Source of the DNA: an uncultured Chloroflexia bacterium
Lineage (GTDB): Bacteria > Chloroflexota > Limnocylindria > Limnocylindrales > CSP1-4
DNA: 64,000 nt
NCBI GenBank assembly: GCA_963724095.1
Contig: CAVRTH010000001.1
Coordinates: forward strand, 66,754 to 130,753
Direction of reading: 5' to 3'
The notes below the pieces were generated by a model. It did no database searches, was not told the origin of the DNA, and was given only the letters and a program-made list of their open reading frames with translations. Both the position numbers and the translations under genes were made by a program. Shown here piece by piece: positions 1 through 64,000 of this stretch. Positions within the stretch are counted from its first letter, which is position 1. Each line of letters starts with the position of its first letter.

Positions 1-3000
1 AGATCTGCGTCTACAACGAGATGCTCAGCGCCATCCAGGGCCGCTACCCGGAGCACATGTACGTGGCCCTGGGCGGGGTGGACAAGGAGACCGCGCGCTT
101 CCGGACCGCTGACTTCCGAGCCTACTTCCGTGCTGTCAGGGCCCGCTTCCTCGACGTCGTCGGCGCGCCGCCCCCGGGCTCCTACCCTCCCCCGCCACCG
201 TCGTATCCGGAACCGACCGAGCACTGCGGTGTCTGCAGCTGGGATGAGATCTGCAGCAAGCGCCGCCGGGCGGACGACCACCTCTCGCTGGTGGCCAACA
301 TCACCTCGCGCACGCGCGGCGCCCTGGTGGATCGCGCCATCGACACGCGCCGAGCGCTGGCCGGCCTCGAGCTGCCACTGGATCCCCGCCTGGAGGGAAC
401 ACGGCCGGAGGTGCTGGAGCGCGTCCACGAACAGGCTCGCCTCCAGGTGCAAGGTGAGGACGAGGGTCGCCACATCCACGAGCTGCTGGAGCCCTATCGA
501 ACCGACGGACGGCGAGCTCGACACGACCAAGGGCCTGCTGGCGCTGCCGCCGCCCAGCCCGGGCGACCTCTATCTGGACCTGGAGGGTGACCCCTTTTCG
601 GGCGAGGACGGCATGGACTACCTCTTCGGCCTGCTCGAGCCAGCTCGGCGGGATGCCGTGGGTGACCCGCTATTCCACGCCTTCTGGAGTCGCGATGACG
701 AGGGTCGGGTGACCGAGGCTGCGGAGAAGGCCGCATTCGAGGCCACCATCGACAAGATCATCGCCTGCCTGGATGCGGATCCGGGCCTGCACGTCTACCA
801 CTACGCGTCCTATGAACCCAGTCACCTGGGCAAGCTCATGGGCCGCTACAACACCCGCCAGGACGAGGTCGACCGACTCTTCCGCGGCGACGTGCTCGTG
901 GACCTCTACCGGGTCGTGCGACAGGGTATCCGCGCGTCCGTCGAGAGCTACTCCATCAAGAAGCTGGAGCCCTTCTACGGTTTCGAGCGCGAGATCGAGC
1001 TGCGCGATGCGGGCTCATCGATCGTGGAGTTCGAGCACTGGCTGCAGCTGGGCGGGATCGGTGGCGTGGGCGAGGAGATCCTCGACCAGATCGACCGCCT
1101 ACAACCGGGACGACGTAGTCTCCACCCTGGAGCTACATCGCTGGCTGGAGACGCAGCGCGCCGCACTCGGGGAACGGCTGGGACAGGAGCTGCCGCGGCC
1201 GCAGGCCCGGGACGGCGAGGCGGAAGAGGGCTTGTCGGCCTGGCTGCAGCGCGTCCGGGAGGTCGCCGAACCGCTGACCGCGGGCATCCCCCTCGATGAG
1301 AGCGAGCGCGACTGGACGCCACAGGAACGCGGTCGGCTCCTGCTGGCCAACCTCCTGGGCTGGCATCGGCGCGAGCAGAAGCCCGACTGGTGGCGCTGGT
1401 TCAGTCAGCTGGAGGCGACCGAGGAAGACCTGCTGGAGGCGCGCGAGCCACTGGCTGCCCTGGAGCTGGTGGGCGCGGAGGATGAAGGCGGGCGCACCTT
1501 CCGTTACCGATACCCGGAGCAGGAGTTCGACGTGCACAGTCGGGCCACCGATCCGGTCACGCTCAAGGAGCTGCCCGTCGTCGAGACCGACCTCGATAGG
1601 AACGAGATCGTGCTGCGCTTCCCCGCCCGGCGGGAGATCGAGCATCCGCGCGCGCTCGTGCCCAAGACGGTGGTGCCGTCGCCCGCCCAGGAGCAGCGGC
1701 TGCTGGACATCGGCCAGTGGGTCGTTGACCACGGAAACGACATCGAGAGCGACGGCGAATACCGAGCGGCGCGGGACCTGATCGTGGGCCGGACTCCGCG
1801 TTTGGAGCATCATCCTGAGGGTGAGCCGCTGCGTCTCGTGGGTGAGTCGGCCGGCAAGGCTGCGCGGCGGCTGGTGAAACAGCTGGACCGGACGTGCCTG
1901 GCCATCCAGGGTCCGCCCGGTAGCGGCAAGACCTGGATCGGCGGGCGCATGATCCTGGACCTCGTGGCGCAGGGCAAGACGGTCGGGGTGACCGCCGGCA
2001 GTCACAAGGTCATCGGTAACCTGCTGGACAACGTCGCGATGGCGCAGGCCGAGCATCCTGACTTCAAGGCTCGCGAGGTCGTCATCCGCCAGAAGCCCGG
2101 GGACTCGGGCGAGTGCACCTGCGCCTACGCGGAACCCATCGGCAAGGCAGAGGACGTGGCTGGCGCCCTGGCCGACGGCTCGGCCGACGTCATCGGCGGA
2201 ACCGCCTGGTTGTGGGCCAGCGCCAAGATCCCGACTGAGGCGGTCGATGTCCTCTTCATCGACGAGGCCGGCCAGTTCTCGCTGGCCAACGCCCTTGCCG
2301 TCTCAGCCGTGGCCAAGTCCATCGTGTTGCTGGGTCGATCCGCAGCAGCTGGACCAACCGCTGAAGGGCTCGCATCCCATCGGTGCGGAACGGAGTGCGC
2401 TGGCGCACCTGCTGGGTCGTGAGAACGCGGTCATGCCGCCGGAGCTGGGCCTGTTCATGGACAAGACCTGGCGGCTGCACCCCGACATCTGCAGCTACAC
2501 CTCGGAGGTCTTCTACCAGGACGCTCTCTTCCCGGAGAGCGGCAACGAGAAGCAGGCACTGGCAGGACAGGGCCTGGCCGATGGCGAGGGCATCCGCTTC
2601 ATCGCGGTGGACCATGGGGATGCGCGCAATGACAACCGCTCCATCGAGGAGGCGCGGGTCATCGCCGACCTCGTCGGTGAGCTGCTCGACGGCCGCGCGA
2701 CGTGGCTGGACCGTGAAGCTCGTGAAGGCGCCCATCAGGCCCCATGACATCCTCGTCATCACGCCCTACAACGCGCAGCGGACGCTCATCGGGACGGAGC
2801 TGCGGCAAGCGGGGGCCGGCCTGCGCGCAGGTACCGGTGGGTACGGTGGACAAGTTCCAGGGCCAGCAGGCGCCGGTCTCGATCTACTCGATGGCCACGT
2901 CTCGGCCGGAGGATGCCCCGCGCGGGATGGAGTTCCTGTACTCGCTCAACCGGCTCAACGTCGCTACGTCGCGTGCGCGCTGCCTGACGCTGGTGGTGGC

Positions 3001-3109
3001 CTCGCCGGAACTCATCGAGGTGCAGGCCAAATCGCCGCGCCAGATGATGCTGGCCAACGCGCTGTGCCGATTGCACGAGGTGGCGAGGGTGCAATCTGAT
3101 GCCGGGTGA
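1..3109 (+). pseudogene. Cas4/RecB-like nuclease + RNase H-like exonuclease + SF1 (DNA2/Upf1-type) helicase; 5' end lies outside the window; at least 5 frameshifts
   Basis: There is no stop upstream of nt 1 (frame 3 reads ..ICVYNEMLSAIQGRY). Motifs: Cys cluster HCGVCSWDEIC plus DDHLSLVANI (TM0106-type RecB nuclease end); DLYLDLEGDPF..DYLFG (RNase H-like exonuclease); Walker A GPPGSGKT (1909-1932); DEAGQ; VLLGDPQQL; TPYNAQ; TVDKFQGQQAPV; ATSRAR. Homology runs through track ORFs 21..590 > 130..1299 > 773..2422 > 2247..2747 > 2383..3099 > 2744..3109, shifting +1 near ~495, ~1099, ~2336, ~2720 and ~2825. Confidence 0.8.
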
Positions 3110-4013
3110 ACTTGTCATGCGCGAGAATGGCGACGATGCACAGATGAACGAGCATGGACTGCGGGGAACACGCGGAGCAGCATGGACCAGCCTTGAAATC
3201 GAGGCGACGGTTGCGGCATATGAAGACATGTTGCGCAAGGAACTCCGTGGAGTGCGATATGCGAAGGCCGATGTAGTCCGTGACTTGATGAAGCTGATGC
3301 CCGAGAGGACGCGGGGAGCCATCGAGCTGAAGCTCCAGAACGTTTCGCGCGATCCGGGCTGAGCTGGCTTGCCCTGGATCGATGGATACAAACCGATGGC
3401 GCACTACCAGAGTGCGTTGCGTGATGCGGTAGTCGCCCGCGCGGACCCACGGGAACGCATCAACGAGGCCATCGCCGAGTTCGGCGAGGCACCTGTCGTC
3501 GGCGCGCATGGAATCCCTCGATCGACGTCAGATGTCCTGGTACCGCCACCAAGTGCTTCGCGCGCACGCACAGCGGCCGGACGTCGGTTTCGATGCACCG
3601 GAACCGCTCACGATGCCATTCGCGACCTCCGCCGGCACCAGTTAGGTACCGCAGGTGAGGAATGGGTAACGGAACTTGAGAGAGAGCAGCTATCGAGGGC
3701 CGGACGGTCGGACCTCGCCGATTTGGTTCGCTGGGTAGCGCGCGACGATGGGGATGGAGCCGGGTACGACATCCTCAGCTTCTCGGAAGCTGGCACTCAG
3801 CGACTCATCGAGGTCAAGACCACCAACTACGGTCCGTTGACCCCGTTCTACATCACGAGGTGGGAAGTGGAGGTGTCACAGACACATCGAGACTCATACT
3901 CGCTCTACCGTGTGCACGGCTTCGCACGTGATCCGCGCATCTACGTCCTTGATGGAGCCATGGACGAGGCTGCTCGGCTCGAACCGAGCGTGTTTCTGGG
4001 GCTGCCAAGGTGA
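3099..4013 (+). pseudogene. DUF3883 (NO VEIN C-terminal-like) PD-(D/E)xK nuclease-fold protein, interrupted by an in-frame TGA
   Basis: Track ORFs 3099..3362 and 3369..4013 share one frame and are separated only by TGA at 3360-3362. The N part has W..LEIEATVAAYEDMLRKEL.G..Y.K...R..GAIELKLQNVS. The C part has GYDILSF..RLIEVKTT..YSLYRV (D...E-x-K core). Reading 3349-3366 in the +1 frame gives AIRAEL, bridging NVS to LPWIDGYKP. Confidence 0.65.
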
Positions 4014-4034
4014 AGTCGGACAGAGGTCGGTCGG

Positions 4035-5318
4035 GTGAGCGAGACGGCGGCTCCCCGCGTCGTGGAGCTCTTTGCTGGCGTGGGTGGCTTCCGCATCGGG
4101 CTGGAGAAGTCTGGTTGGGAGACCGTCTGGTCGAATCAGTGGGAGCCGAGCACCAAGACCCAGCATGCATTCGACTGCTACGTGGAGCGGTTCGGCGGCG
4201 ACGGAGCCGTATGCGAGGACATCCACGAGGTCATGAATCAGGCGGAGGCAGGGAGGCGGGCCATCCCGGACCACGAGCTTCTCGTGGGTGGCTTCCCATG
4301 TCAGGACTATTCGGTCGCGAGAACTGCCAACCAGGCGGCTGGTCTCGTGGGCAAGAAGGGCGTGCTTTGGTGGGAAATCCACCGCCTCCTGACGATGAAG
4401 CGACCGCCCTACCTGTTCCTTGAGAACGTCGATCGTTTGCTGAAGTCACCGACCAGCCAGCGTGGACGCGACTTCGGGGTGATGCTGGCGACCCTGGCGA
4501 ATCTTGGCTATGAAGTCGAATGGCGAGTGGTCAACGCCGCGGACTACGGCTTCCCGCAGAAGAGACGGCGGGTGTTGCTTGTTGGCCGCTACGTCGGTTC
4601 GATCGATCGCGACCCGAACGAGGCCATCTACGAGGGACCGCTTGCGCGCGCCCTGCCCGTCAGAGAGGGCCCTGTCCTGTCGTCCTCGCCGACCTTCACC
4701 GTCGACGGCAATCCTGCCGACGTATCCGAGACGTTCGGCGCCACCAAGGGTGCCTCTCCGTTCCGAAACGCCGGCTACATGTCACAGCGTCGCGTCTGGA
4801 CCCTGGACCTGGAGCCCGCGTGGGATGGCGAGGTCGTGACACTCGGAGACATCCTGGAGCGGACTGATGATGTCCCAGAGCAGTACTTCGTCACGGCCGA
4901 TGAGCTCCCACGGTGGGAGTACCTGAAGGGCGCCAAGCGGGAGCAGCGCTATCACAAGGGCTCCGGCACGCCCTACTTCTATGTCGAGGGACCGATCCCG
5001 TATCCGGACCGCACCGACTGGCCCGCGAGGACCATCCTGACGGGCGAAGGGGGCCGCACACCATCGCGCTTCAAGCACCTCATCCAGGTCGAGGACGGCC
5101 GCTATCGCCGTCTTACCCCTCGAGAGCTGGAGCGCCTGAACGGGTTCCCCGATGACTGGACTGACACGGGCATGCCTGAGGGGCGACGTGCATTCATGAT
5201 GGGAAACGCGCTCGTGGTCGGGCTGATCGAGCGTGTCGGGGCCGAGTTGATGAGCGAACTCCGAGCGACGCACGGGTTCAACCGCCCTCCGGGAGATCCA
5301 GAGTCGGCCGTTTCCTAG
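4035..5318 (+). CDS. dcm: DNA (cytosine-5)-methyltransferase
   Basis: Uninterrupted 427-aa ORF with a GTG start. C5-MTase motifs are in canonical order: ELFAGVGGF (I), GGFPCQDYS (IV), LFLENV (VI), QKRRRV (VIII), GNALVV (X), with a long variable region between VIII and IX. Confidence 0.93.
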   Translation: MSETAAPRVVELFAGVGGFRIGLEKSGWETVWSNQWEPSTKTQHAFDCYVERFGGDGAVCEDIHEVMNQAEAGRRAIPDHELLVGGFPCQDYSVARTANQAAGLVGKKGVLWWEIHRLLTMKRPPYLFLENVDRLLKSPTSQRGRDFGVMLATLANLGYEVEWRVVNAADYGFPQKRRRVLLVGRYVGSIDRDPNEAIYEGPLARALPVREGPVLSSSPTFTVDGNPADVSETFGATKGASPFRNAGYMSQRRVWTLDLEPAWDGEVVTLGDILERTDDVPEQYFVTADELPRWEYLKGAKREQRYHKGSGTPYFYVEGPIPYPDRTDWPARTILTGEGGRTPSRFKHLIQVEDGRYRRLTPRELERLNGFPDDWTDTGMPEGRRAFMMGNALVVGLIERVGAELMSELRATHGFNRPPGDPESAVS

Positions 5319-5909
5319 GCTCGCGTTCCCGAACGTGTCCCACCGAAGGCATCGGTGGGTGTCCACCCCTCGGTGCTCAACCCAATCAAGAGCAGCGGCA
5401 CCGGAAGGATCGGCTTCATCTCGCGCAACCAAGCTTTGAAAGCATCGAAGGTCCCAACCGCAGAGTCCATCCTCGACCAAGCTTTCAGCGACTCGGTCGC
5501 GGTGATCGACGACGCCGACGTGGATACGAGACGACTCGATCACTCGTTCCGACTCACCGGCGATATTGAGGCGAGTGAACTGCCAGGGGATAGCCTCAGC
5601 ATGATTGAACGAGACCTCGACTCCCACGTTTGCGCGAAGGAAGTCCATCTTCCATTTGCGGAGCTCCGGACTCGTGAAGAGCCGGGGCTGGTGAGTCCAT
5701 GCCGGTTCTGGAAGCAGATCCTCAAACAAGGCGTTCAGGGCGGTTTGGCCTCCCCTCGGTGTCCGTCCCCTTGACGCAAGTTGGGTCTGCTTGTCGATGA
5801 CCATCGATCGGTCGATCGCTTCGATCGCGTCCCGGATGTCCAGCCATGCCGTGTGATCACGAAGGAACGCTGCCGCGTGCCGGAAGTCCTCGATCACGTA
5901 TTCCATCAT
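5315..5909 (-). pseudogene. Type II restriction endonuclease, BglII-like fold, with one +1 frameshift
   Basis: The N part of track ORF 4782..5909 reads ..WKMDFLRANVGVEVSFNHAEAIPW..SSRIHVGVV (D-x8-E-x-S, compare BglII D-x8-E-V-Q). After ~5507 the conserved reading continues in the next frame: ITATESLKAWSRMDSAVGTFDAFKAWLREMKPILPVPLLLIGL, ending at a TAG at 5315-5317. The span is 595 nt (3n+1). The annotated ORF otherwise runs antisense through dcm. An RBS GGGAGG (5912-5917) favours the second Met (5906) as the start. Confidence 0.7.
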
Positions 5910-5917
5910 CGCCTCCC

Positions 5918-5955
5918 GTTCGATACGAGCCTACGCTCCCCGCTCTGTTCGATAC
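5918..5955. promoter_or_regulatory. Direct repeat GTTCGATAC x2 in the divergent endonuclease/vsr intergenic region
   Basis: Exact 9-mers at 5918-5926 and 5947-5955 (29-bp period) lie within the 54-bp gap between the endonuclease start (5909, minus strand) and the vsr start (5964, plus strand). Confidence 0.35.
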
Positions 5956-5963
5956 TTGTGGAG

Positions 5964-6401
5964 ATGCCCGGCCTGCAGCTACCCAATCCGCCTGCTTCGT
6001 CACAAGCCGTACGTGCCGTAATGAAGGCGAATCGGGCCAAGAACACCAGGCCCGAGCGAACGCTTCGCTACGCGCTGCGGGCAGCGGGCTACCCCGGGTA
6101 TCGGCTGAACTGGAAGCGAGCGCCCGGTCGGCCGGACATCTCGTATCCCGGTCGGCAGGTGGCCGTCTTCGTGCACGGCTGCTATTGGCACCACTGTCCG
6201 CGCTGCCACCCAAACCTGCCCAAGTCGAACCCGGAGTTCTGGGCGCGCAAGTTCGAGTTGAACCGCGAGCGTGATGCCCGCAAGCGACGACAGCTCGAGG
6301 ACGCCGACTGGCGAGTCTTCGAGATCTGGGAGTGCGACATCCGCGACCGACTGAGCGGCGTGGTCGTGGAGATCGCAACGACGCTCCAGGACCGCGCCTA
6401 A
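5964..6401 (+). CDS. vsr: Very short patch repair endonuclease
   Basis: MPGLQLPNP..RPERTLRYALRAAGYPGYRLNWK..RPDISYPGRQVAVFVHGCYWHHCPRCH..FWARKFELNRERD matches the Vsr family throughout. The start was chosen at the ATG at 5964; the upstream part of track ORF 5781.. shows no homology. Confidence 0.9.
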   Translation: MPGLQLPNPPASSQAVRAVMKANRAKNTRPERTLRYALRAAGYPGYRLNWKRAPGRPDISYPGRQVAVFVHGCYWHHCPRCHPNLPKSNPEFWARKFELNRERDARKRRQLEDADWRVFEIWECDIRDRLSGVVVEIATTLQDRA

Positions 6402-7555
6402 CCCGCCCCCATTCCGCGGGCCCGCCGCGCCCGCTCCACCGGCACGGTCAGCAGCAGCACACCGGCAACGACCGCCGGCACCAGCAGCCAGGCCGTGCTG
6501 ATGTCGCTCACGTCCGCGACCACCCCCAGCAGCAGCGGCGCCACCAGGATGGCCAAGCCCGCCGCCAGCACCAGGCGAGCGGACGCCGCAGCCGGCCGAT
6601 CGGGCGCCGCCGCCAGCGTGATCGAGGCGCACGGCGGATAGAGGATGCCCACGCCGAAGCCGGCCAACAACATGCCGCCCGCGCTGACTAGGTAGTCGCC
6701 AGACAACCACACCACGACGACCGCCACGAACGTGACCACGATGCCCACGCGGATCACCAGCATCGGGTCGAGCCGGCCCATCGTTCGCACGGACATCACC
6801 GCCCGGCCTGCGATCATGCCCGCGATGAAGGCGGAGATCGTCAGCGTCGCGTCGGCCAGCGAGACGCCCGTCCGCGACTCCACCAGCGTGCCACCCCAGA
6901 CGACCACGAAGAACTCCATGCCGATGACCGACACCGTCAGGAACCAGGGCAGCCAGAAGGCACGCGGCAGCCGGCCCAGCTCGATGTGCATCGCCGCGTC
7001 GGGGCCGCCGGAACGCGCCCAGACGGTCAGCCCAGCCACCAACAGCAGCACCGGCACGATCACGAACTGCCAGTCGAGCCCGAGCGCGATGCCCACCCCG
7101 ATGGCCACCGGCGCCATCAGCTGCGCCGCCTTGGCGACGAAGGCCGAGCGCGTCAGCTGCACCCGCGCCACAGCGCCCCCACCGCGCCCCAGCGTCTGGT
7201 TGACGTGCCCGAACATCGTCCCCGCGCCGAGCCCGATGCCAAGCGACGCAAGCAGCGTCAGCGTCAGCACCGGCGCGAGCGCCAGCACCACCAGTGATAC
7301 GGCCAGGAGCCCCATCGCAAGGTAGTGCGCCCGGTGAACCCCCAGCCAGCGATCGAACCGTTCCCCTGCCAGGCCGGCCACGATCATCCCGGCCGCCATC
7401 GCGGACGAGTGCAGCCCCGCCTGCGTCTCCGACAGGCTCAGGGTGACAGCGATGAATGCGGTCGCGGCACCCACCACGTAGAAGGCATAGCTGATGGCCG
7501 CCTGGTTCACATAGGCGCGCCGAACCTGTGGTGTGGGCGCATGGCTTGAGGTCAC
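6398..7555 (-). CDS. MFS transporter
   Basis: 385-aa polytopic hydrophobic protein with about 12 predicted helices and an MFS-like loop between helices 2 and 3 (GERFDRWLG). It converges on vsr with a 4-nt overlap. Confidence 0.8.
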   Translation of the reverse strand: MTSSHAPTPQVRRAYVNQAAISYAFYVVGAATAFIAVTLSLSETQAGLHSSAMAAGMIVAGLAGERFDRWLGVHRAHYLAMGLLAVSLVVLALAPVLTLTLLASLGIGLGAGTMFGHVNQTLGRGGGAVARVQLTRSAFVAKAAQLMAPVAIGVGIALGLDWQFVIVPVLLLVAGLTVWARSGGPDAAMHIELGRLPRAFWLPWFLTVSVIGMEFFVVVWGGTLVESRTGVSLADATLTISAFIAGMIAGRAVMSVRTMGRLDPMLVIRVGIVVTFVAVVVVWLSGDYLVSAGGMLLAGFGVGILYPPCASITLAAAPDRPAAASARLVLAAGLAILVAPLLLGVVADVSDISTAWLLVPAVVAGVLLLTVPVERARRARGMGAG

Positions 7556-7653
7556 ACCCTGATGCTACCGGCCCGCCGCCGATGGGCAGGGCCACAAGCC
7601 CCCGATAAGCGAGCGAAGAGCCACCGCCAAGTGCCACTCGCCAGGGTGGCGCC

Positions 7654-8310
7654 ATGAGAACCATCGACGACCCCCTGGTCAGCACAGCCCCGGTCGACGA
7701 GGTGGTCAGGGCCATCGAGTCGCTCGACCTCAGCGCTCCCTGGAGGGAGGTGGCGCCCAACCTGCGCATCGCTCTTCCCCGCCGCCGGGCACTGCCCGTC
7801 GATCCGGACGAGCTCCCGGCACGTGACTTCTCGCCGGGCATCCGCGCAGTCCTGGGCCTCGACATCGGCCCCGCCATGCTCTTCGTCAGCTACGAGCAGC
7901 TGAAGGGCTGGGGCGTCTCGACCGAGCGCGCCTTCGAGCAGGCCCTCGCCAACGTCCAGGCACGAGTGGCAGCGCGGGAGCAGTTCGCCCTCATCTGCGA
8001 ACGCATCGCGGACGTGCCCACGATCGCCTTCCAGTCGCGGGAGGGATGGGCCTCAACGCTGCTGCTTCTTCCCGACGAATTGGTGCGCGTCCTGGGCCGT
8101 TGCAACGGCCTCGTGCTGGCACCCATGCGCGACCTCATCCTGTGTCTGCCACTGGACGTGGAGCGCGAGTTCGCCCGCTACCTGCTCGAGGAGTTCGCCG
8201 CCGCCGACATGAACGCGCTCGACCTGCCGCCCTTCGCGCTCGTCGATGGCCACCTCAGCCACGCGGTCGGCGTGCCCAGGTCGCTGCGGAGGACCACGCC
8301 CGTCAACTAG
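7654..8310 (+). CDS. Hypothetical protein
   Basis: 218-aa ORF with normal codon and amino-acid composition. No motif recognised. Confidence 0.6.
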   Translation: MRTIDDPLVSTAPVDEVVRAIESLDLSAPWREVAPNLRIALPRRRALPVDPDELPARDFSPGIRAVLGLDIGPAMLFVSYEQLKGWGVSTERAFEQALANVQARVAAREQFALICERIADVPTIAFQSREGWASTLLLLPDELVRVLGRCNGLVLAPMRDLILCLPLDVEREFARYLLEEFAAADMNALDLPPFALVDGHLSHAVGVPRSLRRTTPVN

Positions 8311-8315
8311 TGGCG

Positions 8316-8335
8316 ATATAGCATCGATGCTATAT
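8316..8335. promoter_or_regulatory. Perfect 20-bp palindrome (candidate TA operator) overlapping a -10-like TATATT
   Basis: ATATAGCATC|GATGCTATAT at 8316-8335 lies 15 nt upstream of the toxin ATG (8350). It is the only AT-rich patch in the local sequence. Confidence 0.6.
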
Positions 8336-8349
8336 TCCACATCGTCGGC

Positions 8350-8688
8350 ATGACCCGACACGGCTACGACGTCCGCGTGGCACCGGAGGTGCTTGAGCAA
8401 GTCGAGCGAAGCCGCGACTCCCGTGAACTGGTGAGGTTCTTCGACGCGCTCGATCGGTTGTCAAGACAGGGCACACGCGCACCAGACGCGAAGAAGCTCG
8501 TGTCACTCGACCTCTGGGAGGTCCGGTACGGGGACTCGCGTGCGTTCTTCTGTCTTGTTCCGGGCACGAGGATGCTCGCGGTCGGGGCCGTGCTGGTCAA
8601 GAAGTCCCGCAGACTGAGGATGTCGCGGCTGCGAGCAGCGGAGCGGTCGGTGCATCGATGGCGCCGGCGATTGGAGGAGACAGGATGA
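8350..8688 (+). CDS. RelE/ParE-superfamily toxin (HigB/Gp49-like)
   Basis: 112 aa with ..LWEVRYGDSRAFFCLVPGTRMLAVGAVLVKKS.. The toxin-first gene order and an ATGA overlap with the following HTH gene match HigBA-type modules. Confidence 0.75.
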   Translation: MTRHGYDVRVAPEVLEQVERSRDSRELVRFFDALDRLSRQGTRAPDAKKLVSLDLWEVRYGDSRAFFCLVPGTRMLAVGAVLVKKSRRLRMSRLRAAERSVHRWRRRLEETG

Positions 8689-9083
8689 GGTGGACCGAGA
8701 TCCGGGAGGAGTGGCTCGCCCGGCCCGGGTTCCGTGAGGCATTGGAGCGAGAGTTCCCGTTTCGCGAACTCTCGCTCCAGGTCGGAAGCCTCCGGGCCGA
8801 TCTCGACCTGACCCAAGCCGAGTTCGGTGAGCTGGTCGGGATGCCACAGTCGACGGTCGCGCGGCTCGAATCCGGCCGGCAGAACCCGAGCGTCAAGGTG
8901 CTCAAGCGCATCGCGGCAGCGACCGGCACCGAGCTGGTGATCGAGTTCCGCCGGCCCGGGCGCAAGCACCGAGCACGGCGGCAGACGGCTACGGCATCAT
9001 CAGGATCCGAGACCCAGGCCGGCCAGCCACTGGCCGCCTCCCCCGCCGACGACCACCGAGGAGTGCCCCATGAACCACGATGA
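8685..9083 (+). CDS. XRE-family HTH antitoxin (HigA-like)
   Basis: The ATG at 8685 follows RBS GGAGGAG and overlaps the toxin stop. The HTH is LTQAEFGELVGMPQSTVARLESGRQNPSVKVLKRIA. The C-terminal tail is low-complexity. Confidence 0.75.
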   Translation: MRWTEIREEWLARPGFREALEREFPFRELSLQVGSLRADLDLTQAEFGELVGMPQSTVARLESGRQNPSVKVLKRIAAATGTELVIEFRRPGRKHRARRQTATASSGSETQAGQPLAASPADDHRGVPHEPR

Positions 9084-9732
9084 AGCCGTTCGCCTCGCGG
9101 TCTACCGGGGCTACGTGTCTGATGGCCGGCCACCGAGCGTGGAAGAGATGGCCGTCGGGCTGGCCCTGAGCGCGGACGCGGTGCGTGACTCATTGCACTC
9201 GCTGTCGGTCGCGCGTCATGTCGTCCTGCGCGATGGCGAGATCGTGATGGCGCATCCGTTCGCGTCGATCCCACTTGGCTTCAGCGTGATGGGCCGCGAG
9301 ACCCTGTGGTGGGGTGGCTGCGCCTGGGACGCATTCGCCATCCCGCAGCTGTGCCCCGACGATCCCGAGGTGCTGGTGGCCACGCAGTGCCCCGGGTGCG
9401 GCAAGCCACTCGCCTGGGTGGTCAATCGGGAAGCCCCGCCGGTCGGTGACGAGGTAGCGCACTTCCTGGTGCCGATGGCGCAGTGCTGGGATGACGTCGT
9501 CCACACCTGCTCCAACCAGCGGCTCTTCTGCAGCGTCGAGTGCGTCCAGCGCTGGGCTGAGTCGACCGACCATGAACCCGGCTACGTCATGGACCTGGCC
9601 ACGCTCTGGCGCCTCGCTTCGCGCTGGTATCGAGGACGCCTGGAGACCGGCTACGAGCGACGCGAGCCATCCCACGCCCTCGCGTACTTCCGCGAGGTCG
9701 GCCTCACCGGCCCGTTCTGGGGCCTCGAGTAG
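9070..9732 (+). CDS. Alkylmercury (organomercurial) lyase MerB-family protein
   Basis: 220 aa. WWGGCAWDAFAIPQL aligns with the MerB WCALDTLIFPAL (Cys96/Asp99 region), and VVHTCSNQRLFCS with the Cys159 region. Confidence 0.7.
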   Translation: MNHDEAVRLAVYRGYVSDGRPPSVEEMAVGLALSADAVRDSLHSLSVARHVVLRDGEIVMAHPFASIPLGFSVMGRETLWWGGCAWDAFAIPQLCPDDPEVLVATQCPGCGKPLAWVVNREAPPVGDEVAHFLVPMAQCWDDVVHTCSNQRLFCSVECVQRWAESTDHEPGYVMDLATLWRLASRWYRGRLETGYERREPSHALAYFREVGLTGPFWGLE

Positions 9733-9734
9733 CA

Positions 9735-9765
9735 GTATTGCGGTATTGCGGCTATGCTGCAATAC
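9735..9765. promoter_or_regulatory. Tandem GTATTGCG x2 plus inverted GCAATAC (candidate operator of the second TA pair)
   Basis: GTATTGCG at 9735-9742 and 9743-9750, with the inverted arm GCAATAC at 9759-9765, immediately upstream of the antitoxin ATG at 9769. Confidence 0.5.
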
Positions 9766-9768
9766 ACC

Positions 9769-10065
9769 ATGAAGAGTTACCACATCTCGGTTCAATCCCG
9801 GGGGACCATCGCCCTGCCGGCCGATCTGCGCCGCCGACTCCACCTGGATGAGCCGGGCGCCCAAGTCCAGATCATCGAGCACGAGGATGGGACCGTCGAG
9901 CTGCAGCCGATGCTTCCGATCCCGGCGGACCAGCGCTGGTTCTGGACCGAACGCTGGCAGGCCATGGAACGCGAAGCCGACGATGACATCGCGGCAGGCC
10001 GGACGACGCGGTTCGATGACGTTGAAGACTTCATCGCGCATCTGAAGGACATCGGCGGCGATTGA
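9769..10065 (+). CDS. AbrB/MazE/SpoVT-family antitoxin
   Basis: MKSYHISVQSRGTIALPADLRRRLHL is a swapped-hairpin AbrB-type N-terminus. The stop overlaps the start of the next gene. The track start at 9754 is possible but lies inside the operator. Confidence 0.7.
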   Translation: MKSYHISVQSRGTIALPADLRRRLHLDEPGAQVQIIEHEDGTVELQPMLPIPADQRWFWTERWQAMEREADDDIAAGRTTRFDDVEDFIAHLKDIGGD

Positions 10066-10373
10066 AGCACGAGGAGCTGCGCTCGTTCGCGCGTGACTGG
10101 GTTGGACTATCGACTGAGGAACGGGCACGGTTCCTCGAGGTTCTCCGCCGTGACTTCCAGCCCGCTTGCGAACGCTACCGGCAGGACCCAGCCGTGCCGT
10201 GGCCTCGTGGGCTGCGCGTCAAACGCGTCCAGGGGATGCCTGGCGTGTGGGAGATGACCTGGAGCTTCGCCGGCCCGGACGGACGCGCGACGTTCGAATG
10301 GATCGAGGTCGACGGTGAGTTGGCCATTCGCTGGCGTCGCATCGGCGGCCACGACATCTTCGGACGTCCGTAA
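10062..10373 (+). CDS. RelE/ParE-like toxin (family assignment tentative)
   Basis: 103 aa with a TTG start overlapping the antitoxin stop. ..LRVKRVQGMPGVWEMTWSFAGPDGRATFEWIEV..IRWRRIGGHDIF resembles the C-terminal half of RelE/ParE toxins. Confidence 0.55.
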   Translation: MKHEELRSFARDWVGLSTEERARFLEVLRRDFQPACERYRQDPAVPWPRGLRVKRVQGMPGVWEMTWSFAGPDGRATFEWIEVDGELAIRWRRIGGHDIFGRP

Positions 10374-10392
10374 GGGAACGAGGACCTGGACC

Positions 10393-11397
10393 ATGGCGCA
10401 CCTCGACGGGGCCCGCAAAGTCGCAGAAGGGTACAAGGGCGCCGGACAGGGGGCCGAATCGCCTACGTCAACTGGCGGACTCATCGCTACCCTCTCCCCC
10501 ACGATGGATGACACAAGCGAGCTGAGCGACGTCTTCTTCGAGCTGCACTGCGACCTGCCGCGTGAAGGCCCCGGTGATGACGAGTCGACACTGCGGGCGC
10601 TGGCCATGTGCACCGAACTGCCGGACAGGCCGGACATCCTCGATGTCGGCTGTGGACCCGGTATGCAGACGCTGGCACTCGCGAGCGCGACCGATGGCAT
10701 CATCAGCGCGGTCGACATGCACGAGGCGTTCCTGGACCAGCTCCGCGAACGCGCCGAGGCCGCCGGTGTGCGCGAGCGACTCCACGTCATGCGCGGCGAC
10801 ATGGCCGATCTGCCCTTCGGTCCCGACTCCTTCGACCTCATCTGGTCGGAAGGAGCCGCCTACATCATGGGCATCGGTGAGGCCTTCGATGCCTGGCGTG
10901 AGTTCCTGCGACCGGGCGGCTACGTCGTCGTCACCGAGCTGAGCTGGCTGGTGCCCGATCCACCCGTGGAGGTCCGCGACTTCTTCACCGCGCAGTACCC
11001 GGGCATCCGTGACGTGGAGGGCAACCTGGAGCGCATCCGTGCGGCCGAATACGAGATCGTCGGCCACTTCACGCTGCCGGCCGAGTCGTGGTGGACGCAC
11101 TACCAGACGCCACTGGAGGCAAGGATCCCGGCGCTGCTGGAGAAGTACGCTGACGACGAGGAGGCCCTGGCGCTCGTCCACGAGACCGTCGAGGAGCACC
11201 GCATCCGTCGCGAGTACCCCGAGACCTACGGCTACGAGTTCTACATCGCCCGCTGCGCCTGCCCGGAAGGGCCCGAGCCAGGGTCATCCTGGAAACCCGG
11301 CCAGGGCAGGGATACGCAGGAGCCGGGCGAACCGGCGGGCGCGGGTGACGCGGTCGACGAGGGCGAAGAGCCGGACTATCCGCCCCCACTCGGCTGA
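10393..11397 (+). CDS. Class I SAM-dependent methyltransferase
   Basis: ILDVGCGPGMQTLALA (motif I) and FDLIWSEGAAY..LRPGGYVVV. The start is ATG 10393 (alternative 10504). The upstream part of track ORF 10315 overlaps the toxin gene. Confidence 0.8.
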   Translation: MAHLDGARKVAEGYKGAGQGAESPTSTGGLIATLSPTMDDTSELSDVFFELHCDLPREGPGDDESTLRALAMCTELPDRPDILDVGCGPGMQTLALASATDGIISAVDMHEAFLDQLRERAEAAGVRERLHVMRGDMADLPFGPDSFDLIWSEGAAYIMGIGEAFDAWREFLRPGGYVVVTELSWLVPDPPVEVRDFFTAQYPGIRDVEGNLERIRAAEYEIVGHFTLPAESWWTHYQTPLEARIPALLEKYADDEEALALVHETVEEHRIRREYPETYGYEFYIARCACPEGPEPGSSWKPGQGRDTQEPGEPAGAGDAVDEGEEPDYPPPLG

Positions 11398-11452
11398 CGC
11401 GAAGACAGACCTGACGGACGCTCAGCGCGCGGATGGCCTAGGCTCTCGCGCG

Positions 11453-12544
11453 ATGCACCTCCAACCACTCGGTGCGCGGCGCGACGGCGCCGAGCGCTAC
11501 CTGGTCCTGACGATCGCCGCCTTCGCGGTGACCGTCGCGGGCGTCCGCTGGTACCTCGACACGGCCGGCTATCCCACCATCGGCGGCGGTGACCTGCACG
11601 TCGCCCATGTGCTCTGGGGTGGGCTGGCCCTTTTCATCGCCGCGTTGCTGCTCCAGCTCTACGTGGGCCGGCGCTCGCTGCTGCTCTCCGCGGTCCTGGC
11701 CGGGGTCGGCGCGGGCCTGTTCATCGACGAGGTCGGCAAGTTCCTGACCACGACCAACGACTACTTCTTCGCACCAGCGGCCCCGATCATCTACGGCAGC
11801 ATCCTGCTCCTGGTCCTGCTCTGGGTGCTCGTGCGCCGGCGCCGGCTGGACAGCCAGTCGGCCATGCACGCCGTCGTGGAGTCCCTGGCCGCCGGGATCG
11901 ACGGCCGCCTGACCGAGCCCGATCGCGAGCGCGTCATCGCGCAGCTGCGCGAGGCTCAGTCGGAGACACAGCCAGCAGCCGACGATCAGCAACTGGCGGC
12001 GTCGATGATCGCGACGCTCGAGTCCCCGGCCATGGACGCGCGGCTGGTGTCCCCTGGTTTCGTCGCTCGCGGCGATGCCCGTCGACTGCTGGAGCGGTTC
12101 CTGCCGACGCGCCTGGAGCGTTGGCTCATCGCCATCGGACTCCTGCTCGCCGTGGCCACGGCACTCTTCTCGGTGCTGGTGTTGCTGGTGTCAGCCAGCG
12201 GCGAGCTCGACTGGTCGGAGCTGCTGACGGCCGACGTCGGGCGACTCGAGATTCCCACCGAGCCCGTCTGGCTGCTGCTGTTCCTGGGCATCAACGCCGT
12301 GGTCGGCTTGGGGGCTGCCGCGGCGTTCTTGCTGCTTGTGGCCAGGCGCAGCATGCGGGCGATGGACATCGGCCTCGCAGCCATCCTGCTCGGCCTCGTC
12401 GCCGGCGGGTTGGTCGGGTTCTACGCCGCGCAGGTGGGGGTCTTGACGTCGACCATCCAGCAGGTGCTGTTGCTCGGTCTCATCGTGGACCAGAGGATCC
12501 GGCTGCAACGGACGGCCACCGACGTTGACGCGGGTGCTGGCTGA
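11453..12544 (+). CDS. Integral membrane protein, unknown function
   Basis: From the ATG at 11453 the product is hydrophobic and multi-helix (LVLTIAAFAVTVAGV.., LWGGLALFIAALLLQ..). The upstream part of track ORF 11009 is Arg/Ser-rich out-of-frame overlap with the methyltransferase gene. Confidence 0.65.
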   Translation: MHLQPLGARRDGAERYLVLTIAAFAVTVAGVRWYLDTAGYPTIGGGDLHVAHVLWGGLALFIAALLLQLYVGRRSLLLSAVLAGVGAGLFIDEVGKFLTTTNDYFFAPAAPIIYGSILLLVLLWVLVRRRRLDSQSAMHAVVESLAAGIDGRLTEPDRERVIAQLREAQSETQPAADDQQLAASMIATLESPAMDARLVSPGFVARGDARRLLERFLPTRLERWLIAIGLLLAVATALFSVLVLLVSASGELDWSELLTADVGRLEIPTEPVWLLLFLGINAVVGLGAAAAFLLLVARRSMRAMDIGLAAILLGLVAGGLVGFYAAQVGVLTSTIQQVLLLGLIVDQRIRLQRTATDVDAGAG

Positions 12545-13889
12545 GACCTACGCTCGCGACGTGTCAGGAGATCTCCCGCAACAGCCGCCCTTCACGCTGC
12601 GTGCGCGACTGCTGAGTCCACTCACCGATGGCTCGATGCTGTGGCGGCCCGATGGGGTCATCGAGGTGGACGAGTCCGGACGCATCTTCTCTGTCCGTGC
12701 CACTGCTGATGCGCCGCGGGCTGCCGAGTCAGCCATCGACCTGCGACCGCTGGTGGTGATGCCCGGGCTGGTGGATACGCACGTGCATATCCCGCAGGTG
12801 CCGGCGGCGGGGCTGGGCGCCGGCATGGACCTGCTGGCCTGGCTGGAGCGCTACGTCTTCCCGCTTGAGCGCGCCTTCGACGTGACGGCTGCCGAGCGAC
12901 TGGCGCCGCAGGTGTACCGCGCCATGGCCGCCGCCGGCACCACCACCTTCGCGGGCTATGCCGCGGTCTGGCCCGACTCCACGGACGCCTGCTTCCGTGC
13001 GGCAGAGGACCACGGCATCCGCGCGATCATCGGCAACGTGCTCATGGACCGCATCACGTATGACGATCGCACGCCGCCGGGTGACATCCTGGAGAACGCC
13101 ATCCGCGCGTCGGGCGAGCTTTGCGAGCGCTGGCACGGCGCCGCCGATGGCCGGCTGCGCTACGCCTTCACGCCGCGCTTCGCGGTCTCCTGCACGGCCG
13201 ACATGCTGCGCGAGTCCGCTTCACTGGCCGAGCACTACGGCGCCACCTGGCAGACGCACCTCTCCGAGGACGCGCTCGAGATCGCCACGGTCGGCAAGCA
13301 CTTCCCCGAGGCAGCCGACTACCTCGACGTCTACGACCGTGCCGGTGGCGTGGGCTCCAGGTCCCTCTTCGCTCACGCCATCCACCTCTCGGACCGCGAG
13401 GTCGCCCGCATGGTGGAGGCCGACGCCGCCGTCGCCCATTGCCCGGTCAGCAACATGTTCATCCGCAGCGGTGTCATGCCCATCGCGCACTACCTCGATG
13501 CCGGCATCCGCATGGGTCTGGGCACGGACGTGGCCGGCGCACCGGAGCTGTCGGTCATCACGCAGATGCGCCTGGGCTTCTTCGTCCACAACGCGCGGGC
13601 CACGATGGTCGAGGACGGCGCGCCGTTGCCGCGACCGCTCGAATGGCTGCGACTGGGCACGCTCGGTGGGGCTGAGGCACTGGGCCTCGATGACGTCATC
13701 GGCTCCCTGGAGTCGGGCAAGGAGGCGGACCTCATCGCCGTCGACCCCGAGCTTGGGCGCCCGCCGGAGGCAGAGGCGTGCCGCGACGAGGAAGAGATCG
13801 CCAGCCGTCTCATCTTCCGCGAGCGACCCGGCATGGTCCGAGCCGCCTGGGTGCGAGGACGACGCTTGGAGACGAGCGTAGACGGCTAG
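12525..13889 (+). CDS. Amidohydrolase, guanine-deaminase-like
   Basis: PGLVDTHVHIPQ metal-binding motif, ..HLSE.., FAHAIHL, ..GLGTDVAG.. Typical of the guanine/cytosine deaminase subfamily. The start is uncertain (TTG 12525 or GTG 12534). Confidence 0.75.
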   Translation: MTRVLAETYARDVSGDLPQQPPFTLRARLLSPLTDGSMLWRPDGVIEVDESGRIFSVRATADAPRAAESAIDLRPLVVMPGLVDTHVHIPQVPAAGLGAGMDLLAWLERYVFPLERAFDVTAAERLAPQVYRAMAAAGTTTFAGYAAVWPDSTDACFRAAEDHGIRAIIGNVLMDRITYDDRTPPGDILENAIRASGELCERWHGAADGRLRYAFTPRFAVSCTADMLRESASLAEHYGATWQTHLSEDALEIATVGKHFPEAADYLDVYDRAGGVGSRSLFAHAIHLSDREVARMVEADAAVAHCPVSNMFIRSGVMPIAHYLDAGIRMGLGTDVAGAPELSVITQMRLGFFVHNARATMVEDGAPLPRPLEWLRLGTLGGAEALGLDDVIGSLESGKEADLIAVDPELGRPPEAEACRDEEEIASRLIFRERPGMVRAAWVRGRRLETSVDG

Positions 13890-13898
13890 CATTCGGCC

Positions 13899-15373
<1,475 letters not shown>

Positions 15374-15377
<4 letters not shown>

Positions 15378-15880
15378 AGCACCGGCCTCCAGACCATCAG
15401 GCCCACGATGACGATGGTCAGGACCAGCAAGACCATGCCGTAGAGCTGCATCTTCCTGACGTTCTCAGTCAGCTCGGCGGGCGGGCCCTCGGGACCGGGC
15501 GGCTGCGATGTCAGGGCGATGACCTTGTTGAGCACGGGCCGCTGCAGCAGGAACACGATCAGGAGCGAGACCACGTAGAGCACGAGCGCGACCGCGAGCC
15601 ACAACTCCTCGAACCGCTTCATACCCCCCTTTTCGACGACCATGAGCGTGCCAGTGATGAACATCGAGATGGCCACGGGGACGAGGACGCCGTTGGAGAC
15701 ACGCTTGGCCGCACGCATGTACCAGTTGCCGTGTTGGGGCTCCCTGGAGACCGCCATCCCGAAGATGGGGGCGTAGAAGCCGAAACCGAAGGCCGCGATG
15801 GCCCCGAGGATGTGCAGGAACAACCACAGTTGGAACATGGCCGCTAGGGTAGCGGGGTCGTCGTAGCTCAGCACGCCCAT
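15374..15880 (-). CDS. DUF2269-like small membrane protein
   Basis: 168 aa with four hydrophobic helices. Its stop overlaps the xylB stop region. Confidence 0.55.
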
Positions 15881-15900
15881 CCCGCGGTGTGTCGTGCACG

Positions 15901-16527
15901 TCAGTCGTCGTCCTCGCCGCCGAGCGCCTCCCAGCCCTCGCGCACGAGCAGCACCGCGATGGCCAGGGCCGCGAGCGGGTCAGCCCACCACCAGCCCAGC
16001 AGCGCATTGAGGCCCAGGCCAGCCAGCGCGAACGTGGACAGATACCAGCAAGCCCGTGTTTGGCGAGAATCGGCGACGAGCGCCCGGCTGCCAAGCGCCT
16101 GACCGGTCAAGAGCTTGGCGCGCGCGAGCCACAGCATCACGGCGATCGAGACGCTCGTGAGCACGATCCCGACCCGACTGACATCGGGCGCTTCGGCCGC
16201 GAGTAGCGTCTTGACCGACTCGTAGGCGACATAGGCCGCGAGTAGCACGAAGGACACGCCGACCAGGAGTTCCGCCCGGCGTTCGACTCGCTCGACTGCA
16301 TCCTCGTCGAGCCCGCCTCGCTCCTCTGTCCGCAAGCGCCAGATGAGCACGGTCCCCGAGATGAGCTCGACGAAGCTATCGATGCCGAAGGCCACGAGCG
16401 CGATCGACCCGCTGGCGAGGCCGGCGGCGATCGCGATGAGCCCTTCCAGGACGTTCCAGCCAACGGTGAGGTACTCGAGCCGCAGCCCGCGTCTCAACAA
16501 CTCGAGGCGGCCCCCGGTGGCGTCCAT
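15901..16527 (-). CDS. Cation diffusion facilitator-type cation transporter (TMD-only form)
   Basis: 208 aa with LEYLTVGWNVLEGLIAIAAGLASGSIALVAFGIDSFVE (CDF helix 2 signature) and six helices. Confidence 0.75.
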   Translation of the reverse strand: MDATGGRLELLRRGLRLEYLTVGWNVLEGLIAIAAGLASGSIALVAFGIDSFVELISGTVLIWRLRTEERGGLDEDAVERVERRAELLVGVSFVLLAAYVAYESVKTLLAAEAPDVSRVGIVLTSVSIAVMLWLARAKLLTGQALGSRALVADSRQTRACWYLSTFALAGLGLNALLGWWWADPLAALAIAVLLVREGWEALGGEDDD

Positions 16528-16615
16528 CCGTCAACGATATCGGCAGCGACCCAGGCATGCGGCTGCGCCACGTAGACGGTCGTTGCGGCCCACCTGTCTC
16601 TGAGCATCAACGGGG

Positions 16616-16644
16616 CTTGATGGGTGTGGGTCATGCACATATCG
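16616..16644 (+). promoter_or_regulatory. Candidate sigma70-type promoter (TTGATG-N17-TATCGT) for the dehydrogenase operon
   Basis: Hexamers at 16616-16621 and 16639-16644 with a 17-nt spacer, in the only AT-rich patch of the 259-bp intergenic region. This implies a ~140-nt leader. Confidence 0.3.
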
Positions 16645-16786
16645 TTGTCGTTCTCGTACCGCGCGAGCAGGGGTCTATCTGCTGCCGGCGGCTGAAGCGG
16701 TGCTGACGATGCCGACCGCAACGCCGTGACCGCGTGGCACGCGTGCCTGACAGCGTGCAGAATGCGACGAACATGGAGCATCGGCC

Positions 16787-19093
16787 TTGAACGAACACGT
16801 CCGCGACCAGCACGCCACGACCGAGGGCCCGGTGGTATTGACGCCACCTGCGCCTGGTGAGGCAGCGGCGCTCGCGCGCGGGCTGGCGTCTCCGGCACCG
16901 CTCCGCCGTGAGGGTCCGGGCAAGCTCACCGGCGAAGCCAAGTACACCGACGACCTGGTGTTCCCCGGTGCCTGGTACGGCGCGACCATCCGCTCGACCG
17001 AGGCACACGCACGCCTGCTGGGCCTGGAGCTCGATCCCGACTTCGACTGGTCGAAGGTGGTGGTCATGACCGCCGAGGACATCCCCGGCGAGAACATCGT
17101 CAGTTCCATCCAGGACGACATGCCGGCGCTCGCGACCGGGGTCATCCGCCACCATTCCGAGCCTATCGCCCTCGTGGCCGCACCTGACAAGGCCACCCTG
17201 CGCGAGGCCAAGCGACGTATCAAGGCACGCACCCAGCCACTCCCACCGGTCTTCGACCCGCTCGAGTCCGAGCAGCAGTTCGCGGCCTACGAGATCACGC
17301 GCGGCGACGTGGCGGCGGGCTTCGCGCAGGCCACGCTCATCGTGCAGGGCGAGTACCGGGTCGGTCACCAGGAGCAGCTGTACATCGAGAACCAGGCCAT
17401 GATCGCGGAGCCGCGGCCCGACGGCGGCATCACCATCACCGGCTCGATGCAGTGCCCCTACTACGTCCACACGGCGTTGAAGCGGGCGCTGGACCTGAGT
17501 GACACGCAAGCCGTCATCACCCAGGCGGAGACTGGCGGCGGCTTCGGCGGAAAGGAGGATTTCCCTTCCGTCGTGGCCATCCATGCGGCGCTGCTGGCGC
17601 AGCGCATCGGCAAGCCCGTACGCATGATCTACGACCGTCACGAAGACATCGCCTCGACCACCAAGCGGCACCCGGCGGTGATCCGCTACCGCTCAGGCGT
17701 CTCGGCCGACGGACGCCTCGTCGCACAGGATGTCGAGGTGGTCATGGATGCCGGCGCATATTGCACCCTCTCGCCGGTGGTGCTGTCACGTGGCGTGCTG
17801 CACGCGGGCGGCCCCTACGAGTGCCCCAACGTCCATATCAAGGGCCGCACCATGGCCACCAATACGCCGCCCAACAGCGCGTTCCGGGGGTTCGGAGCGC
17901 CTCAGGTGGGCTTCGCCCACGAACTGCAGGTCGCACGCATCGCTGATGAGATGGGCCTGTCCCCTGCGGAGCTCCGACGTCGCTGGGCCTACCGCGAAGG
18001 TGGCGTGACACCCAGTGGCCAGGTGCTCCGCGAGAGCGTGGCGGCCGAGGACGTGCTGGAGCAGGCGACCCAAGCCGCCGATTACGAGGGCGTACGCGAG
18101 GTCAGCCAGCAGACGCGTACCATCCGCTGGCGATACGCCGCCGAGGCCGCCGCCGGGTTCAACTCCACGCGCATCCGAACAGCGTCCGGCATCGGCATCG
18201 CCATGGGCTGGCACGGTGCCGGCTTCACCGGCCGCGGCGAGATCAACATGGCCAGCGTCGCGGGCGTTGAACTCGGCGACGACGGTGTGGTGCGACTCCT
18301 GGTCGCCAATACCGAGATCGGCCAGGGCACCAACACGGTGCTTCCGATGATCGTGGCCGAGGTGCTCGGCATCGAACCGGGCGAGGTGCAGATGGCGCCC
18401 ATCGACACGTCGATCGTGCCCAACAGCGGGCCTACGGTCGCCTCGCGCACGGTGATGGTGGTGGGCGGCTTGGTGTCCAGGGCCGCGTCGAAGTTGCGCG
18501 AGACGGTCGAGGCGCGCTCCGGCGGGGTCTTCGCCGACGTGTATCGCGATGACGCACGCAGGCACGGTGCCACCCGCGTCGACGAGCAGTACCAGTCCGC
18601 GACTGACGTGGAGTTCGACGACGAGACCCACACCGGCGACGCCTACCCCGCCTTCGGCTGGGCCTGTGCCGTGGCCAAGGTGGATGTCGATCTCGATAGC
18701 GGCGAAGTACGGGTACGAAGCGTGGTCAGTGCCGATGACGTGGGACGCGTCATCCACCCGCTGCTGGCCGAGGGGCAGGTCGAGGGTGGCACGCTCCAGT
18801 CGGTCGGCTACGGCACCATCGAGGAGATCAAGTTGCAGGATGGCCGCTACCTCAACGACCGCCTCGCGACCTACCTCATCCCCACCTCCATGGATGCGCC
18901 ACGCATCACCGCGATCCTGGTGGAGAAGCCCTTCAGCGGTGCCCCGCACGGTGCCAAGGGGGTCGGAGAGCTGCCCATGAACGTCGCCGCGCCGGCTATC
19001 GTCGATGCCATCCACGACGCGGTCGGCGTGTGGGTGACGGAGCTGCCGGCGACCCCGGAACGCGTGCTTCGCACCCTGGCGGAGCCGGCATGA
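16787..19093 (+). CDS. Xanthine dehydrogenase-family molybdopterin-binding large subunit
   Basis: 768 aa with ..GEAKYTDD.., ETGGGFGGKE, AFRGFGAPQ, and ..GAKGVGELP.. at the C-terminus. Confidence 0.9.
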   Translation: MNEHVRDQHATTEGPVVLTPPAPGEAAALARGLASPAPLRREGPGKLTGEAKYTDDLVFPGAWYGATIRSTEAHARLLGLELDPDFDWSKVVVMTAEDIPGENIVSSIQDDMPALATGVIRHHSEPIALVAAPDKATLREAKRRIKARTQPLPPVFDPLESEQQFAAYEITRGDVAAGFAQATLIVQGEYRVGHQEQLYIENQAMIAEPRPDGGITITGSMQCPYYVHTALKRALDLSDTQAVITQAETGGGFGGKEDFPSVVAIHAALLAQRIGKPVRMIYDRHEDIASTTKRHPAVIRYRSGVSADGRLVAQDVEVVMDAGAYCTLSPVVLSRGVLHAGGPYECPNVHIKGRTMATNTPPNSAFRGFGAPQVGFAHELQVARIADEMGLSPAELRRRWAYREGGVTPSGQVLRESVAAEDVLEQATQAADYEGVREVSQQTRTIRWRYAAEAAAGFNSTRIRTASGIGIAMGWHGAGFTGRGEINMASVAGVELGDDGVVRLLVANTEIGQGTNTVLPMIVAEVLGIEPGEVQMAPIDTSIVPNSGPTVASRTVMVVGGLVSRAASKLRETVEARSGGVFADVYRDDARRHGATRVDEQYQSATDVEFDDETHTGDAYPAFGWACAVAKVDVDLDSGEVRVRSVVSADDVGRVIHPLLAEGQVEGGTLQSVGYGTIEEIKLQDGRYLNDRLATYLIPTSMDAPRITAILVEKPFSGAPHGAKGVGELPMNVAAPAIVDAIHDAVGVWVTELPATPERVLRTLAEPA

Positions 19094-19108
19094 CGACCCT
19101 GCTCGAAC

Positions 19109-19602
19109 GTGGGTCGGCGGGGTCCGGCTGGCTATCGCTTCACGCTCAACGGTGAGCTACGCGAGGTCTCGGTCCCCGGCATGCGGCGGCTGCTTGACGT
19201 CATCCGCGAGGACCTGGGCCTGACCGGCACCAAGGAAGGTTGTGGCGAAGGCGAGTGTGGCGCCTGCTCGGTGATCATCGACGGCTTGGTGGTGGACAGC
19301 TGCCTCGTGCCGGTGTGCCAGGTCGATGGTTGCGACGTGCGAACGGTCGAGGGCCTCACCGATGCCGAGACTTCAGCGCTGGGCCCACTGCAGACGGCGT
19401 TCCTGGAGCGCGGCGGTGCCCAATGTGGCATCTGCACCCCGGGCATGCTGATGGCAGCGCAGGCGTACCTCGACGATGGCGGAAGTGCCGACGAGGACGA
19501 CATCCGCGAGGCCATCGCCGGCAATCTCTGTCGCTGTACCGGCTATACCAAGATCATCGATGCCATCGAGGCTGCCGCTTTGGCTCGCGAGACGGACGCC
19601 TG

Positions 19603-19603
<1 letters not shown>
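19109..19603 (+). CDS. (2Fe-2S)-binding small subunit
   Basis: FTLNGE..TGTKEGCGEGECGACSV and CGICTPG..LCRCTGY. The GTG start at 19109 lacks an RBS. An ATG at 19090 overlaps the upstream stop (ATGA) but is in another frame, so another single-base lesion near ~19130 is possible. Confidence 0.88.
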
Positions 19604-20454
<851 letters not shown>

Positions 20455-21091
20455 TCAGTCGCGCTCGAGACCGGCAAGGTCAGCCGGCGAGTCGACATCG
20501 GGCATCGAACCCTCGACCGGGACCTCCTCCACCGCGTCCGGGCGCGAGTCGATGAGTGCGGCGAGGCCGTGGTCACCCTCGATCTCGTCGACCCATGTCC
20601 ACGCCGCTCGCAGCAGCAACACCGGGTTGCGTGCCGCGCTGTGCGCATAACGGGGCACGAGCACGGGGCGATCCACCGCGGGCGAAACGGCAGCCGCTGA
20701 CAGCCAGAGCCTGCAGGACGTCCGCACGCAATCGTGGCTGGTCGCCAAGCACGATGAATGCACCGTCGAACACCGTCGGGAGTGCGCGCAGCGCGTCGAT
20801 GCCGACCTGCAGCGACGATGCCAGGCCGCGGTCAGGCGCATGGTTTCGGATGCGCAGCTCGTCGCGCCAGTCGAGTGATCGCTCGATCGCCTCGGCGCCG
20901 TGGCCAAGTACCACGACCGTGACAGCCGGCCCGAACGCACGCACGGCGCCCAGCACCCGGGCCAGCATCGGCTGACCCTCGTGCTGCGCCATGAGCTTGG
21001 CCCCGGGCTCGTCGGAGAAACGCGACCCGGCACCGGCCGCCAGCACGACAGCCGCAAGGTGGGGTCGTCGATCCATCGACTGACCGTACAC
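20455..21091 (-). CDS. MobA-like NTP transferase / molybdenum cofactor cytidylyltransferase (MocA-like), frameshifted as assembled
   Basis: The N part (track 20573..21091) reads AAVVLAAGAGSRF..LGDQP. The C part continues in track frame 20455..21057 (RPVLVPRY..RNPVLL..IEGDHGLAALI..PDVDSPADL). The switch is near ~20695. The span is 637 nt (3n+1). Alternative start at 21076. Confidence 0.7.
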
Positions 21092-21216
21092 GCTCAGACC
21101 GGCGTTTGGTGAGCGACCGCGTGCTGCCTGCCCCCGATGTCAACACCCACCGTCATCATCGGATGTCTCCCTCGCGACACCCAGGGAGTCGGCCCCACCC
21201 GCAACGAGGACGTAGG

Positions 21217-22188
21217 TCAGTCGAGCGTGATGGCGACGATGCTCGGTGGGTGGGGCGCCAACTCACCGATGACCGCTTGCGCCATGTTGGCGACGTACAC
21301 CGGCTGCCCATCCAGGCTGGCGTCGACGAACACGCTGGTGGGCCCGGAGATGCCGTCGCTGGCATCGGCAGCGACCACCGGCACACCGTCTTTCCCGATC
21401 CGCCAGACCGTGTTGGCCGGCGGGTCGGCGACGATGAAGTCACCATCAGCGGTGATGGTGATACCGTCGATGGAGACACCCGCTGGCGCCAGGTGCACGA
21501 ACGCCTCCCCCGCCTCGCCCTCCCGGCCGACAGGGATGCCGACGATATGGCTCTGCTCGGTAACGCCCACGTACACGACTCCGTCATCCACCACGATGCC
21601 GTTCGCGCCCACGGGGAAGGGGAACGGCAGCTCGCCGGTACCTGCCAGCAGTGGATCGGTGATCCACGGCTCGAACGGCATCCAGCCCTCAAAGCCGACC
21701 CACTCGGAGCGCCAGACGGAGCCGCTGATGGAATTGGTGACATACATCACGCCGTCATCACCGAACGCGATGGCGTTGGGCATGGCGATCGCCTCGCTGC
21801 CCCGGAGATGGGTGGACTTGCCATCGGCAAGCCCGAAGCTGAGCACGCCGTGGAGTGCGGGGTCGCTCGAGTTGACGGCCGCGTAGAGCAGGCCGTTGCC
21901 GTCGATGGCCAGACCCGTCAGCCCGAAGTCACCCTCGCCGAGATCGAGCTGGACGAAGTCCTCGGCTTCGCCGTTGGCCGCGATCTTGACCACGCGGCCC
22001 AGGCTGCTCAAGCCCGCGTAGACATCACCGATACGAGCCGCGGCCACGCCTTCGGGGAACTCGCCCGCAGCGCCATCGAACGTGACGAGGGTGCGAGCCG
22101 CCCCGGCGCTCGCCAGCGGGGCCATCGCCAGTAGCGCAGCACACGCCAGGCCCACAGCGCCGATCGCCCATCGTTTCCAGGTTGACAT
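21217..22188 (-). CDS. Secreted beta-propeller protein (SMP-30/gluconolactonase/LRE or NHL-repeat like)
   Basis: The start at 22188 is preceded by GAGGAGG. It has a signal peptide (MSTWKRWAIGAVGLACAALLAMAPLASAGA) and repeated ..G.A.D.dG.lYV.. blades. Confidence 0.6.
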   Translation of the reverse strand: MSTWKRWAIGAVGLACAALLAMAPLASAGAARTLVTFDGAAGEFPEGVAAARIGDVYAGLSSLGRVVKIAANGEAEDFVQLDLGEGDFGLTGLAIDGNGLLYAAVNSSDPALHGVLSFGLADGKSTHLRGSEAIAMPNAIAFGDDGVMYVTNSISGSVWRSEWVGFEGWMPFEPWITDPLLAGTGELPFPFPVGANGIVVDDGVVYVGVTEQSHIVGIPVGREGEAGEAFVHLAPAGVSIDGITITADGDFIVADPPANTVWRIGKDGVPVVAADASDGISGPTSVFVDASLDGQPVYVANMAQAVIGELAPHPPSIVAITLD

Positions 22189-22313
22189 CAGAGCCTCCTC
22201 GCGCATCGCGCAGGCTTGGACAAGCACGTTCGTGCTCTATCAGGTAGTGGCGCCGCGCCTGCAACAAGGTTCCGAAACGGCACTGTCACGCGCCTCCCCT
22301 ACCATTGAGCGGG

Positions 22314-24407
22314 ATGAGCACGACCGCCAAGCACAGCAACCGCCTCGCCGGCGAGACCAGCCCCTACCTGCTGCAGCACGCACACAACCCGGTCGACTGG
22401 TACCCCTGGGGCGATGAAGCGCTCACCCGAGCCCGTGAGCGAGACGTACCCATCTTCCTCAGCATCGGTTATGCCGCCTGCCACTGGTGCCACGTGATGG
22501 AGCACGAGTCATTCGAGGACGAGCAGACAGCCGCGGATCTCAACGCGGACTTCGTGGCCATCAAAGTCGACCGCGAGGAGCGTCCGGACATCGATAGCGT
22601 CTACATGGACGCCGTGCAGGCCATGCGACAGCAGGGCGGCTGGCCCTTGAACGTCTTCCTCACGCCCGACGGCCGGCCATTCTTCGGCGGCACCTACTTC
22701 CCCGATGAGCCGCGCCACGGCATGCCCTCCTTCCGGCAGCTGTTGGCGCGCATCGTGGCCTTCTGGACGACCCAGCGTGACGAGATCGAGCAGACCGCCA
22801 CCAATGTGGCCGAGCACGTGCGGGGCGAACAGGACGCTCCCGCACGACTTGCCCAGCAGATCGCGGGCGAACCGGCGCCCGATCCCGCGATCCTGCTCAA
22901 AGGGGCAGTCGACACGCTCCGCAAGAACTTCGACGCCGTCGATGGCGGTTGGGGCGGCGCACCCAAGTTCCCGCAGCCCATGACGCTGGAGCTGCTCCTG
23001 CGCGAACACCTGCGCACCGCGGAGCGGGATCCGCTGCTGCTCCTGGAGAAGACGCTCGACGCCATGGCCGCGGGCGGCATCTACGACCACCTCGGCGGTG
23101 GCTTCGCCCGCTACTCCACCGACAGGCAATGGCTGCTGCCCCACTTCGAGAAGATGCTCTACGACAATGCCCAGCTGGCACGCGTCTACCTCCACGCCGC
23201 GCAGGTCACCGGCGAGGAACACTACGCCTACATCGCCCGCGAGACGCTCGACTTCGTTGGGCACGAGCTGCGCAACCCGCCCGGCGGCGCATTCGCTTCC
23301 AGCCTCGACGCCGACACCGATAGCCAGGAGGGGCTCACCTATGTCTGGCAGCCGGCAGAGATCCGCGACGTCCTCGGCGAGGGGGCACTCCTGTTCGAGA
23401 CCGCCTACGGCGTTACGGCGGCGGGTGATTGGGAGGGCCGCACCATCCTCCACCGAGTCCGTTCCGATACCGACCTGGCGGCGCAGTTCGACCGGCCCCG
23501 CGAGGAGATCCACGAGCTGCTGGCGGAGTCGCGCGTGAAGCTGTTGCGAAGCCGGGACAGGCGACCCCAACCGACCCGCGACGACAAGGTGCTGACCTCC
23601 TGGAACGGGCTGATGATCGGGGCTTTCGCCGACGCCGGCGTGGCCCTGGGCGAGCCGACCTTCGTCGAGATCGCGAGCGAGGCCGCCGACTTCGTGCTGG
23701 AGCACCTGCGGACCGACGACGGTCGCCTCCTTCGGTCGTGGAAGGATGGGCGAGCGCAGCATGCCGGCACGCTGGAAGATCACGCTCACCTCGCCGACGG
23801 CCTGCTGGCACTCTACGAGGCTTCCTTCGAGGAGCGCTTCTTCGTCGCTGCCCGGGACCTTGCCGACCTGATCCTGGCCCACTTCAGTGCCGAAGAAGGT
23901 GGCTTCTGGGACACCGCCGACGACGCCGAAACACTCGTCGCCCGGCCCCGCAGCCTGCAGGACAACGCCATCCCTTCCGGCGGCGCCATGGCGGCAAGCG
24001 TGCTGCTGCGGCTGGTCGCGCTGACGGGCGAGGGCCACTATCGGAGCGCAGCCGAGAGTGCCATGGCACCGATCGTGGCGCTAGCGGCCAAGCACCCGAC
24101 CGGCCTCGCCCAGTGGCTGCTTGCCTATCAATCGTCGGCCTCCCCCATCGACGAGATCGCCATCGTGGGCGACCCTGATGCCGACGACACGAAAGCTCTC
24201 CTGGCCACTGCCCGTGCGCGCTACCGCCCCGGACAGGTCATCGCGCTCAGCGCGGACCCGGCGGCCTCGCGTGTGCCGCTGCTCCGCGATCGCAGCGCGA
24301 TCGGCGGTGCCGCCACGGCCTATGTCTGTCGCGACTTCGCCTGCCAGCAGCCCACCACTGACCCGGTCGCACTGGCTGGGCAACTGCAACAGACGCCGGC
24401 ATCGTAG
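22314..24407 (+). CDS. Thioredoxin-domain protein (DUF255/YyaL family)
   Basis: [50 protein letters not shown], followed by an (alpha/alpha)6 N-acylglucosamine-epimerase-like C-terminal part. Confidence 0.9.
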
Positions 24408-24436
24408 GCTTAGGCCATGCACGCCGACCGCACTCG

Positions 24437-25105
24437 ATGACGACCAGCCACGCTCCGCACGCCATCATCTTCGACCTCGACGGCACGCTCGTCGACACGG
24501 TCGGCACCCGCGTCAATTCATGGATGGCCGTCTTCCCCAAGTTCGGGATCGAACCCGAACCCGAGTACCTGGCACCACTGATGGGCTCTGACGGCAAGCT
24601 CCTGGCTCGCATGGTCGCCGAACACTACAACGTGGCCCTGAAGCCCGGTGACGACGTTCAGATCGACATCGAGGCAGGCGCCCAGTTCCGCGTCCTCAAC
24701 GCCCACCCCCGCGCCCTGCCGGCTGCCCGTGAGATCCTCGAGGCACTCACTGACCTGGGCCTGCCATGGGCTGTGGCCACATCCAGCCTGCCCGACGACG
24801 CCCGCAAATCGGTCGGATCGCTGAACCTGAGGACGATGCCGCTGATCTGCGATGGTGCCGACGTGGAACACGCCAAGCCCGCGCCGGATCTGCTGCTCAA
24901 GGCCGCCGGCCTGCTGGACGCAGACCCTGGCGAGACCTGGTACGTGGGCGATTCGCGCTGGGACATGCTGGCATCGAAGGCAGCAGGCATGCGTGCGATC
25001 GCGGTGCTCACCGGTGCCACGACGGAGTCGGAGCTGGTGGAGAGTGGCGCGGACGTCATCTACCCGACGCTGCGCGAGTTCATGGCGGACGTCCCGACCG
25101 ACTGA
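24437..25105 (+). CDS. HAD-family hydrolase (phosphatase)
   Basis: AIIFDLDGTLVDT (motif I), ..ATSS.. (II), K..PDLLL, YVGDSRWDM (IV). Confidence 0.88.
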   Translation: MTTSHAPHAIIFDLDGTLVDTVGTRVNSWMAVFPKFGIEPEPEYLAPLMGSDGKLLARMVAEHYNVALKPGDDVQIDIEAGAQFRVLNAHPRALPAAREILEALTDLGLPWAVATSSLPDDARKSVGSLNLRTMPLICDGADVEHAKPAPDLLLKAAGLLDADPGETWYVGDSRWDMLASKAAGMRAIAVLTGATTESELVESGADVIYPTLREFMADVPTD

Positions 25106-25109
25106 CCCG

Positions 25110-25805
25110 TTACGGCTCTTCTTCGCCGGCGAGGAAGTCGGCGGCCTCACGGACCGACGCCCGGACCTCTGGCGTCAGTCGCTCCCGACGCCCGTGACTG
25201 GAATCATGCGCCAGCGCGTCGAGCCGAGACTCGATGTCGCGCAGGGCCTGGAGTCGCCCTTCCCGCAGCTCGGTCAGCGCGCCGCGTCCGGCCTCGGCCG
25301 CAGCGGCGAGGACATCACCCAGGTGCGTGAGACACCAGGGTGCAGCCGTCACCGCGGACTGCCAGCTGGATCCACTCGTGGCCAGGTCGACCAGCCGCCG
25401 CGAAGCAGCGCCCGAGAGTGTCCGCTCGTGCTCGCAGACCGGGCAATCCCAGGCCGGCCGGGTGGCCTCACGGATGCGCTTGGCGGCACGAAAGCCGCCA
25501 GCACCCTCGAGGGCGCGTCGACGTGCGGCGATCTGCGAGCGCAGGAAGATGCCACCTCCCACGCCATCACCGTTGCCGACGGTGTCGGCTACCAGGGCAG
25601 CCCGAACGTGGCGCCCGCAGAAGCCGCCCCCGGCCACGAAACGGTCGCGGTAGGCCCGGTCGGTGGTGTGCTGGTAGAGCAGTGAATCCAGGTACTGCGG
25701 AGCCAGCTTGGCAACGTATGCGCACATCGGGCAACCGCCGACGGTGAGCGCCTCCAGCAGCGCCTCATCGCCCAGGGACCGTGCCTTCGGAGGGACGTTG
25801 GCCAT
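25110..25805 (-). CDS. Cys-rich hypothetical protein (2x CxxC plus C/H pairs)
   Basis: 231 aa with no signal peptide. Motifs: GGCPMCAY, GGFCGRH, DCPVCEHE, APWCLTH. It lies 32 nt downstream of the cupredoxin gene on the same strand. Confidence 0.65.
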   Translation of the reverse strand: MANVPPKARSLGDEALLEALTVGGCPMCAYVAKLAPQYLDSLLYQHTTDRAYRDRFVAGGGFCGRHVRAALVADTVGNGDGVGGGIFLRSQIAARRRALEGAGGFRAAKRIREATRPAWDCPVCEHERTLSGAASRRLVDLATSGSSWQSAVTAAPWCLTHLGDVLAAAAEAGRGALTELREGRLQALRDIESRLDALAHDSSHGRRERLTPEVRASVREAADFLAGEEEP

Positions 25806-25837
25806 GGGGCAGCCTCCAGACGACCCTGAAGACGCGG

Positions 25838-26869
25838 CTACGGGCTGAGGGTGAAGTCGCCCTGCATGGTGTAGTAGTGACCGGGCACCGTGCAGGCGAA
25901 GCGCAGGCCGGTGATGTCGTCAGGCACGGTCCACTCCAATTCCTGGACGCCGCTCGACCACTCGGGCAGACCGACATCGGTGCTGCCGCCAGGAACGCTC
26001 AGTTCGCTGTCGCTACCGATGTAGAAGTCGTGGCCGAAACCGGCGGTGTTGGTGATGCGGAAGATGACGGTCTCGCCGGGCGTGACCGGGATGTCGCGGA
26101 TCTGCTCGCCGTTCTGCAGGAACCGGAGGGCAGCATCAGCCTCGAGCTCGATCACACGGGGCTCACCGCTCGCGGCTAGCGCAGGTCCAGCCGACTGTTC
26201 GGGCGCCGCCACCTCCGTGGCCGCGTCGCTGGCGACAGCGGCGGGCGTCGCGGCAGCCTCCGGGGGCTGTACCGTCTGCGCGGACGCATCGGCCAGCGAG
26301 AAGGTGCCCTGCATGGTGTAGTAGTGGCCGGGAACGGTACAGGCGAACTTGAGGCCAGTGATATCCTCGGGCACCACCCACTCGACCGTCTGGACCCCGC
26401 TCTCCCACTGGGGGATGCCGACATCGGTCGTGCCGTTGGGGACGCTCAACTCGGCGTCGGTGCCGATGTAGAAGTCATGGTTGAAGCCAGCCGTGTTGTC
26501 GATCTCGAAGACGATCGTCTCACCGGGCGTGACCGGGATGTCGGTGACCTGCTGGCCGTCGGGATCGGTGAACCGCAGAGTGCTATCAGCGTCGAGACGG
26601 ACCACGCGCGGCTCGCCGCTGACCGCGCCGGCAGGTTCTGCCGGCTGCTCCTGCGCCGTACTATCGGCGGGTGCGGTGCTGGCCTCGGGCTGCGTGGGCG
26701 ACTCGGCCGGGGCGGAGGCCTCCGCAGCCGTACCGGGTGCCTGGGATGCGCTCTCTGAGACCGTCACCGGAGCGTACGTCCACTCAGCGCCAGTGTCGCC
26801 GGCACAGGCGGAGACGATGAAAGTAAGTGCGAGCAGGGCCAGGACGAGCCCGGGGAGGGTTGGTTTCAT
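25838..26869 (-). CDS. Lipoprotein with two tandem type-1 copper (cupredoxin/plastocyanin-like) domains
   Basis: Lipobox LTFIVSAC, an Ala/Pro/Glu-rich linker, then two copies of ..TNTAGF(N/G)HDFYIG..F(A)CTVPGHYYTMQG.. (His, Cys, His, Met ligand set). Confidence 0.82.
   Translation of the reverse strand: MKPTLPGLVLALLALTFIVSACAGDTGAEWTYAPVTVSESASQAPGTAAEASAPAESPTQPEASTAPADSTAQEQPAEPAGAVSGEPRVVRLDADSTLRFTDPDGQQVTDIPVTPGETIVFEIDNTAGFNHDFYIGTDAELSVPNGTTDVGIPQWESGVQTVEWVVPEDITGLKFACTVPGHYYTMQGTFSLADASAQTVQPPEAAATPAAVASDAATEVAAPEQSAGPALAASGEPRVIELEADAALRFLQNGEQIRDIPVTPGETVIFRITNTAGFGHDFYIGSDSELSVPGGSTDVGLPEWSSGVQELEWTVPDDITGLRFACTVPGHYYTMQGDFTLSP
25853..26620. repeat. Intragenic tandem duplication (two ~320-bp cupredoxin-domain units)
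   Basis: Units at ~25853-26170 and ~26299-26620 align base-for-base over most of their length by eye, with frequent substitutions (e.g. ccctgcatggtgtagtagtg.ccggg.ac.gt.caggcgaa shared). Confidence 0.7.
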
Positions 26870-29800
26870 GAGCGCGATGCTACGTCATTCGTTGGATTCG
26901 GATGGTGAGAGGCGGGCACGCCGGTGGCCACCAGCCCCTGCCGGATGGCGACGCCGGCCGCCTCCGTACGGCTCGACACGCCGAGCTTGGCCAGGATGCG
27001 TCGCACGTGGACGTGAACGGTGCGTTCGCTGATGAACAGCCGCGCGGCGATCTCACGGTCGGTGCGACCTTCGGCGATGATCTCCAGCACTTCACGCTCG
27101 CGCGGACTGAGCCCGTACGCCTCGGCTGGGCCGTGGCGCAACGAGGCGATGACGCGTTCCTCGATGGCCTGCGCGATGTCCGGACTTGCAGGCGCCGGAG
27201 CGCCGGGCAGGCCGGGGCCCACCGCCACCGGCGCCTTCGTCCCGGGGCCGACCGCCACCAATCGCGCGGTGACATCCCCCGAGATCGGGAGCACCACTCG
27301 TGCTCGCTTCCCCAGGTCCACCACCGCCCGCAGCAGCGGCAATGCCGGCAGATCACGCGCCAGTCGATATGCCTCGGCCAGTGGCTCGCGCGCCTCCAGT
27401 CGAGCAGACTCGCGGTCTTCCTCCGGTGCCGAGGCGAGGATCGCCAGGGTCTGCCACCAGCGCGCCTTGGCTCGTCGATAGGGCGCGGACTGGCGCTCCC
27501 ACTCATCGGCGAGCCCAGCCCAGGTTCGTGGATCGGCCCTGCCGCGCACACGCTGAGCGTGCGCCCGCGCGACGTCGAGCTGCAGCTCAGCTTGCCTGCG
27601 GGCCCCCAGCTCCGGCCCCATCGACGAGCCCGCGACATAGGTCTCCGCGGCCGGCAGCACGCTATCCGACAACGCCCGTGCACGCGCGATGAGTCCGGCG
27701 TCCGAATTGGCGCGGCCGTGTTCGGCAGCGGCGGCAGCAGCCTCCAGGGCAGTCGAGGCGGCGGAGGCGACCACTCCCAGCTCATCGCTCTCGATGGCAC
27801 GCGGCCATTCGCGCTCGGCGATGCTGAGAGCCTCGTCGAGGCGGCCATTCCAGAGCGCAAGGCTGACAGCTGAGCGCATGACCATCCCGGTCCAGTGGCC
27901 CGGTGAGACGGTCTGCAGCTCCAGCAGCATCCGACCCACGATACTGGCGGCTTCCTCGTCGGCCCGTGACTCTGTCAGCAGCAGCCCCAGCACCAGCAGC
28001 GACAACCAGGTGATCTCGCGACGCCCCGTCTGCCAGCGGAGATCGCTGCGGCATTCGCGTTCAGCCTCCTCCCAGCGACCCAGCTGGAACAGGATGTCGG
28101 CCGCGTTGCCACGCAGGAAGGCGCCGTAGGTCGCCTCCAGGCCGCCGACCGCGGCTTCCGCCAGGAACTCCTGCACCACGTCGAGTGCCTCTTCGCGACG
28201 AAGGTCGAGGTCCAGCAGCGTCGTGCGGTTGGCCGCGACGCGCATGAGGTGATCCAATCGGCCCGCCTGGCGCGAGAGAGCGGCGGCCTCGTGGAGCAGC
28301 TCCAGGCCGCCGGCAGGATCACCCAGGTAGGCGACGTCGACCCCTTGCGTGCAGATGGCGTGTGCACGCTCCTGCAGCGTTCCCTCGCCTGCTTCGGCCG
28401 CCGCCTCGGCAGTCACGAGTGCCTGGGCGGCGATGTCCATCGACTCGGGGAAGCGGCCGTCGATCATGAGATGTTGCGCTAGCGACGCGAGGACCCACGC
28501 TCGGCTGCGACTGGGCTCGCGAGGCATGATGGCCAACGCGCGCTCCATGCTGTCGATGGCGCCGCGAAGGTCGCCCGCGTTCCACTGGTAGCGCCCCAGC
28601 TCTTCGTGCATCTCGCCCAGCGACAGGCGGGTGGCGGCGTCACGGCCGCCACGCTCGCTGGAGGGAGCCCGGGCTGCACGACTGTCGATGGCGCGGCGCA
28701 TCAGCGCCACCGCGCGTCGGAAGGCGCCGGAGGACGCGGAGGCCCGTGCGGCACCCGCCAGCAGGTCCGACTGGGCCCGCGGGCTCACGGGCTCGATGCT
28801 GGGCAGCTCCAGCGCTTCTTCGTAGTGCAGCAAGACGGTCTCGGCAGGATCGAGCCGAGCCGCCCGCTGCGCGGCGCGCAGGTGTTCGGCCCGTGACTCC
28901 GGCGGGCGTGCCGCGCGCGACCAATGCCAGGCGGCCAGGGCCGGTTCGCCGCTGAGCTGTTCGGCAAGTGCCGCGTGGATGCCCTGGCGTTCGAGGGTCA
29001 GCTCCATCGCCTCCACCGCCTCAGCGCAGAGTTCGTGACTGATGCTGATGTCGATCTCCGATCTCGACCGCATAACCACCCGCGAGCGCCTCTTCCAGCC
29101 CCTGGATCGTGAGTCGGCCTTCCGGTGCTCGTACGCCGAGAACGGTCGAGCGCAGGAGCGGCAGCCGTGCCGCAGCGAGGACACGGACGAGCCTGGCGCC
29201 ATCGCGCGACAGCGCATCCACGCGCGCACCATAGAGCTGATCGAACGGATCGGACAGGCGCACCCCTTCGAGCACCCCGGCGCTGCGGGCCAATTCGAGC
29301 GCGATGAGCGGGTTGCCCCGGGCGCCCTCACTGACCGCCGTGAGGACGTTCTGCGCGGGGCGCTCGCCGACAGCTTCGATGACCAGCCGCTCGATGTCCG
29401 CGGCCGCCATCCGTCCCAAGTCGAGACGCACGACCTCGGGGTCGGCGGTGAGGTTGCCGGCCAGCGCGGCCATGGGGTGACGGCGGTGGACCTCGTCGGG
29501 TTGGAAGGTGATCATCAGGCAGACCGGTAGCAGCCGCCCCACGTCCTGCAGCGCCTCGATGACCTTGCGCGTGCCAGGGTCGGCGTAGTGCACATCCTCC
29601 AGCATCAACAACAGGACACCATCGCCGGCGAGGCGCTCGAGGGTGCCCAGGACGGATTCGAGCACGCGGCGGCCTAGCTGCTCGGGAGCGCTCAGCCTCG
29701 GCGGAGCGTGCTCGATGTCGAGCGTGTCGAGGCGGGCCTCCAGACCGGGCACGAGCGCGCAGAGATCATCGCCCGCGTTCGCCACGACCTCGCACACCCG

Positions 29801-30076
29801 CGCGTCAGGCAGTTGCGAGAAGGAGCACGCCAGCGCATCACTCACGGCCTGGTAGGGCACGCCGATGGCAGGCTCGTAGGCACGGCCACGGCAGGCGAGC
29901 ACACCCGGCACGCTTGAGACACGCATCGATAGTTCGTCGAGAAGGCGCGTGCAACCGATACCGGCTGGTCCGGTCAGCACGACACGCCCGAGTCTCCCTT
30001 CTGCGACCCGACGCACGGCTTCGGCCAGCTGGGCCAGCTCGCGCTCCCGGCCCAAGAACGCCATGGCGTAGAGCAT
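26866..30076 (-). CDS. Large ATP-binding LuxR-family regulator (LAL/MalT-like: AAA ATPase + TPR-like + LuxR HTH), frameshifted as assembled
   Basis: N part (track 29021..30103): FLGRERELAQL..VVLTGPAGIGCTRLL..LLMLEDVHYADP. Continuation (track 26866..29331): EIDISISHELCAEAV.., a long helical repeat region, and the C-terminal LSPREREVLEIIAEGRTDREIAARLFISERTVHVHVRRILAKLGV. The frame switches near ~29055-29070. The span from 30076 is 3211 nt (3n+1). Start is 30076 or 30064. Confidence 0.8.
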
Positions 30077-30085
30077 AGACGCCGC

Positions 30086-31027
30086 GTGCCACATACTTCG
30101 CACGTGTCAGACCGCCAGGCGCACCCGAAGAGCAGAACGGTGCATCCGAACAACACCCTCAACGAACTCGGCGGCGACGAGTGGCTCTACTTCACCAAGT
30201 CGCTGCTCACCACGGCCTATCCGTCAGAGCTGGGCCACGCCGCGCGCAAGGCGCACGGTGCCAACAAGCCGCCGCGACTGATGGCGAGGCTCATCGAATT
30301 CTTCACCAAGGGTGGCGAACTGGTGCTCGACCCCTTCGCCGGTGTCGGCGGCACGCTCCTGGGTGCCGCTATCTGCCGCTCGCCTCGGCGCGCCCTGGGG
30401 TTCGAGATCGAGCCCCGCTGGGCCGAGGTCTACCGTGCCCTGGCAGCCGACGCCGCGGCACAGGATGGGGGAGCGGGTCTCATGCTCACCGACCTGGGGG
30501 ACAACGATCCCGGCGGACCGCGGCGTTTCGACGCGTCAGGCTGCCGGCTGGAGGTGGGCGATGCGCTGTCGCTGGTCCGCGATGTAGGCGACGCCAGCGT
30601 GGACCTGGTCGCCACCGACCCGCCCTACAACCCACAGTTGAAGGCGACGATGTCCGGCGGCGCACTGGCAGAACGGTTCGCCAATCGTCGCACCGACTAC
30701 GCCATGATCAGCGACGATCCGGCCGACCTCGCCAACAGCACCACCTACGCCGAGTACCTCGAGCGCATGGCCGCCCTCTTCGGGGAGCTGCGACGCGTGC
30801 TGCGGCCGAAGCGCTACGCCGTGATCATCGTCCGCGACGCGTACCAGCAGGGGCGATATCGCTTCGTCGCCTCGGATCTCGCCGCGCGGGCCGAGCCGCA
30901 TGGCTTCACCACCAAGGGCGACCTCATCTGGTACCAGGCAGGGACACGCCTGCGGCCATATGGCTACCCGCATGCGTTCGTGCCCAACATCGTTCACCAG
31001 CACATCCTGGTGCTGCGCGCCGAGTAG
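30086..31027 (+). CDS. N6-adenine/N4-cytosine-type DNA methyltransferase with alpha-type (I before IV) motif order
   Basis: KPPRLMARLIEFFTKGGELVLDPFAGVGGTLLGA (motifs X/I) precedes SVDLVATDPPYN (motif IV) and ..LRPKRYAVIIV... No adjacent nuclease gene. The GTG start at 30086 is uncertain (alternative GTG 30140). Confidence 0.75.
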   Translation: MPHTSHVSDRQAHPKSRTVHPNNTLNELGGDEWLYFTKSLLTTAYPSELGHAARKAHGANKPPRLMARLIEFFTKGGELVLDPFAGVGGTLLGAAICRSPRRALGFEIEPRWAEVYRALAADAAAQDGGAGLMLTDLGDNDPGGPRRFDASGCRLEVGDALSLVRDVGDASVDLVATDPPYNPQLKATMSGGALAERFANRRTDYAMISDDPADLANSTTYAEYLERMAALFGELRRVLRPKRYAVIIVRDAYQQGRYRFVASDLAARAEPHGFTTKGDLIWYQAGTRLRPYGYPHAFVPNIVHQHILVLRAE

Positions 31028-31037
31028 ACCTCTCAGG

Positions 31038-31066
31038 CGCCATCGCCGAGGAGCTCGGCGATGGCG
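31038..31066. terminator. 13-bp perfect inverted repeat between convergent genes (hairpin, no U-tract)
   Basis: CGCCATCGCCGAG-gag-CTCGGCGATGGCG at 31038-31066, 11 nt after the methyltransferase stop. Confidence 0.4.
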
Positions 31067-31251
31067 ATGCACACAGGATCGGGGCAACCTCGAAAGTCGG
31101 CGGTCTCCGAGTGGCCCGCAGCAGCGTGCGACGCCCGGGCCCGCCGTTCCAGCCGCCGGCGTTCCTGCTCAGCCCCGCGCCGTTCGGAGCGCTGCATCAC
31201 GTCGGCCAGGGCCTTGGACGCGTTACGGACCGGGCTCACAGCCCCGGCATC

Positions 31252-32394
31252 TCACTTCGCCAGCAGGCGGCCACGGAGTGCCTCGTCCTGGCTCGCGTCG
31301 ATGCAGACCAGGGCCATGGCCAGGGCACCGTCGAAGATGGCCCTGTCGGCAGACGGCGCGGCACAGGCATCGGCGAATTCAGCCTGGTGGTTGACGGCAC
31401 CGTTGGTCTCGATGCCGAGCATGGGGTGGATCGAGGGCACCTCATGTGAGACGTTGCCCATGTCCGTTGACACCGGCGACGACTCCGGCACGAAGGTGCG
31501 GCCGATCGACTCGGCATGCCGGGCGTAGAGCGAGGCCAGCTCCCGATCGTGGCGCATGTCCTTGTAGGCCACGTCCAGCTCGAGTTCGAGCGCCGCACCG
31601 GTCGCCAGCGCGCCAGCCTCGAAACAGTTGCGCACCAGCTGCACGAGTTCGTCGAGACGCTCGGTGGTCCCGGCACGGACCATGTACTCGGCCGTGGTCA
31701 GCTCCGGGATGATGTTGGAGGCGTCGCCGCCCTTGGTGATGAAGCCGTGGATGCGGTCGGTGGGGAGGATCTGCTGACGCAACAACCCGATGGCCGTTTG
31801 GGCGATGACCATGGCGTCAGCTGCATTGATGCCCAGCCAGGGAAAGCCGGAGGCATGGGCCGCCCGGCCACGGTAGGTGACCCGCAGCTGCTGCACGGCG
31901 ATGATGGCCGGCTCGGCGACATCGTCGGGAAACGGGTGCACCATCATCGAGGCGTGGACGTCATCGAAGAAGCCGCCCTCGATGAAGCCGATCTTGCCAC
32001 CACCGCCCTCCTCCGCTGGTGTGCCAAGGACGCTGATCTTGAGTCCGAGTTCGTCGGCGAGCGGCGCCAGTGCCAGGGCGGCACCGAGGGCCGCAGTGCA
32101 GATGACGTTGTGCCCGCAGGCGTGCCCGACTGATGGCAAAGCGTCGTACTCGGCGCAGATGGCGATGTGTAGCGGCCCACTGCCGATGCCGGCCACGAAG
32201 GCCGTCGGCATCTCGCCGTACCCGCGCTGCACGTCGAATCCGGCTCGCTCGAGCACGTCCGTCAGCCAGGCGGTGGCCTGCACCTCCTGGTAGCCCAGCT
32301 CGGGGTTCTGGTAGATGCGATGCGACAGCTCGACGAGCTCGGGATGGGCAGCTTCGAGCGCAGCGCGGGCGGTCCCATAGGCGTCACTGGTCAT
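31252..32394 (-). CDS. M20-family amidohydrolase (aminoacylase/hippurate-hydrolase type)
   Basis: 380 aa with ..YDALPSVGHACGHNV.., GTPAEEGGGGK, ..MVHP... Confidence 0.85.
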   Translation of the reverse strand: MTSDAYGTARAALEAAHPELVELSHRIYQNPELGYQEVQATAWLTDVLERAGFDVQRGYGEMPTAFVAGIGSGPLHIAICAEYDALPSVGHACGHNVICTAALGAALALAPLADELGLKISVLGTPAEEGGGGKIGFIEGGFFDDVHASMMVHPFPDDVAEPAIIAVQQLRVTYRGRAAHASGFPWLGINAADAMVIAQTAIGLLRQQILPTDRIHGFITKGGDASNIIPELTTAEYMVRAGTTERLDELVQLVRNCFEAGALATGAALELELDVAYKDMRHDRELASLYARHAESIGRTFVPESSPVSTDMGNVSHEVPSIHPMLGIETNGAVNHQAEFADACAAPSADRAIFDGALAMALVCIDASQDEALRGRLLAK

Positions 32395-32444
32395 GCCACC
32401 GAGTCTACGCCCGCCGAGCCTGGGGGCGCGGGCTTCTGCCCCGG

Positions 32445-33293
32445 CTAGAAGCCGGTGGTGGTCCCGTTGCGAGGGCTGTTGGCACTGCTGCGAACAGGAC
32501 TGCCGTACCCACGGGCGGTCGTCGCGACCCGCGGAGCGACCCGCATGTGCAGCGTCTCGGCACGCAGCGTCTCAGCCACCGATGAGCGAACGCTCGAGGC
32601 TTCCATCGAAGATGGGGAGGTCGTAGCGGGAGAGGTCGCTGTACCCGCGGTGCCAGTCACGGCCACGGCGCTGGACCTGGCGCTGGACGAAGGGGTGACC
32701 CTGGGCGCGGGTTTGGTCGCCGGCGTGGACGGGTCCGCGGGCGTGGTGACCTCCGTCTTGACTTCTGACCGGCTCTCGCCGCCACGCAGGGAGGCACTGC
32801 CACGAATGGTCTCTGAGGCATCCTTGGGCGGCTCGGAGAGCATGTGCATCTCGCCCTCGACCGAGGCACCCTCATGGAGCATCAACCTGTAGGTCTCGAC
32901 GCGGCCGTTGATGCGCCCGCTCGGACGCGCCTCCAGGCGTTCACGACAGGTGAGGTTACCGGTGAACTCGCCGGCGATGATGGCCTCGTCGACGATGACG
33001 TCGGCATCGACGCTGGCACCGTCCTCGATCCTGACCTGCACGGCCTCGATGCGGCCCTTCACCGATCCCATCACGACGACGGTGCCGCGGGAGGTGAAGG
33101 TGCCTTCAAGATGGTCATCCTTGGCGATGACCGAGTCGTCGGAGCCGGGTCCAGCTTCTTCGGCGACGGGCTCGGATGTGGTCGTGGCGTATGCCGGCAT
33201 CACGGGTTTGGCCGGCTGCGGGGGCAGCTCGCGCATACCGATCGGGGCTGGGGACTGATCGGCAGCAGGCTGATCCGCGGACTGACTGAACAT
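32445..33293 (-). CDS. Bactofilin-family polymer-forming cytoskeletal protein with long disordered tails
   Basis: The ATG at 33293 follows AGGAGG. The beta-helical core is IAKDDHLEGTFTSRGTVVVMGSVKGRIEAVQVRIEDGASVDADVIVDEAIIAGEFTGNL..INGRVETYRLMLHEGASVEGEMH. The C-terminal tail is Ser/Thr/Pro/Ala-rich. Confidence 0.75.
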   Translation of the reverse strand: MFSQSADQPAADQSPAPIGMRELPPQPAKPVMPAYATTTSEPVAEEAGPGSDDSVIAKDDHLEGTFTSRGTVVVMGSVKGRIEAVQVRIEDGASVDADVIVDEAIIAGEFTGNLTCRERLEARPSGRINGRVETYRLMLHEGASVEGEMHMLSEPPKDASETIRGSASLRGGESRSEVKTEVTTPADPSTPATKPAPRVTPSSSARSSAVAVTGTAGTATSPATTSPSSMEASSVRSSVAETLRAETLHMRVAPRVATTARGYGSPVRSSANSPRNGTTTGF

Positions 33294-33560
33294 GGTTCCT
33301 CCTGGAAGTAGGAACGACAGTGTATGTGGCCGCATCGCCGTTTCCAGGTGCCTACAGCGGACGTTCCCGGGCAAGTGGTGCGCTGACGCCACACTTGTAT
33401 CTCCGCACTGCCCCTCTGCGCCCCTGAGCGGCCCGGGCTGTACCGGGTTGCTCGCGGGCTGCTACGCTCGCGTGAAGAGTCGGCCAATCCAGGCCACGTC
33501 CCGCCTCGGTCCACGGAGACGAGGTGGGGCCAGGTGATGAAAGGAAGAGTGGGAGACGGA

Positions 33561-34063
33561 ATGAAACGACCTATCGGAGTGGTTCTCCTCGCCGCAGGCG
33601 CGGGGCTCCTCGTCCTGTACAACCTCTACAAGGTGCTCCTGTACCTGGGCGTCCTCAACTTCCCTGTCGGCAACCACGAGCTCTCGTTCGCCGGCAACGC
33701 CCAGTGGGGCGCCGCCCTGTGGGCCTTGCTCATCGCGGCGATCTGGGCGTGGGTGGCACTCGGCTTCTGGAATGTGCGGGCCTACGCCGCCCAGTTCGGC
33801 ATCTTCATCAGCCTCTTCACGCTGATCTGGGGCTTCTTCGCCCTGCTGTTCGGCTCGAGCGTCGACGCTGAGACGATCCGTGGCTGCTGGCCGGCGCCAT
33901 CTACCTGTACCTAAGCTGGCCTGGCGTTCAGCAGCACTTCATCGAGAACGAGAAGTCGCGGCTCACGCCGGAGCAGATCGCCGCCATGGAGCAGCTGCAA
34001 GCCGCCAACATCGCGGCCAACGCCAAGCCCGCGCCGGGGATGGGGTCAACCGATACCAACTAG
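33561..34063 (+). CDS. Small membrane protein, -1 frameshift as assembled
   Basis: MKRPIGVVLLAAGAGLLVLY.. (RBS GGGAGA). After ..SSVDAETI (~33879) the hydrophobic reading continues in the adjacent frame: WLLAGAIYLYLSWPGVQQHFIENEKSRLTPEQIAAMEQL.., to a TAG at 34061-34063. The span is 503 nt (3n-1). Confidence 0.55.
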
Positions 34064-34195
34064 GAACCGACACATGAACCGACCGAGGTGAAAGTGCGGA
34101 CCAGCTAGCGCCGGAACGCCGCCCACGATCGAGCCGAGCGGGCCTATGGCAGTTTGCCTGGGCCCGTTCTTCTTGTGCCTCGCCTTCAGTCGTGC

Positions 34196-35032
34196 CTACC
34201 CGCCGAGCGCGGCGACCATCACCTCGAGGGGAGCGTCCTGGCCGGTCCAGGCCTTGAAGCCCGCCGCCCCCTGGCGTGCCAGCATTCCCAGCCCATCGAG
34301 CGTGCGGTAGCCCTGTGCCCGCGCCAGCCGCAGGAAGGCGGTGTCCGATCGCTCCGGGTTGAGGTCACACACGACGCTCCCGGGCGCCAGCGCGGCGAGA
34401 TCGACATCGACATGCTGCTCGGCGGCAGCGCCGGTGCCCATGCCAACGGGCGTGCAATCCACGAGCACATCGCATGGGGGCACCACGAGTGTCCCCTCCC
34501 AGGCCAGCGAGATCGCCTCCACCAGGGTCTTGTCACGCAGGATGGCCACCAGATCGTCGCGCTTGGGCGCGGTCCGATTGGCGACCGTGACCCGCTTGGC
34601 ACCGGCCAGTGCCAGCTCCACGGACACTGCCCGGGCGGCGCCGCCTGCGCCCAGCAACACGACGTCGAGACCCGCCGGGTCCAGGCCCGCGTCGCGCAGG
34701 GACCAGACGAAGCCCGAGCCGTCGGTGTTGGAGCCGATGAACCGGCCGTCGGGTTGGCGCACGACGGTATTGCAGGCACCGCTGATCTCCGCCGAGGGCT
34801 CGAGACCGTCCAGCAGGGGGATGACCGCCACCTTGTGCGGCAACGTCAAGTTCAGGCCGCCGAAGCGAAGGACCCGGGCGGCCGCGATGGCGGCCTCGAG
34901 CTGGGTGGCAGGGACGGTGATGTCGAGATAGCGCCAGTCGAGACCCTCATGCTCGAAAGCAGCGTTCTGCATGATCGACGTGGGATTGCCCTCCACGGGA
35001 TCACCGAAGACCGCAACGTACTGCGTGACCAT
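34196..35032 (-). CDS. Shikimate/quinate 5-dehydrogenase-family NAD(P) oxidoreductase
   Basis: From MVTQYVAVFGDPV..S..P.MQNAAF.., LNLTLPHK, NTDGSGF, LLGAGGAARAV. The start is 1 nt after the rbsD stop. Confidence 0.8.
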   Translation of the reverse strand: MVTQYVAVFGDPVEGNPTSIMQNAAFEHEGLDWRYLDITVPATQLEAAIAAARVLRFGGLNLTLPHKVAVIPLLDGLEPSAEISGACNTVVRQPDGRFIGSNTDGSGFVWSLRDAGLDPAGLDVVLLGAGGAARAVSVELALAGAKRVTVANRTAPKRDDLVAILRDKTLVEAISLAWEGTLVVPPCDVLVDCTPVGMGTGAAAEQHVDVDLAALAPGSVVCDLNPERSDTAFLRLARAQGYRTLDGLGMLARQGAAGFKAWTGQDAPLEVMVAALGG

Positions 35033-35033
35033 G

Positions 35034-35414
35034 CTAAAAGGGCACGCCGCAGACGACGATGACGTTGCTATAGGGCGTGAACTCACCGGTGCGCACCACG
35101 AACTTGGCGCCATAGGTGCGGTCCTTGAGCTCATCGTGCGGGATGCGCTCCGCCTCGCCGACCAGCTTCTCGATGGAACTCGCGACCTCCGCGCTGGCCT
35201 CCTCGGCGACGACGGCACCCTCGGCCACGACCTCGTTCATGATCGCCTCCAGGACATCGAGGAAGGGGGCCATGCCGGGCCGGTAGGCGAGATCGATGCG
35301 AGGTAGGCCATCGGGGATGGGAAAGCCGCCGTCGCAGACGACGAACTCGTCGGTGTGGCCCAGCTCGGCGATAGCTGCCAGCAGGTCGGGGTTCAGCAGT
35401 CCGGACTTCTTCAT
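35034..35414 (-). CDS. rbsD: D-ribose pyranase (RbsD/FucU mutarotase family)
   Basis: MKKSGLLNPDLLAAIAELGHTDEFVVCDGGFPIP..RIDLA..SNVIVVCGVPF is colinear with E. coli RbsD. Confidence 0.85.
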   Translation of the reverse strand: MKKSGLLNPDLLAAIAELGHTDEFVVCDGGFPIPDGLPRIDLAYRPGMAPFLDVLEAIMNEVVAEGAVVAEEASAEVASSIEKLVGEAERIPHDELKDRTYGAKFVVRTGEFTPYSNVIVVCGVPF

Positions 35415-35731
35415 GGTGCGTCTTCTCCTCGGCGGTGTCGGTGGTGGTCACACACTACGACCGCGCCCGGGGCGGCGTCGATCTGTCCCGCAGCCGGCCG
35501 CCAGTGACAGACAGAGGTCCAGCGTGCCTTGGCGCGCCTGGCGCGCAGCGGCTCCTTGGCCATTCAGAGGAGCCGCGCACCGCCCGGGGCGCGGTGCCAT
35601 CATCGGTTGCGCCCGAGTCTTGGACGAATGCGTGTCTCAGTCGTGGCGACGCGCGCCCGGCGAGCCGGGCCGCGCCGTGACACGAGTCTCGACGCTGAGG
35701 CGCCCGCAGACGCGGACTGGGAGGAAGCATC

Positions 35732-37216
35732 ATGTCCACTGAACCGATGGTCCTGGCCATCGACCAAGGCACTACCAACACGAAGGCCATCCTCGTCGAT
35801 CGAGCTGGTGTCGTGCGGGGCATGTCGTCACGCCCGGTAGATATCGAGTTCCCGCGCTCGGCGTGGGTGCAGCAGGACGCGGAGTCCATCTGGCAGAGCG
35901 TCCGCGAGGCGATCGACGAGTGCCTGGTCACGGCGGGGTCGCCGAAGGTGGCGGCCGTGGGCGTGTCGAATCAGCGTGAGTCCGGCCTGGGCTGGGATGC
36001 GGCGACGGGCAAACCCATCGGGCCTGTCGTCACGTGGCAGTGCCGTCGCTCCGCCGCATTCTGCGAGCAGCTGCGCTCCAGTGGCCTCGAGGATGACATC
36101 CGCGAGCGGACTGGGCTGCCCATCGACCCGATGTTCACCGGCTCCAAGATCAGGTGGCTGCTGGACGATACGCCCGATGGCCACGCGAGGGCCCTGGAGG
36201 GCAAGATCCGCGTCGGTACCGTGGATAGCTGGCTGTTGTGGTGCCTGACGGGAGGCACGCACCATCGAACTGATGTGAGCAATGCCTCACGTACCCAGCT
36301 GCTGAACATCTCCGAGCGGCGCTGGGACCCTGTCCTGCTCGAGTACTTCGGTGTGCCCGAGGCCGCGCTGCCCGAGATCCTGCCCTCGAGCGCGGTGTTC
36401 GGCGAGACGGTCGCCCTCGGCTCCCTGCCAGCCGGCATCCCCATCGCCTCCCTGATCGGCGATTCCCATGCCGCGCTCTTCGGGCACGCCGGTTTCGCGG
36501 CAGGCTCGGTGAAGGCGACCTACGGGACGGGCAGCTCGTTGATGACGCCGACCGCCCAGCGGGTCGGCAGCGACAGTGGCCTGGCCTCGACCATCGCCTG
36601 GGGCCTGGGTTCGACCGTCTATGCGCTGGAAGGGAACATCTATGTGACCGGCGCGGCCGTACAGTGGATGGCTGACTTCATCGGGCTGGAGGGACCGGGC
36701 AAGGTCGCGGAGCTGGCCGAGACCGTGACCGATACCGAAGGCGTGTATCTGGTACCGGCATTCGTGGGCCTCGGTGCCCCACACTGGGACGACAGTGCAC
36801 GCGGCATGCTCACCGGGCTGACCCGCAGCTCCAACCTTGCACAGGCCGCGCGCGCGGTGATCGAGTCGATCGCCTACCAGGTGCGGGACGTCTTCGACGA
36901 GATGCAGTCCGCCACAGGTGGGGCGCTGCGCGTGCTGATGGCCGACGGGGGAGTAACGCGCAACACCCAGCTGATGCAGTTCCAGGCGGACATCCTGGGC
37001 GTCCCGGTACAGCGCAACAACACGCCCGAGCTCTCCGCCATGGGCGCCGCCTACCTGGCCGGCCTGTCTGTTGGCATGTGGCCCTCGACCAAGGCCATCG
37101 AAGCGCTGCCCAGGTCTATCGATCGCTTCGAGCCTCGTATCGATGACGCTGAACGTGACCGCCTCTACGGCGGCTGGCATGAGGCCGTAGCCCGCACCAT
37201 GTTCAAGCCCTCATGA
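35732..37216 (+). CDS. FGGY-family carbohydrate kinase (glycerol-kinase-like)
   Basis: LAIDQGTTNTKAILVD.., ..NQRESGLGWD.., VTWQCRR.., ..GDSHAALFG.., GGVTRN. 494 aa. The substrate cannot be determined from the sequence. Confidence 0.85.
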   Translation: MSTEPMVLAIDQGTTNTKAILVDRAGVVRGMSSRPVDIEFPRSAWVQQDAESIWQSVREAIDECLVTAGSPKVAAVGVSNQRESGLGWDAATGKPIGPVVTWQCRRSAAFCEQLRSSGLEDDIRERTGLPIDPMFTGSKIRWLLDDTPDGHARALEGKIRVGTVDSWLLWCLTGGTHHRTDVSNASRTQLLNISERRWDPVLLEYFGVPEAALPEILPSSAVFGETVALGSLPAGIPIASLIGDSHAALFGHAGFAAGSVKATYGTGSSLMTPTAQRVGSDSGLASTIAWGLGSTVYALEGNIYVTGAAVQWMADFIGLEGPGKVAELAETVTDTEGVYLVPAFVGLGAPHWDDSARGMLTGLTRSSNLAQAARAVIESIAYQVRDVFDEMQSATGGALRVLMADGGVTRNTQLMQFQADILGVPVQRNNTPELSAMGAAYLAGLSVGMWPSTKAIEALPRSIDRFEPRIDDAERDRLYGGWHEAVARTMFKPS

Positions 37217-37228
37217 GCACACCGGTGA

Positions 37229-37426
37229 TGCCAAGTTCCCGACCGCTGCCTTCTACATCGAGACCACGATCAAGCAGGACGACGGCATCGGAGTCCGGTC
37301 GTGGAGCAAATCACCCCTGGCTCTCCCGACGATGTCGCTGGGCTCGTGCTCTTCCTCGCCTCGGATGAGGCCTCATACATCACCGGCCAGACCATCAACG
37401 TGGACGGCGGCCTGATCATGTCCTGA
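37229..37426 (+). pseudogene. C-terminal remnant of a short-chain dehydrogenase/reductase (SDR)
   Basis: ..[36 protein letters not shown] (stop 37424-37426) is the canonical SDR C-terminus. No Rossmann N-terminal part and no start codon lie upstream. The left boundary is approximate. Confidence 0.6.
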
Positions 37427-37535
37427 ACCCCACGGACCGGGGATCGGGGGGCTCGCCCCCTGCCCCAGCGCTGTGCCCTGACCGTGGCCGATCTCGTGTC
37501 AGCCACGGTCTTTCCTTGTCACAGACAGTTGACAA

Positions 37536-37573
37536 CATACGTATGCCTCCGATACCGTATGACTCCCCATACG
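37536..37573. promoter_or_regulatory. Palindromic CATACG/CGTATG sites (candidate operator) next to TTGACA
   Basis: CATACGTATG (37536-37545, a perfect palindrome) and CGTATG-N6-CATACG (37556-37573), just downstream of TTGACA (37529-37534). They sit in the AT-rich gap upstream of the transketolase operon. Confidence 0.4.
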
Positions 37574-37690
37574 ATGGTGAATAGCCATGCAGTGGGATAT
37601 CTACGCACCCTCCCGGGTCTGCAGCCGGCCCGGGGCAGGGCAGGTGTCGCGTGCACCTTCACGATCAGGACCGCAGGCAAGGAACGATCA

Positions 37691-38533
37691 GTGCAAACAC
37701 CAACGGCTGACATGGCAGCACAGCTCCGACAACGGGCCGTCGACGTCCGGTTGCGCGACCTCAAGATGGTCCACGAGGCCGGACTGGGCCACCTCGGGGG
37801 CGAGTTCTCCGCGATCGACATCCTCGTCACGCTGTTCTTCGGCGGCGTGCTCCGCTATGACCCTGACGATCCCGCCGATCCCGAGCGCGACCGCTTCGTC
37901 CTCTCGAAGGGCCACTCGGCCGCGGCGCTCTACACGACACTGGCGATGGCGGGCTACTTCGATCCCGCCGAACTCGACACCTTCCTGAAGCCCATGTCTC
38001 GTCTCAACGGCCACCCGGACCACAACAAGGTTCCCGGCGTCGAGACCAATACCGGCCCTCTCGGACATGGGTTCCCGGTGGCAGTCGGCATCGCCCTCTC
38101 CGGTCAGATGGACGAGGCTGATCGGCGAACGTTCGTGCTGACCGGCGACGGTGAGCTGCAGGAAGGCTCGATGTGGGAAGCGGCCATGTCTGCCGGCCAC
38201 TTCGGGCTGGACAAGCTCACCTGCATCGTCGACCGCAACCGACTGCAACAAGGCGACCGTACCGAAACCACGATGGGCCTCGATCCCCTGCCGGCGAAGT
38301 TCGCGGCGTTCGGCTGGGCCGTGCGCGAGACGGACGGCAATGACCCGGCGGCGCTGCTCGAGACCTTCGCTGCCCTCCCCTTCGAGGCGGGCAAGCCCAG
38401 CTGCATCATCGCCAACACCACCAAGGGCCGCGGCATCTCCTTCATCGAGGACCGCAAGGAGTGGCACCATCGCATCCCGACCGCGGAGGAGTACGCGCAG
38501 GCGGTGGCTGAGCTGGAAGGAAGCAGGGCATGA
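37691..38533 (+). CDS. Transketolase, N-terminal (TPP/PP-domain) subunit
   Basis: ..AGLGHLGGEFSAIDIL.., SKGHSAAALY, ..GHGFPVAVG.., LTGDGELQEGSMWEA, DRNRLQ. The start is GTG 37691 (after AAGGA) or ATG 37712. Confidence 0.88.
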   Translation: MQTPTADMAAQLRQRAVDVRLRDLKMVHEAGLGHLGGEFSAIDILVTLFFGGVLRYDPDDPADPERDRFVLSKGHSAAALYTTLAMAGYFDPAELDTFLKPMSRLNGHPDHNKVPGVETNTGPLGHGFPVAVGIALSGQMDEADRRTFVLTGDGELQEGSMWEAAMSAGHFGLDKLTCIVDRNRLQQGDRTETTMGLDPLPAKFAAFGWAVRETDGNDPAALLETFAALPFEAGKPSCIIANTTKGRGISFIEDRKEWHHRIPTAEEYAQAVAELEGSRA

Positions 38534-39478
38534 CTGCCCCAGCCAACACCCAGCTGTACGACTGCCGCGACGCCTTCGTCGACACGCTCGTCGAGCTGGC
38601 GCAGGCCGACCCCCGCGTCGTCGCGGTGGTCAATGACTCTGCCGGCTCGACCAAGGTCTCCAGGCTCGGCGCCGTCCTGCCCGAGCGCGTCATCAACGTC
38701 GGCATCGCCGAGCAGAACATGGTGGGCATCGGCGCCGGCCTCGCCAACGGAGGCAGAGATCCCCTTCGTCTCGGGTGCTACGCCGTTCCTCACCGCCCGT
38801 GCGCTCGAGCAGATCAAGGTCGATGCTGCCTATACCGGCGCCAATGTCAAGCTCGTCGGTGTCAGCAGTGGCGTGGCCTACGGCGAGCTGGGGCCGACGC
38901 ACCATTCCATCGAGGACATCGCCTGGCTGCGCGCCATCGACCGACTGGTGGTCATCGTGCCAGCTGACCCGGTCGAGACTGCCGCGGCCATCCGTGCCGC
39001 CTACGCCTATGTGGGACCCGTCTTCATCCGCACCAGTCGCATCGGCGTCCCAATCATCCACCCGCTCGACTACCGCTTCGAGATCGGCAAAGCGGCTCGA
39101 CTGCGCGAGGGCACCGATGTGACCCTCATCGCCAACGGCGTCATGGTGACCCGTGCCCTTGACGCAGCCGCCACGTTGGCCAGCGAGGGCATCGAGGCGC
39201 GCGTGCTGAACATGGCCACCGCTTCGCCCATCGACCGCGAGGCCATCATCGCCGCCGCGCGGGAGACCGGCGCCATCGTCACGGCTGAAGAGCACATCGT
39301 GCGCGGCGGCCTCGGCAGCGCCGTGGCGGAGGTCGTCGTCACCGAGGTACCGGTGCCCATGCGCATCCTGGGCTTCGCCGGCTTCTGCCCCACGGGCTCA
39401 GCAGCGTTCCTGTTGGAACAGGCGGGTCTGACGGCCGAGGGCATCGCTGCCGCCGCCCGCGAGGTGATCGCGAGCTGA
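38530..39478 (+). CDS. Transketolase, C-terminal (Pyr + C-domain) subunit, +1 frameshift as assembled
   Basis: Track 38530..38967 gives ..INVGIAEQNMVGIGAGLANGG. The reading then continues in track frame 38633..39478: IPFVSGATPFLTARALEQIK..GPTHHSIEDIAWLRAI... There is an extra base at ~38759 (AGA-G-ATC). The span is 949 nt (3n+1). The ATGA start overlaps the upstream stop. Confidence 0.82.
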
Positions 39479-39479
39479 C

Positions 39480-40484
39480 ATGGGACGGGCCGACGAGCTG
39501 CGCCTGATGACCCGCGTCGCGCGGCTCTACTACGACGTGGGCATGAAGCAACCAGAGATCGCGTCACGTCTGCGCCTGTCCCAGCCCAAGGTCTCACGCC
39601 TGCTCAGGGGCGCCCAGGAGGAGGGCATCGTGCGCATCTCCGTGCGCGCCCCGAGCGGTACCAACCCGGAGTTGGAGGAGGCGCTCGAGGCGCGCTTCGG
39701 CCTCGCCGAGGCCGAGGTCGTTGATATCTCCCGCGACGACGACAGCACCGCAGTGCGTGAACTCGGTGCTGCCGCCGCCTTCCACCTCGAGTCCAGCGTC
39801 CGCTCCGGCGACGTCATCGGCGTGAGCTCCTGGAGCGCATCGCTGCTGGCCATGGTCGAGGCCATGCACCCGGTCAGCGGCGTACGCGACGCGCGAGTCG
39901 TCCAGATCCTGGGCGGTGGGGGCGACCCGGCCGCCGAGGGCCATGCCACCCATCTCGTGCGCCGCCTGGCCTATCTGCTCCATGGCGAGGGCACGTTCCT
40001 GCCCGCACCCAGCAGCGTCGGCTCGGCGGAAGCTCGCCGGGTCCTGCTGGAGGACCCCTTCGTGCAACGTGCCATCGCGCTGTTCGACCAGCTGGACGTG
40101 GCGCTGGTCGGCATCGGCGGGCAGGAACCGTCCGGCCTGCTCGCCAGCAGCGGCAACGTCTTCTCGCCGCAGGAACTGCAGACCGTGCGTGACGCCGGCG
40201 GTGTCGGCGACATCGGGCTGCGCTTCCTGCGTTCCGATGGGCGGCCGGTGGAAACGGCACTCGACGAGCGTGTCATCGGCATCGAACTGGAGCAGCTCAG
40301 GCGCGTGCCACGCGCCATCGCCGTGGCCGGCGGACCCAGCAAGACCCAGGCAGTCCAGGCGGCCCTCATCGGAGGCTGGATCAACTGCCTCATCACCGAT
40401 ACCTACACGGCTGAACGGCTGCTGGCGGCGGAGCGCTCGGGCGCACATGAACAAGAGCAACTGACAGGAGCAGAGGTGGCATGA
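39480..40484 (+). CDS. SorC/DeoR-type sugar-binding transcriptional regulator
   Basis: LMTRVARLYYDVGMKQPEIASRLRLSQPKVSRLLRGAQEEGIVRISV plus a sugar-phosphate-binding C-domain (..VGIGG.., ..AVAGG..K..A). Confidence 0.85.
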   Translation: MGRADELRLMTRVARLYYDVGMKQPEIASRLRLSQPKVSRLLRGAQEEGIVRISVRAPSGTNPELEEALEARFGLAEAEVVDISRDDDSTAVRELGAAAAFHLESSVRSGDVIGVSSWSASLLAMVEAMHPVSGVRDARVVQILGGGGDPAAEGHATHLVRRLAYLLHGEGTFLPAPSSVGSAEARRVLLEDPFVQRAIALFDQLDVALVGIGGQEPSGLLASSGNVFSPQELQTVRDAGGVGDIGLRFLRSDGRPVETALDERVIGIELEQLRRVPRAIAVAGGPSKTQAVQAALIGGWINCLITDTYTAERLLAAERSGAHEQEQLTGAEVA

Positions 40485-41173
40485 AGGAGAAGGTCAGTCC
40501 GGGCATGGCCGTCGCGATCGGCGCCATCGCGGTGTTCGCCGTCGTGGCGCTCTTGTTCGGCTTCACCGTCGTCTCCACTGACGAGGAAGCGTCGCTGACC
40601 ACCCAGTTCGACCCAGCCGCCTACGTGGCGGAGAACTGGGACACGATCAAGCTCGCTATCGAGGACAACGCCGTGCCCCTGGCGGACGTGCTCAATCGGA
40701 TCCAGCCCGACGCCGAGGGCATGATCGCCACCGAAGACCTGACGCCGATCGCCCAGGAGCTGGGCCTCATCACCACCGGCGACGCCCACGTCTACCGCGT
40801 CAAAGGTAGCGGCACGGTGACCGACGTCGACACGACGTCGAGCAAGGGCACCATCGGCTTCGACGTGGAGGGCTACGACGGCCCCATCAAGGTGCGGGCC
40901 TACATCGGCACGCGCATCCCCAGTGATGAGTCCTCCATCCGTGACGCGACCGGCTTCATCGAGTTCGGGGACTTCCGCGATCAGACGGAGTTCGGCAAGG
41001 TCGCCAAGGAGATCAACTCCAAGGTCGTGGAGGGCCTGGCCGATCTCGACACGGCTGACCTCACAGGCAAGACCATCGACTTCGTCGGCGCCATGACCAT
41101 GCGCACGTTCAACCAGCCCAGCATCGACGTCAGCGAGTTGCAGCTGGTGCCCATCGAGATCAGCCAGCGATGA
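40481..41173 (+). CDS. DUF2291-like membrane-anchored protein (ABC-transporter associated)
   Basis: An N-terminal anchor followed by a ~200-aa soluble domain. ATGA overlaps on both sides (with sorC and the ABC ATPase). Confidence 0.55.
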   Translation: MKEKVSPGMAVAIGAIAVFAVVALLFGFTVVSTDEEASLTTQFDPAAYVAENWDTIKLAIEDNAVPLADVLNRIQPDAEGMIATEDLTPIAQELGLITTGDAHVYRVKGSGTVTDVDTTSSKGTIGFDVEGYDGPIKVRAYIGTRIPSDESSIRDATGFIEFGDFRDQTEFGKVAKEINSKVVEGLADLDTADLTGKTIDFVGAMTMRTFNQPSIDVSELQLVPIEISQR

Positions 41174-42759
41174 CCGTGACACTTCCGGCTGAGGCCCCCA
41201 TCTCGTTGCGTGTGCCCATGCGCGCAGAGCATGTCACCAAGGTCTTCCCCGGGACGACAGCCCTCGACGATGTGACGTTCGACGTCTTCGAAGGACAGGT
41301 CAACGTGCTGGTGGGTGAGAACGGCGCCGGCAAGTCCACGCTGATGAAGGTCCTCGCGGGAGTGGAGCAGCCAACCGAGGGACGCATCTTCATCGACGGC
41401 GAGCCGGTGGTGCTGCCCAGCGTCACGGTGGCCGCCGAGCAGGGCGTCGGGATCATCTTCCAGGAGCTCAACCTGTGTACCAACCTGACCGTGTTGGACA
41501 ACCTCTTCCTGGCGCAGGAGATGACCCGTGGTCCGGCCATCGACCGCGGCGCCCAGAAGAGGCTGGCGCTTGAGCTGCTGGAGCGACTGGGTCAAGACAT
41601 CGACCCTGACGAACTGGTCAGCAACCTGCGCATCGGCCAGCAGCAGATCGTCGAGATCGCGAAGGCCCTCACCCACGACGTCCGCGTGCTGATCATGGAC
41701 GAGCCCACCTCCGCGCTCAGCCAGGCCGAGGTGGAGGGTCTCTTCCGCATCATCGAAGACCTCAAGGCCCGGGGAGTGGCCATCGTCTACATCAGCCACA
41801 AGCTGGAGGAATTGCTGCAGGTGGGCGACCACGTCACGGTGCTGCGCGACGGCAGGGTCGTGGCCCATGCCCAGGCAGCCGACATCGACGTCGCCTGGAT
41901 CATCGAACAGATGGTGGGCCGCTCCCCGGCCTCGCTGTTCTCGCGTACACAGCACGAGATCGGGGAGACGCTGTTGCAGGTCTCGGATGTGACGCTGCCG
42001 CGACTGGGGGGTGGATACCTGCTCGACCACGTCTCGCTGGAAGTGCACGCCGGCGAGATCCTGGGCATGTATGGGCTGATGGGAGCCGGCCGCACCGAGC
42101 TCATGGAGGTGCTGGCGGGAGTGCGCCCGGAGGCCAGCGGCGAGATCCGGCTTCAGGGCCGGGAGCTGGGCCGTGCCAACGTGGCTGATCGGATCGACGC
42201 GGGCATCGTGCTGGTCCCCGAGGACCGCAAGACGGTGGGCCTGGTGCCGACCCTGTCGGTAGCCCACAACATGGTGCTTGCCAGCCTGAAGCGCTACCTG
42301 AACCGGTTCTACCTTTCGGGGAGCAAGGAGCGCACGGCCGTCGAGCAGATGATCGACGACCTCTCGGTGCGCGTGGCCGATCCGAAGAACAACATCGGCT
42401 CGCTCAGCGGCGGTAACCAGCAGAAGGTGGTGGTCGCCAAGGGCCTGCTGACCGAGCCCAAGGTGCTGCTGCTCGATGAGCCGACCCGCGGCATCGACGT
42501 CGGCGCCAAGTCAGAGATCTTCCAGATCATGAGCCGGCTGGCCACCGAGGGCTTCGGCATCGTCTTCGTCTCGTCCGAGCTCAAGGAGGTCATGGCCATG
42601 TCCGACCGCATCCTCGTCCTGTCGAAGGGCGAGGTGGTGGCCGAGTTCGAGGGCGATCGGGCGACCGAGAAGGAACTGGTGGACGCGTCAGCCGTCGGTC
42701 ATGGACCTGCGGGAGCGACCACTTCAATCGAGAGAGGGACAGTCGAGGTGATCCAGTGA
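41170..42759 (+). CDS. Sugar ABC transporter ATP-binding protein (duplicated NBD, RbsA/MglA type)
   Basis: Two NBDs: GENGAGKST..LIMDEPTSAL and GLMGAGRTE..LSGGNQQK..LLLDEPTRGID. Confidence 0.92.
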   Translation: MTVTLPAEAPISLRVPMRAEHVTKVFPGTTALDDVTFDVFEGQVNVLVGENGAGKSTLMKVLAGVEQPTEGRIFIDGEPVVLPSVTVAAEQGVGIIFQELNLCTNLTVLDNLFLAQEMTRGPAIDRGAQKRLALELLERLGQDIDPDELVSNLRIGQQQIVEIAKALTHDVRVLIMDEPTSALSQAEVEGLFRIIEDLKARGVAIVYISHKLEELLQVGDHVTVLRDGRVVAHAQAADIDVAWIIEQMVGRSPASLFSRTQHEIGETLLQVSDVTLPRLGGGYLLDHVSLEVHAGEILGMYGLMGAGRTELMEVLAGVRPEASGEIRLQGRELGRANVADRIDAGIVLVPEDRKTVGLVPTLSVAHNMVLASLKRYLNRFYLSGSKERTAVEQMIDDLSVRVADPKNNIGSLSGGNQQKVVVAKGLLTEPKVLLLDEPTRGIDVGAKSEIFQIMSRLATEGFGIVFVSSELKEVMAMSDRILVLSKGEVVAEFEGDRATEKELVDASAVGHGPAGATTSIERGTVEVIQ

Positions 42760-43862
42760 CGGCGAACGCGCAGGCCGCCCATGGCCGCAGCAGGACCGGG
42801 ACCGATGTGGCGCAGTTCCTGCTCCGCGGCCGGGCCTTCATCGCGCTCATCGTGCTGGCGGCATTCTTCGCCTGGGCAGAGAGCTCCTTCCTGACCGGCG
42901 CCAACATCGAGATCCTCATCAAGCAGACGGCGCTCAATGGCATCCTGGCCATCGGCATGACCTTCGTCATCCTGACCGGCGGCATCGACCTCTCGGTGGG
43001 CTCGATCGTGGGCTTCACCGGCATCATCGCCGGGCTGCTCTTCAACGAAGGCCTGCAGATCGGCGACTGGATCGTGTTCCCGCACACGTGGATGGTGCTG
43101 CTGATGGCCCTGGCGGCCGGCACCTCCCTTGGCGCCATCAACGGCTTCATCATCACCCGCTTCAACGTGGCCCCGTTCATCGCCACGCTCGGAATGCTGA
43201 TGGTGGCACGCGGGCTGGCCGGGCTGATCAACGGCGGCAAGACGTTCCCCAACCTGGTGGGCAAGGAGGAGCTGGGCAATACCGGCTTCCGCGAGCTGGG
43301 CACCGGCTCGCTCCTGGGCGTGGTGCCGTGGGCCATCGTCATCCTCGTGGCCTTCGCCGCGGTAGCCTGGTTCGTGACCTCCCGCACGCCATTCGGTCGC
43401 GCCGTCTATGCGGTCGGCGGCAATGAGCGCTCAGCGGAACTCTCCGGCGTGCGCGTCAACCGCACCAAGATGATCGTGTACATGATCAGCGGCTTCTGTG
43501 CCGCGACGGTCGGGCTCATCATCGCCAGCCAGCTGGTGGCGGCACACCCGGCCACGGGCCAGTACTTCGAGCTGTACGCCATCGCGGCAGTGGTGCTCGG
43601 AGGCACCTCGCTGGCGGGCGGGCGCGGCACGATCCTGGGAACCATCATCGGCGCCCTGGTCATCGGCACGCTCAACAACGGCCTCACGCTGATGGGCATC
43701 TCCTCGTTCTCGAAGCTGATCATCACCGGCGTCGTCATCGTGCTGGCACTGATCATCGACCAGCTCCAGCAACGCGCCGAGCGGCGTCTGGCCCTGCAAC
43801 AGCAGGCGGCCCAGGTCGGCGCTTCCGCCGATCCACCCACATCGACATCCCACCAGGACTGA
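42756..43862 (+). CDS. Sugar ABC transporter permease (RbsC/branched-chain type)
   Basis: GTGA overlap with the ATPase gene. ~10 TM helices, ..LTGGIDLSVGS.., ..GGTSLAGGRG... Confidence 0.9.
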   Translation: MTANAQAAHGRSRTGTDVAQFLLRGRAFIALIVLAAFFAWAESSFLTGANIEILIKQTALNGILAIGMTFVILTGGIDLSVGSIVGFTGIIAGLLFNEGLQIGDWIVFPHTWMVLLMALAAGTSLGAINGFIITRFNVAPFIATLGMLMVARGLAGLINGGKTFPNLVGKEELGNTGFRELGTGSLLGVVPWAIVILVAFAAVAWFVTSRTPFGRAVYAVGGNERSAELSGVRVNRTKMIVYMISGFCAATVGLIIASQLVAAHPATGQYFELYAIAAVVLGGTSLAGGRGTILGTIIGALVIGTLNNGLTLMGISSFSKLIITGVVIVLALIIDQLQQRAERRLALQQQAAQVGASADPPTSTSHQD

Positions 43863-43960
43863 AAGGAGGGCGACCAGGAACCTACAGAGTTGCGACCCAA
43901 CGGAGTGAGCGGACCGCACCGGAACTGCCGGCGCGTGAAGTGAGAACAGTGGAGGAACGA

Positions 43961-44959
43961 ATGTTCAACAAGACCGGCGTGCGCAGCGCGCTCGTCATCA
44001 GCGCCGTGGTGGCACTGACCGCCTCGCAGGGCATCATCGCCACCGCGCAGGATGATGCGATGACCGACAAGGGCATGATCTGTGTGATCGTGCCTCCGGT
44101 CGAGAACCCCTTCTTCGGCGCCATGCAGCAGATCGCTGCGGACAAGGCCGAGGAGCTCGGCTACACCACCAGCCGCCTCGTCCACAACGACGACGCCAAC
44201 ACGCAGCTGGAGCTCTTCCAGACCTGCATCACCCAGGGCGCCGTGGCCATCATCCTCGACAACGCGGGCGCTGACGCGACCGTCGCTGCCGTACAGGAAG
44301 CCGCTGACGCCGGCATCCCCAGCTTCCTGGTCGACCGTGAGATCACCGCTGACGGCGTGGCCGTCGCGCAGATCGTCTCGAACAACTACCAGGGCGCGAC
44401 CATCCTCGCCGAGGAGTTCGCGACGCTGATGGGCGAAACGGGCACCTATATCGAACTGACCGGCAAGGACACCGATACCAACGCCCACGTCCGCAGCCAG
44501 GGCTATCACGACGTCCTGGACGAGATCCCCGACATGGAGATGGTCGCCCAGCAGACCGCCAACTGGAGCCAGGACGAGGGCTTCACCGTCACCGAGCAGC
44601 TGCTCCAGCAGTTCCCCGATGTCAAGGGCATCATCGCCGGCAACGACACCATGGCCCTTGGGGCCCAGGCTGCCGTTGCGGCAGCCGGCAAGCCCGGCAT
44701 CATCGTCGTCGGGTTCGACGGCAGTGACGATGCCATCCAGAGCATCAACGCTGGCGAGCTGAAGGCCACTTCGCTCCAGCCTGTCGCCGAGATGGCGCTG
44801 CAGGCCGCGATCCAGGCCGACGCCTACATCACCGCTGGCGGCATGACCGACATGCCCGAGAAGCAGTCCATCGACATGGTGCTGATCACGCCCGATAACG
44901 CGTGTGACTACTACCAGTTCGCACCGGTAGATGCCGGCACGAGCCCCGACTGCCAGTAG
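43961..44959 (+). CDS. Sugar ABC transporter substrate-binding protein (RbsB-like periplasmic binding fold)
   Basis: ATG after GGAGGA, a signal sequence, ..VPPVENPFF.., ..DNAGAD.., ..VDREI.., ..GNDTMALGA... Confidence 0.88.
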   Translation: MFNKTGVRSALVISAVVALTASQGIIATAQDDAMTDKGMICVIVPPVENPFFGAMQQIAADKAEELGYTTSRLVHNDDANTQLELFQTCITQGAVAIILDNAGADATVAAVQEAADAGIPSFLVDREITADGVAVAQIVSNNYQGATILAEEFATLMGETGTYIELTGKDTDTNAHVRSQGYHDVLDEIPDMEMVAQQTANWSQDEGFTVTEQLLQQFPDVKGIIAGNDTMALGAQAAVAAAGKPGIIVVGFDGSDDAIQSINAGELKATSLQPVAEMALQAAIQADAYITAGGMTDMPEKQSIDMVLITPDNACDYYQFAPVDAGTSPDCQ

Positions 44960-45078
44960 GCAGGATCCGTACCGAACGTGAGCGGAGGCCGGCCGGTTCG
45001 CTAGCCGGCTGACGCTCGCAGCACGGGCCGCGTGCGCTGACCCGCAGAAAGGGTCGGCCGCGCGGCCTTCGTGTGAGC

Positions 45079-45155
45079 TGGTAGGGGAGCCAGGATTTCG
45101 AACCTGGAACCAGTCGGATATAAGCCGACCGCTCTAACCGTTGAGCTACTCCCCC
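45079..45155 (-). tRNA. tRNA-Ile, anticodon UAU, CCA-encoded, with an 8-nt T-loop
   Basis: Hand-folded from the reverse complement: GGGGGAG-UA-GCUC-AACGGUUA-GAGC-G-GUCGG-CUUAUAU-CCGAC-UGGUU-CCAGG-UUCGAAAU-CCUGG-CUCCCCU-A-CCA. All stems pair (G1:U72 wobble). U8, A14, GG18/19, U33 and A37 are present. A73, U12:A23 and C29:G41 match Ile identity elements. It is 77 nt against the canonical 76. Confidence 0.8.
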
Positions 45156-45196
45156 ACCGGGGTGCGCGGTTGCGCCCGTCGATGCTAGCAAAAGCG

Positions 45197-45628
45197 CTAG
45201 GGCAGGAGTGGCCGCAGCATCTCGAAGATGATGACGAGCGAGAGATAGACGATGGGGATACTGGCGAAGAAGCCCAGCACCGCGGCCCACGCCGAGCGGC
45301 GCTTCTGCCCGGGCACGCCGGTCGGCAGCTCCACCCACAGGTAGGTGAAGACGGTGCCGCTGATGATGACCGCCGCCACGTAGACGAGCGGTCCCAGGTC
45401 CAGCATGAAGCTGGGCAGCACAGCGTGGCTCGCGAGCCAGTCGCTGAGCAGCAGGATGATGCCGCCGACGGTGGCGACAGCCACGTTGGCCAGCACCGCG
45501 CGCACCACGGGGGGCGGGGCGTTGCGCGCCTGGCGCCAGCGGATCTCCCATTCAGAGCGATGGCGCACCTCGCGCGGCGCCGGTCCGCGATCGTCGGGTG
45601 TGTGGGGGGCTCCGGAGACGTCCGTCAC
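45197..45628 (-). CDS. Small membrane protein, unknown function
   Basis: 143 aa with a charged N-terminus then 3 hydrophobic helices. Its start overlaps the upstream gene's stop. Confidence 0.55.
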   Translation of the reverse strand: MTDVSGAPHTPDDRGPAPREVRHRSEWEIRWRQARNAPPPVVRAVLANVAVATVGGIILLLSDWLASHAVLPSFMLDLGPLVYVAAVIISGTVFTYLWVELPTGVPGQKRRSAWAAVLGFFASIPIVYLSLVIIFEMLRPLLP

Positions 45629-46782
45629 GCGCCCTCCTCAGGGTCCCCGGGGCCACTGATGATCGTCAGCGTTGGTCGCCGCGGCAGGGTCTGGGGCGTA
45701 TGGGCGGCGATCTCGGCCAGGCGCCCGATGAGACGTTCGAGCTCGCGCTCGCGATTCCAGGCCGCCACGCTGACACGGACGAGGTCGGCCTCGGCGTCCG
45801 ACTCGACGATGGCGAAGATGCTGCGGCCCAGCTCCTCGGCCACGCTCTCAGCGTCCCACCCGGCGACATGGAATGCGGCCAGCGCGCCGTGGGCTCCGGC
45901 GGCGGCCACCTCCACGCCCTCGATGGTGGCGAGATCCTCGTAGAGCTGGTCCGCGAGGGCCACCGTCCGGTCGATGGCCCACGGCAGCTCCACGTACATC
46001 AGCAGCCAGCCGATGCTGCGGGCCAACGCCAGCAGTGACCCACGCGCGAACGGCGCGCAAGCGAGTCGCAGCCAGGCGGGTAGCTCCGCACCCATCGCGG
46101 GTGCCACCCAGGCGATCGCCACTGCATCCGGACCCAGTAGCCAGCGGTGACCGTCGGCCACGACGAAGTCGGCGCCCAGCTCCTCGACGTCCGTGGGCAG
46201 CGCGCCAGCGCTCAGACCAGCATCGACCAACACCCGCGCACCCGCCTTATGAGCTGCCTTGGCGACGGCCGCGACATCGGCGAGGCGGCCGTCGCGGTCT
46301 ACGTGGGCCAAGGCCACGAGGGCGACATCGGCAGACGGGATGCGCGGGACCTCAGCCAGCACCTCGACGTTGGCGCCGGCGACATCGGCGACGTCACGGA
46401 TAGCTGCCGCGAGGACGGGATCCAGGCCGGCCCACAGCAGCACGCGCTGCACGTCGTGATCGGGTCGCTCGAGGACCTCGATGGCGAAGAGGCGAGCGGC
46501 CTCCGCGGCACCGTGGGTGAGCACGATGCGCTCCGGGGACGCCTTCAGCACGGCAGCTGCCACCGCTCGAGCCTCGCGCTCACGCTGGGCCATGTCTTCG
46601 ACGCGATCGGGACCGGCGCGACCGATGCGCATCTCCATCTCGTCCGACTCGTGGACGGCCGCCATCGTCTCGCTGGGGATGGGCCCGGCCAGGTGCGTGA
46701 CCAAGTTGATACCCGCGCCGCTGGCGGTCAGGACATCACGCAGACCCCGGACACGGTCGAAGCGGCGAGGCGGCTCACTCAT
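45625..46782 (-). CDS. Aminotransferase class V-fold PLP-dependent enzyme
   Basis: 385 aa. The overall pattern (..LTHGAAEA.., ..VDAG.SAGALP.., ..DFVVADGHRWLLGP..) resembles cysteine desulfurase/kynureninase-like class V enzymes. This assignment is from memory only. Confidence 0.55.
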   Translation of the reverse strand: MSEPPRRFDRVRGLRDVLTASGAGINLVTHLAGPIPSETMAAVHESDEMEMRIGRAGPDRVEDMAQREREARAVAAAVLKASPERIVLTHGAAEAARLFAIEVLERPDHDVQRVLLWAGLDPVLAAAIRDVADVAGANVEVLAEVPRIPSADVALVALAHVDRDGRLADVAAVAKAAHKAGARVLVDAGLSAGALPTDVEELGADFVVADGHRWLLGPDAVAIAWVAPAMGAELPAWLRLACAPFARGSLLALARSIGWLLMYVELPWAIDRTVALADQLYEDLATIEGVEVAAAGAHGALAAFHVAGWDAESVAEELGRSIFAIVESDAEADLVRVSVAAWNRERELERLIGRLAEIAAHTPQTLPRRPTLTIISGPGDPEEGA

Positions 46783-46812
46783 GGCCGGGTGAAGGCATGG
46801 CTCATGTGCTCA

Positions 46813-48561
46813 TCATCGCTCAGGCACAGCGGGCTTCGTTTCCTCCACCCGCTCATCGGTCAGCACGCCGAAACGGCCGCCACCCTGCAGCCGCTCATAG
46901 AGCGCCGCGACCGTACTCAGACGGTCGATCTCGGCGGGGGTCTTGTCATCTCGGATACGGACGATCCGAGGAAAGCGCAGCGCGAAACCTGAGGTATGGC
47001 GGCCGGACGCGTGTACCACGTCGAAGGCGATCTCGACGACGATGCGTGGTTCCACCAGGCGGTAGCGTCCGTGGGAGCTGATGGTGTGAGCCTCGAACCA
47101 GCGCGTCATCTCCGCGATCTCGGCATCGGTCAGACCGCTGTAGGCCTTGCCGATGGTGACGAAGGCAGCCGCTTCCGCCTCGGGCCGGTCGTCGAGCACG
47201 GCGAAGGTGTAGTCCGAGAGCAGGCCATGGCGCCGACCGTGGCCGAACTCCACGCCCACAACCACGCAGTCGAGCGTGGTCAACGCCTTCTTCAGCTTCA
47301 ACCAGGCGTAGCCGCGGCGGCCGGGAGCGTAGATCGAATCGGGGTCCTTCAGCATCAGGCCTTCATTGCCCCGCTCCTGTGCCCCCGCGAAGATGCGTTC
47401 CAGCTCGACCACGTCGGCGGCGTCTGCCAAGGCCGCCAGCCCGAAGCCGGGCGCCTGCGGCAGTTCCAGAGCTTCCAGCCGGCGGCGGCGCTCGCGCAAG
47501 GGGCGGCGCAACAGCGGCTCGGGTGGTTCGCCGCGGGCACTCAGCGCCAGCGCGTCGAAGCCGACGTAGATGACCGGCACCTCGGCGCAGATGGCAGCCG
47601 ACGGCCGCTTGCGACCGAGCCGCGACTGCAGGGCCAGGAAGGGCAGGGCCAGACCGCCCTTCCAGGCCAGGATCTCGCCATCGAGGATGCCGTCCCAGTC
47701 GAGCCCAGCGGCCGCCTCGACGATCTCGGGGAACTGACCACTGACATCGTTGAGGTCGCGACTGTAGAGCCGGACTTCAGCACCCTCCTTGTGCAGCTGC
47801 GCGCGGATGCCGTCGTACTTGTCCTCCACCCACACCGGAGGATCCAGGCGGGCGAGTGCGCTCGCTTCGTCCGCGATGGGCGAGGCCAGCATCGATCTCA
47901 ACGGGTGGAAGAGCGAAAGACGCGCCGAATCGAGCGCATCAGACCGCGCCAACTCCACGGTGTGGCCCATGTCGCCGGTGAGCATACCTGCCCACTGCAC
48001 GGCCGCCAGGTCACGCCCGAAGGCGGTGGCGATGCCTGTTTCGAGGTGGCCCACACGCAGGCCGATGCGCAACTCGCCGCCGAGGATGGCGATGACATAG
48101 CGCGCGCTGAGTGGATCGGCACGATGGAGCAGCCCGGCAAGGACGGCCGCCTTGGCCTCGCGACCACGTGCTGCCGCCAGCGCCCCGTAGCCGCCAGCGA
48201 CATCGGAGAGCTCCAGTACCGGGCCATCGGGCGCGTGTCCCACCTGCGTCAACAGCTCACCGACCGCGATGCCCAGATCGGAGGAGCGGTCGTAGGCGCG
48301 CCGAAGTGCCTCCGGCTCGACAGCGGCGACATCTTGCACGATGGCGGAGATGGCAGCCCAGCCAAGGCCCGTCTTGCGTCCGTCGCGCTCGGGAAAGGGA
48401 CGGCCGCTGAGGAAGACGACGGCCCAGGCGAGATCGGCAGTGCCGAGCGTGCGAAGGTAGGCGGCCACGATGGCGCTCTTCTCCGACGTCTTGCGCGTGG
48501 CCCGGATGCGTTCGGCCGTCTCGGCCCAGCGCCGCATCGAGGCCGATCCTGCTCGGCTCAT
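46813..48561 (-). CDS. ATP-dependent DNA ligase (DBD + adenylation + OB domains)
   Basis: 582 aa with VEDKYDGIRAQLH (motif I KxDG), ..SRDLNDV.., ..LDGEILAW.., ..EGLMLK.., ..WLKLKK... Confidence 0.9.
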   Translation of the reverse strand: MSRAGSASMRRWAETAERIRATRKTSEKSAIVAAYLRTLGTADLAWAVVFLSGRPFPERDGRKTGLGWAAISAIVQDVAAVEPEALRRAYDRSSDLGIAVGELLTQVGHAPDGPVLELSDVAGGYGALAAARGREAKAAVLAGLLHRADPLSARYVIAILGGELRIGLRVGHLETGIATAFGRDLAAVQWAGMLTGDMGHTVELARSDALDSARLSLFHPLRSMLASPIADEASALARLDPPVWVEDKYDGIRAQLHKEGAEVRLYSRDLNDVSGQFPEIVEAAAGLDWDGILDGEILAWKGGLALPFLALQSRLGRKRPSAAICAEVPVIYVGFDALALSARGEPPEPLLRRPLRERRRRLEALELPQAPGFGLAALADAADVVELERIFAGAQERGNEGLMLKDPDSIYAPGRRGYAWLKLKKALTTLDCVVVGVEFGHGRRHGLLSDYTFAVLDDRPEAEAAAFVTIGKAYSGLTDAEIAEMTRWFEAHTISSHGRYRLVEPRIVVEIAFDVVHASGRHTSGFALRFPRIVRIRDDKTPAEIDRLSTVAALYERLQGGGRFGVLTDERVEETKPAVPER

Positions 48562-48625
48562 CCAACCATCCTAGTGGTGCGCCGGACGTGCCCGGGCCCG
48601 TCCGGGTGCGCTAGCATCGCTGGCC

Positions 48626-49213
48626 ATGGTCACGCTCGAGCAGCAGCGCCAGGTCTGGCACCCCGCCACCATCAAGGGCGCGGAAGTGCTGCTGCGCCAT
48701 CACCAGCCGGACGACCTCGCCGACGTTCGCCGCTGGTACCAGGATCCCGAGATCGGTCGTCTCACGCGCTACTCCCTGCGACCGATGAACGTGGATGAGA
48801 TCGACCGCTTCTTCCACGGCCGCCTGCTGTCGCCCGAACAGGTCGGCTACGCCATCGTCGTCCGCGAGAGTGGGCGGCTGATCGGTTCGACCACCTTCAG
48901 CAACCTCGATCCCGACAATGGCTCGACGCTCTTCCACATCAGCATCGGCGAGCCCGACGCGTGGGGCAAGGGCTACGGCACCGAGGCCACTGAGCTGATG
49001 CTCTGGCTGGCATTCGAACGTATCGGCCTGCATCGGGTGGCACTCTCGGTCTTCAGCTTCAACTCACGCGCCATCCGCAGCTACGAGAAGGCCGGCTTCT
49101 TGCTGGAGGGTCGACATCGAGAGGCGATCCTGCGCGATGGCGGTCGCTGGGACGAGTTGACCATGGGCATCCTGGCTCCGGAGTGGGCGGCTCGGCACGA
49201 GCCGCGAACCTAG
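48626..49213 (+). CDS. GNAT N-acetyltransferase (RimJ/RimL-like)
   Basis: ..WGKGYGTEATELMLWLAFERIGLHRVALSVFSFNSRAIRSYEKAGF.. Confidence 0.85.
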   Translation: MVTLEQQRQVWHPATIKGAEVLLRHHQPDDLADVRRWYQDPEIGRLTRYSLRPMNVDEIDRFFHGRLLSPEQVGYAIVVRESGRLIGSTTFSNLDPDNGSTLFHISIGEPDAWGKGYGTEATELMLWLAFERIGLHRVALSVFSFNSRAIRSYEKAGFLLEGRHREAILRDGGRWDELTMGILAPEWAARHEPRT

Positions 49214-49220
49214 GATCGCC

Positions 49221-49844
49221 TCAGACGACGCCGCCCAGCAGCAGGACTCCCAGTCCGATCATGACCACGCCGCTGCCGACCGAAGCCCACCGGAGGCGTC
49301 TCGGTGCGACCGAGAACCAGCCCCGAGCGTGAGCAGCAGCCAGCACCCAGGCACTATCGAAGACGATGGCGAGCAGGCAGAACCACCCGCCCAGCACGAG
49401 CATCTGGGCCGCCGCTGAGCCGACGGCAGGCTCCACGTACCGTGGTAGCAGCGTAGCCAGGATCACGAGCGACTTGGGGTTACTGGCTCCCACCAGGAAG
49501 CCGTCACGCAGCGGCGCGACCGGGGGCCGCGGGATCGTCTCGAGTGCTGCCGGGGCTTGGTCGCGCCGGCGGACGGCACCGATGCCGAGCCACACCAGGC
49601 AACCACAACCAGCCAGCGTCAGGGCCGTGTTCGCCACCTGGTGACGACCCACGATGGTCGCAAGTCCGACCGCCACGATGAAGGCTTGGGCGAAGAGACC
49701 GCCGGCGTTGCCCAGGACGGTGAACAACGCCGGGCGACGACCGCCGACGATGGCGCGGCCGACGGCGAACACGACACTGGGCCCAGGCACCGCGATGATG
49801 GCGATGGAGACCATGGTGAAACTGCAGATCGTCGCCTGGTCCAT
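49221..49844 (-). CDS. LysE/RhtB-family amino-acid exporter
   Basis: From MDQATICSFTMVSIAIIAVPGPSVVF.. (the PGP motif). 6 TM helices. Divergent from an Lrp gene. Confidence 0.8.
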   Translation of the reverse strand: MDQATICSFTMVSIAIIAVPGPSVVFAVGRAIVGGRRPALFTVLGNAGGLFAQAFIVAVGLATIVGRHQVANTALTLAGCGCLVWLGIGAVRRRDQAPAALETIPRPPVAPLRDGFLVGASNPKSLVILATLLPRYVEPAVGSAAAQMLVLGGWFCLLAIVFDSAWVLAAAHARGWFSVAPRRLRWASVGSGVVMIGLGVLLLGGVV

Positions 49845-49925
49845 GCCGACATCTTGGCGCCGAATGGGGTGAGATAGGCACACAGCAGTCGCCGTCTTGG
49901 CACAAGTACTGCGATAATCACTGTC

Positions 49926-50366
49926 ATGGACCATATCGACCGCGATATCCTAAGTCAGCTTGCTCGCGATGGGCGCATGCGCTGGGGCGAGCTGGCCGCT
50001 GCCGTGCACCTCTCCCCCAACGCCGTTGCGGATCGGGTGCGACGGCTGCAGCGCAGCGGCGTCATCAGCGGCTTCTCGGTGGAGCGCGACTGGTCAGCAT
50101 CGGGGCGTCCGATCCACGCCTATGTCGATGTCAAGCTCGCGCCAGGTGTCAGAGGCGGGCACTTCGAGGCGGAGCTGGCTCTGCACGATGCCGTCACCGA
50201 GGCCCACCACGTCACCGGTCGCCACGACTACCTCATCAGCGGTCACTTCGCGGACCTCGCCGCAGTCGATGCTCTCCTTGGTGAACTGAAGGCGCATGGC
50301 CTCGTCGCCGAGAGCGAGACCCGCTTCGTCCTGCGCTCGGTGAACGGCCTCAGGCCCGGCGACTGA
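49926..50366 (+). CDS. Lrp/AsnC-family transcriptional regulator
   Basis: MDHIDRDILSQLARDGRMRWGELAAAVHLSPNAVADRVRRLQRSGVI.. plus a RAM domain. Confidence 0.9.
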   Translation: MDHIDRDILSQLARDGRMRWGELAAAVHLSPNAVADRVRRLQRSGVISGFSVERDWSASGRPIHAYVDVKLAPGVRGGHFEAELALHDAVTEAHHVTGRHDYLISGHFADLAAVDALLGELKAHGLVAESETRFVLRSVNGLRPGD

Positions 50367-50476
50367 GCCCGTCCACCCCCCCGTAGGGCGACCTGGCCAT
50401 CCTTAAGGGCATCCGCACCCCGAGACGCCTCAGCGCGAGCCGATCCAACGCTGCAGGAGCGGGGTGAGGCCACGGT

Positions 50477-50516
50477 CTCGTTCGTGAATTAGAACGAGCG
50501 CCCGGCTCAGAGCCGG
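50477..50516 (-). terminator. Two adjacent perfect hairpins downstream of the PFOR/DHOD-like operon
   Basis: CTCGTTC-N8-GAACGAG (50477-50498) and CCGGCT-cag-AGCCGG (50502-50516), 30-70 nt after the stop at 50546. No clear U-tract. Confidence 0.35.
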
Positions 50517-50545
50517 ACGCTCGTCGGACTGTCCAGGTAGCAGGG

Positions 50546-51570
50546 TTACGCGGTGGCGACGCGATCGGCCGGGGCGGCCCAGGAATGCAACGTGCGGATG
50601 TACTGGGCACGCTCGAACGTGCTCGGATCCTCGACACTGCCCTGGCTGGCAGAACCGCGTAATTGGGTGACGGAGGTGTACTCGTTCTCCTCCAGCCACA
50701 GGCGCATCTCCGACTCGATCTCGGCGATCTTGGCGGGGCCCTCGCGCAAGATCGCCGAAGCGACCATGGCGACGTCAGCACCGACCATCAGTGCCTTCAC
50801 CGCATCGGTGCCGCTGTGGATACCGGACGTAGCGGCCATCGCCACCTCCGGTCCCAGCTGCGGACGCAGGATGGCTGTCCAGCGCATCGGCAGGCGCAGC
50901 TCAGAGGGATGGGAGAGGCTCACGCGCGGTACCACTGCCAGCTCATCGAGGTCGATGTCCGGCTGGTAGAAGCGGTTGAAGAGCACCAAGCCATTGGCGC
51001 CGGCCTCGACCACACGGCCAGCGAAGTTCGCCAGCGAGGAGTAGTAGGGGCTGAGTTTGACGGCCAGCGGCAGACCGACCGCGGAGCGCACCGCAGCGAT
51101 GAGGTCAAGGTCCTCGTCCTCGATGTCGGCGGCGGTGCGGGAGCGGTCGACGCTGACGCGGTAGAGGTTCAGCTCCAGCGCGTCGGCACCGGCATCGGCC
51201 ATAAGCTTGGCGAAGCGGATCCAGCCGCCCACCGAGTTGGCGTTGAGGCTGGCGATGATGGGCACCGAAGCCTGGTCCTTGAGGGCCTCGAGCGTGCGCA
51301 GGTAACGGTCACCCTCGCCGATGAAGGTGTCGACCTCGGGGAAGTAGTCGAGCGCTTCGGCGAAGCCTTCCGTCCCCTGCTCGAGTGACGCATTGAGCTC
51401 AAGCTCTTCGTTCTCGATCTCCTCCTCGAAAAGGGAGGGCATGACGATGGCGCCGGCGCCGGCCTCCTCGATGCGGGCGACCGCCTCCAGGTCGCGGGTC
51501 AACGGGCAGGCTGAGGCGACGATCGGTGAGCGAAGCTCAAGCCCCAGGTAGCGGGTGCTGAGATCGACGG

Positions 51571-51574
<4 letters not shown>
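50546..51574 (-). CDS. Dihydroorotate dehydrogenase-like TIM-barrel flavoprotein (PFOR-associated)
   Basis: 342 aa. MTVDLSTRYLGLELRSPIVASACPLT.., ..LELNLY.., ..PLAVKLSPY.., ..NRFYQPDID... The GTGA start overlaps the PFOR stop. Confidence 0.75.
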
Positions 51575-55216
<3,642 letters not shown>

Positions 55217-55479
55217 TCAGGCCTCCTTGGTATGTGGCTTGGATCACCCGGGCTTTGGTGTGGACTCGGGTCTAAGAGGGGTATGTCCCGCGACCAAGGC
55301 GAGGCCACGGATCGACACTAGTGTGCGCTGCTGGGCAAGGCCAACGGCAGGGCCGATAGGCCCCCCGTGGGGCAGGTGAGCGGTCACCTCTGCAGCATGT
55401 TCCACGGCGCTGCTCGCTCGCGGACGGCTGGCAGGCCTGACGCCGGGAGGTTACGCTGGCATCCCAACGGAGGAGGAAG

Positions 55480-56562
55480 ATGCAACGAGAGATGTGGCGA
55501 GCATTCCTGCTCGCGATGAGCCTGATCATCGTCGGCGCTGTGCCGGCCGTGGCCCAGTCCCAAGATGGCTGGATGCTGTCGTCCGCAGACGACAGCGTGC
55601 TGATCGGCATCCAGCGCGACATCACTGTGGGCCCCACCGACAGCGCCAACGGCGTGGTCGTCGTGAACGGCAACGCCGTGATCGAAGGCGCGGTCGATGG
55701 CCTCTTTGCCGTCGACGCCAACGTCACCCTCAGCGGCGCGAACGCCAGCGTGCAGAACCTCTTCACCGTCGGCGGTTCGCTGGTCGTCGACAACGGTGCC
55801 ACCGTGGTCCACGGCTACTACGCAAGCACCGAGGTGACCGTCGGGCCCACCGCGGTCATCGAGAACGAGCTCGTCAACGCCCAGGAGGAAATGGTCGGGG
55901 CGTTCGCGGCCGTGGTGGCAGTGCTGATCGTGCTCTTGTTCTTCATCATCATCGGCGGTGCCATCGCGACGCTGGCGGTGACGCTGCTGGTCATCGCCTT
56001 CGGCACCGTCCAGACGCGCCGTGCCGCGGCCACCATCAGCAACGACGTGCTCAAGACGATCGTGGTGGGCCTGCTGATGTTGATCTTGCCCAACATCATC
56101 TTCGGGTTGCTGTTCGTGACCATCGTGGGCATCCCGTTGGCCATCGGCCTGATCGTGCTCTGGGGCCTTGTCGTCTTCCTCGGTCAGATCGTGGTGGGCG
56201 TGTGGATCGGCGAGCGGATCCTGCCGCGCGCCCGTACCGCGAATCGGCCATACGGCGCGGCATTCCTGGGCGTGCTGATCCTGATGCTGCTGTGGTGGAC
56301 CGGCGTGGTCCCATTGCTGGCCGGCATCTTCGGTACCGGTGCCGTCACCCTTGCGGGTTGGCGTGTCCTCCGCAGCGGTGGCGCCCCGCCCGTGCCTCCG
56401 GGCTACTACGGCACTCCTTATGGCCAGCCGATGCAGGTGGCGCCCCCGCCGTACGCTCCACCACCGTATGCACCGCCGCCGCCATACGCACCGCCCCCAC
56501 CGCCTCCCGAGCAGTGGCCGCCGCAGGGCGGTCAGCCACCCGGCTCCTGGCCACAGGGATAG
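55480..56562 (+). CDS. Membrane protein: signal peptide + beta-helix-like repeat domain + 4-5 TM helices + Pro-rich PPPYA tail
   Basis: GGAGGAGGAAG RBS. AVPAVAQS signal sequence. Repeats of ..V.V.G.A.I.G.V.. type (bactofilin/polymer-forming-like). Hydrophobic core at aa ~140-300. C-terminus is PPPYAPPPYAPPPPYAPPPPPPEQWPPQGGQPPG. Confidence 0.7.
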   Translation: MQREMWRAFLLAMSLIIVGAVPAVAQSQDGWMLSSADDSVLIGIQRDITVGPTDSANGVVVVNGNAVIEGAVDGLFAVDANVTLSGANASVQNLFTVGGSLVVDNGATVVHGYYASTEVTVGPTAVIENELVNAQEEMVGAFAAVVAVLIVLLFFIIIGGAIATLAVTLLVIAFGTVQTRRAAATISNDVLKTIVVGLLMLILPNIIFGLLFVTIVGIPLAIGLIVLWGLVVFLGQIVVGVWIGERILPRARTANRPYGAAFLGVLILMLLWWTGVVPLLAGIFGTGAVTLAGWRVLRSGGAPPVPPGYYGTPYGQPMQVAPPPYAPPPYAPPPPYAPPPPPPEQWPPQGGQPPGSWPQG

Positions 56563-56596
56563 AAGGCGTCGGCCAACAGGCCCCGTCACCAGACTG

Positions 56597-56638
56597 CCCC
56601 GTCACCCGGTCTCGCCGGCCGGGCGACGGGGTTTCTTC
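56597..56638 (+). terminator. Rho-independent terminator
   Basis: CCCCGTC(accc gg..cc ggg c)GACGGGG stem followed by TTTCTTC (56632-56638), 35 nt after the stop at 56562. Confidence 0.6.
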
Positions 56639-56667
56639 ATGGGCGCGAGCGGTGCCGCGCGGGATGG

Positions 56668-57516
56668 TCAGCCGTGCCGGCCGCGAGTCTCAGCGGCGTC
56701 GATGATGATGGGGCGCAGGCCCTGCTTGAGGAACCAGCTCTCACGGGCAAGCATCTCGTCGAGGCGGGCCAGCCGCGCGGCGGTATCGGGGGCCTCCAGG
56801 AGGTTCTGACGCGCCGCCAAGTCGACCTGGATGAGGGCTGTCAGGACATAGGAGAGCGCGGTCGGGTCATCGGTACCGGTGAGTCGCCGCGCTGCCGCCA
56901 TCAACAGCTCACGGCGCTGCTCCGCGGAGAGGTCAGTGGGATCGGCCGATGAAGCCTCGGCGCTGACGGCATCGGCACTCATGGCACCCGACCCGCTCTC
57001 ATCTTCGTCGTCCACCTCGATCTCGTCGTCCACCTCGATCTCGAACTCGATCTCGATCTCTGGACCATCGGCCTCACCGACCGGCTGCAGCAGCTCGAGA
57101 TACTCGAGGAAGTGCTTCCCTACGCGCTGGGCTCGAGCAAGCACCTCGTCCTGGGGACCGGTCGGTTCATCGAGCAGGCTGACTTGGCCCAGCAGGTACG
57201 GCTCCGAGACGTCGTCGAGATCTTCCAGGCGGAAGCGCTGCTGCCCCACCGTGAGGATGTCGAGTCGCCCATCGGGGTAGGCGCCAGCCCGCCGGATCGC
57301 CGCCGTCGTCCCGATGGCCGCAACCTGACCGTGCCAGGGGCCCACCTCCTGGCCACCGCGCAACAACACCACGCCGAACGGCTCGCCGCGCTCGATACAA
57401 CGACCGATCATGAGCCGATAGCGCTCTTCGAAGATGTGCAGCGGCAGTGCCACGCCGGGGCAGAGCACGGAGCGAAGCGGGAAGATCGGGATCTGGGTCA
57501 CGAGCGGAATGGTCAC
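56668..57516 (-). CDS. LON N-terminal (substrate-binding) domain protein with an acidic repeat insertion
   Basis: IPIFPLRSVLCPGVALPLHIFEERYRLMI..GEPFGVVLL.. (LON/PUA-like domain), with the inserted PEIEIEFEIEVDDEIEVDDEDES segment. Confidence 0.8.
   Translation of the reverse strand: MTIPLVTQIPIFPLRSVLCPGVALPLHIFEERYRLMIGRCIERGEPFGVVLLRGGQEVGPWHGQVAAIGTTAAIRRAGAYPDGRLDILTVGQQRFRLEDLDDVSEPYLLGQVSLLDEPTGPQDEVLARAQRVGKHFLEYLELLQPVGEADGPEIEIEFEIEVDDEIEVDDEDESGSGAMSADAVSAEASSADPTDLSAEQRRELLMAAARRLTGTDDPTALSYVLTALIQVDLAARQNLLEAPDTAARLARLDEMLARESWFLKQGLRPIIIDAAETRGRHG
57005..57060. repeat. 18-bp tandem repeat (x2, then degenerate) encoding the acidic EIEVDD units
   Basis: TCGTCGTCCACCTCGATC at 57005-57022 and 57023-57040, followed by tcgaactcgatctcgatctc. 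Confidence 0.7.
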
Positions 57517-57579
57517 ACAGAATCGGGACGGCGGGCCCGGCCGGGCCCGCCGCTTCGAAGGTCCGACGAGGCGCGCGGA

Positions 57580-57990
57580 TCAGTGGCCGCAGGCGCCGGG
57601 TGCCCCAGCCGAATCTTCGGTGCGGAAGCTGCTGCCGCAGCCGCACCCCGAGACGGCATTGGGGTTGTTGACGGTGAAACCGGCCCCCATGAGTGTGTCG
57701 ACGTAGTCGATCTCGGAGCCCTGGAGCAACTGCCTCGACTGCGGGTCGACGTACACGTTGATGCCCTTGGATTCGACTTTGATGTCCTCTTCGGCGGGCT
57801 GGTCCTCGAGCATCATGCCGTAGCGGTAGCCGCTGCAGCCACCGCTGTAGACGTAGACGCGGAGCCCCACGTCAGGGTCGGTCTCGTCCCTGGTCAGCTC
57901 GGTGAGCTTGGCCACGGCCGCATCGGACAGGGTCACGAGGGGCTCGGAGAGCGGGGCGGTCTGGGGTGCCTGGGGCTGCGTCTCGAGCAT
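57580..57990 (-). CDS. Iron-sulfur cluster insertion protein (IscA/ErpA/HesB family)
   Basis: ..VTLSDAAVAKL..GLRVYVYSGGCSGYRYGM..GAGFTVNNPNAVSGCGCGSSF.. Confidence 0.88.
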   Translation of the reverse strand: MLETQPQAPQTAPLSEPLVTLSDAAVAKLTELTRDETDPDVGLRVYVYSGGCSGYRYGMMLEDQPAEEDIKVESKGINVYVDPQSRQLLQGSEIDYVDTLMGAGFTVNNPNAVSGCGCGSSFRTEDSAGAPGACGH

Positions 57991-58217
57991 CGAGTGGGGA
58001 CCTCCGGGATCTTGGCGTCGGTGCGGACATCTCCGCGGGCGTAAATCCTACCTTCACGCTACGGATTGAGCAACCGCGGGGCCCGACCGACCACGCCGGC
58101 CGGGTCCATCACGGGCGTGGGTGTGCAAGCTGATATGCAGGAGGGTGGTCTGCGATGGTGACGAGCCGTACTGCCGGGTGGTGGTTCGGATCGGCGCCGG
58201 GCGACAGGCTGTCGCTC

Positions 58218-58799
58218 ATGAACATCGGCCCTGCTCGAGTCACAAGTCTTGCCCTGGCGATCGCCGCACTGCTGGCCATCTCACTTGTCGGTCCGGCTAC
58301 TGCTGAATCCACCGTGGTGCGTGTCCCGAGCGCGGAGAAGTACGCCAAGAGCCTGCTCAACTGCACCCGCACGGGCGGCTGGGTCGAAGCCGATGGCAGC
58401 TGCAGCGATCGCGGCAGCGGCAAGTACTCGGCCTATCGCAAGCCACTGCCGCGTCACCGGGGCATCAGCCGGAAGGTGGCCTGGCCCTGGGCGCGCAACA
58501 TGGTCACGTACGACGTCTGTGGTCACGTCATCGCCGGCAAACCGGAACTCGGCAGCCGCATGCTGCGCAAGGGCTACCGATATCCCTTCTACGGCGAGAA
58601 CGTCGGTTGTGGCTGGGGCTATGGGTCGGCCGAGGACGTCGTGCTCGCCACCCATCTCGCCATGCAGGCGGAGAAGGCCTACCGCGGCGGACACTGGAAG
58701 AACATGAAGAACGACGGTTTCCGCAGCGTCGGCGTCGGCGTCGCCACCCGCGATGGCGTCACCATGGTGGTCTTCGACTTCTACGGGAAGCGCTGGTAG
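58218..58799 (+). CDS. Secreted CAP/SCP (PR-1-like) domain protein
   Basis: MNIGPARVTSLALAIAALLAISLVGPATA signal peptide. The C-terminal ..GENVGCGWGY..AMQAEKAYRGGHWKNM.N..FRSVGVGVA is typical of bacterial CAP domains. Confidence 0.65.
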   Translation: MNIGPARVTSLALAIAALLAISLVGPATAESTVVRVPSAEKYAKSLLNCTRTGGWVEADGSCSDRGSGKYSAYRKPLPRHRGISRKVAWPWARNMVTYDVCGHVIAGKPELGSRMLRKGYRYPFYGENVGCGWGYGSAEDVVLATHLAMQAEKAYRGGHWKNMKNDGFRSVGVGVATRDGVTMVVFDFYGKRW

Positions 58800-58850
58800 C
58801 AAAGCGCTTCACGGCGGCCCGCCACCCAAGGCAGCCCGAGGCGCGCGAGA

Positions 58851-60077
58851 TCAGGCCTCCGGGTTCTCCACGATCGTGGCGATGCCCTGCCCCACTCCGA
58901 TACACATGGTGGCGAGGCCGTAGCGCGCTCCTCTCGCCCGTAGTTCGTGGACCAGCATCGTGAGCAGCCGCGCCCCGCTCATCCCCAGTGGATGACCCAG
59001 CGCGATGGCGCCACCGTTGACGTTGACTCGCTCTACGTCAAGCTCCAGCTCACGGATGCAGGCGATCGACTGGCTGGCAAAGGCCTCGTTGAGCTCGATG
59101 AGGTCGAGGTCGTCGACCGAAAGGCCGGCTCGTTCGAGCGCCTTGTATGTGGCCGGCACGGGTCCCATGCCCATCACCGAGGGATGTACCCCGGCCACGG
59201 CCGTGCTGATGACCCGGGCCAGTGGTCGAAGCGCCAGGGTACGGGCGCGATCCGCCTCGACGACCACGAGTGCAGCAGCACCGTCGTTGATGCCCGAGGC
59301 ATTCCCGGCCGTGACAGTGCCGTTCTCGCGGAAGACCGGCTTGAGGGCGGCCAGCGCGGCGTCGGTGGTGGCGGGCCGTGGATGCTCGTCGCGATCGACC
59401 CGGTGCACGGAGCCGTCGGGCTGGGCGGCTTCGACGGCCACCAGTTGAGCATCGAAGCGGCCGGCCGCGATGGCATCGGCGGCCCGTCGCTGGCTGTGGA
59501 GCGCGAACGTATCCTGCTCCTCGCGTGTGATGCCCCACTGTTCCGCCACCAGCTCGGCAGTCTCTCCCAGTGGCAGGACCGGATAGGCAGCCTCCATTCG
59601 TGGGTTGACGAAGCGCCACCCCAGGGTGGTGTCGGCACGCTCGGGCGGGGTGCCCGAACCCGGCTCCGGCTTGAGCTCGACGATGGGTGCGCGGCTCATC
59701 GATTCCACGCCACCCGCGATCATCACCTCGCCATCGCCGGCCATGATGGCGTGGGCGGCGCTGTTGACTGCCTGCAGGCCCGAGCCACACAGTCGGTTGA
59801 CCGTCTGGCCGGCGACCTCCACCGGCAGGCCGGCGAGGAGGGCCGCCATGCGCGCCACGTTGCGGTTCTCCTCACCGGCCCCGTTGGCATTGCCGAGGAT
59901 GACATCATCGATGGCGGCCGGGTCGATGCCACTCCGCTCGACGGCGGTACGGACCACCAGCGCGGCCAGGTCGTCAGGGCGAACGGAGCGCAGCGCGCCA
60001 TCGCGCCGGCCGATGGGCGTTCGCACCGCCTCCACGATCCAGGCCTCCCGGAGACCGCGCTTCAGGTTCCGCTTCAC
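58851..60077 (-). CDS. Acetyl-CoA C-acyltransferase (thiolase)
   Basis: ..[12 protein letters not shown] (active-site Cys), ..NEAFASQ.., [20 protein letters not shown], ..MCIGVGQG... Confidence 0.92.
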
Positions 60078-60087
60078 ACACGCGATG

Positions 60088-60840
60088 CTACTGCGCCCGC
60101 AGGAACTGCAGCATCACCGTGTTGAAGGCGGAGGGCCGTTCGGCCACTACCACGTGGCCTACGTCGGGCGCGACGAAGAGCCGAGCGTCGGGCAACTGGC
60201 GACGCAACTTCACGGCCTGCTCCAGCGGCACCCATGGGTCGCGATCGCCGTACGCCAGCAGGATGGGCAGGCGCGCTCGACGGAGCTCCTCTGGCGTGGG
60301 CAGGCGCCCGGCCACGATGTCTTCGCGGATGGCCACCATCAGCTTCTTCCAGGCGCCCGCCCCCTGGACCGGGTCGTGGCGGCGCGCCAGCCGGGCCGCC
60401 CACGCCGGATCCTCACGCTCGATCTTGTCCGGGTCCATCAGGTGACGCGCGACGCTGCTGCGCGGCTCCTTCTCCACACCCACGGCAGCCACGACCGCGC
60501 TGATGATCCGCTCGGGATGCGCCATGGCCAGCGAGAGTGCGGTGCCCGCGCCCATCGAGAGTCCGCCGACGTGGAAGCGCTCCAATCCCAGCGCATCGGC
60601 GAGGGCAAGTGCGTCGTCGAGCAGCATGGCGTGGCTCCAGCCAGTGTCCGTGTCCCAACGCGTACCGGCATGGCCCCGCGCATCGGGCAGGAAGAGCCGG
60701 AAGTGGTTCCGCAGCACGGGCCGCTGCGCGGCCCAATCCTCGGTCGCCGAAGAGGTCGCCGCGTGCAGCAGCAGCAGCGGTGGGCCCTCACCCTCGGCGG
60801 TGTAGCTGATATCCAGCCCGTTGGCGCGGATGATGGTCAT
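60088..60840 (-). CDS. Alpha/beta hydrolase
   Basis: PLLLLHA.., nucleophile elbow GLSMGAG, and a C-terminal ..GHVVV.E.P. Confidence 0.85.
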
Positions 60841-60884
60841 GGTCCCGATGTTCGCACGTCAGGACGGGTAGGCTGTGCGGCCTC

Positions 60885-61547
60885 ATGACCAACGACGACC
60901 ACCCGATCGAGGATGAGTTGCGCATCCGCCGGGTCGCCCACCGGGCCAGCTACGATCGCGACACCATCCACCGCATCGTCGACGCTGCGCTCATCGCCCA
61001 CGTGGGCACGATCCGGGATGGCAAGCCCATCGTCATCCCCATGCTGGCAGTGCGCGATGGCGAATGGCTGCTGCTGCACGGCGCACCCGCCGCCGGCACC
61101 GTTCGACGCGGTCGTGGACAGCCGGTCTGTGTGGAGATGACACTGCTCGACGGACTGGTCCTGGCCCGGTCAGCCTTCCACCACTCGCTCAACTACCGCT
61201 CCGTGGTGATCCATGGCGAAGCAGAGCTCGTCAGCGACGCGGACGAGCGGGCCCACGCCCTCGACCTGATCATGGAACGCCTGGTACCCGGACGCGGGGC
61301 GCAGCTACGCCCCACCACGGACGCCGAGATCAGGCAGACAGCTGTCTTGCGTATCTCGTTGGAGCGCGCCTCTGCCAAAGTGCGCAGCGGGCCTCCAGGC
61401 GATGACGAGGCGGATTACGACTTTCCCGTCTGGGCCGGTGTGGTGCCGGTCAGCACAAGCACGGGCCAACCCTCGCCGGACCCACGCCTGATGCCCGGCA
61501 TCGAGCTCCCACAGAACGTGCGGGACCTGGCTGAGACGCCACGCTAG
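60885..61547 (+). CDS. Pyridoxamine 5'-phosphate oxidase-family FMN-binding protein
   Basis: ..RASYDRDTIHRIVDAALIAHVG.., ..SAFHHSLNYRSVVIHGEAELV... Split-barrel family pattern; 220 aa. Confidence 0.75.
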   Translation: MTNDDHPIEDELRIRRVAHRASYDRDTIHRIVDAALIAHVGTIRDGKPIVIPMLAVRDGEWLLLHGAPAAGTVRRGRGQPVCVEMTLLDGLVLARSAFHHSLNYRSVVIHGEAELVSDADERAHALDLIMERLVPGRGAQLRPTTDAEIRQTAVLRISLERASAKVRSGPPGDDEADYDFPVWAGVVPVSTSTGQPSPDPRLMPGIELPQNVRDLAETPR

Positions 61548-61562
61548 ACCAGATCTCGGCGA

Positions 61563-61892
61563 TCAGCTCCCACCGAGCGGGGACGGTTCGAGCGGCCGCT
61601 CCAGGACGTCTTGCTGCTCCGGGTGCTTCTGCAACCAGCCCACCACGAAGGGGCACTCAGGCACGACCCGCAAGCCGCGCTGCCGGGCGTCATCGATGAC
61701 GGCCTCGACGAGACGGCTGCCGACTCCCTGGCCTTCGAAGCCTTCCTGCACCACGGTACGGACCAGCACCATGCGGTCAGCCGACAACTCGTAGTCGAGC
61801 AGCGCGGCCATCGCGGGGTCATCGCCCAGCGTGGCTTCATAGCGCTGATGCTCGGGCACGTCGCGCACGGCCAGCACAGGTCGTTCGCTCAT
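61563..61892 (-). CDS. Small GNAT N-acetyltransferase (YjdJ-like)
   Basis: 109 aa with ..FEGQGVGSRLVEAVIDDARQRGLRVVPECPFV.. Confidence 0.8.
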   Translation of the reverse strand: MSERPVLAVRDVPEHQRYEATLGDDPAMAALLDYELSADRMVLVRTVVQEGFEGQGVGSRLVEAVIDDARQRGLRVVPECPFVVGWLQKHPEQQDVLERPLEPSPLGGS

Positions 61893-61940
61893 CGCCCCTC
61901 CTTGAACGCCTCGAACATCTGCGGTAGCAGCGCCGACGGC

Positions 61941-63129
61941 TCAGCATAGAAGGCATCGCCATCGACCTCGATACGCGCGCGTGGCGACGGCGGCGAGATC
62001 GACCGGTCGGGTGGCGATGAACTCGCGGATGACCTCGGCGTGCGGCTTCAGCGAGCCATCCGGTCGCAGCAGGCCGAAGTGCCGCTCGTGCAGCTTGGTG
62101 TCGCACGGCGGGCGGTCCCACAGTCGCTCGTGGTAGTCGGCAAAACACCACAGCATGGCCCCCCGGGAGCCGACCTCGACCAGCCGCGGCAGCACCTCTT
62201 CAAGATGCTCGGCCAGCGCCGCCTCGGACAACATGATCTGGCGCCAAGGCTGTCCCTGCACCTCCCATTCCCACGTCGTGGTGTCCTCACCGGGCGGCGC
62301 GGTGCAGGCTCCGAACTCCTCCATCATCGTGGGTTTGCCCGACAGCGCCGCGGTGAGTGCCGTGGCGAAGGGCACGGTGTCGGGATCGAGCGCGTCGGCT
62401 CCGAAGTTGGCGTAGATGGGATACGTGTGCATGACCGCGATATCCGCGTCTTCGAACATGCGGTCGGCTCGGAGTCCATTGGCCTGCGACATCAGCGACG
62501 GCGCGTGCAGACCGATGGTTCGGTGCCGCGCGGGATCGAGACTCACGGATGGCGCCGAACATGCGATGCGCCCAAGCTGGGCCGGCGACGGCGTCGGGTG
62601 GGAGAGCGAAGTTGTCCGGCTCGTTGCCCAGGTTCCAGGCCCACACGGCGACATGGTCGCGCAGCCGGCTCACGACTTCTCGCAGCAGCATCTCAGCCGC
62701 ATCCAGCGCCATGGGGTCCACCCATGGGTTGCGGTACGGGCCAGCATCGAGGTTGCCGCCGCTGATGACCTGCCGCCCTTCGGGCACTGGCTCCACGCCA
62801 CCCAGGAGCCACGCCGGCGCCCAGTTGGGACCGCTCATGTGGCCGGTGAAGAACGTCACGTCGAGGCCGAGACCACGCTCGGCCGCCACGTCGGCCACGA
62901 TCTCCAGTTCGGCCAATGCTCGCGAGGACACTGCCGTGGGTGTCGGCGCGAAGTCCTCCCACAGCAGGAAGATGCGCACCAGTGTCATACCCAGTCCGGC
63001 GATGACGTCGAACTCTGCGGCCACCTCGTCGCGGTCGAAGTCCTTCCACCAGTACATCGCCTTGCGGCGCGGCCAGTAGTTGACGCCGACCGGGAAGGGC
63101 TGACCGATGGCCAGATCGGCAGGGCTCAC
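61941..63129 (-). CDS. Glycoside hydrolase (GH5/clan GH-A-like), +1 frameshift as assembled
   Basis: N part (track 62287..63129): GVNYWP..LGMTLVRIFLLWEDF..WNLGNEPD (NEP acid/base motif). Continuation (track 61941..62654): SLDPARHRTIGLH..MHTYP..PTMMEEFG (nucleophile Glu). The switch is at ~62541. The span is 1189 nt (3n+1). The GTGA start overlaps the GH36 stop. Confidence 0.7.
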
Positions 63130-64000
63130 GCGGGCACCCGCAGCAGCTCGAACACGCGAGCGCCGAAGTCGCCGCGCTGCTGCGATTCCCAGGCGTGGTC
63201 ATCGAGGAACAGCCCGGTGGCCATGAGATCGTCACCGCCGCGCAGCATGACGTTGGCGCGGCTGACCCAATCCTCTGCCTCCGGCCAGACGCTCACGGCA
63301 TAGGTCGCGGCCGGGTCGAGCCCGCGGAGCGGCAGCAGCGATGGACCCGGCAGTGGACGCGACAGCGCTCGATACCAGCCCACCAGCGCGTGGCCGGCGT
63401 CATCGGCCACCACCATCCAGGCGGTCTCGTTGCGGTCGCCCTCGAAGGGACTCAGGAGACGGTGGAAGCGGCCCCGGTGCAGCAGCTCGCGGCGTTCCTT
63501 GTACCAGGCGATCTGCTGCTGCACGCGTTCGTGCTCCAGGTCATCGAGCTTGCGCGGGTCCAACTCGTAGCCGAGGTTGCCGAAGAAGGCCACCGCGGCT
63601 CGCGTGTCCAGCGGCGTGGTCCGACCCACCTGGTGGTTGGGCACCGCCGAGACGTGCGCGCCCATCGCTACCAGCGGATATACCAGCGAGCTGCCGTACT
63701 GGATGCGCTGGCGCTCCACGGCGTCGGTGTCGTCGCTGGTCCAGACCTGGGGTGCGAAGGCCAGCATGCCGGGGTCATTTCGGCCCCCACCGCCGGCACA
63801 GGACTCGAAGAGGATGTCGGGGAAGCGTTCGGTCAGCCTGGCGTAGAGGTCATAGACACCGAGCATGTAGCGGTGGAAGAACTCGTTCTGCCGCTCCGGT
63901 GGCAGCGAGGCTCCGAAGGGCTCGGTGATGACCCGGTTCATGTCCCACTTGACGTAGGTGATGGGCGCGCTACCGAGCACGGCACCGATGACCCGCTCCA
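63126..64000 (-). CDS. Alpha-galactosidase (GH36), C-terminal part; the gene continues beyond the window
   Basis: ..YVKWDMNR.., FESCAGGGGR, VWTSDDTDA. The frame stays open upstream of the track Met to nt 64000. Confidence 0.88.
   Translation of the reverse strand, partial: ERVIGAVLGSAPITYVKWDMNRVITEPFGASLPPERQNEFFHRYMLGVYDLYARLTERFPDILFESCAGGGGRNDPGMLAFAPQVWTSDDTDAVERQRIQYGSSLVYPLVAMGAHVSAVPNHQVGRTTPLDTRAAVAFFGNLGYELDPRKLDDLEHERVQQQIAWYKERRELLHRGRFHRLLSPFEGDRNETAWMVVADDAGHALVGWYRALSRPLPGPSLLPLRGLDPAATYAVSVWPEAEDWVSRANVMLRGGDDLMATGLFLDDHAWESQQRGDFGARVFELLRVPA

Follow-up and report, generated by a model that had tools for sequence, protein, structure and literature searches.

The window, as the whole 64,000-nt stretch analysed is called here, contained a series of conserved genes that were each interrupted by a change of reading frame. 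In coding genes there were 11 single-base insertions against one single-base deletion, and a tRNA gene carried one extra base in its T-loop. Every lesion named in an earlier sequence-only reading was present, in the direction given there, and the count in coding genes agreed with the one made in that reading. They are listed below by position, gene strand, affected gene, type of lesion (altered base in brackets) and basis of placement.

506..506, + strand, nuclease/SF1-helicase gene: 1-nt insertion, cgaaccga[C]ggacgg; alignment.
1093..1095, + strand, helicase gene: 1-nt insertion, CAGATC[G]ACC; alignment column 1003.
2335..2336, + strand, helicase gene: 1-nt insertion of the TGATC->TCGATC type, GGG[T/C]GATCC; alignment column 2253.
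2714..2714, + strand, helicase gene: 1-nt insertion, GACCG[T]GAAG; alignment column 2634.
2803..2803, + strand, helicase gene: 1-nt insertion, GCTG[C]GGC; alignment column 2723.
5500..5512 (~5507), - strand, BglII-like endonuclease ORF: +1 shift, IHVGVV/ITATESLK; three-frame translation and context.
20702..20702, - strand, MobA/MocA-like NTP-transferase gene (20455-21091): 1-nt insertion, CTGAC[A]GCC on the + strand; alignment to G005.
29052..29052, - strand, LAL-type regulator (AAA_16 ... GerE): 1-nt insertion, ATGT[C]GATCTCC on the + strand; alignment to G009 and G002, and Pfam.
33880..33881, + strand, small membrane protein (33561-34063): 1-nt deletion, ACGATCCG[-]TGG; alignment to G005, G001 and G009.
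38756..38756, + strand, transketolase C-subunit gene: 1-nt insertion, GGCA[G]AGATCC; alignment to 6 congeners.
45096..45098, - strand, tRNA-Ile(UAU) (45079-45155): extra A in the T-loop, GGTTCGA[A]ATCC; Rfam alignment and 7 genomes.
54398..54398, - strand, PFOR (nifJ-type): 1-nt insertion, GGACG[C]ACACG on the + strand; alignment to 5 congeners, and Pfam (POR_N, then PFOR_II...).
62541..62541, - strand, GH5-like hydrolase (61941-63129): 1-nt insertion, GATCGAG[A]CTC on the + strand; alignment to 4 congeners.

For the transketolase C-subunit, PFOR, LAL and MocA-like genes, both halves mapped to consecutive parts of the same Pfam families; the N-terminal MocA-like fragment covered positions 1-108 of the 160 in NTP_transf_3, and the transketolase halves covered positions 4-68 and 76-170 of Transket_pyr. 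An orthologue of the LAL regulator in JGI contig L123 was an intact ORF of 1088 codons. Neither half of the GH5-like gene matched Pfam or NCBIfam, and the GH5 name was not confirmed. At 1093..1095, the nearest homologue of the helicase gene read CAGATCACC, placing this lesion in the GATCA->GATCGA class, while the gene-strand context of the BglII-like endonuclease lesion, GTCGT[C]GATCACC, was read from the frames only, without a homologue alignment. The extra A in the tRNA created an 8-nt T-loop, at a place where the correct reading would be GAATC, a match to GANTC; the gene was 77 nt long here but 76 nt in six congeners, and 75 nt, without the extra base, in a genome from another family. One call at ~35040, made by the detector described below, was rejected as a lesion, being the normal junction of an RbsD/FucU-like gene and aroE. 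Short detector blips were also observed at 37212-37295, where there was no conserved homologue, and at 61898-61972.

Orthologous stretches from 1-7 other genomes per lesion, mostly of the same genus, were aligned as DNA for 11 window lesions (10 coding-gene, one tRNA), and not one of the 11 was present in any other genome. The insertion at 506, for example, was absent from four homologues, two of them in G005 and one each in G001 and G002. The sister assemblies had private 1-nt indels of their own; when these were collected without selection there were nine insertions and two deletions, including AT[C]GATCC in G005. A look-up of exact proteins for an independent assembly returned no identical protein on other contigs. 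Among metagenome contigs the best match to the LAL fragment was 80-86% identical, that is, another species, and a search of genome contigs with an rpoB fragment returned only distant taxa (best Chloroflexota at 73%) and no record of the same species.

A codon-usage Viterbi scan was applied to the whole 3.33 Mb genome, in which a frame break was counted when the frame switched on the same strand and the upstream frame overran by more than 30 nt. This identified 617 frame breaks, or ~0.19 per kb (~0.25 per kb when corrected for sensitivity). A genome-wide count by direction had been proposed as a check in the sequence-only reading, and the bias towards +1 was found everywhere: 473 breaks were of the insertion type and 144 of the deletion type (p ~8e-42). 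Every contig longer than 100 kb had 0.11-0.23 breaks per kb, with a +1 share of 62-81%, and the spacing of breaks was near-Poisson, though hot spots made it somewhat over-dispersed. The excess that the same reading had described as window-wide was therefore real but not particular to the window, where the genome-wide rate predicted 11.9 calls and the detector made 10. Roughly every fourth or fifth gene is affected, and the estimated completeness of the genome was only 83%, despite two contigs of ~1 Mb.

Indispensable genes were struck at about the same rate as others. The rpoB gene was broken at least twice, its fragments corresponding to positions 2-307, 319-461 and 492-1094 of NF001616; one of these lesions, CCC[G]AAC, fell within the invariant ETPEG/PNIGL motif, and an rpoB lesion site lay at ~106,530 on contig C2. 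Similarly, fusA (EF-G) was split into fragments matching positions 5-389 and 394-688 of TIGR00484, and rpoC was likewise split. Since no viable cell could tolerate the loss of rpoB, rpoC, fusA and a tRNA T-loop, these lesions are almost certainly not biological. Genuine genome decay, in which real frameshift pseudogenes arise through insertion-biased mutation (for instance, through defective repair near GATC), is very improbable for this reason. It would accord with the presence of the lesions in the deposited sequence, with their non-random GATC context, with their local clustering (~12 clusters of at least five lesions per 3 kb), and with the dispensability of several of the genes struck, among them the GH5-like gene and nucleases of the defence island. 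However, pseudogenisation should spare essential genes, combine frameshifts with stops and deletions, and produce lesions shared with sister genomes, whereas the density here was uniform across all contigs, no lesion was common to any congener, and each sister assembly carried different private insertions. Across the genome, candidate in-frame stop lesions numbered no more than 28, of which many were simply stop-start junctions of the ordinary kind, against 617 frame switches, making nonsense lesions ~20-fold rarer. The unusual mutational process that the sequence-only reading had entertained as its alternative thus finds no support.

The excess of insertions might instead reflect ascertainment, if insertions were easier to recognise than deletions. 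Such a bias was plausible a priori, because in a genome of 68% GC stop codons are far denser in one off-frame than in the other, and deletions were expected to pass unnoticed as ordinary gene boundaries. This expectation was ruled out by simulation: when random 1-nt indels were introduced in silico into intact genes, 73% of insertions and 74% of deletions were recovered, with similar distributions of overrun. The detector was equally sensitive in both directions, therefore, and the insertion bias is real. Spot checks with Pfam found that ~9 of 10 +1 calls were true, while ten -1 calls included five true, two false and three undecided; as -1 calls hold more false positives, allowing for them would, if anything, strengthen the bias. 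Residual indels amount to about 3-5 insertions per deletion. The 9:2 ratio among unselected private indels of the sister genomes also opposes ascertainment, which is left with hardly any credibility.

Comparison of the error sites with their sequence context, also proposed beforehand, showed enrichment at GATC and GANTC. Of the +1 sites, 38% had a GATC within 12 nt, compared with 13% of the coding background (p = 1e-41), and the motif peaked at -3..0 relative to the frame switch. GATCGA was 7.3-fold enriched (p = 2e-53), and where GATCG lay near a +1 site the next base was A in 124 of 191 cases. GANTC was a weaker class, found at 9% of sites against 4%, and GATC or GANTC together explained only about 30% of +1 sites. 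None of the control motifs (GTAC, CATG, CCWGG, GGCC and CTCGAG) was enriched at error sites. Homopolymers of four or more bases lay within 12 nt of 11% of +1 sites and 13% of the background, so that the observation that extra bases often fall outside homopolymers, first made for the window, holds throughout the genome. This pattern is the opposite of the classic nanopore R9 signature, which consists of deletions in homopolymers.

Two specific sources for the GATC preference were considered and rejected. The first was a 4-bp fill-in duplication of GATC to GATCGATC, as a restriction or ligation artefact; GATCGATC was strongly associated with +1 sites (22/139), but the lone aligned example, in G005, proved to be a 1-nt insertion (ATGATC->ATCGATC). 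The second was the BglII-like restriction-modification system of the island, which was unsupported because true error sites read RGATCA, and not RGATCY. The genome, 83% complete, yielded no D12-class Dam methyltransferase (PF02086), and the only methyltransferases found in it were one distant PF01555 N6/N4 enzyme (window 30086-31024) and one C5 enzyme (4035-5315). Translational recoding, by which the genes would remain functional through quadruplet decoding or programmed +1 frameshifting at one particular motif, could accommodate hundreds of +1 events around a recurrent GATC motif, essential genes included, but its probability is negligible given that GATCGA/TCGATC occurred in both gene orientations and several codon phases, that contexts were heterogeneous and most sites lacked a common codon or slippery sequence, that the same kind of insertion affected a tRNA gene, that -1 events also occurred, and that the extra base is missing from the congeners' genes for the same proteins.

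Judged by comparison and by logic, the frame lesions are best explained as errors that long-read metagenome assembly left in the deposited consensus, rather than mutations of the organism (probability roughly 0.93). The sequence-only reading had reached the same suspicion, of an insertion-prone assembly or its polishing, and the broken essential genes, the private lesions and the genome-wide bias all favour it. Counting against it are the contrast with classic R9 errors, the lack of a detected Dam gene and the share of only about 30% of +1 sites that GATC or GANTC explains. In this reading the consensus retains single-base indels throughout the genome, at ~0.25 per kb and with about five insertions to each deletion. 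A large number are sequence-specific and not homopolymer-driven; the commonest form adds one base at GATC, turning (R)GATCA into (R)GATCGA or, equivalently, TGATC into TCGATC, and a weaker class affects GANTC. The platform was presumably nanopore-like. GATC and GANTC may contain a modified base, or be in a modification state on which the base-caller or polisher was not trained, and the distorted signal could then cause the consensus to gain a base. Where lesions cluster locally, as do the five in the 3.1-kb helicase gene, read support would be poorer.

The motif preference is probably, then, a motif-specific, methylation-linked error of base-calling or polishing, with methylation of GATC itself putative. 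Rather tentatively, an adenine (or other) methylome of this uncultured Chloroflexota lineage may have left its trace in the excess at GATC (RGATCA->RGATCGA) and GANTC, and the excess may also expose a reproducible, insertion-type failure of base-caller or polisher that has spread into several species-representative genomes of the genus. The latter is suggested by AT[C]GATCC in G005 and by rpoB, which was split in 9 of the 35 congeners with a hit; eight of those nine have 30 contigs or fewer.

Biological meaning should not be attached to the 'pseudogenes' of this genome, nor, probably, to those of several sister assemblies. Unless reads show them to be broken, PFOR, transketolase, the LAL regulator, the nucleases of the defence island, the tRNA with its 8-nt T-loop and comparable cases are best regarded as intact. 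Given the share of genes affected, the errors are inherited by gene calls, completeness estimates (83%) and protein databases, and by any account of a 'decaying defence island'. The GATCA->GATCGA signature offers a cheap flag and a repair aid for such assemblies, and may point to a modification motif.

Reductive pseudogenes of the Mycobacterium leprae type resemble the present lesions in that many conserved genes are interrupted once. Unlike that type, essential genes were struck here, nonsense lesions were almost absent, and lesions were not common to relatives and had a uniform, Poisson-like density. A closer parallel is provided by long-read-only (nanopore-type) bacterial and metagenome assemblies, in which residual indels fragment genes (PMC9262707; 10.1101/2021.08.23.457338; Kastor, PMC12007338). 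There too, conserved genes are split by single-base indels at a rate below one per cent, marker-gene completeness is lowered despite megabase contigs, and the indels are private to the assembly; but they are usually homopolymer-associated and deletion-rich, while here there was no homopolymer enrichment and insertions prevailed by ~3-5:1. Nanopore consensus errors are also known to concentrate in methylation motifs, such as Dcm CCWGG (PMC6591954), and GATC- and GANTC-associated assembly errors, with polishers adding errors (PMC12392509), and strand-specific modification-induced errors (PMC11610603) have been described. The present case differs in that no Dam D12 gene was found and motif methylation is putative, but it shares with those systems the short, palindromic, classic methylation targets, GATC and GANTC, control palindromes not being enriched. 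Published errors at methylation motifs are mostly substitutions, whereas the characteristic error here was the insertion of one base (GATCA->GATCGA).

The window (C1:66754-130753 on contig C1) belongs to a genome of 3.33 Mb with 68% GC, which was assembled into 19 contigs; two of these are ~1 Mb each, yet completeness was estimated at just 83%. The nearest relatives of its RpoB among named genomes were Chloroflexota. A codon-usage model was trained on the long ORFs of this genome and run through a 7-state Viterbi decoder, on the window and then on the whole genome. Frame switches were counted as frame breaks where the upstream frame stayed open for more than 30 nt beyond the switch, since such cases are not normal stop-start junctions. 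Within the window, direct same-strand switches were decoded at or near every place named in the sequence-only reading; a position flagged by the detector at ~35040 was an ordinary gene junction with no lesion. Lesion sites were then aligned with orthologous DNA from the same genus, which was ~80% identical. The earlier count of 11 insertions and one deletion in coding sequence was correct, as was the claim of one surplus base in the T-loop of a tRNA.

Lesions in the window (from alignment to same-genus orthologues unless stated; +1 denotes a shift of 1-nt insertion type)
506, private extra base, nuclease/helicase gene
~1095, private extra base, nuclease/helicase gene, of the type GATCA to GATCGA
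2335/6, private extra base, nuclease/helicase gene, of the type GATCA to GATCGA (TGATC to TCGATC)
2714, private extra base, nuclease/helicase gene
2803, private extra base, nuclease/helicase gene
~5507, +1 shift by three-frame reading, BglII-like endonuclease, of the type GATCA to GATCGA
20702, private extra base, MocA-like gene
29052, private extra base, LAL-type regulator, of the type GATCA to GATCGA
33880/1, private missing base, membrane protein
38756, private extra base, transketolase C subunit
45079-45155, minus strand, extra A in the T-loop of tRNA-Ile(UAU), 77 nt here against 76 nt in six congeners
54398, private extra base, PFOR (nifJ-type)
62541, private extra base, GH5-like gene

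Pfam searches showed that the two halves of the transketolase C subunit, PFOR, LAL and MocA-like genes matched consecutive parts of the same families, and the LAL gene was a single ORF of 1088 codons in a short-read JGI contig from a related species.

Across the genome, 1274 same-strand frame switches were decoded, of which 617 had an upstream frame open for more than 30 nt; these showed the same bias as the window, with 473 of insertion type against 144 of deletion type (binomial p = 8e-42). Every contig longer than 100 kb carried 0.11–0.23 switches per kb, with a +1 share of 62–81%, and the spacing of switches was approximately Poisson with some hot spots. The window itself had 10 calls where 11.9 were expected, and is therefore typical of the genome; the direction bias first noted there was borne out, but as a genome-wide property rather than one particular to the window. 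It had been expected that deletions would be under-detected at high GC, but when 1-nt insertions and deletions were placed in intact genes, the simulation recovered 73% and 74% of them respectively. In Pfam spot checks of random calls, a domain or known fused protein spanned the junction in nine of 10 insertion calls and five of 10 deletion calls, with two of the latter 10 being clear false positives, and so the true insertion share is nearer 85%.

Hot spots resembling the helicase gene, which has five lesions in 3.1 kb, numbered about a dozen genome-wide where fewer than one was expected. These 3-kb stretches held 5–7 frame breaks each, far above Poisson (for example C5:675-681 kb, C5:692-696 kb, C5:117-120 kb and C19:351-354 kb), perhaps because fewer or more variable reads covered them. 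The defence-type block at window positions 1-6401, comprising the nuclease/SF1 helicase, a DUF3883-like gene, a C5 methyltransferase (TIGR00675), the BglII-like endonuclease and Vsr, carried six of the window's 11 insertions. The pattern in which all nucleases are broken while the methylase is intact is most likely an artefact, in view of how frequent such errors are across the genome and of their hot spots. Intact-looking homologues of the helicase occurred on a separate contig in the congener G001 and as two copies in G005, which suggests that it belongs to a mobile element.

Several observations spoke against genuine mutation or decay. Essential genes on contig C2 were split: rpoB was spread over at least three frames, and rpoC and fusA over two each. 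The pieces of rpoB matched positions 2-307, 319-461 and 492-1094 of NF001616, and those of EF-G positions 5-389 and 394-688 of TIGR00484 (NCBIfam); one rpoB break was an extra G where the Pro codon meets the Asn codon inside the invariant ETPEGPNIGL. These lesions are incompatible with a living cell. Neutral decay is expected to produce a mix of stops and frameshifts, and at most 28 candidate in-frame stop lesions were found genome-wide, many of them normal junctions. No lesion at the aligned window sites was common to a same-genus genome. Separately, the beta-prime subunit encoded by rpoC (C2:99771-104334) contained a large lineage-specific insertion with a high content of Glu, Ala and Lys. 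It follows the zinc-binding N-terminal region and precedes the LPVIPPDLRP segment, and the frame break falls at its end.

An exact-protein look-up and a scan of metagenome contigs yielded no second, independent assembly of this species. In sister assemblies, regions picked without regard to lesions of their own contained nine private 1-nt insertions against two deletions. Furthermore, rpoB was split in nine of 35 congeners with a match, eight of which were highly contiguous (30 contigs or fewer). Genomes with rpoB in at least two frames included G005, G022, G023, G034, G038, G044, G048 and G004; the same data-quality problem thus extends to several of the genomes that represent species of this genus.

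The extra bases, which had been described as often lying outside homopolymers, showed no homopolymer enrichment genome-wide. Instead, GATC accompanied 38% of +1 sites, compared with 13% of coding positions drawn at random (p = 1e-41), peaking at -3 to 0 nt relative to the predicted switch, and GATCGA was enriched 7.3-fold (p = 2e-53). Near +1 sites, 124 of 191 GATCG were followed by A, and a purine was favoured 5' of the motif. In aligned examples, a true GATCA was written as GATCGA or, equivalently, TGATC as TCGATC; this event was also seen in fusA and in G005, and affected just ~2–3% of such sites in the assembly. The octamer GATCGATC had the highest per-site rate among the motifs tested, with 22 of 139 coding occurrences at a predicted +1 break, which fits a miswriting of GATGATC as GATCGATC. 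GANTC was a weaker second motif (9% against 4%), while GTAC, CATG, CCWGG, GGCC and CTCGAG, tested as controls, were not enriched at +1 sites. The GATCGA/TCGATC motif occurred in both gene orientations and several codon phases, indicating a process that acts on DNA sequence and not on translation.

The error in tRNA-Ile(UAU), GAATC to GAAATC, was assigned to the GANTC class; an 8-nt T-loop is not expected where the tRNA of all relatives is 76 nt. This tRNA is genomically encoded, including its CCA end, and was conserved in all six of the congeners compared, as well as in a genome from another family of the order. Once the spurious base is discounted it looks functional. Bacteria seldom decode AUA directly with a UAU tRNA.

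The frame lesions are not a biological feature. The consensus or polishing artefact proposed in the sequence-only reading is supported by the genome-wide bias, the split essential genes and the private lesions, and the best explanation is residual consensus error, part of it motif-specific, in what was probably a long-read assembly. All pseudogene calls in the source genome and its sister assemblies should therefore be read with caution, and the lesion sites may indirectly mark a modification motif. GATC and GANTC may be modified in the source organism. No D12-class Dam gene was found in the incomplete genome, and the only DNA methyltransferase genes found were the C5 gene (4035-5315) and a distant PF01555 (N6/N4) gene at 30086-31024 on the plus strand, the sole one of that family. 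The PF01555 segments of the latter are permuted, with 148-217 ahead of 1-105, and it is distant kin of CcrM and of a putative Thermus methylase (PDB 2zie). Elsewhere, nanopore consensus errors have been found to accumulate in methylation motifs (PMC6591954), and assembly errors have been tied to GATC and GANTC, with polishers themselves introducing errors (PMC12392509).
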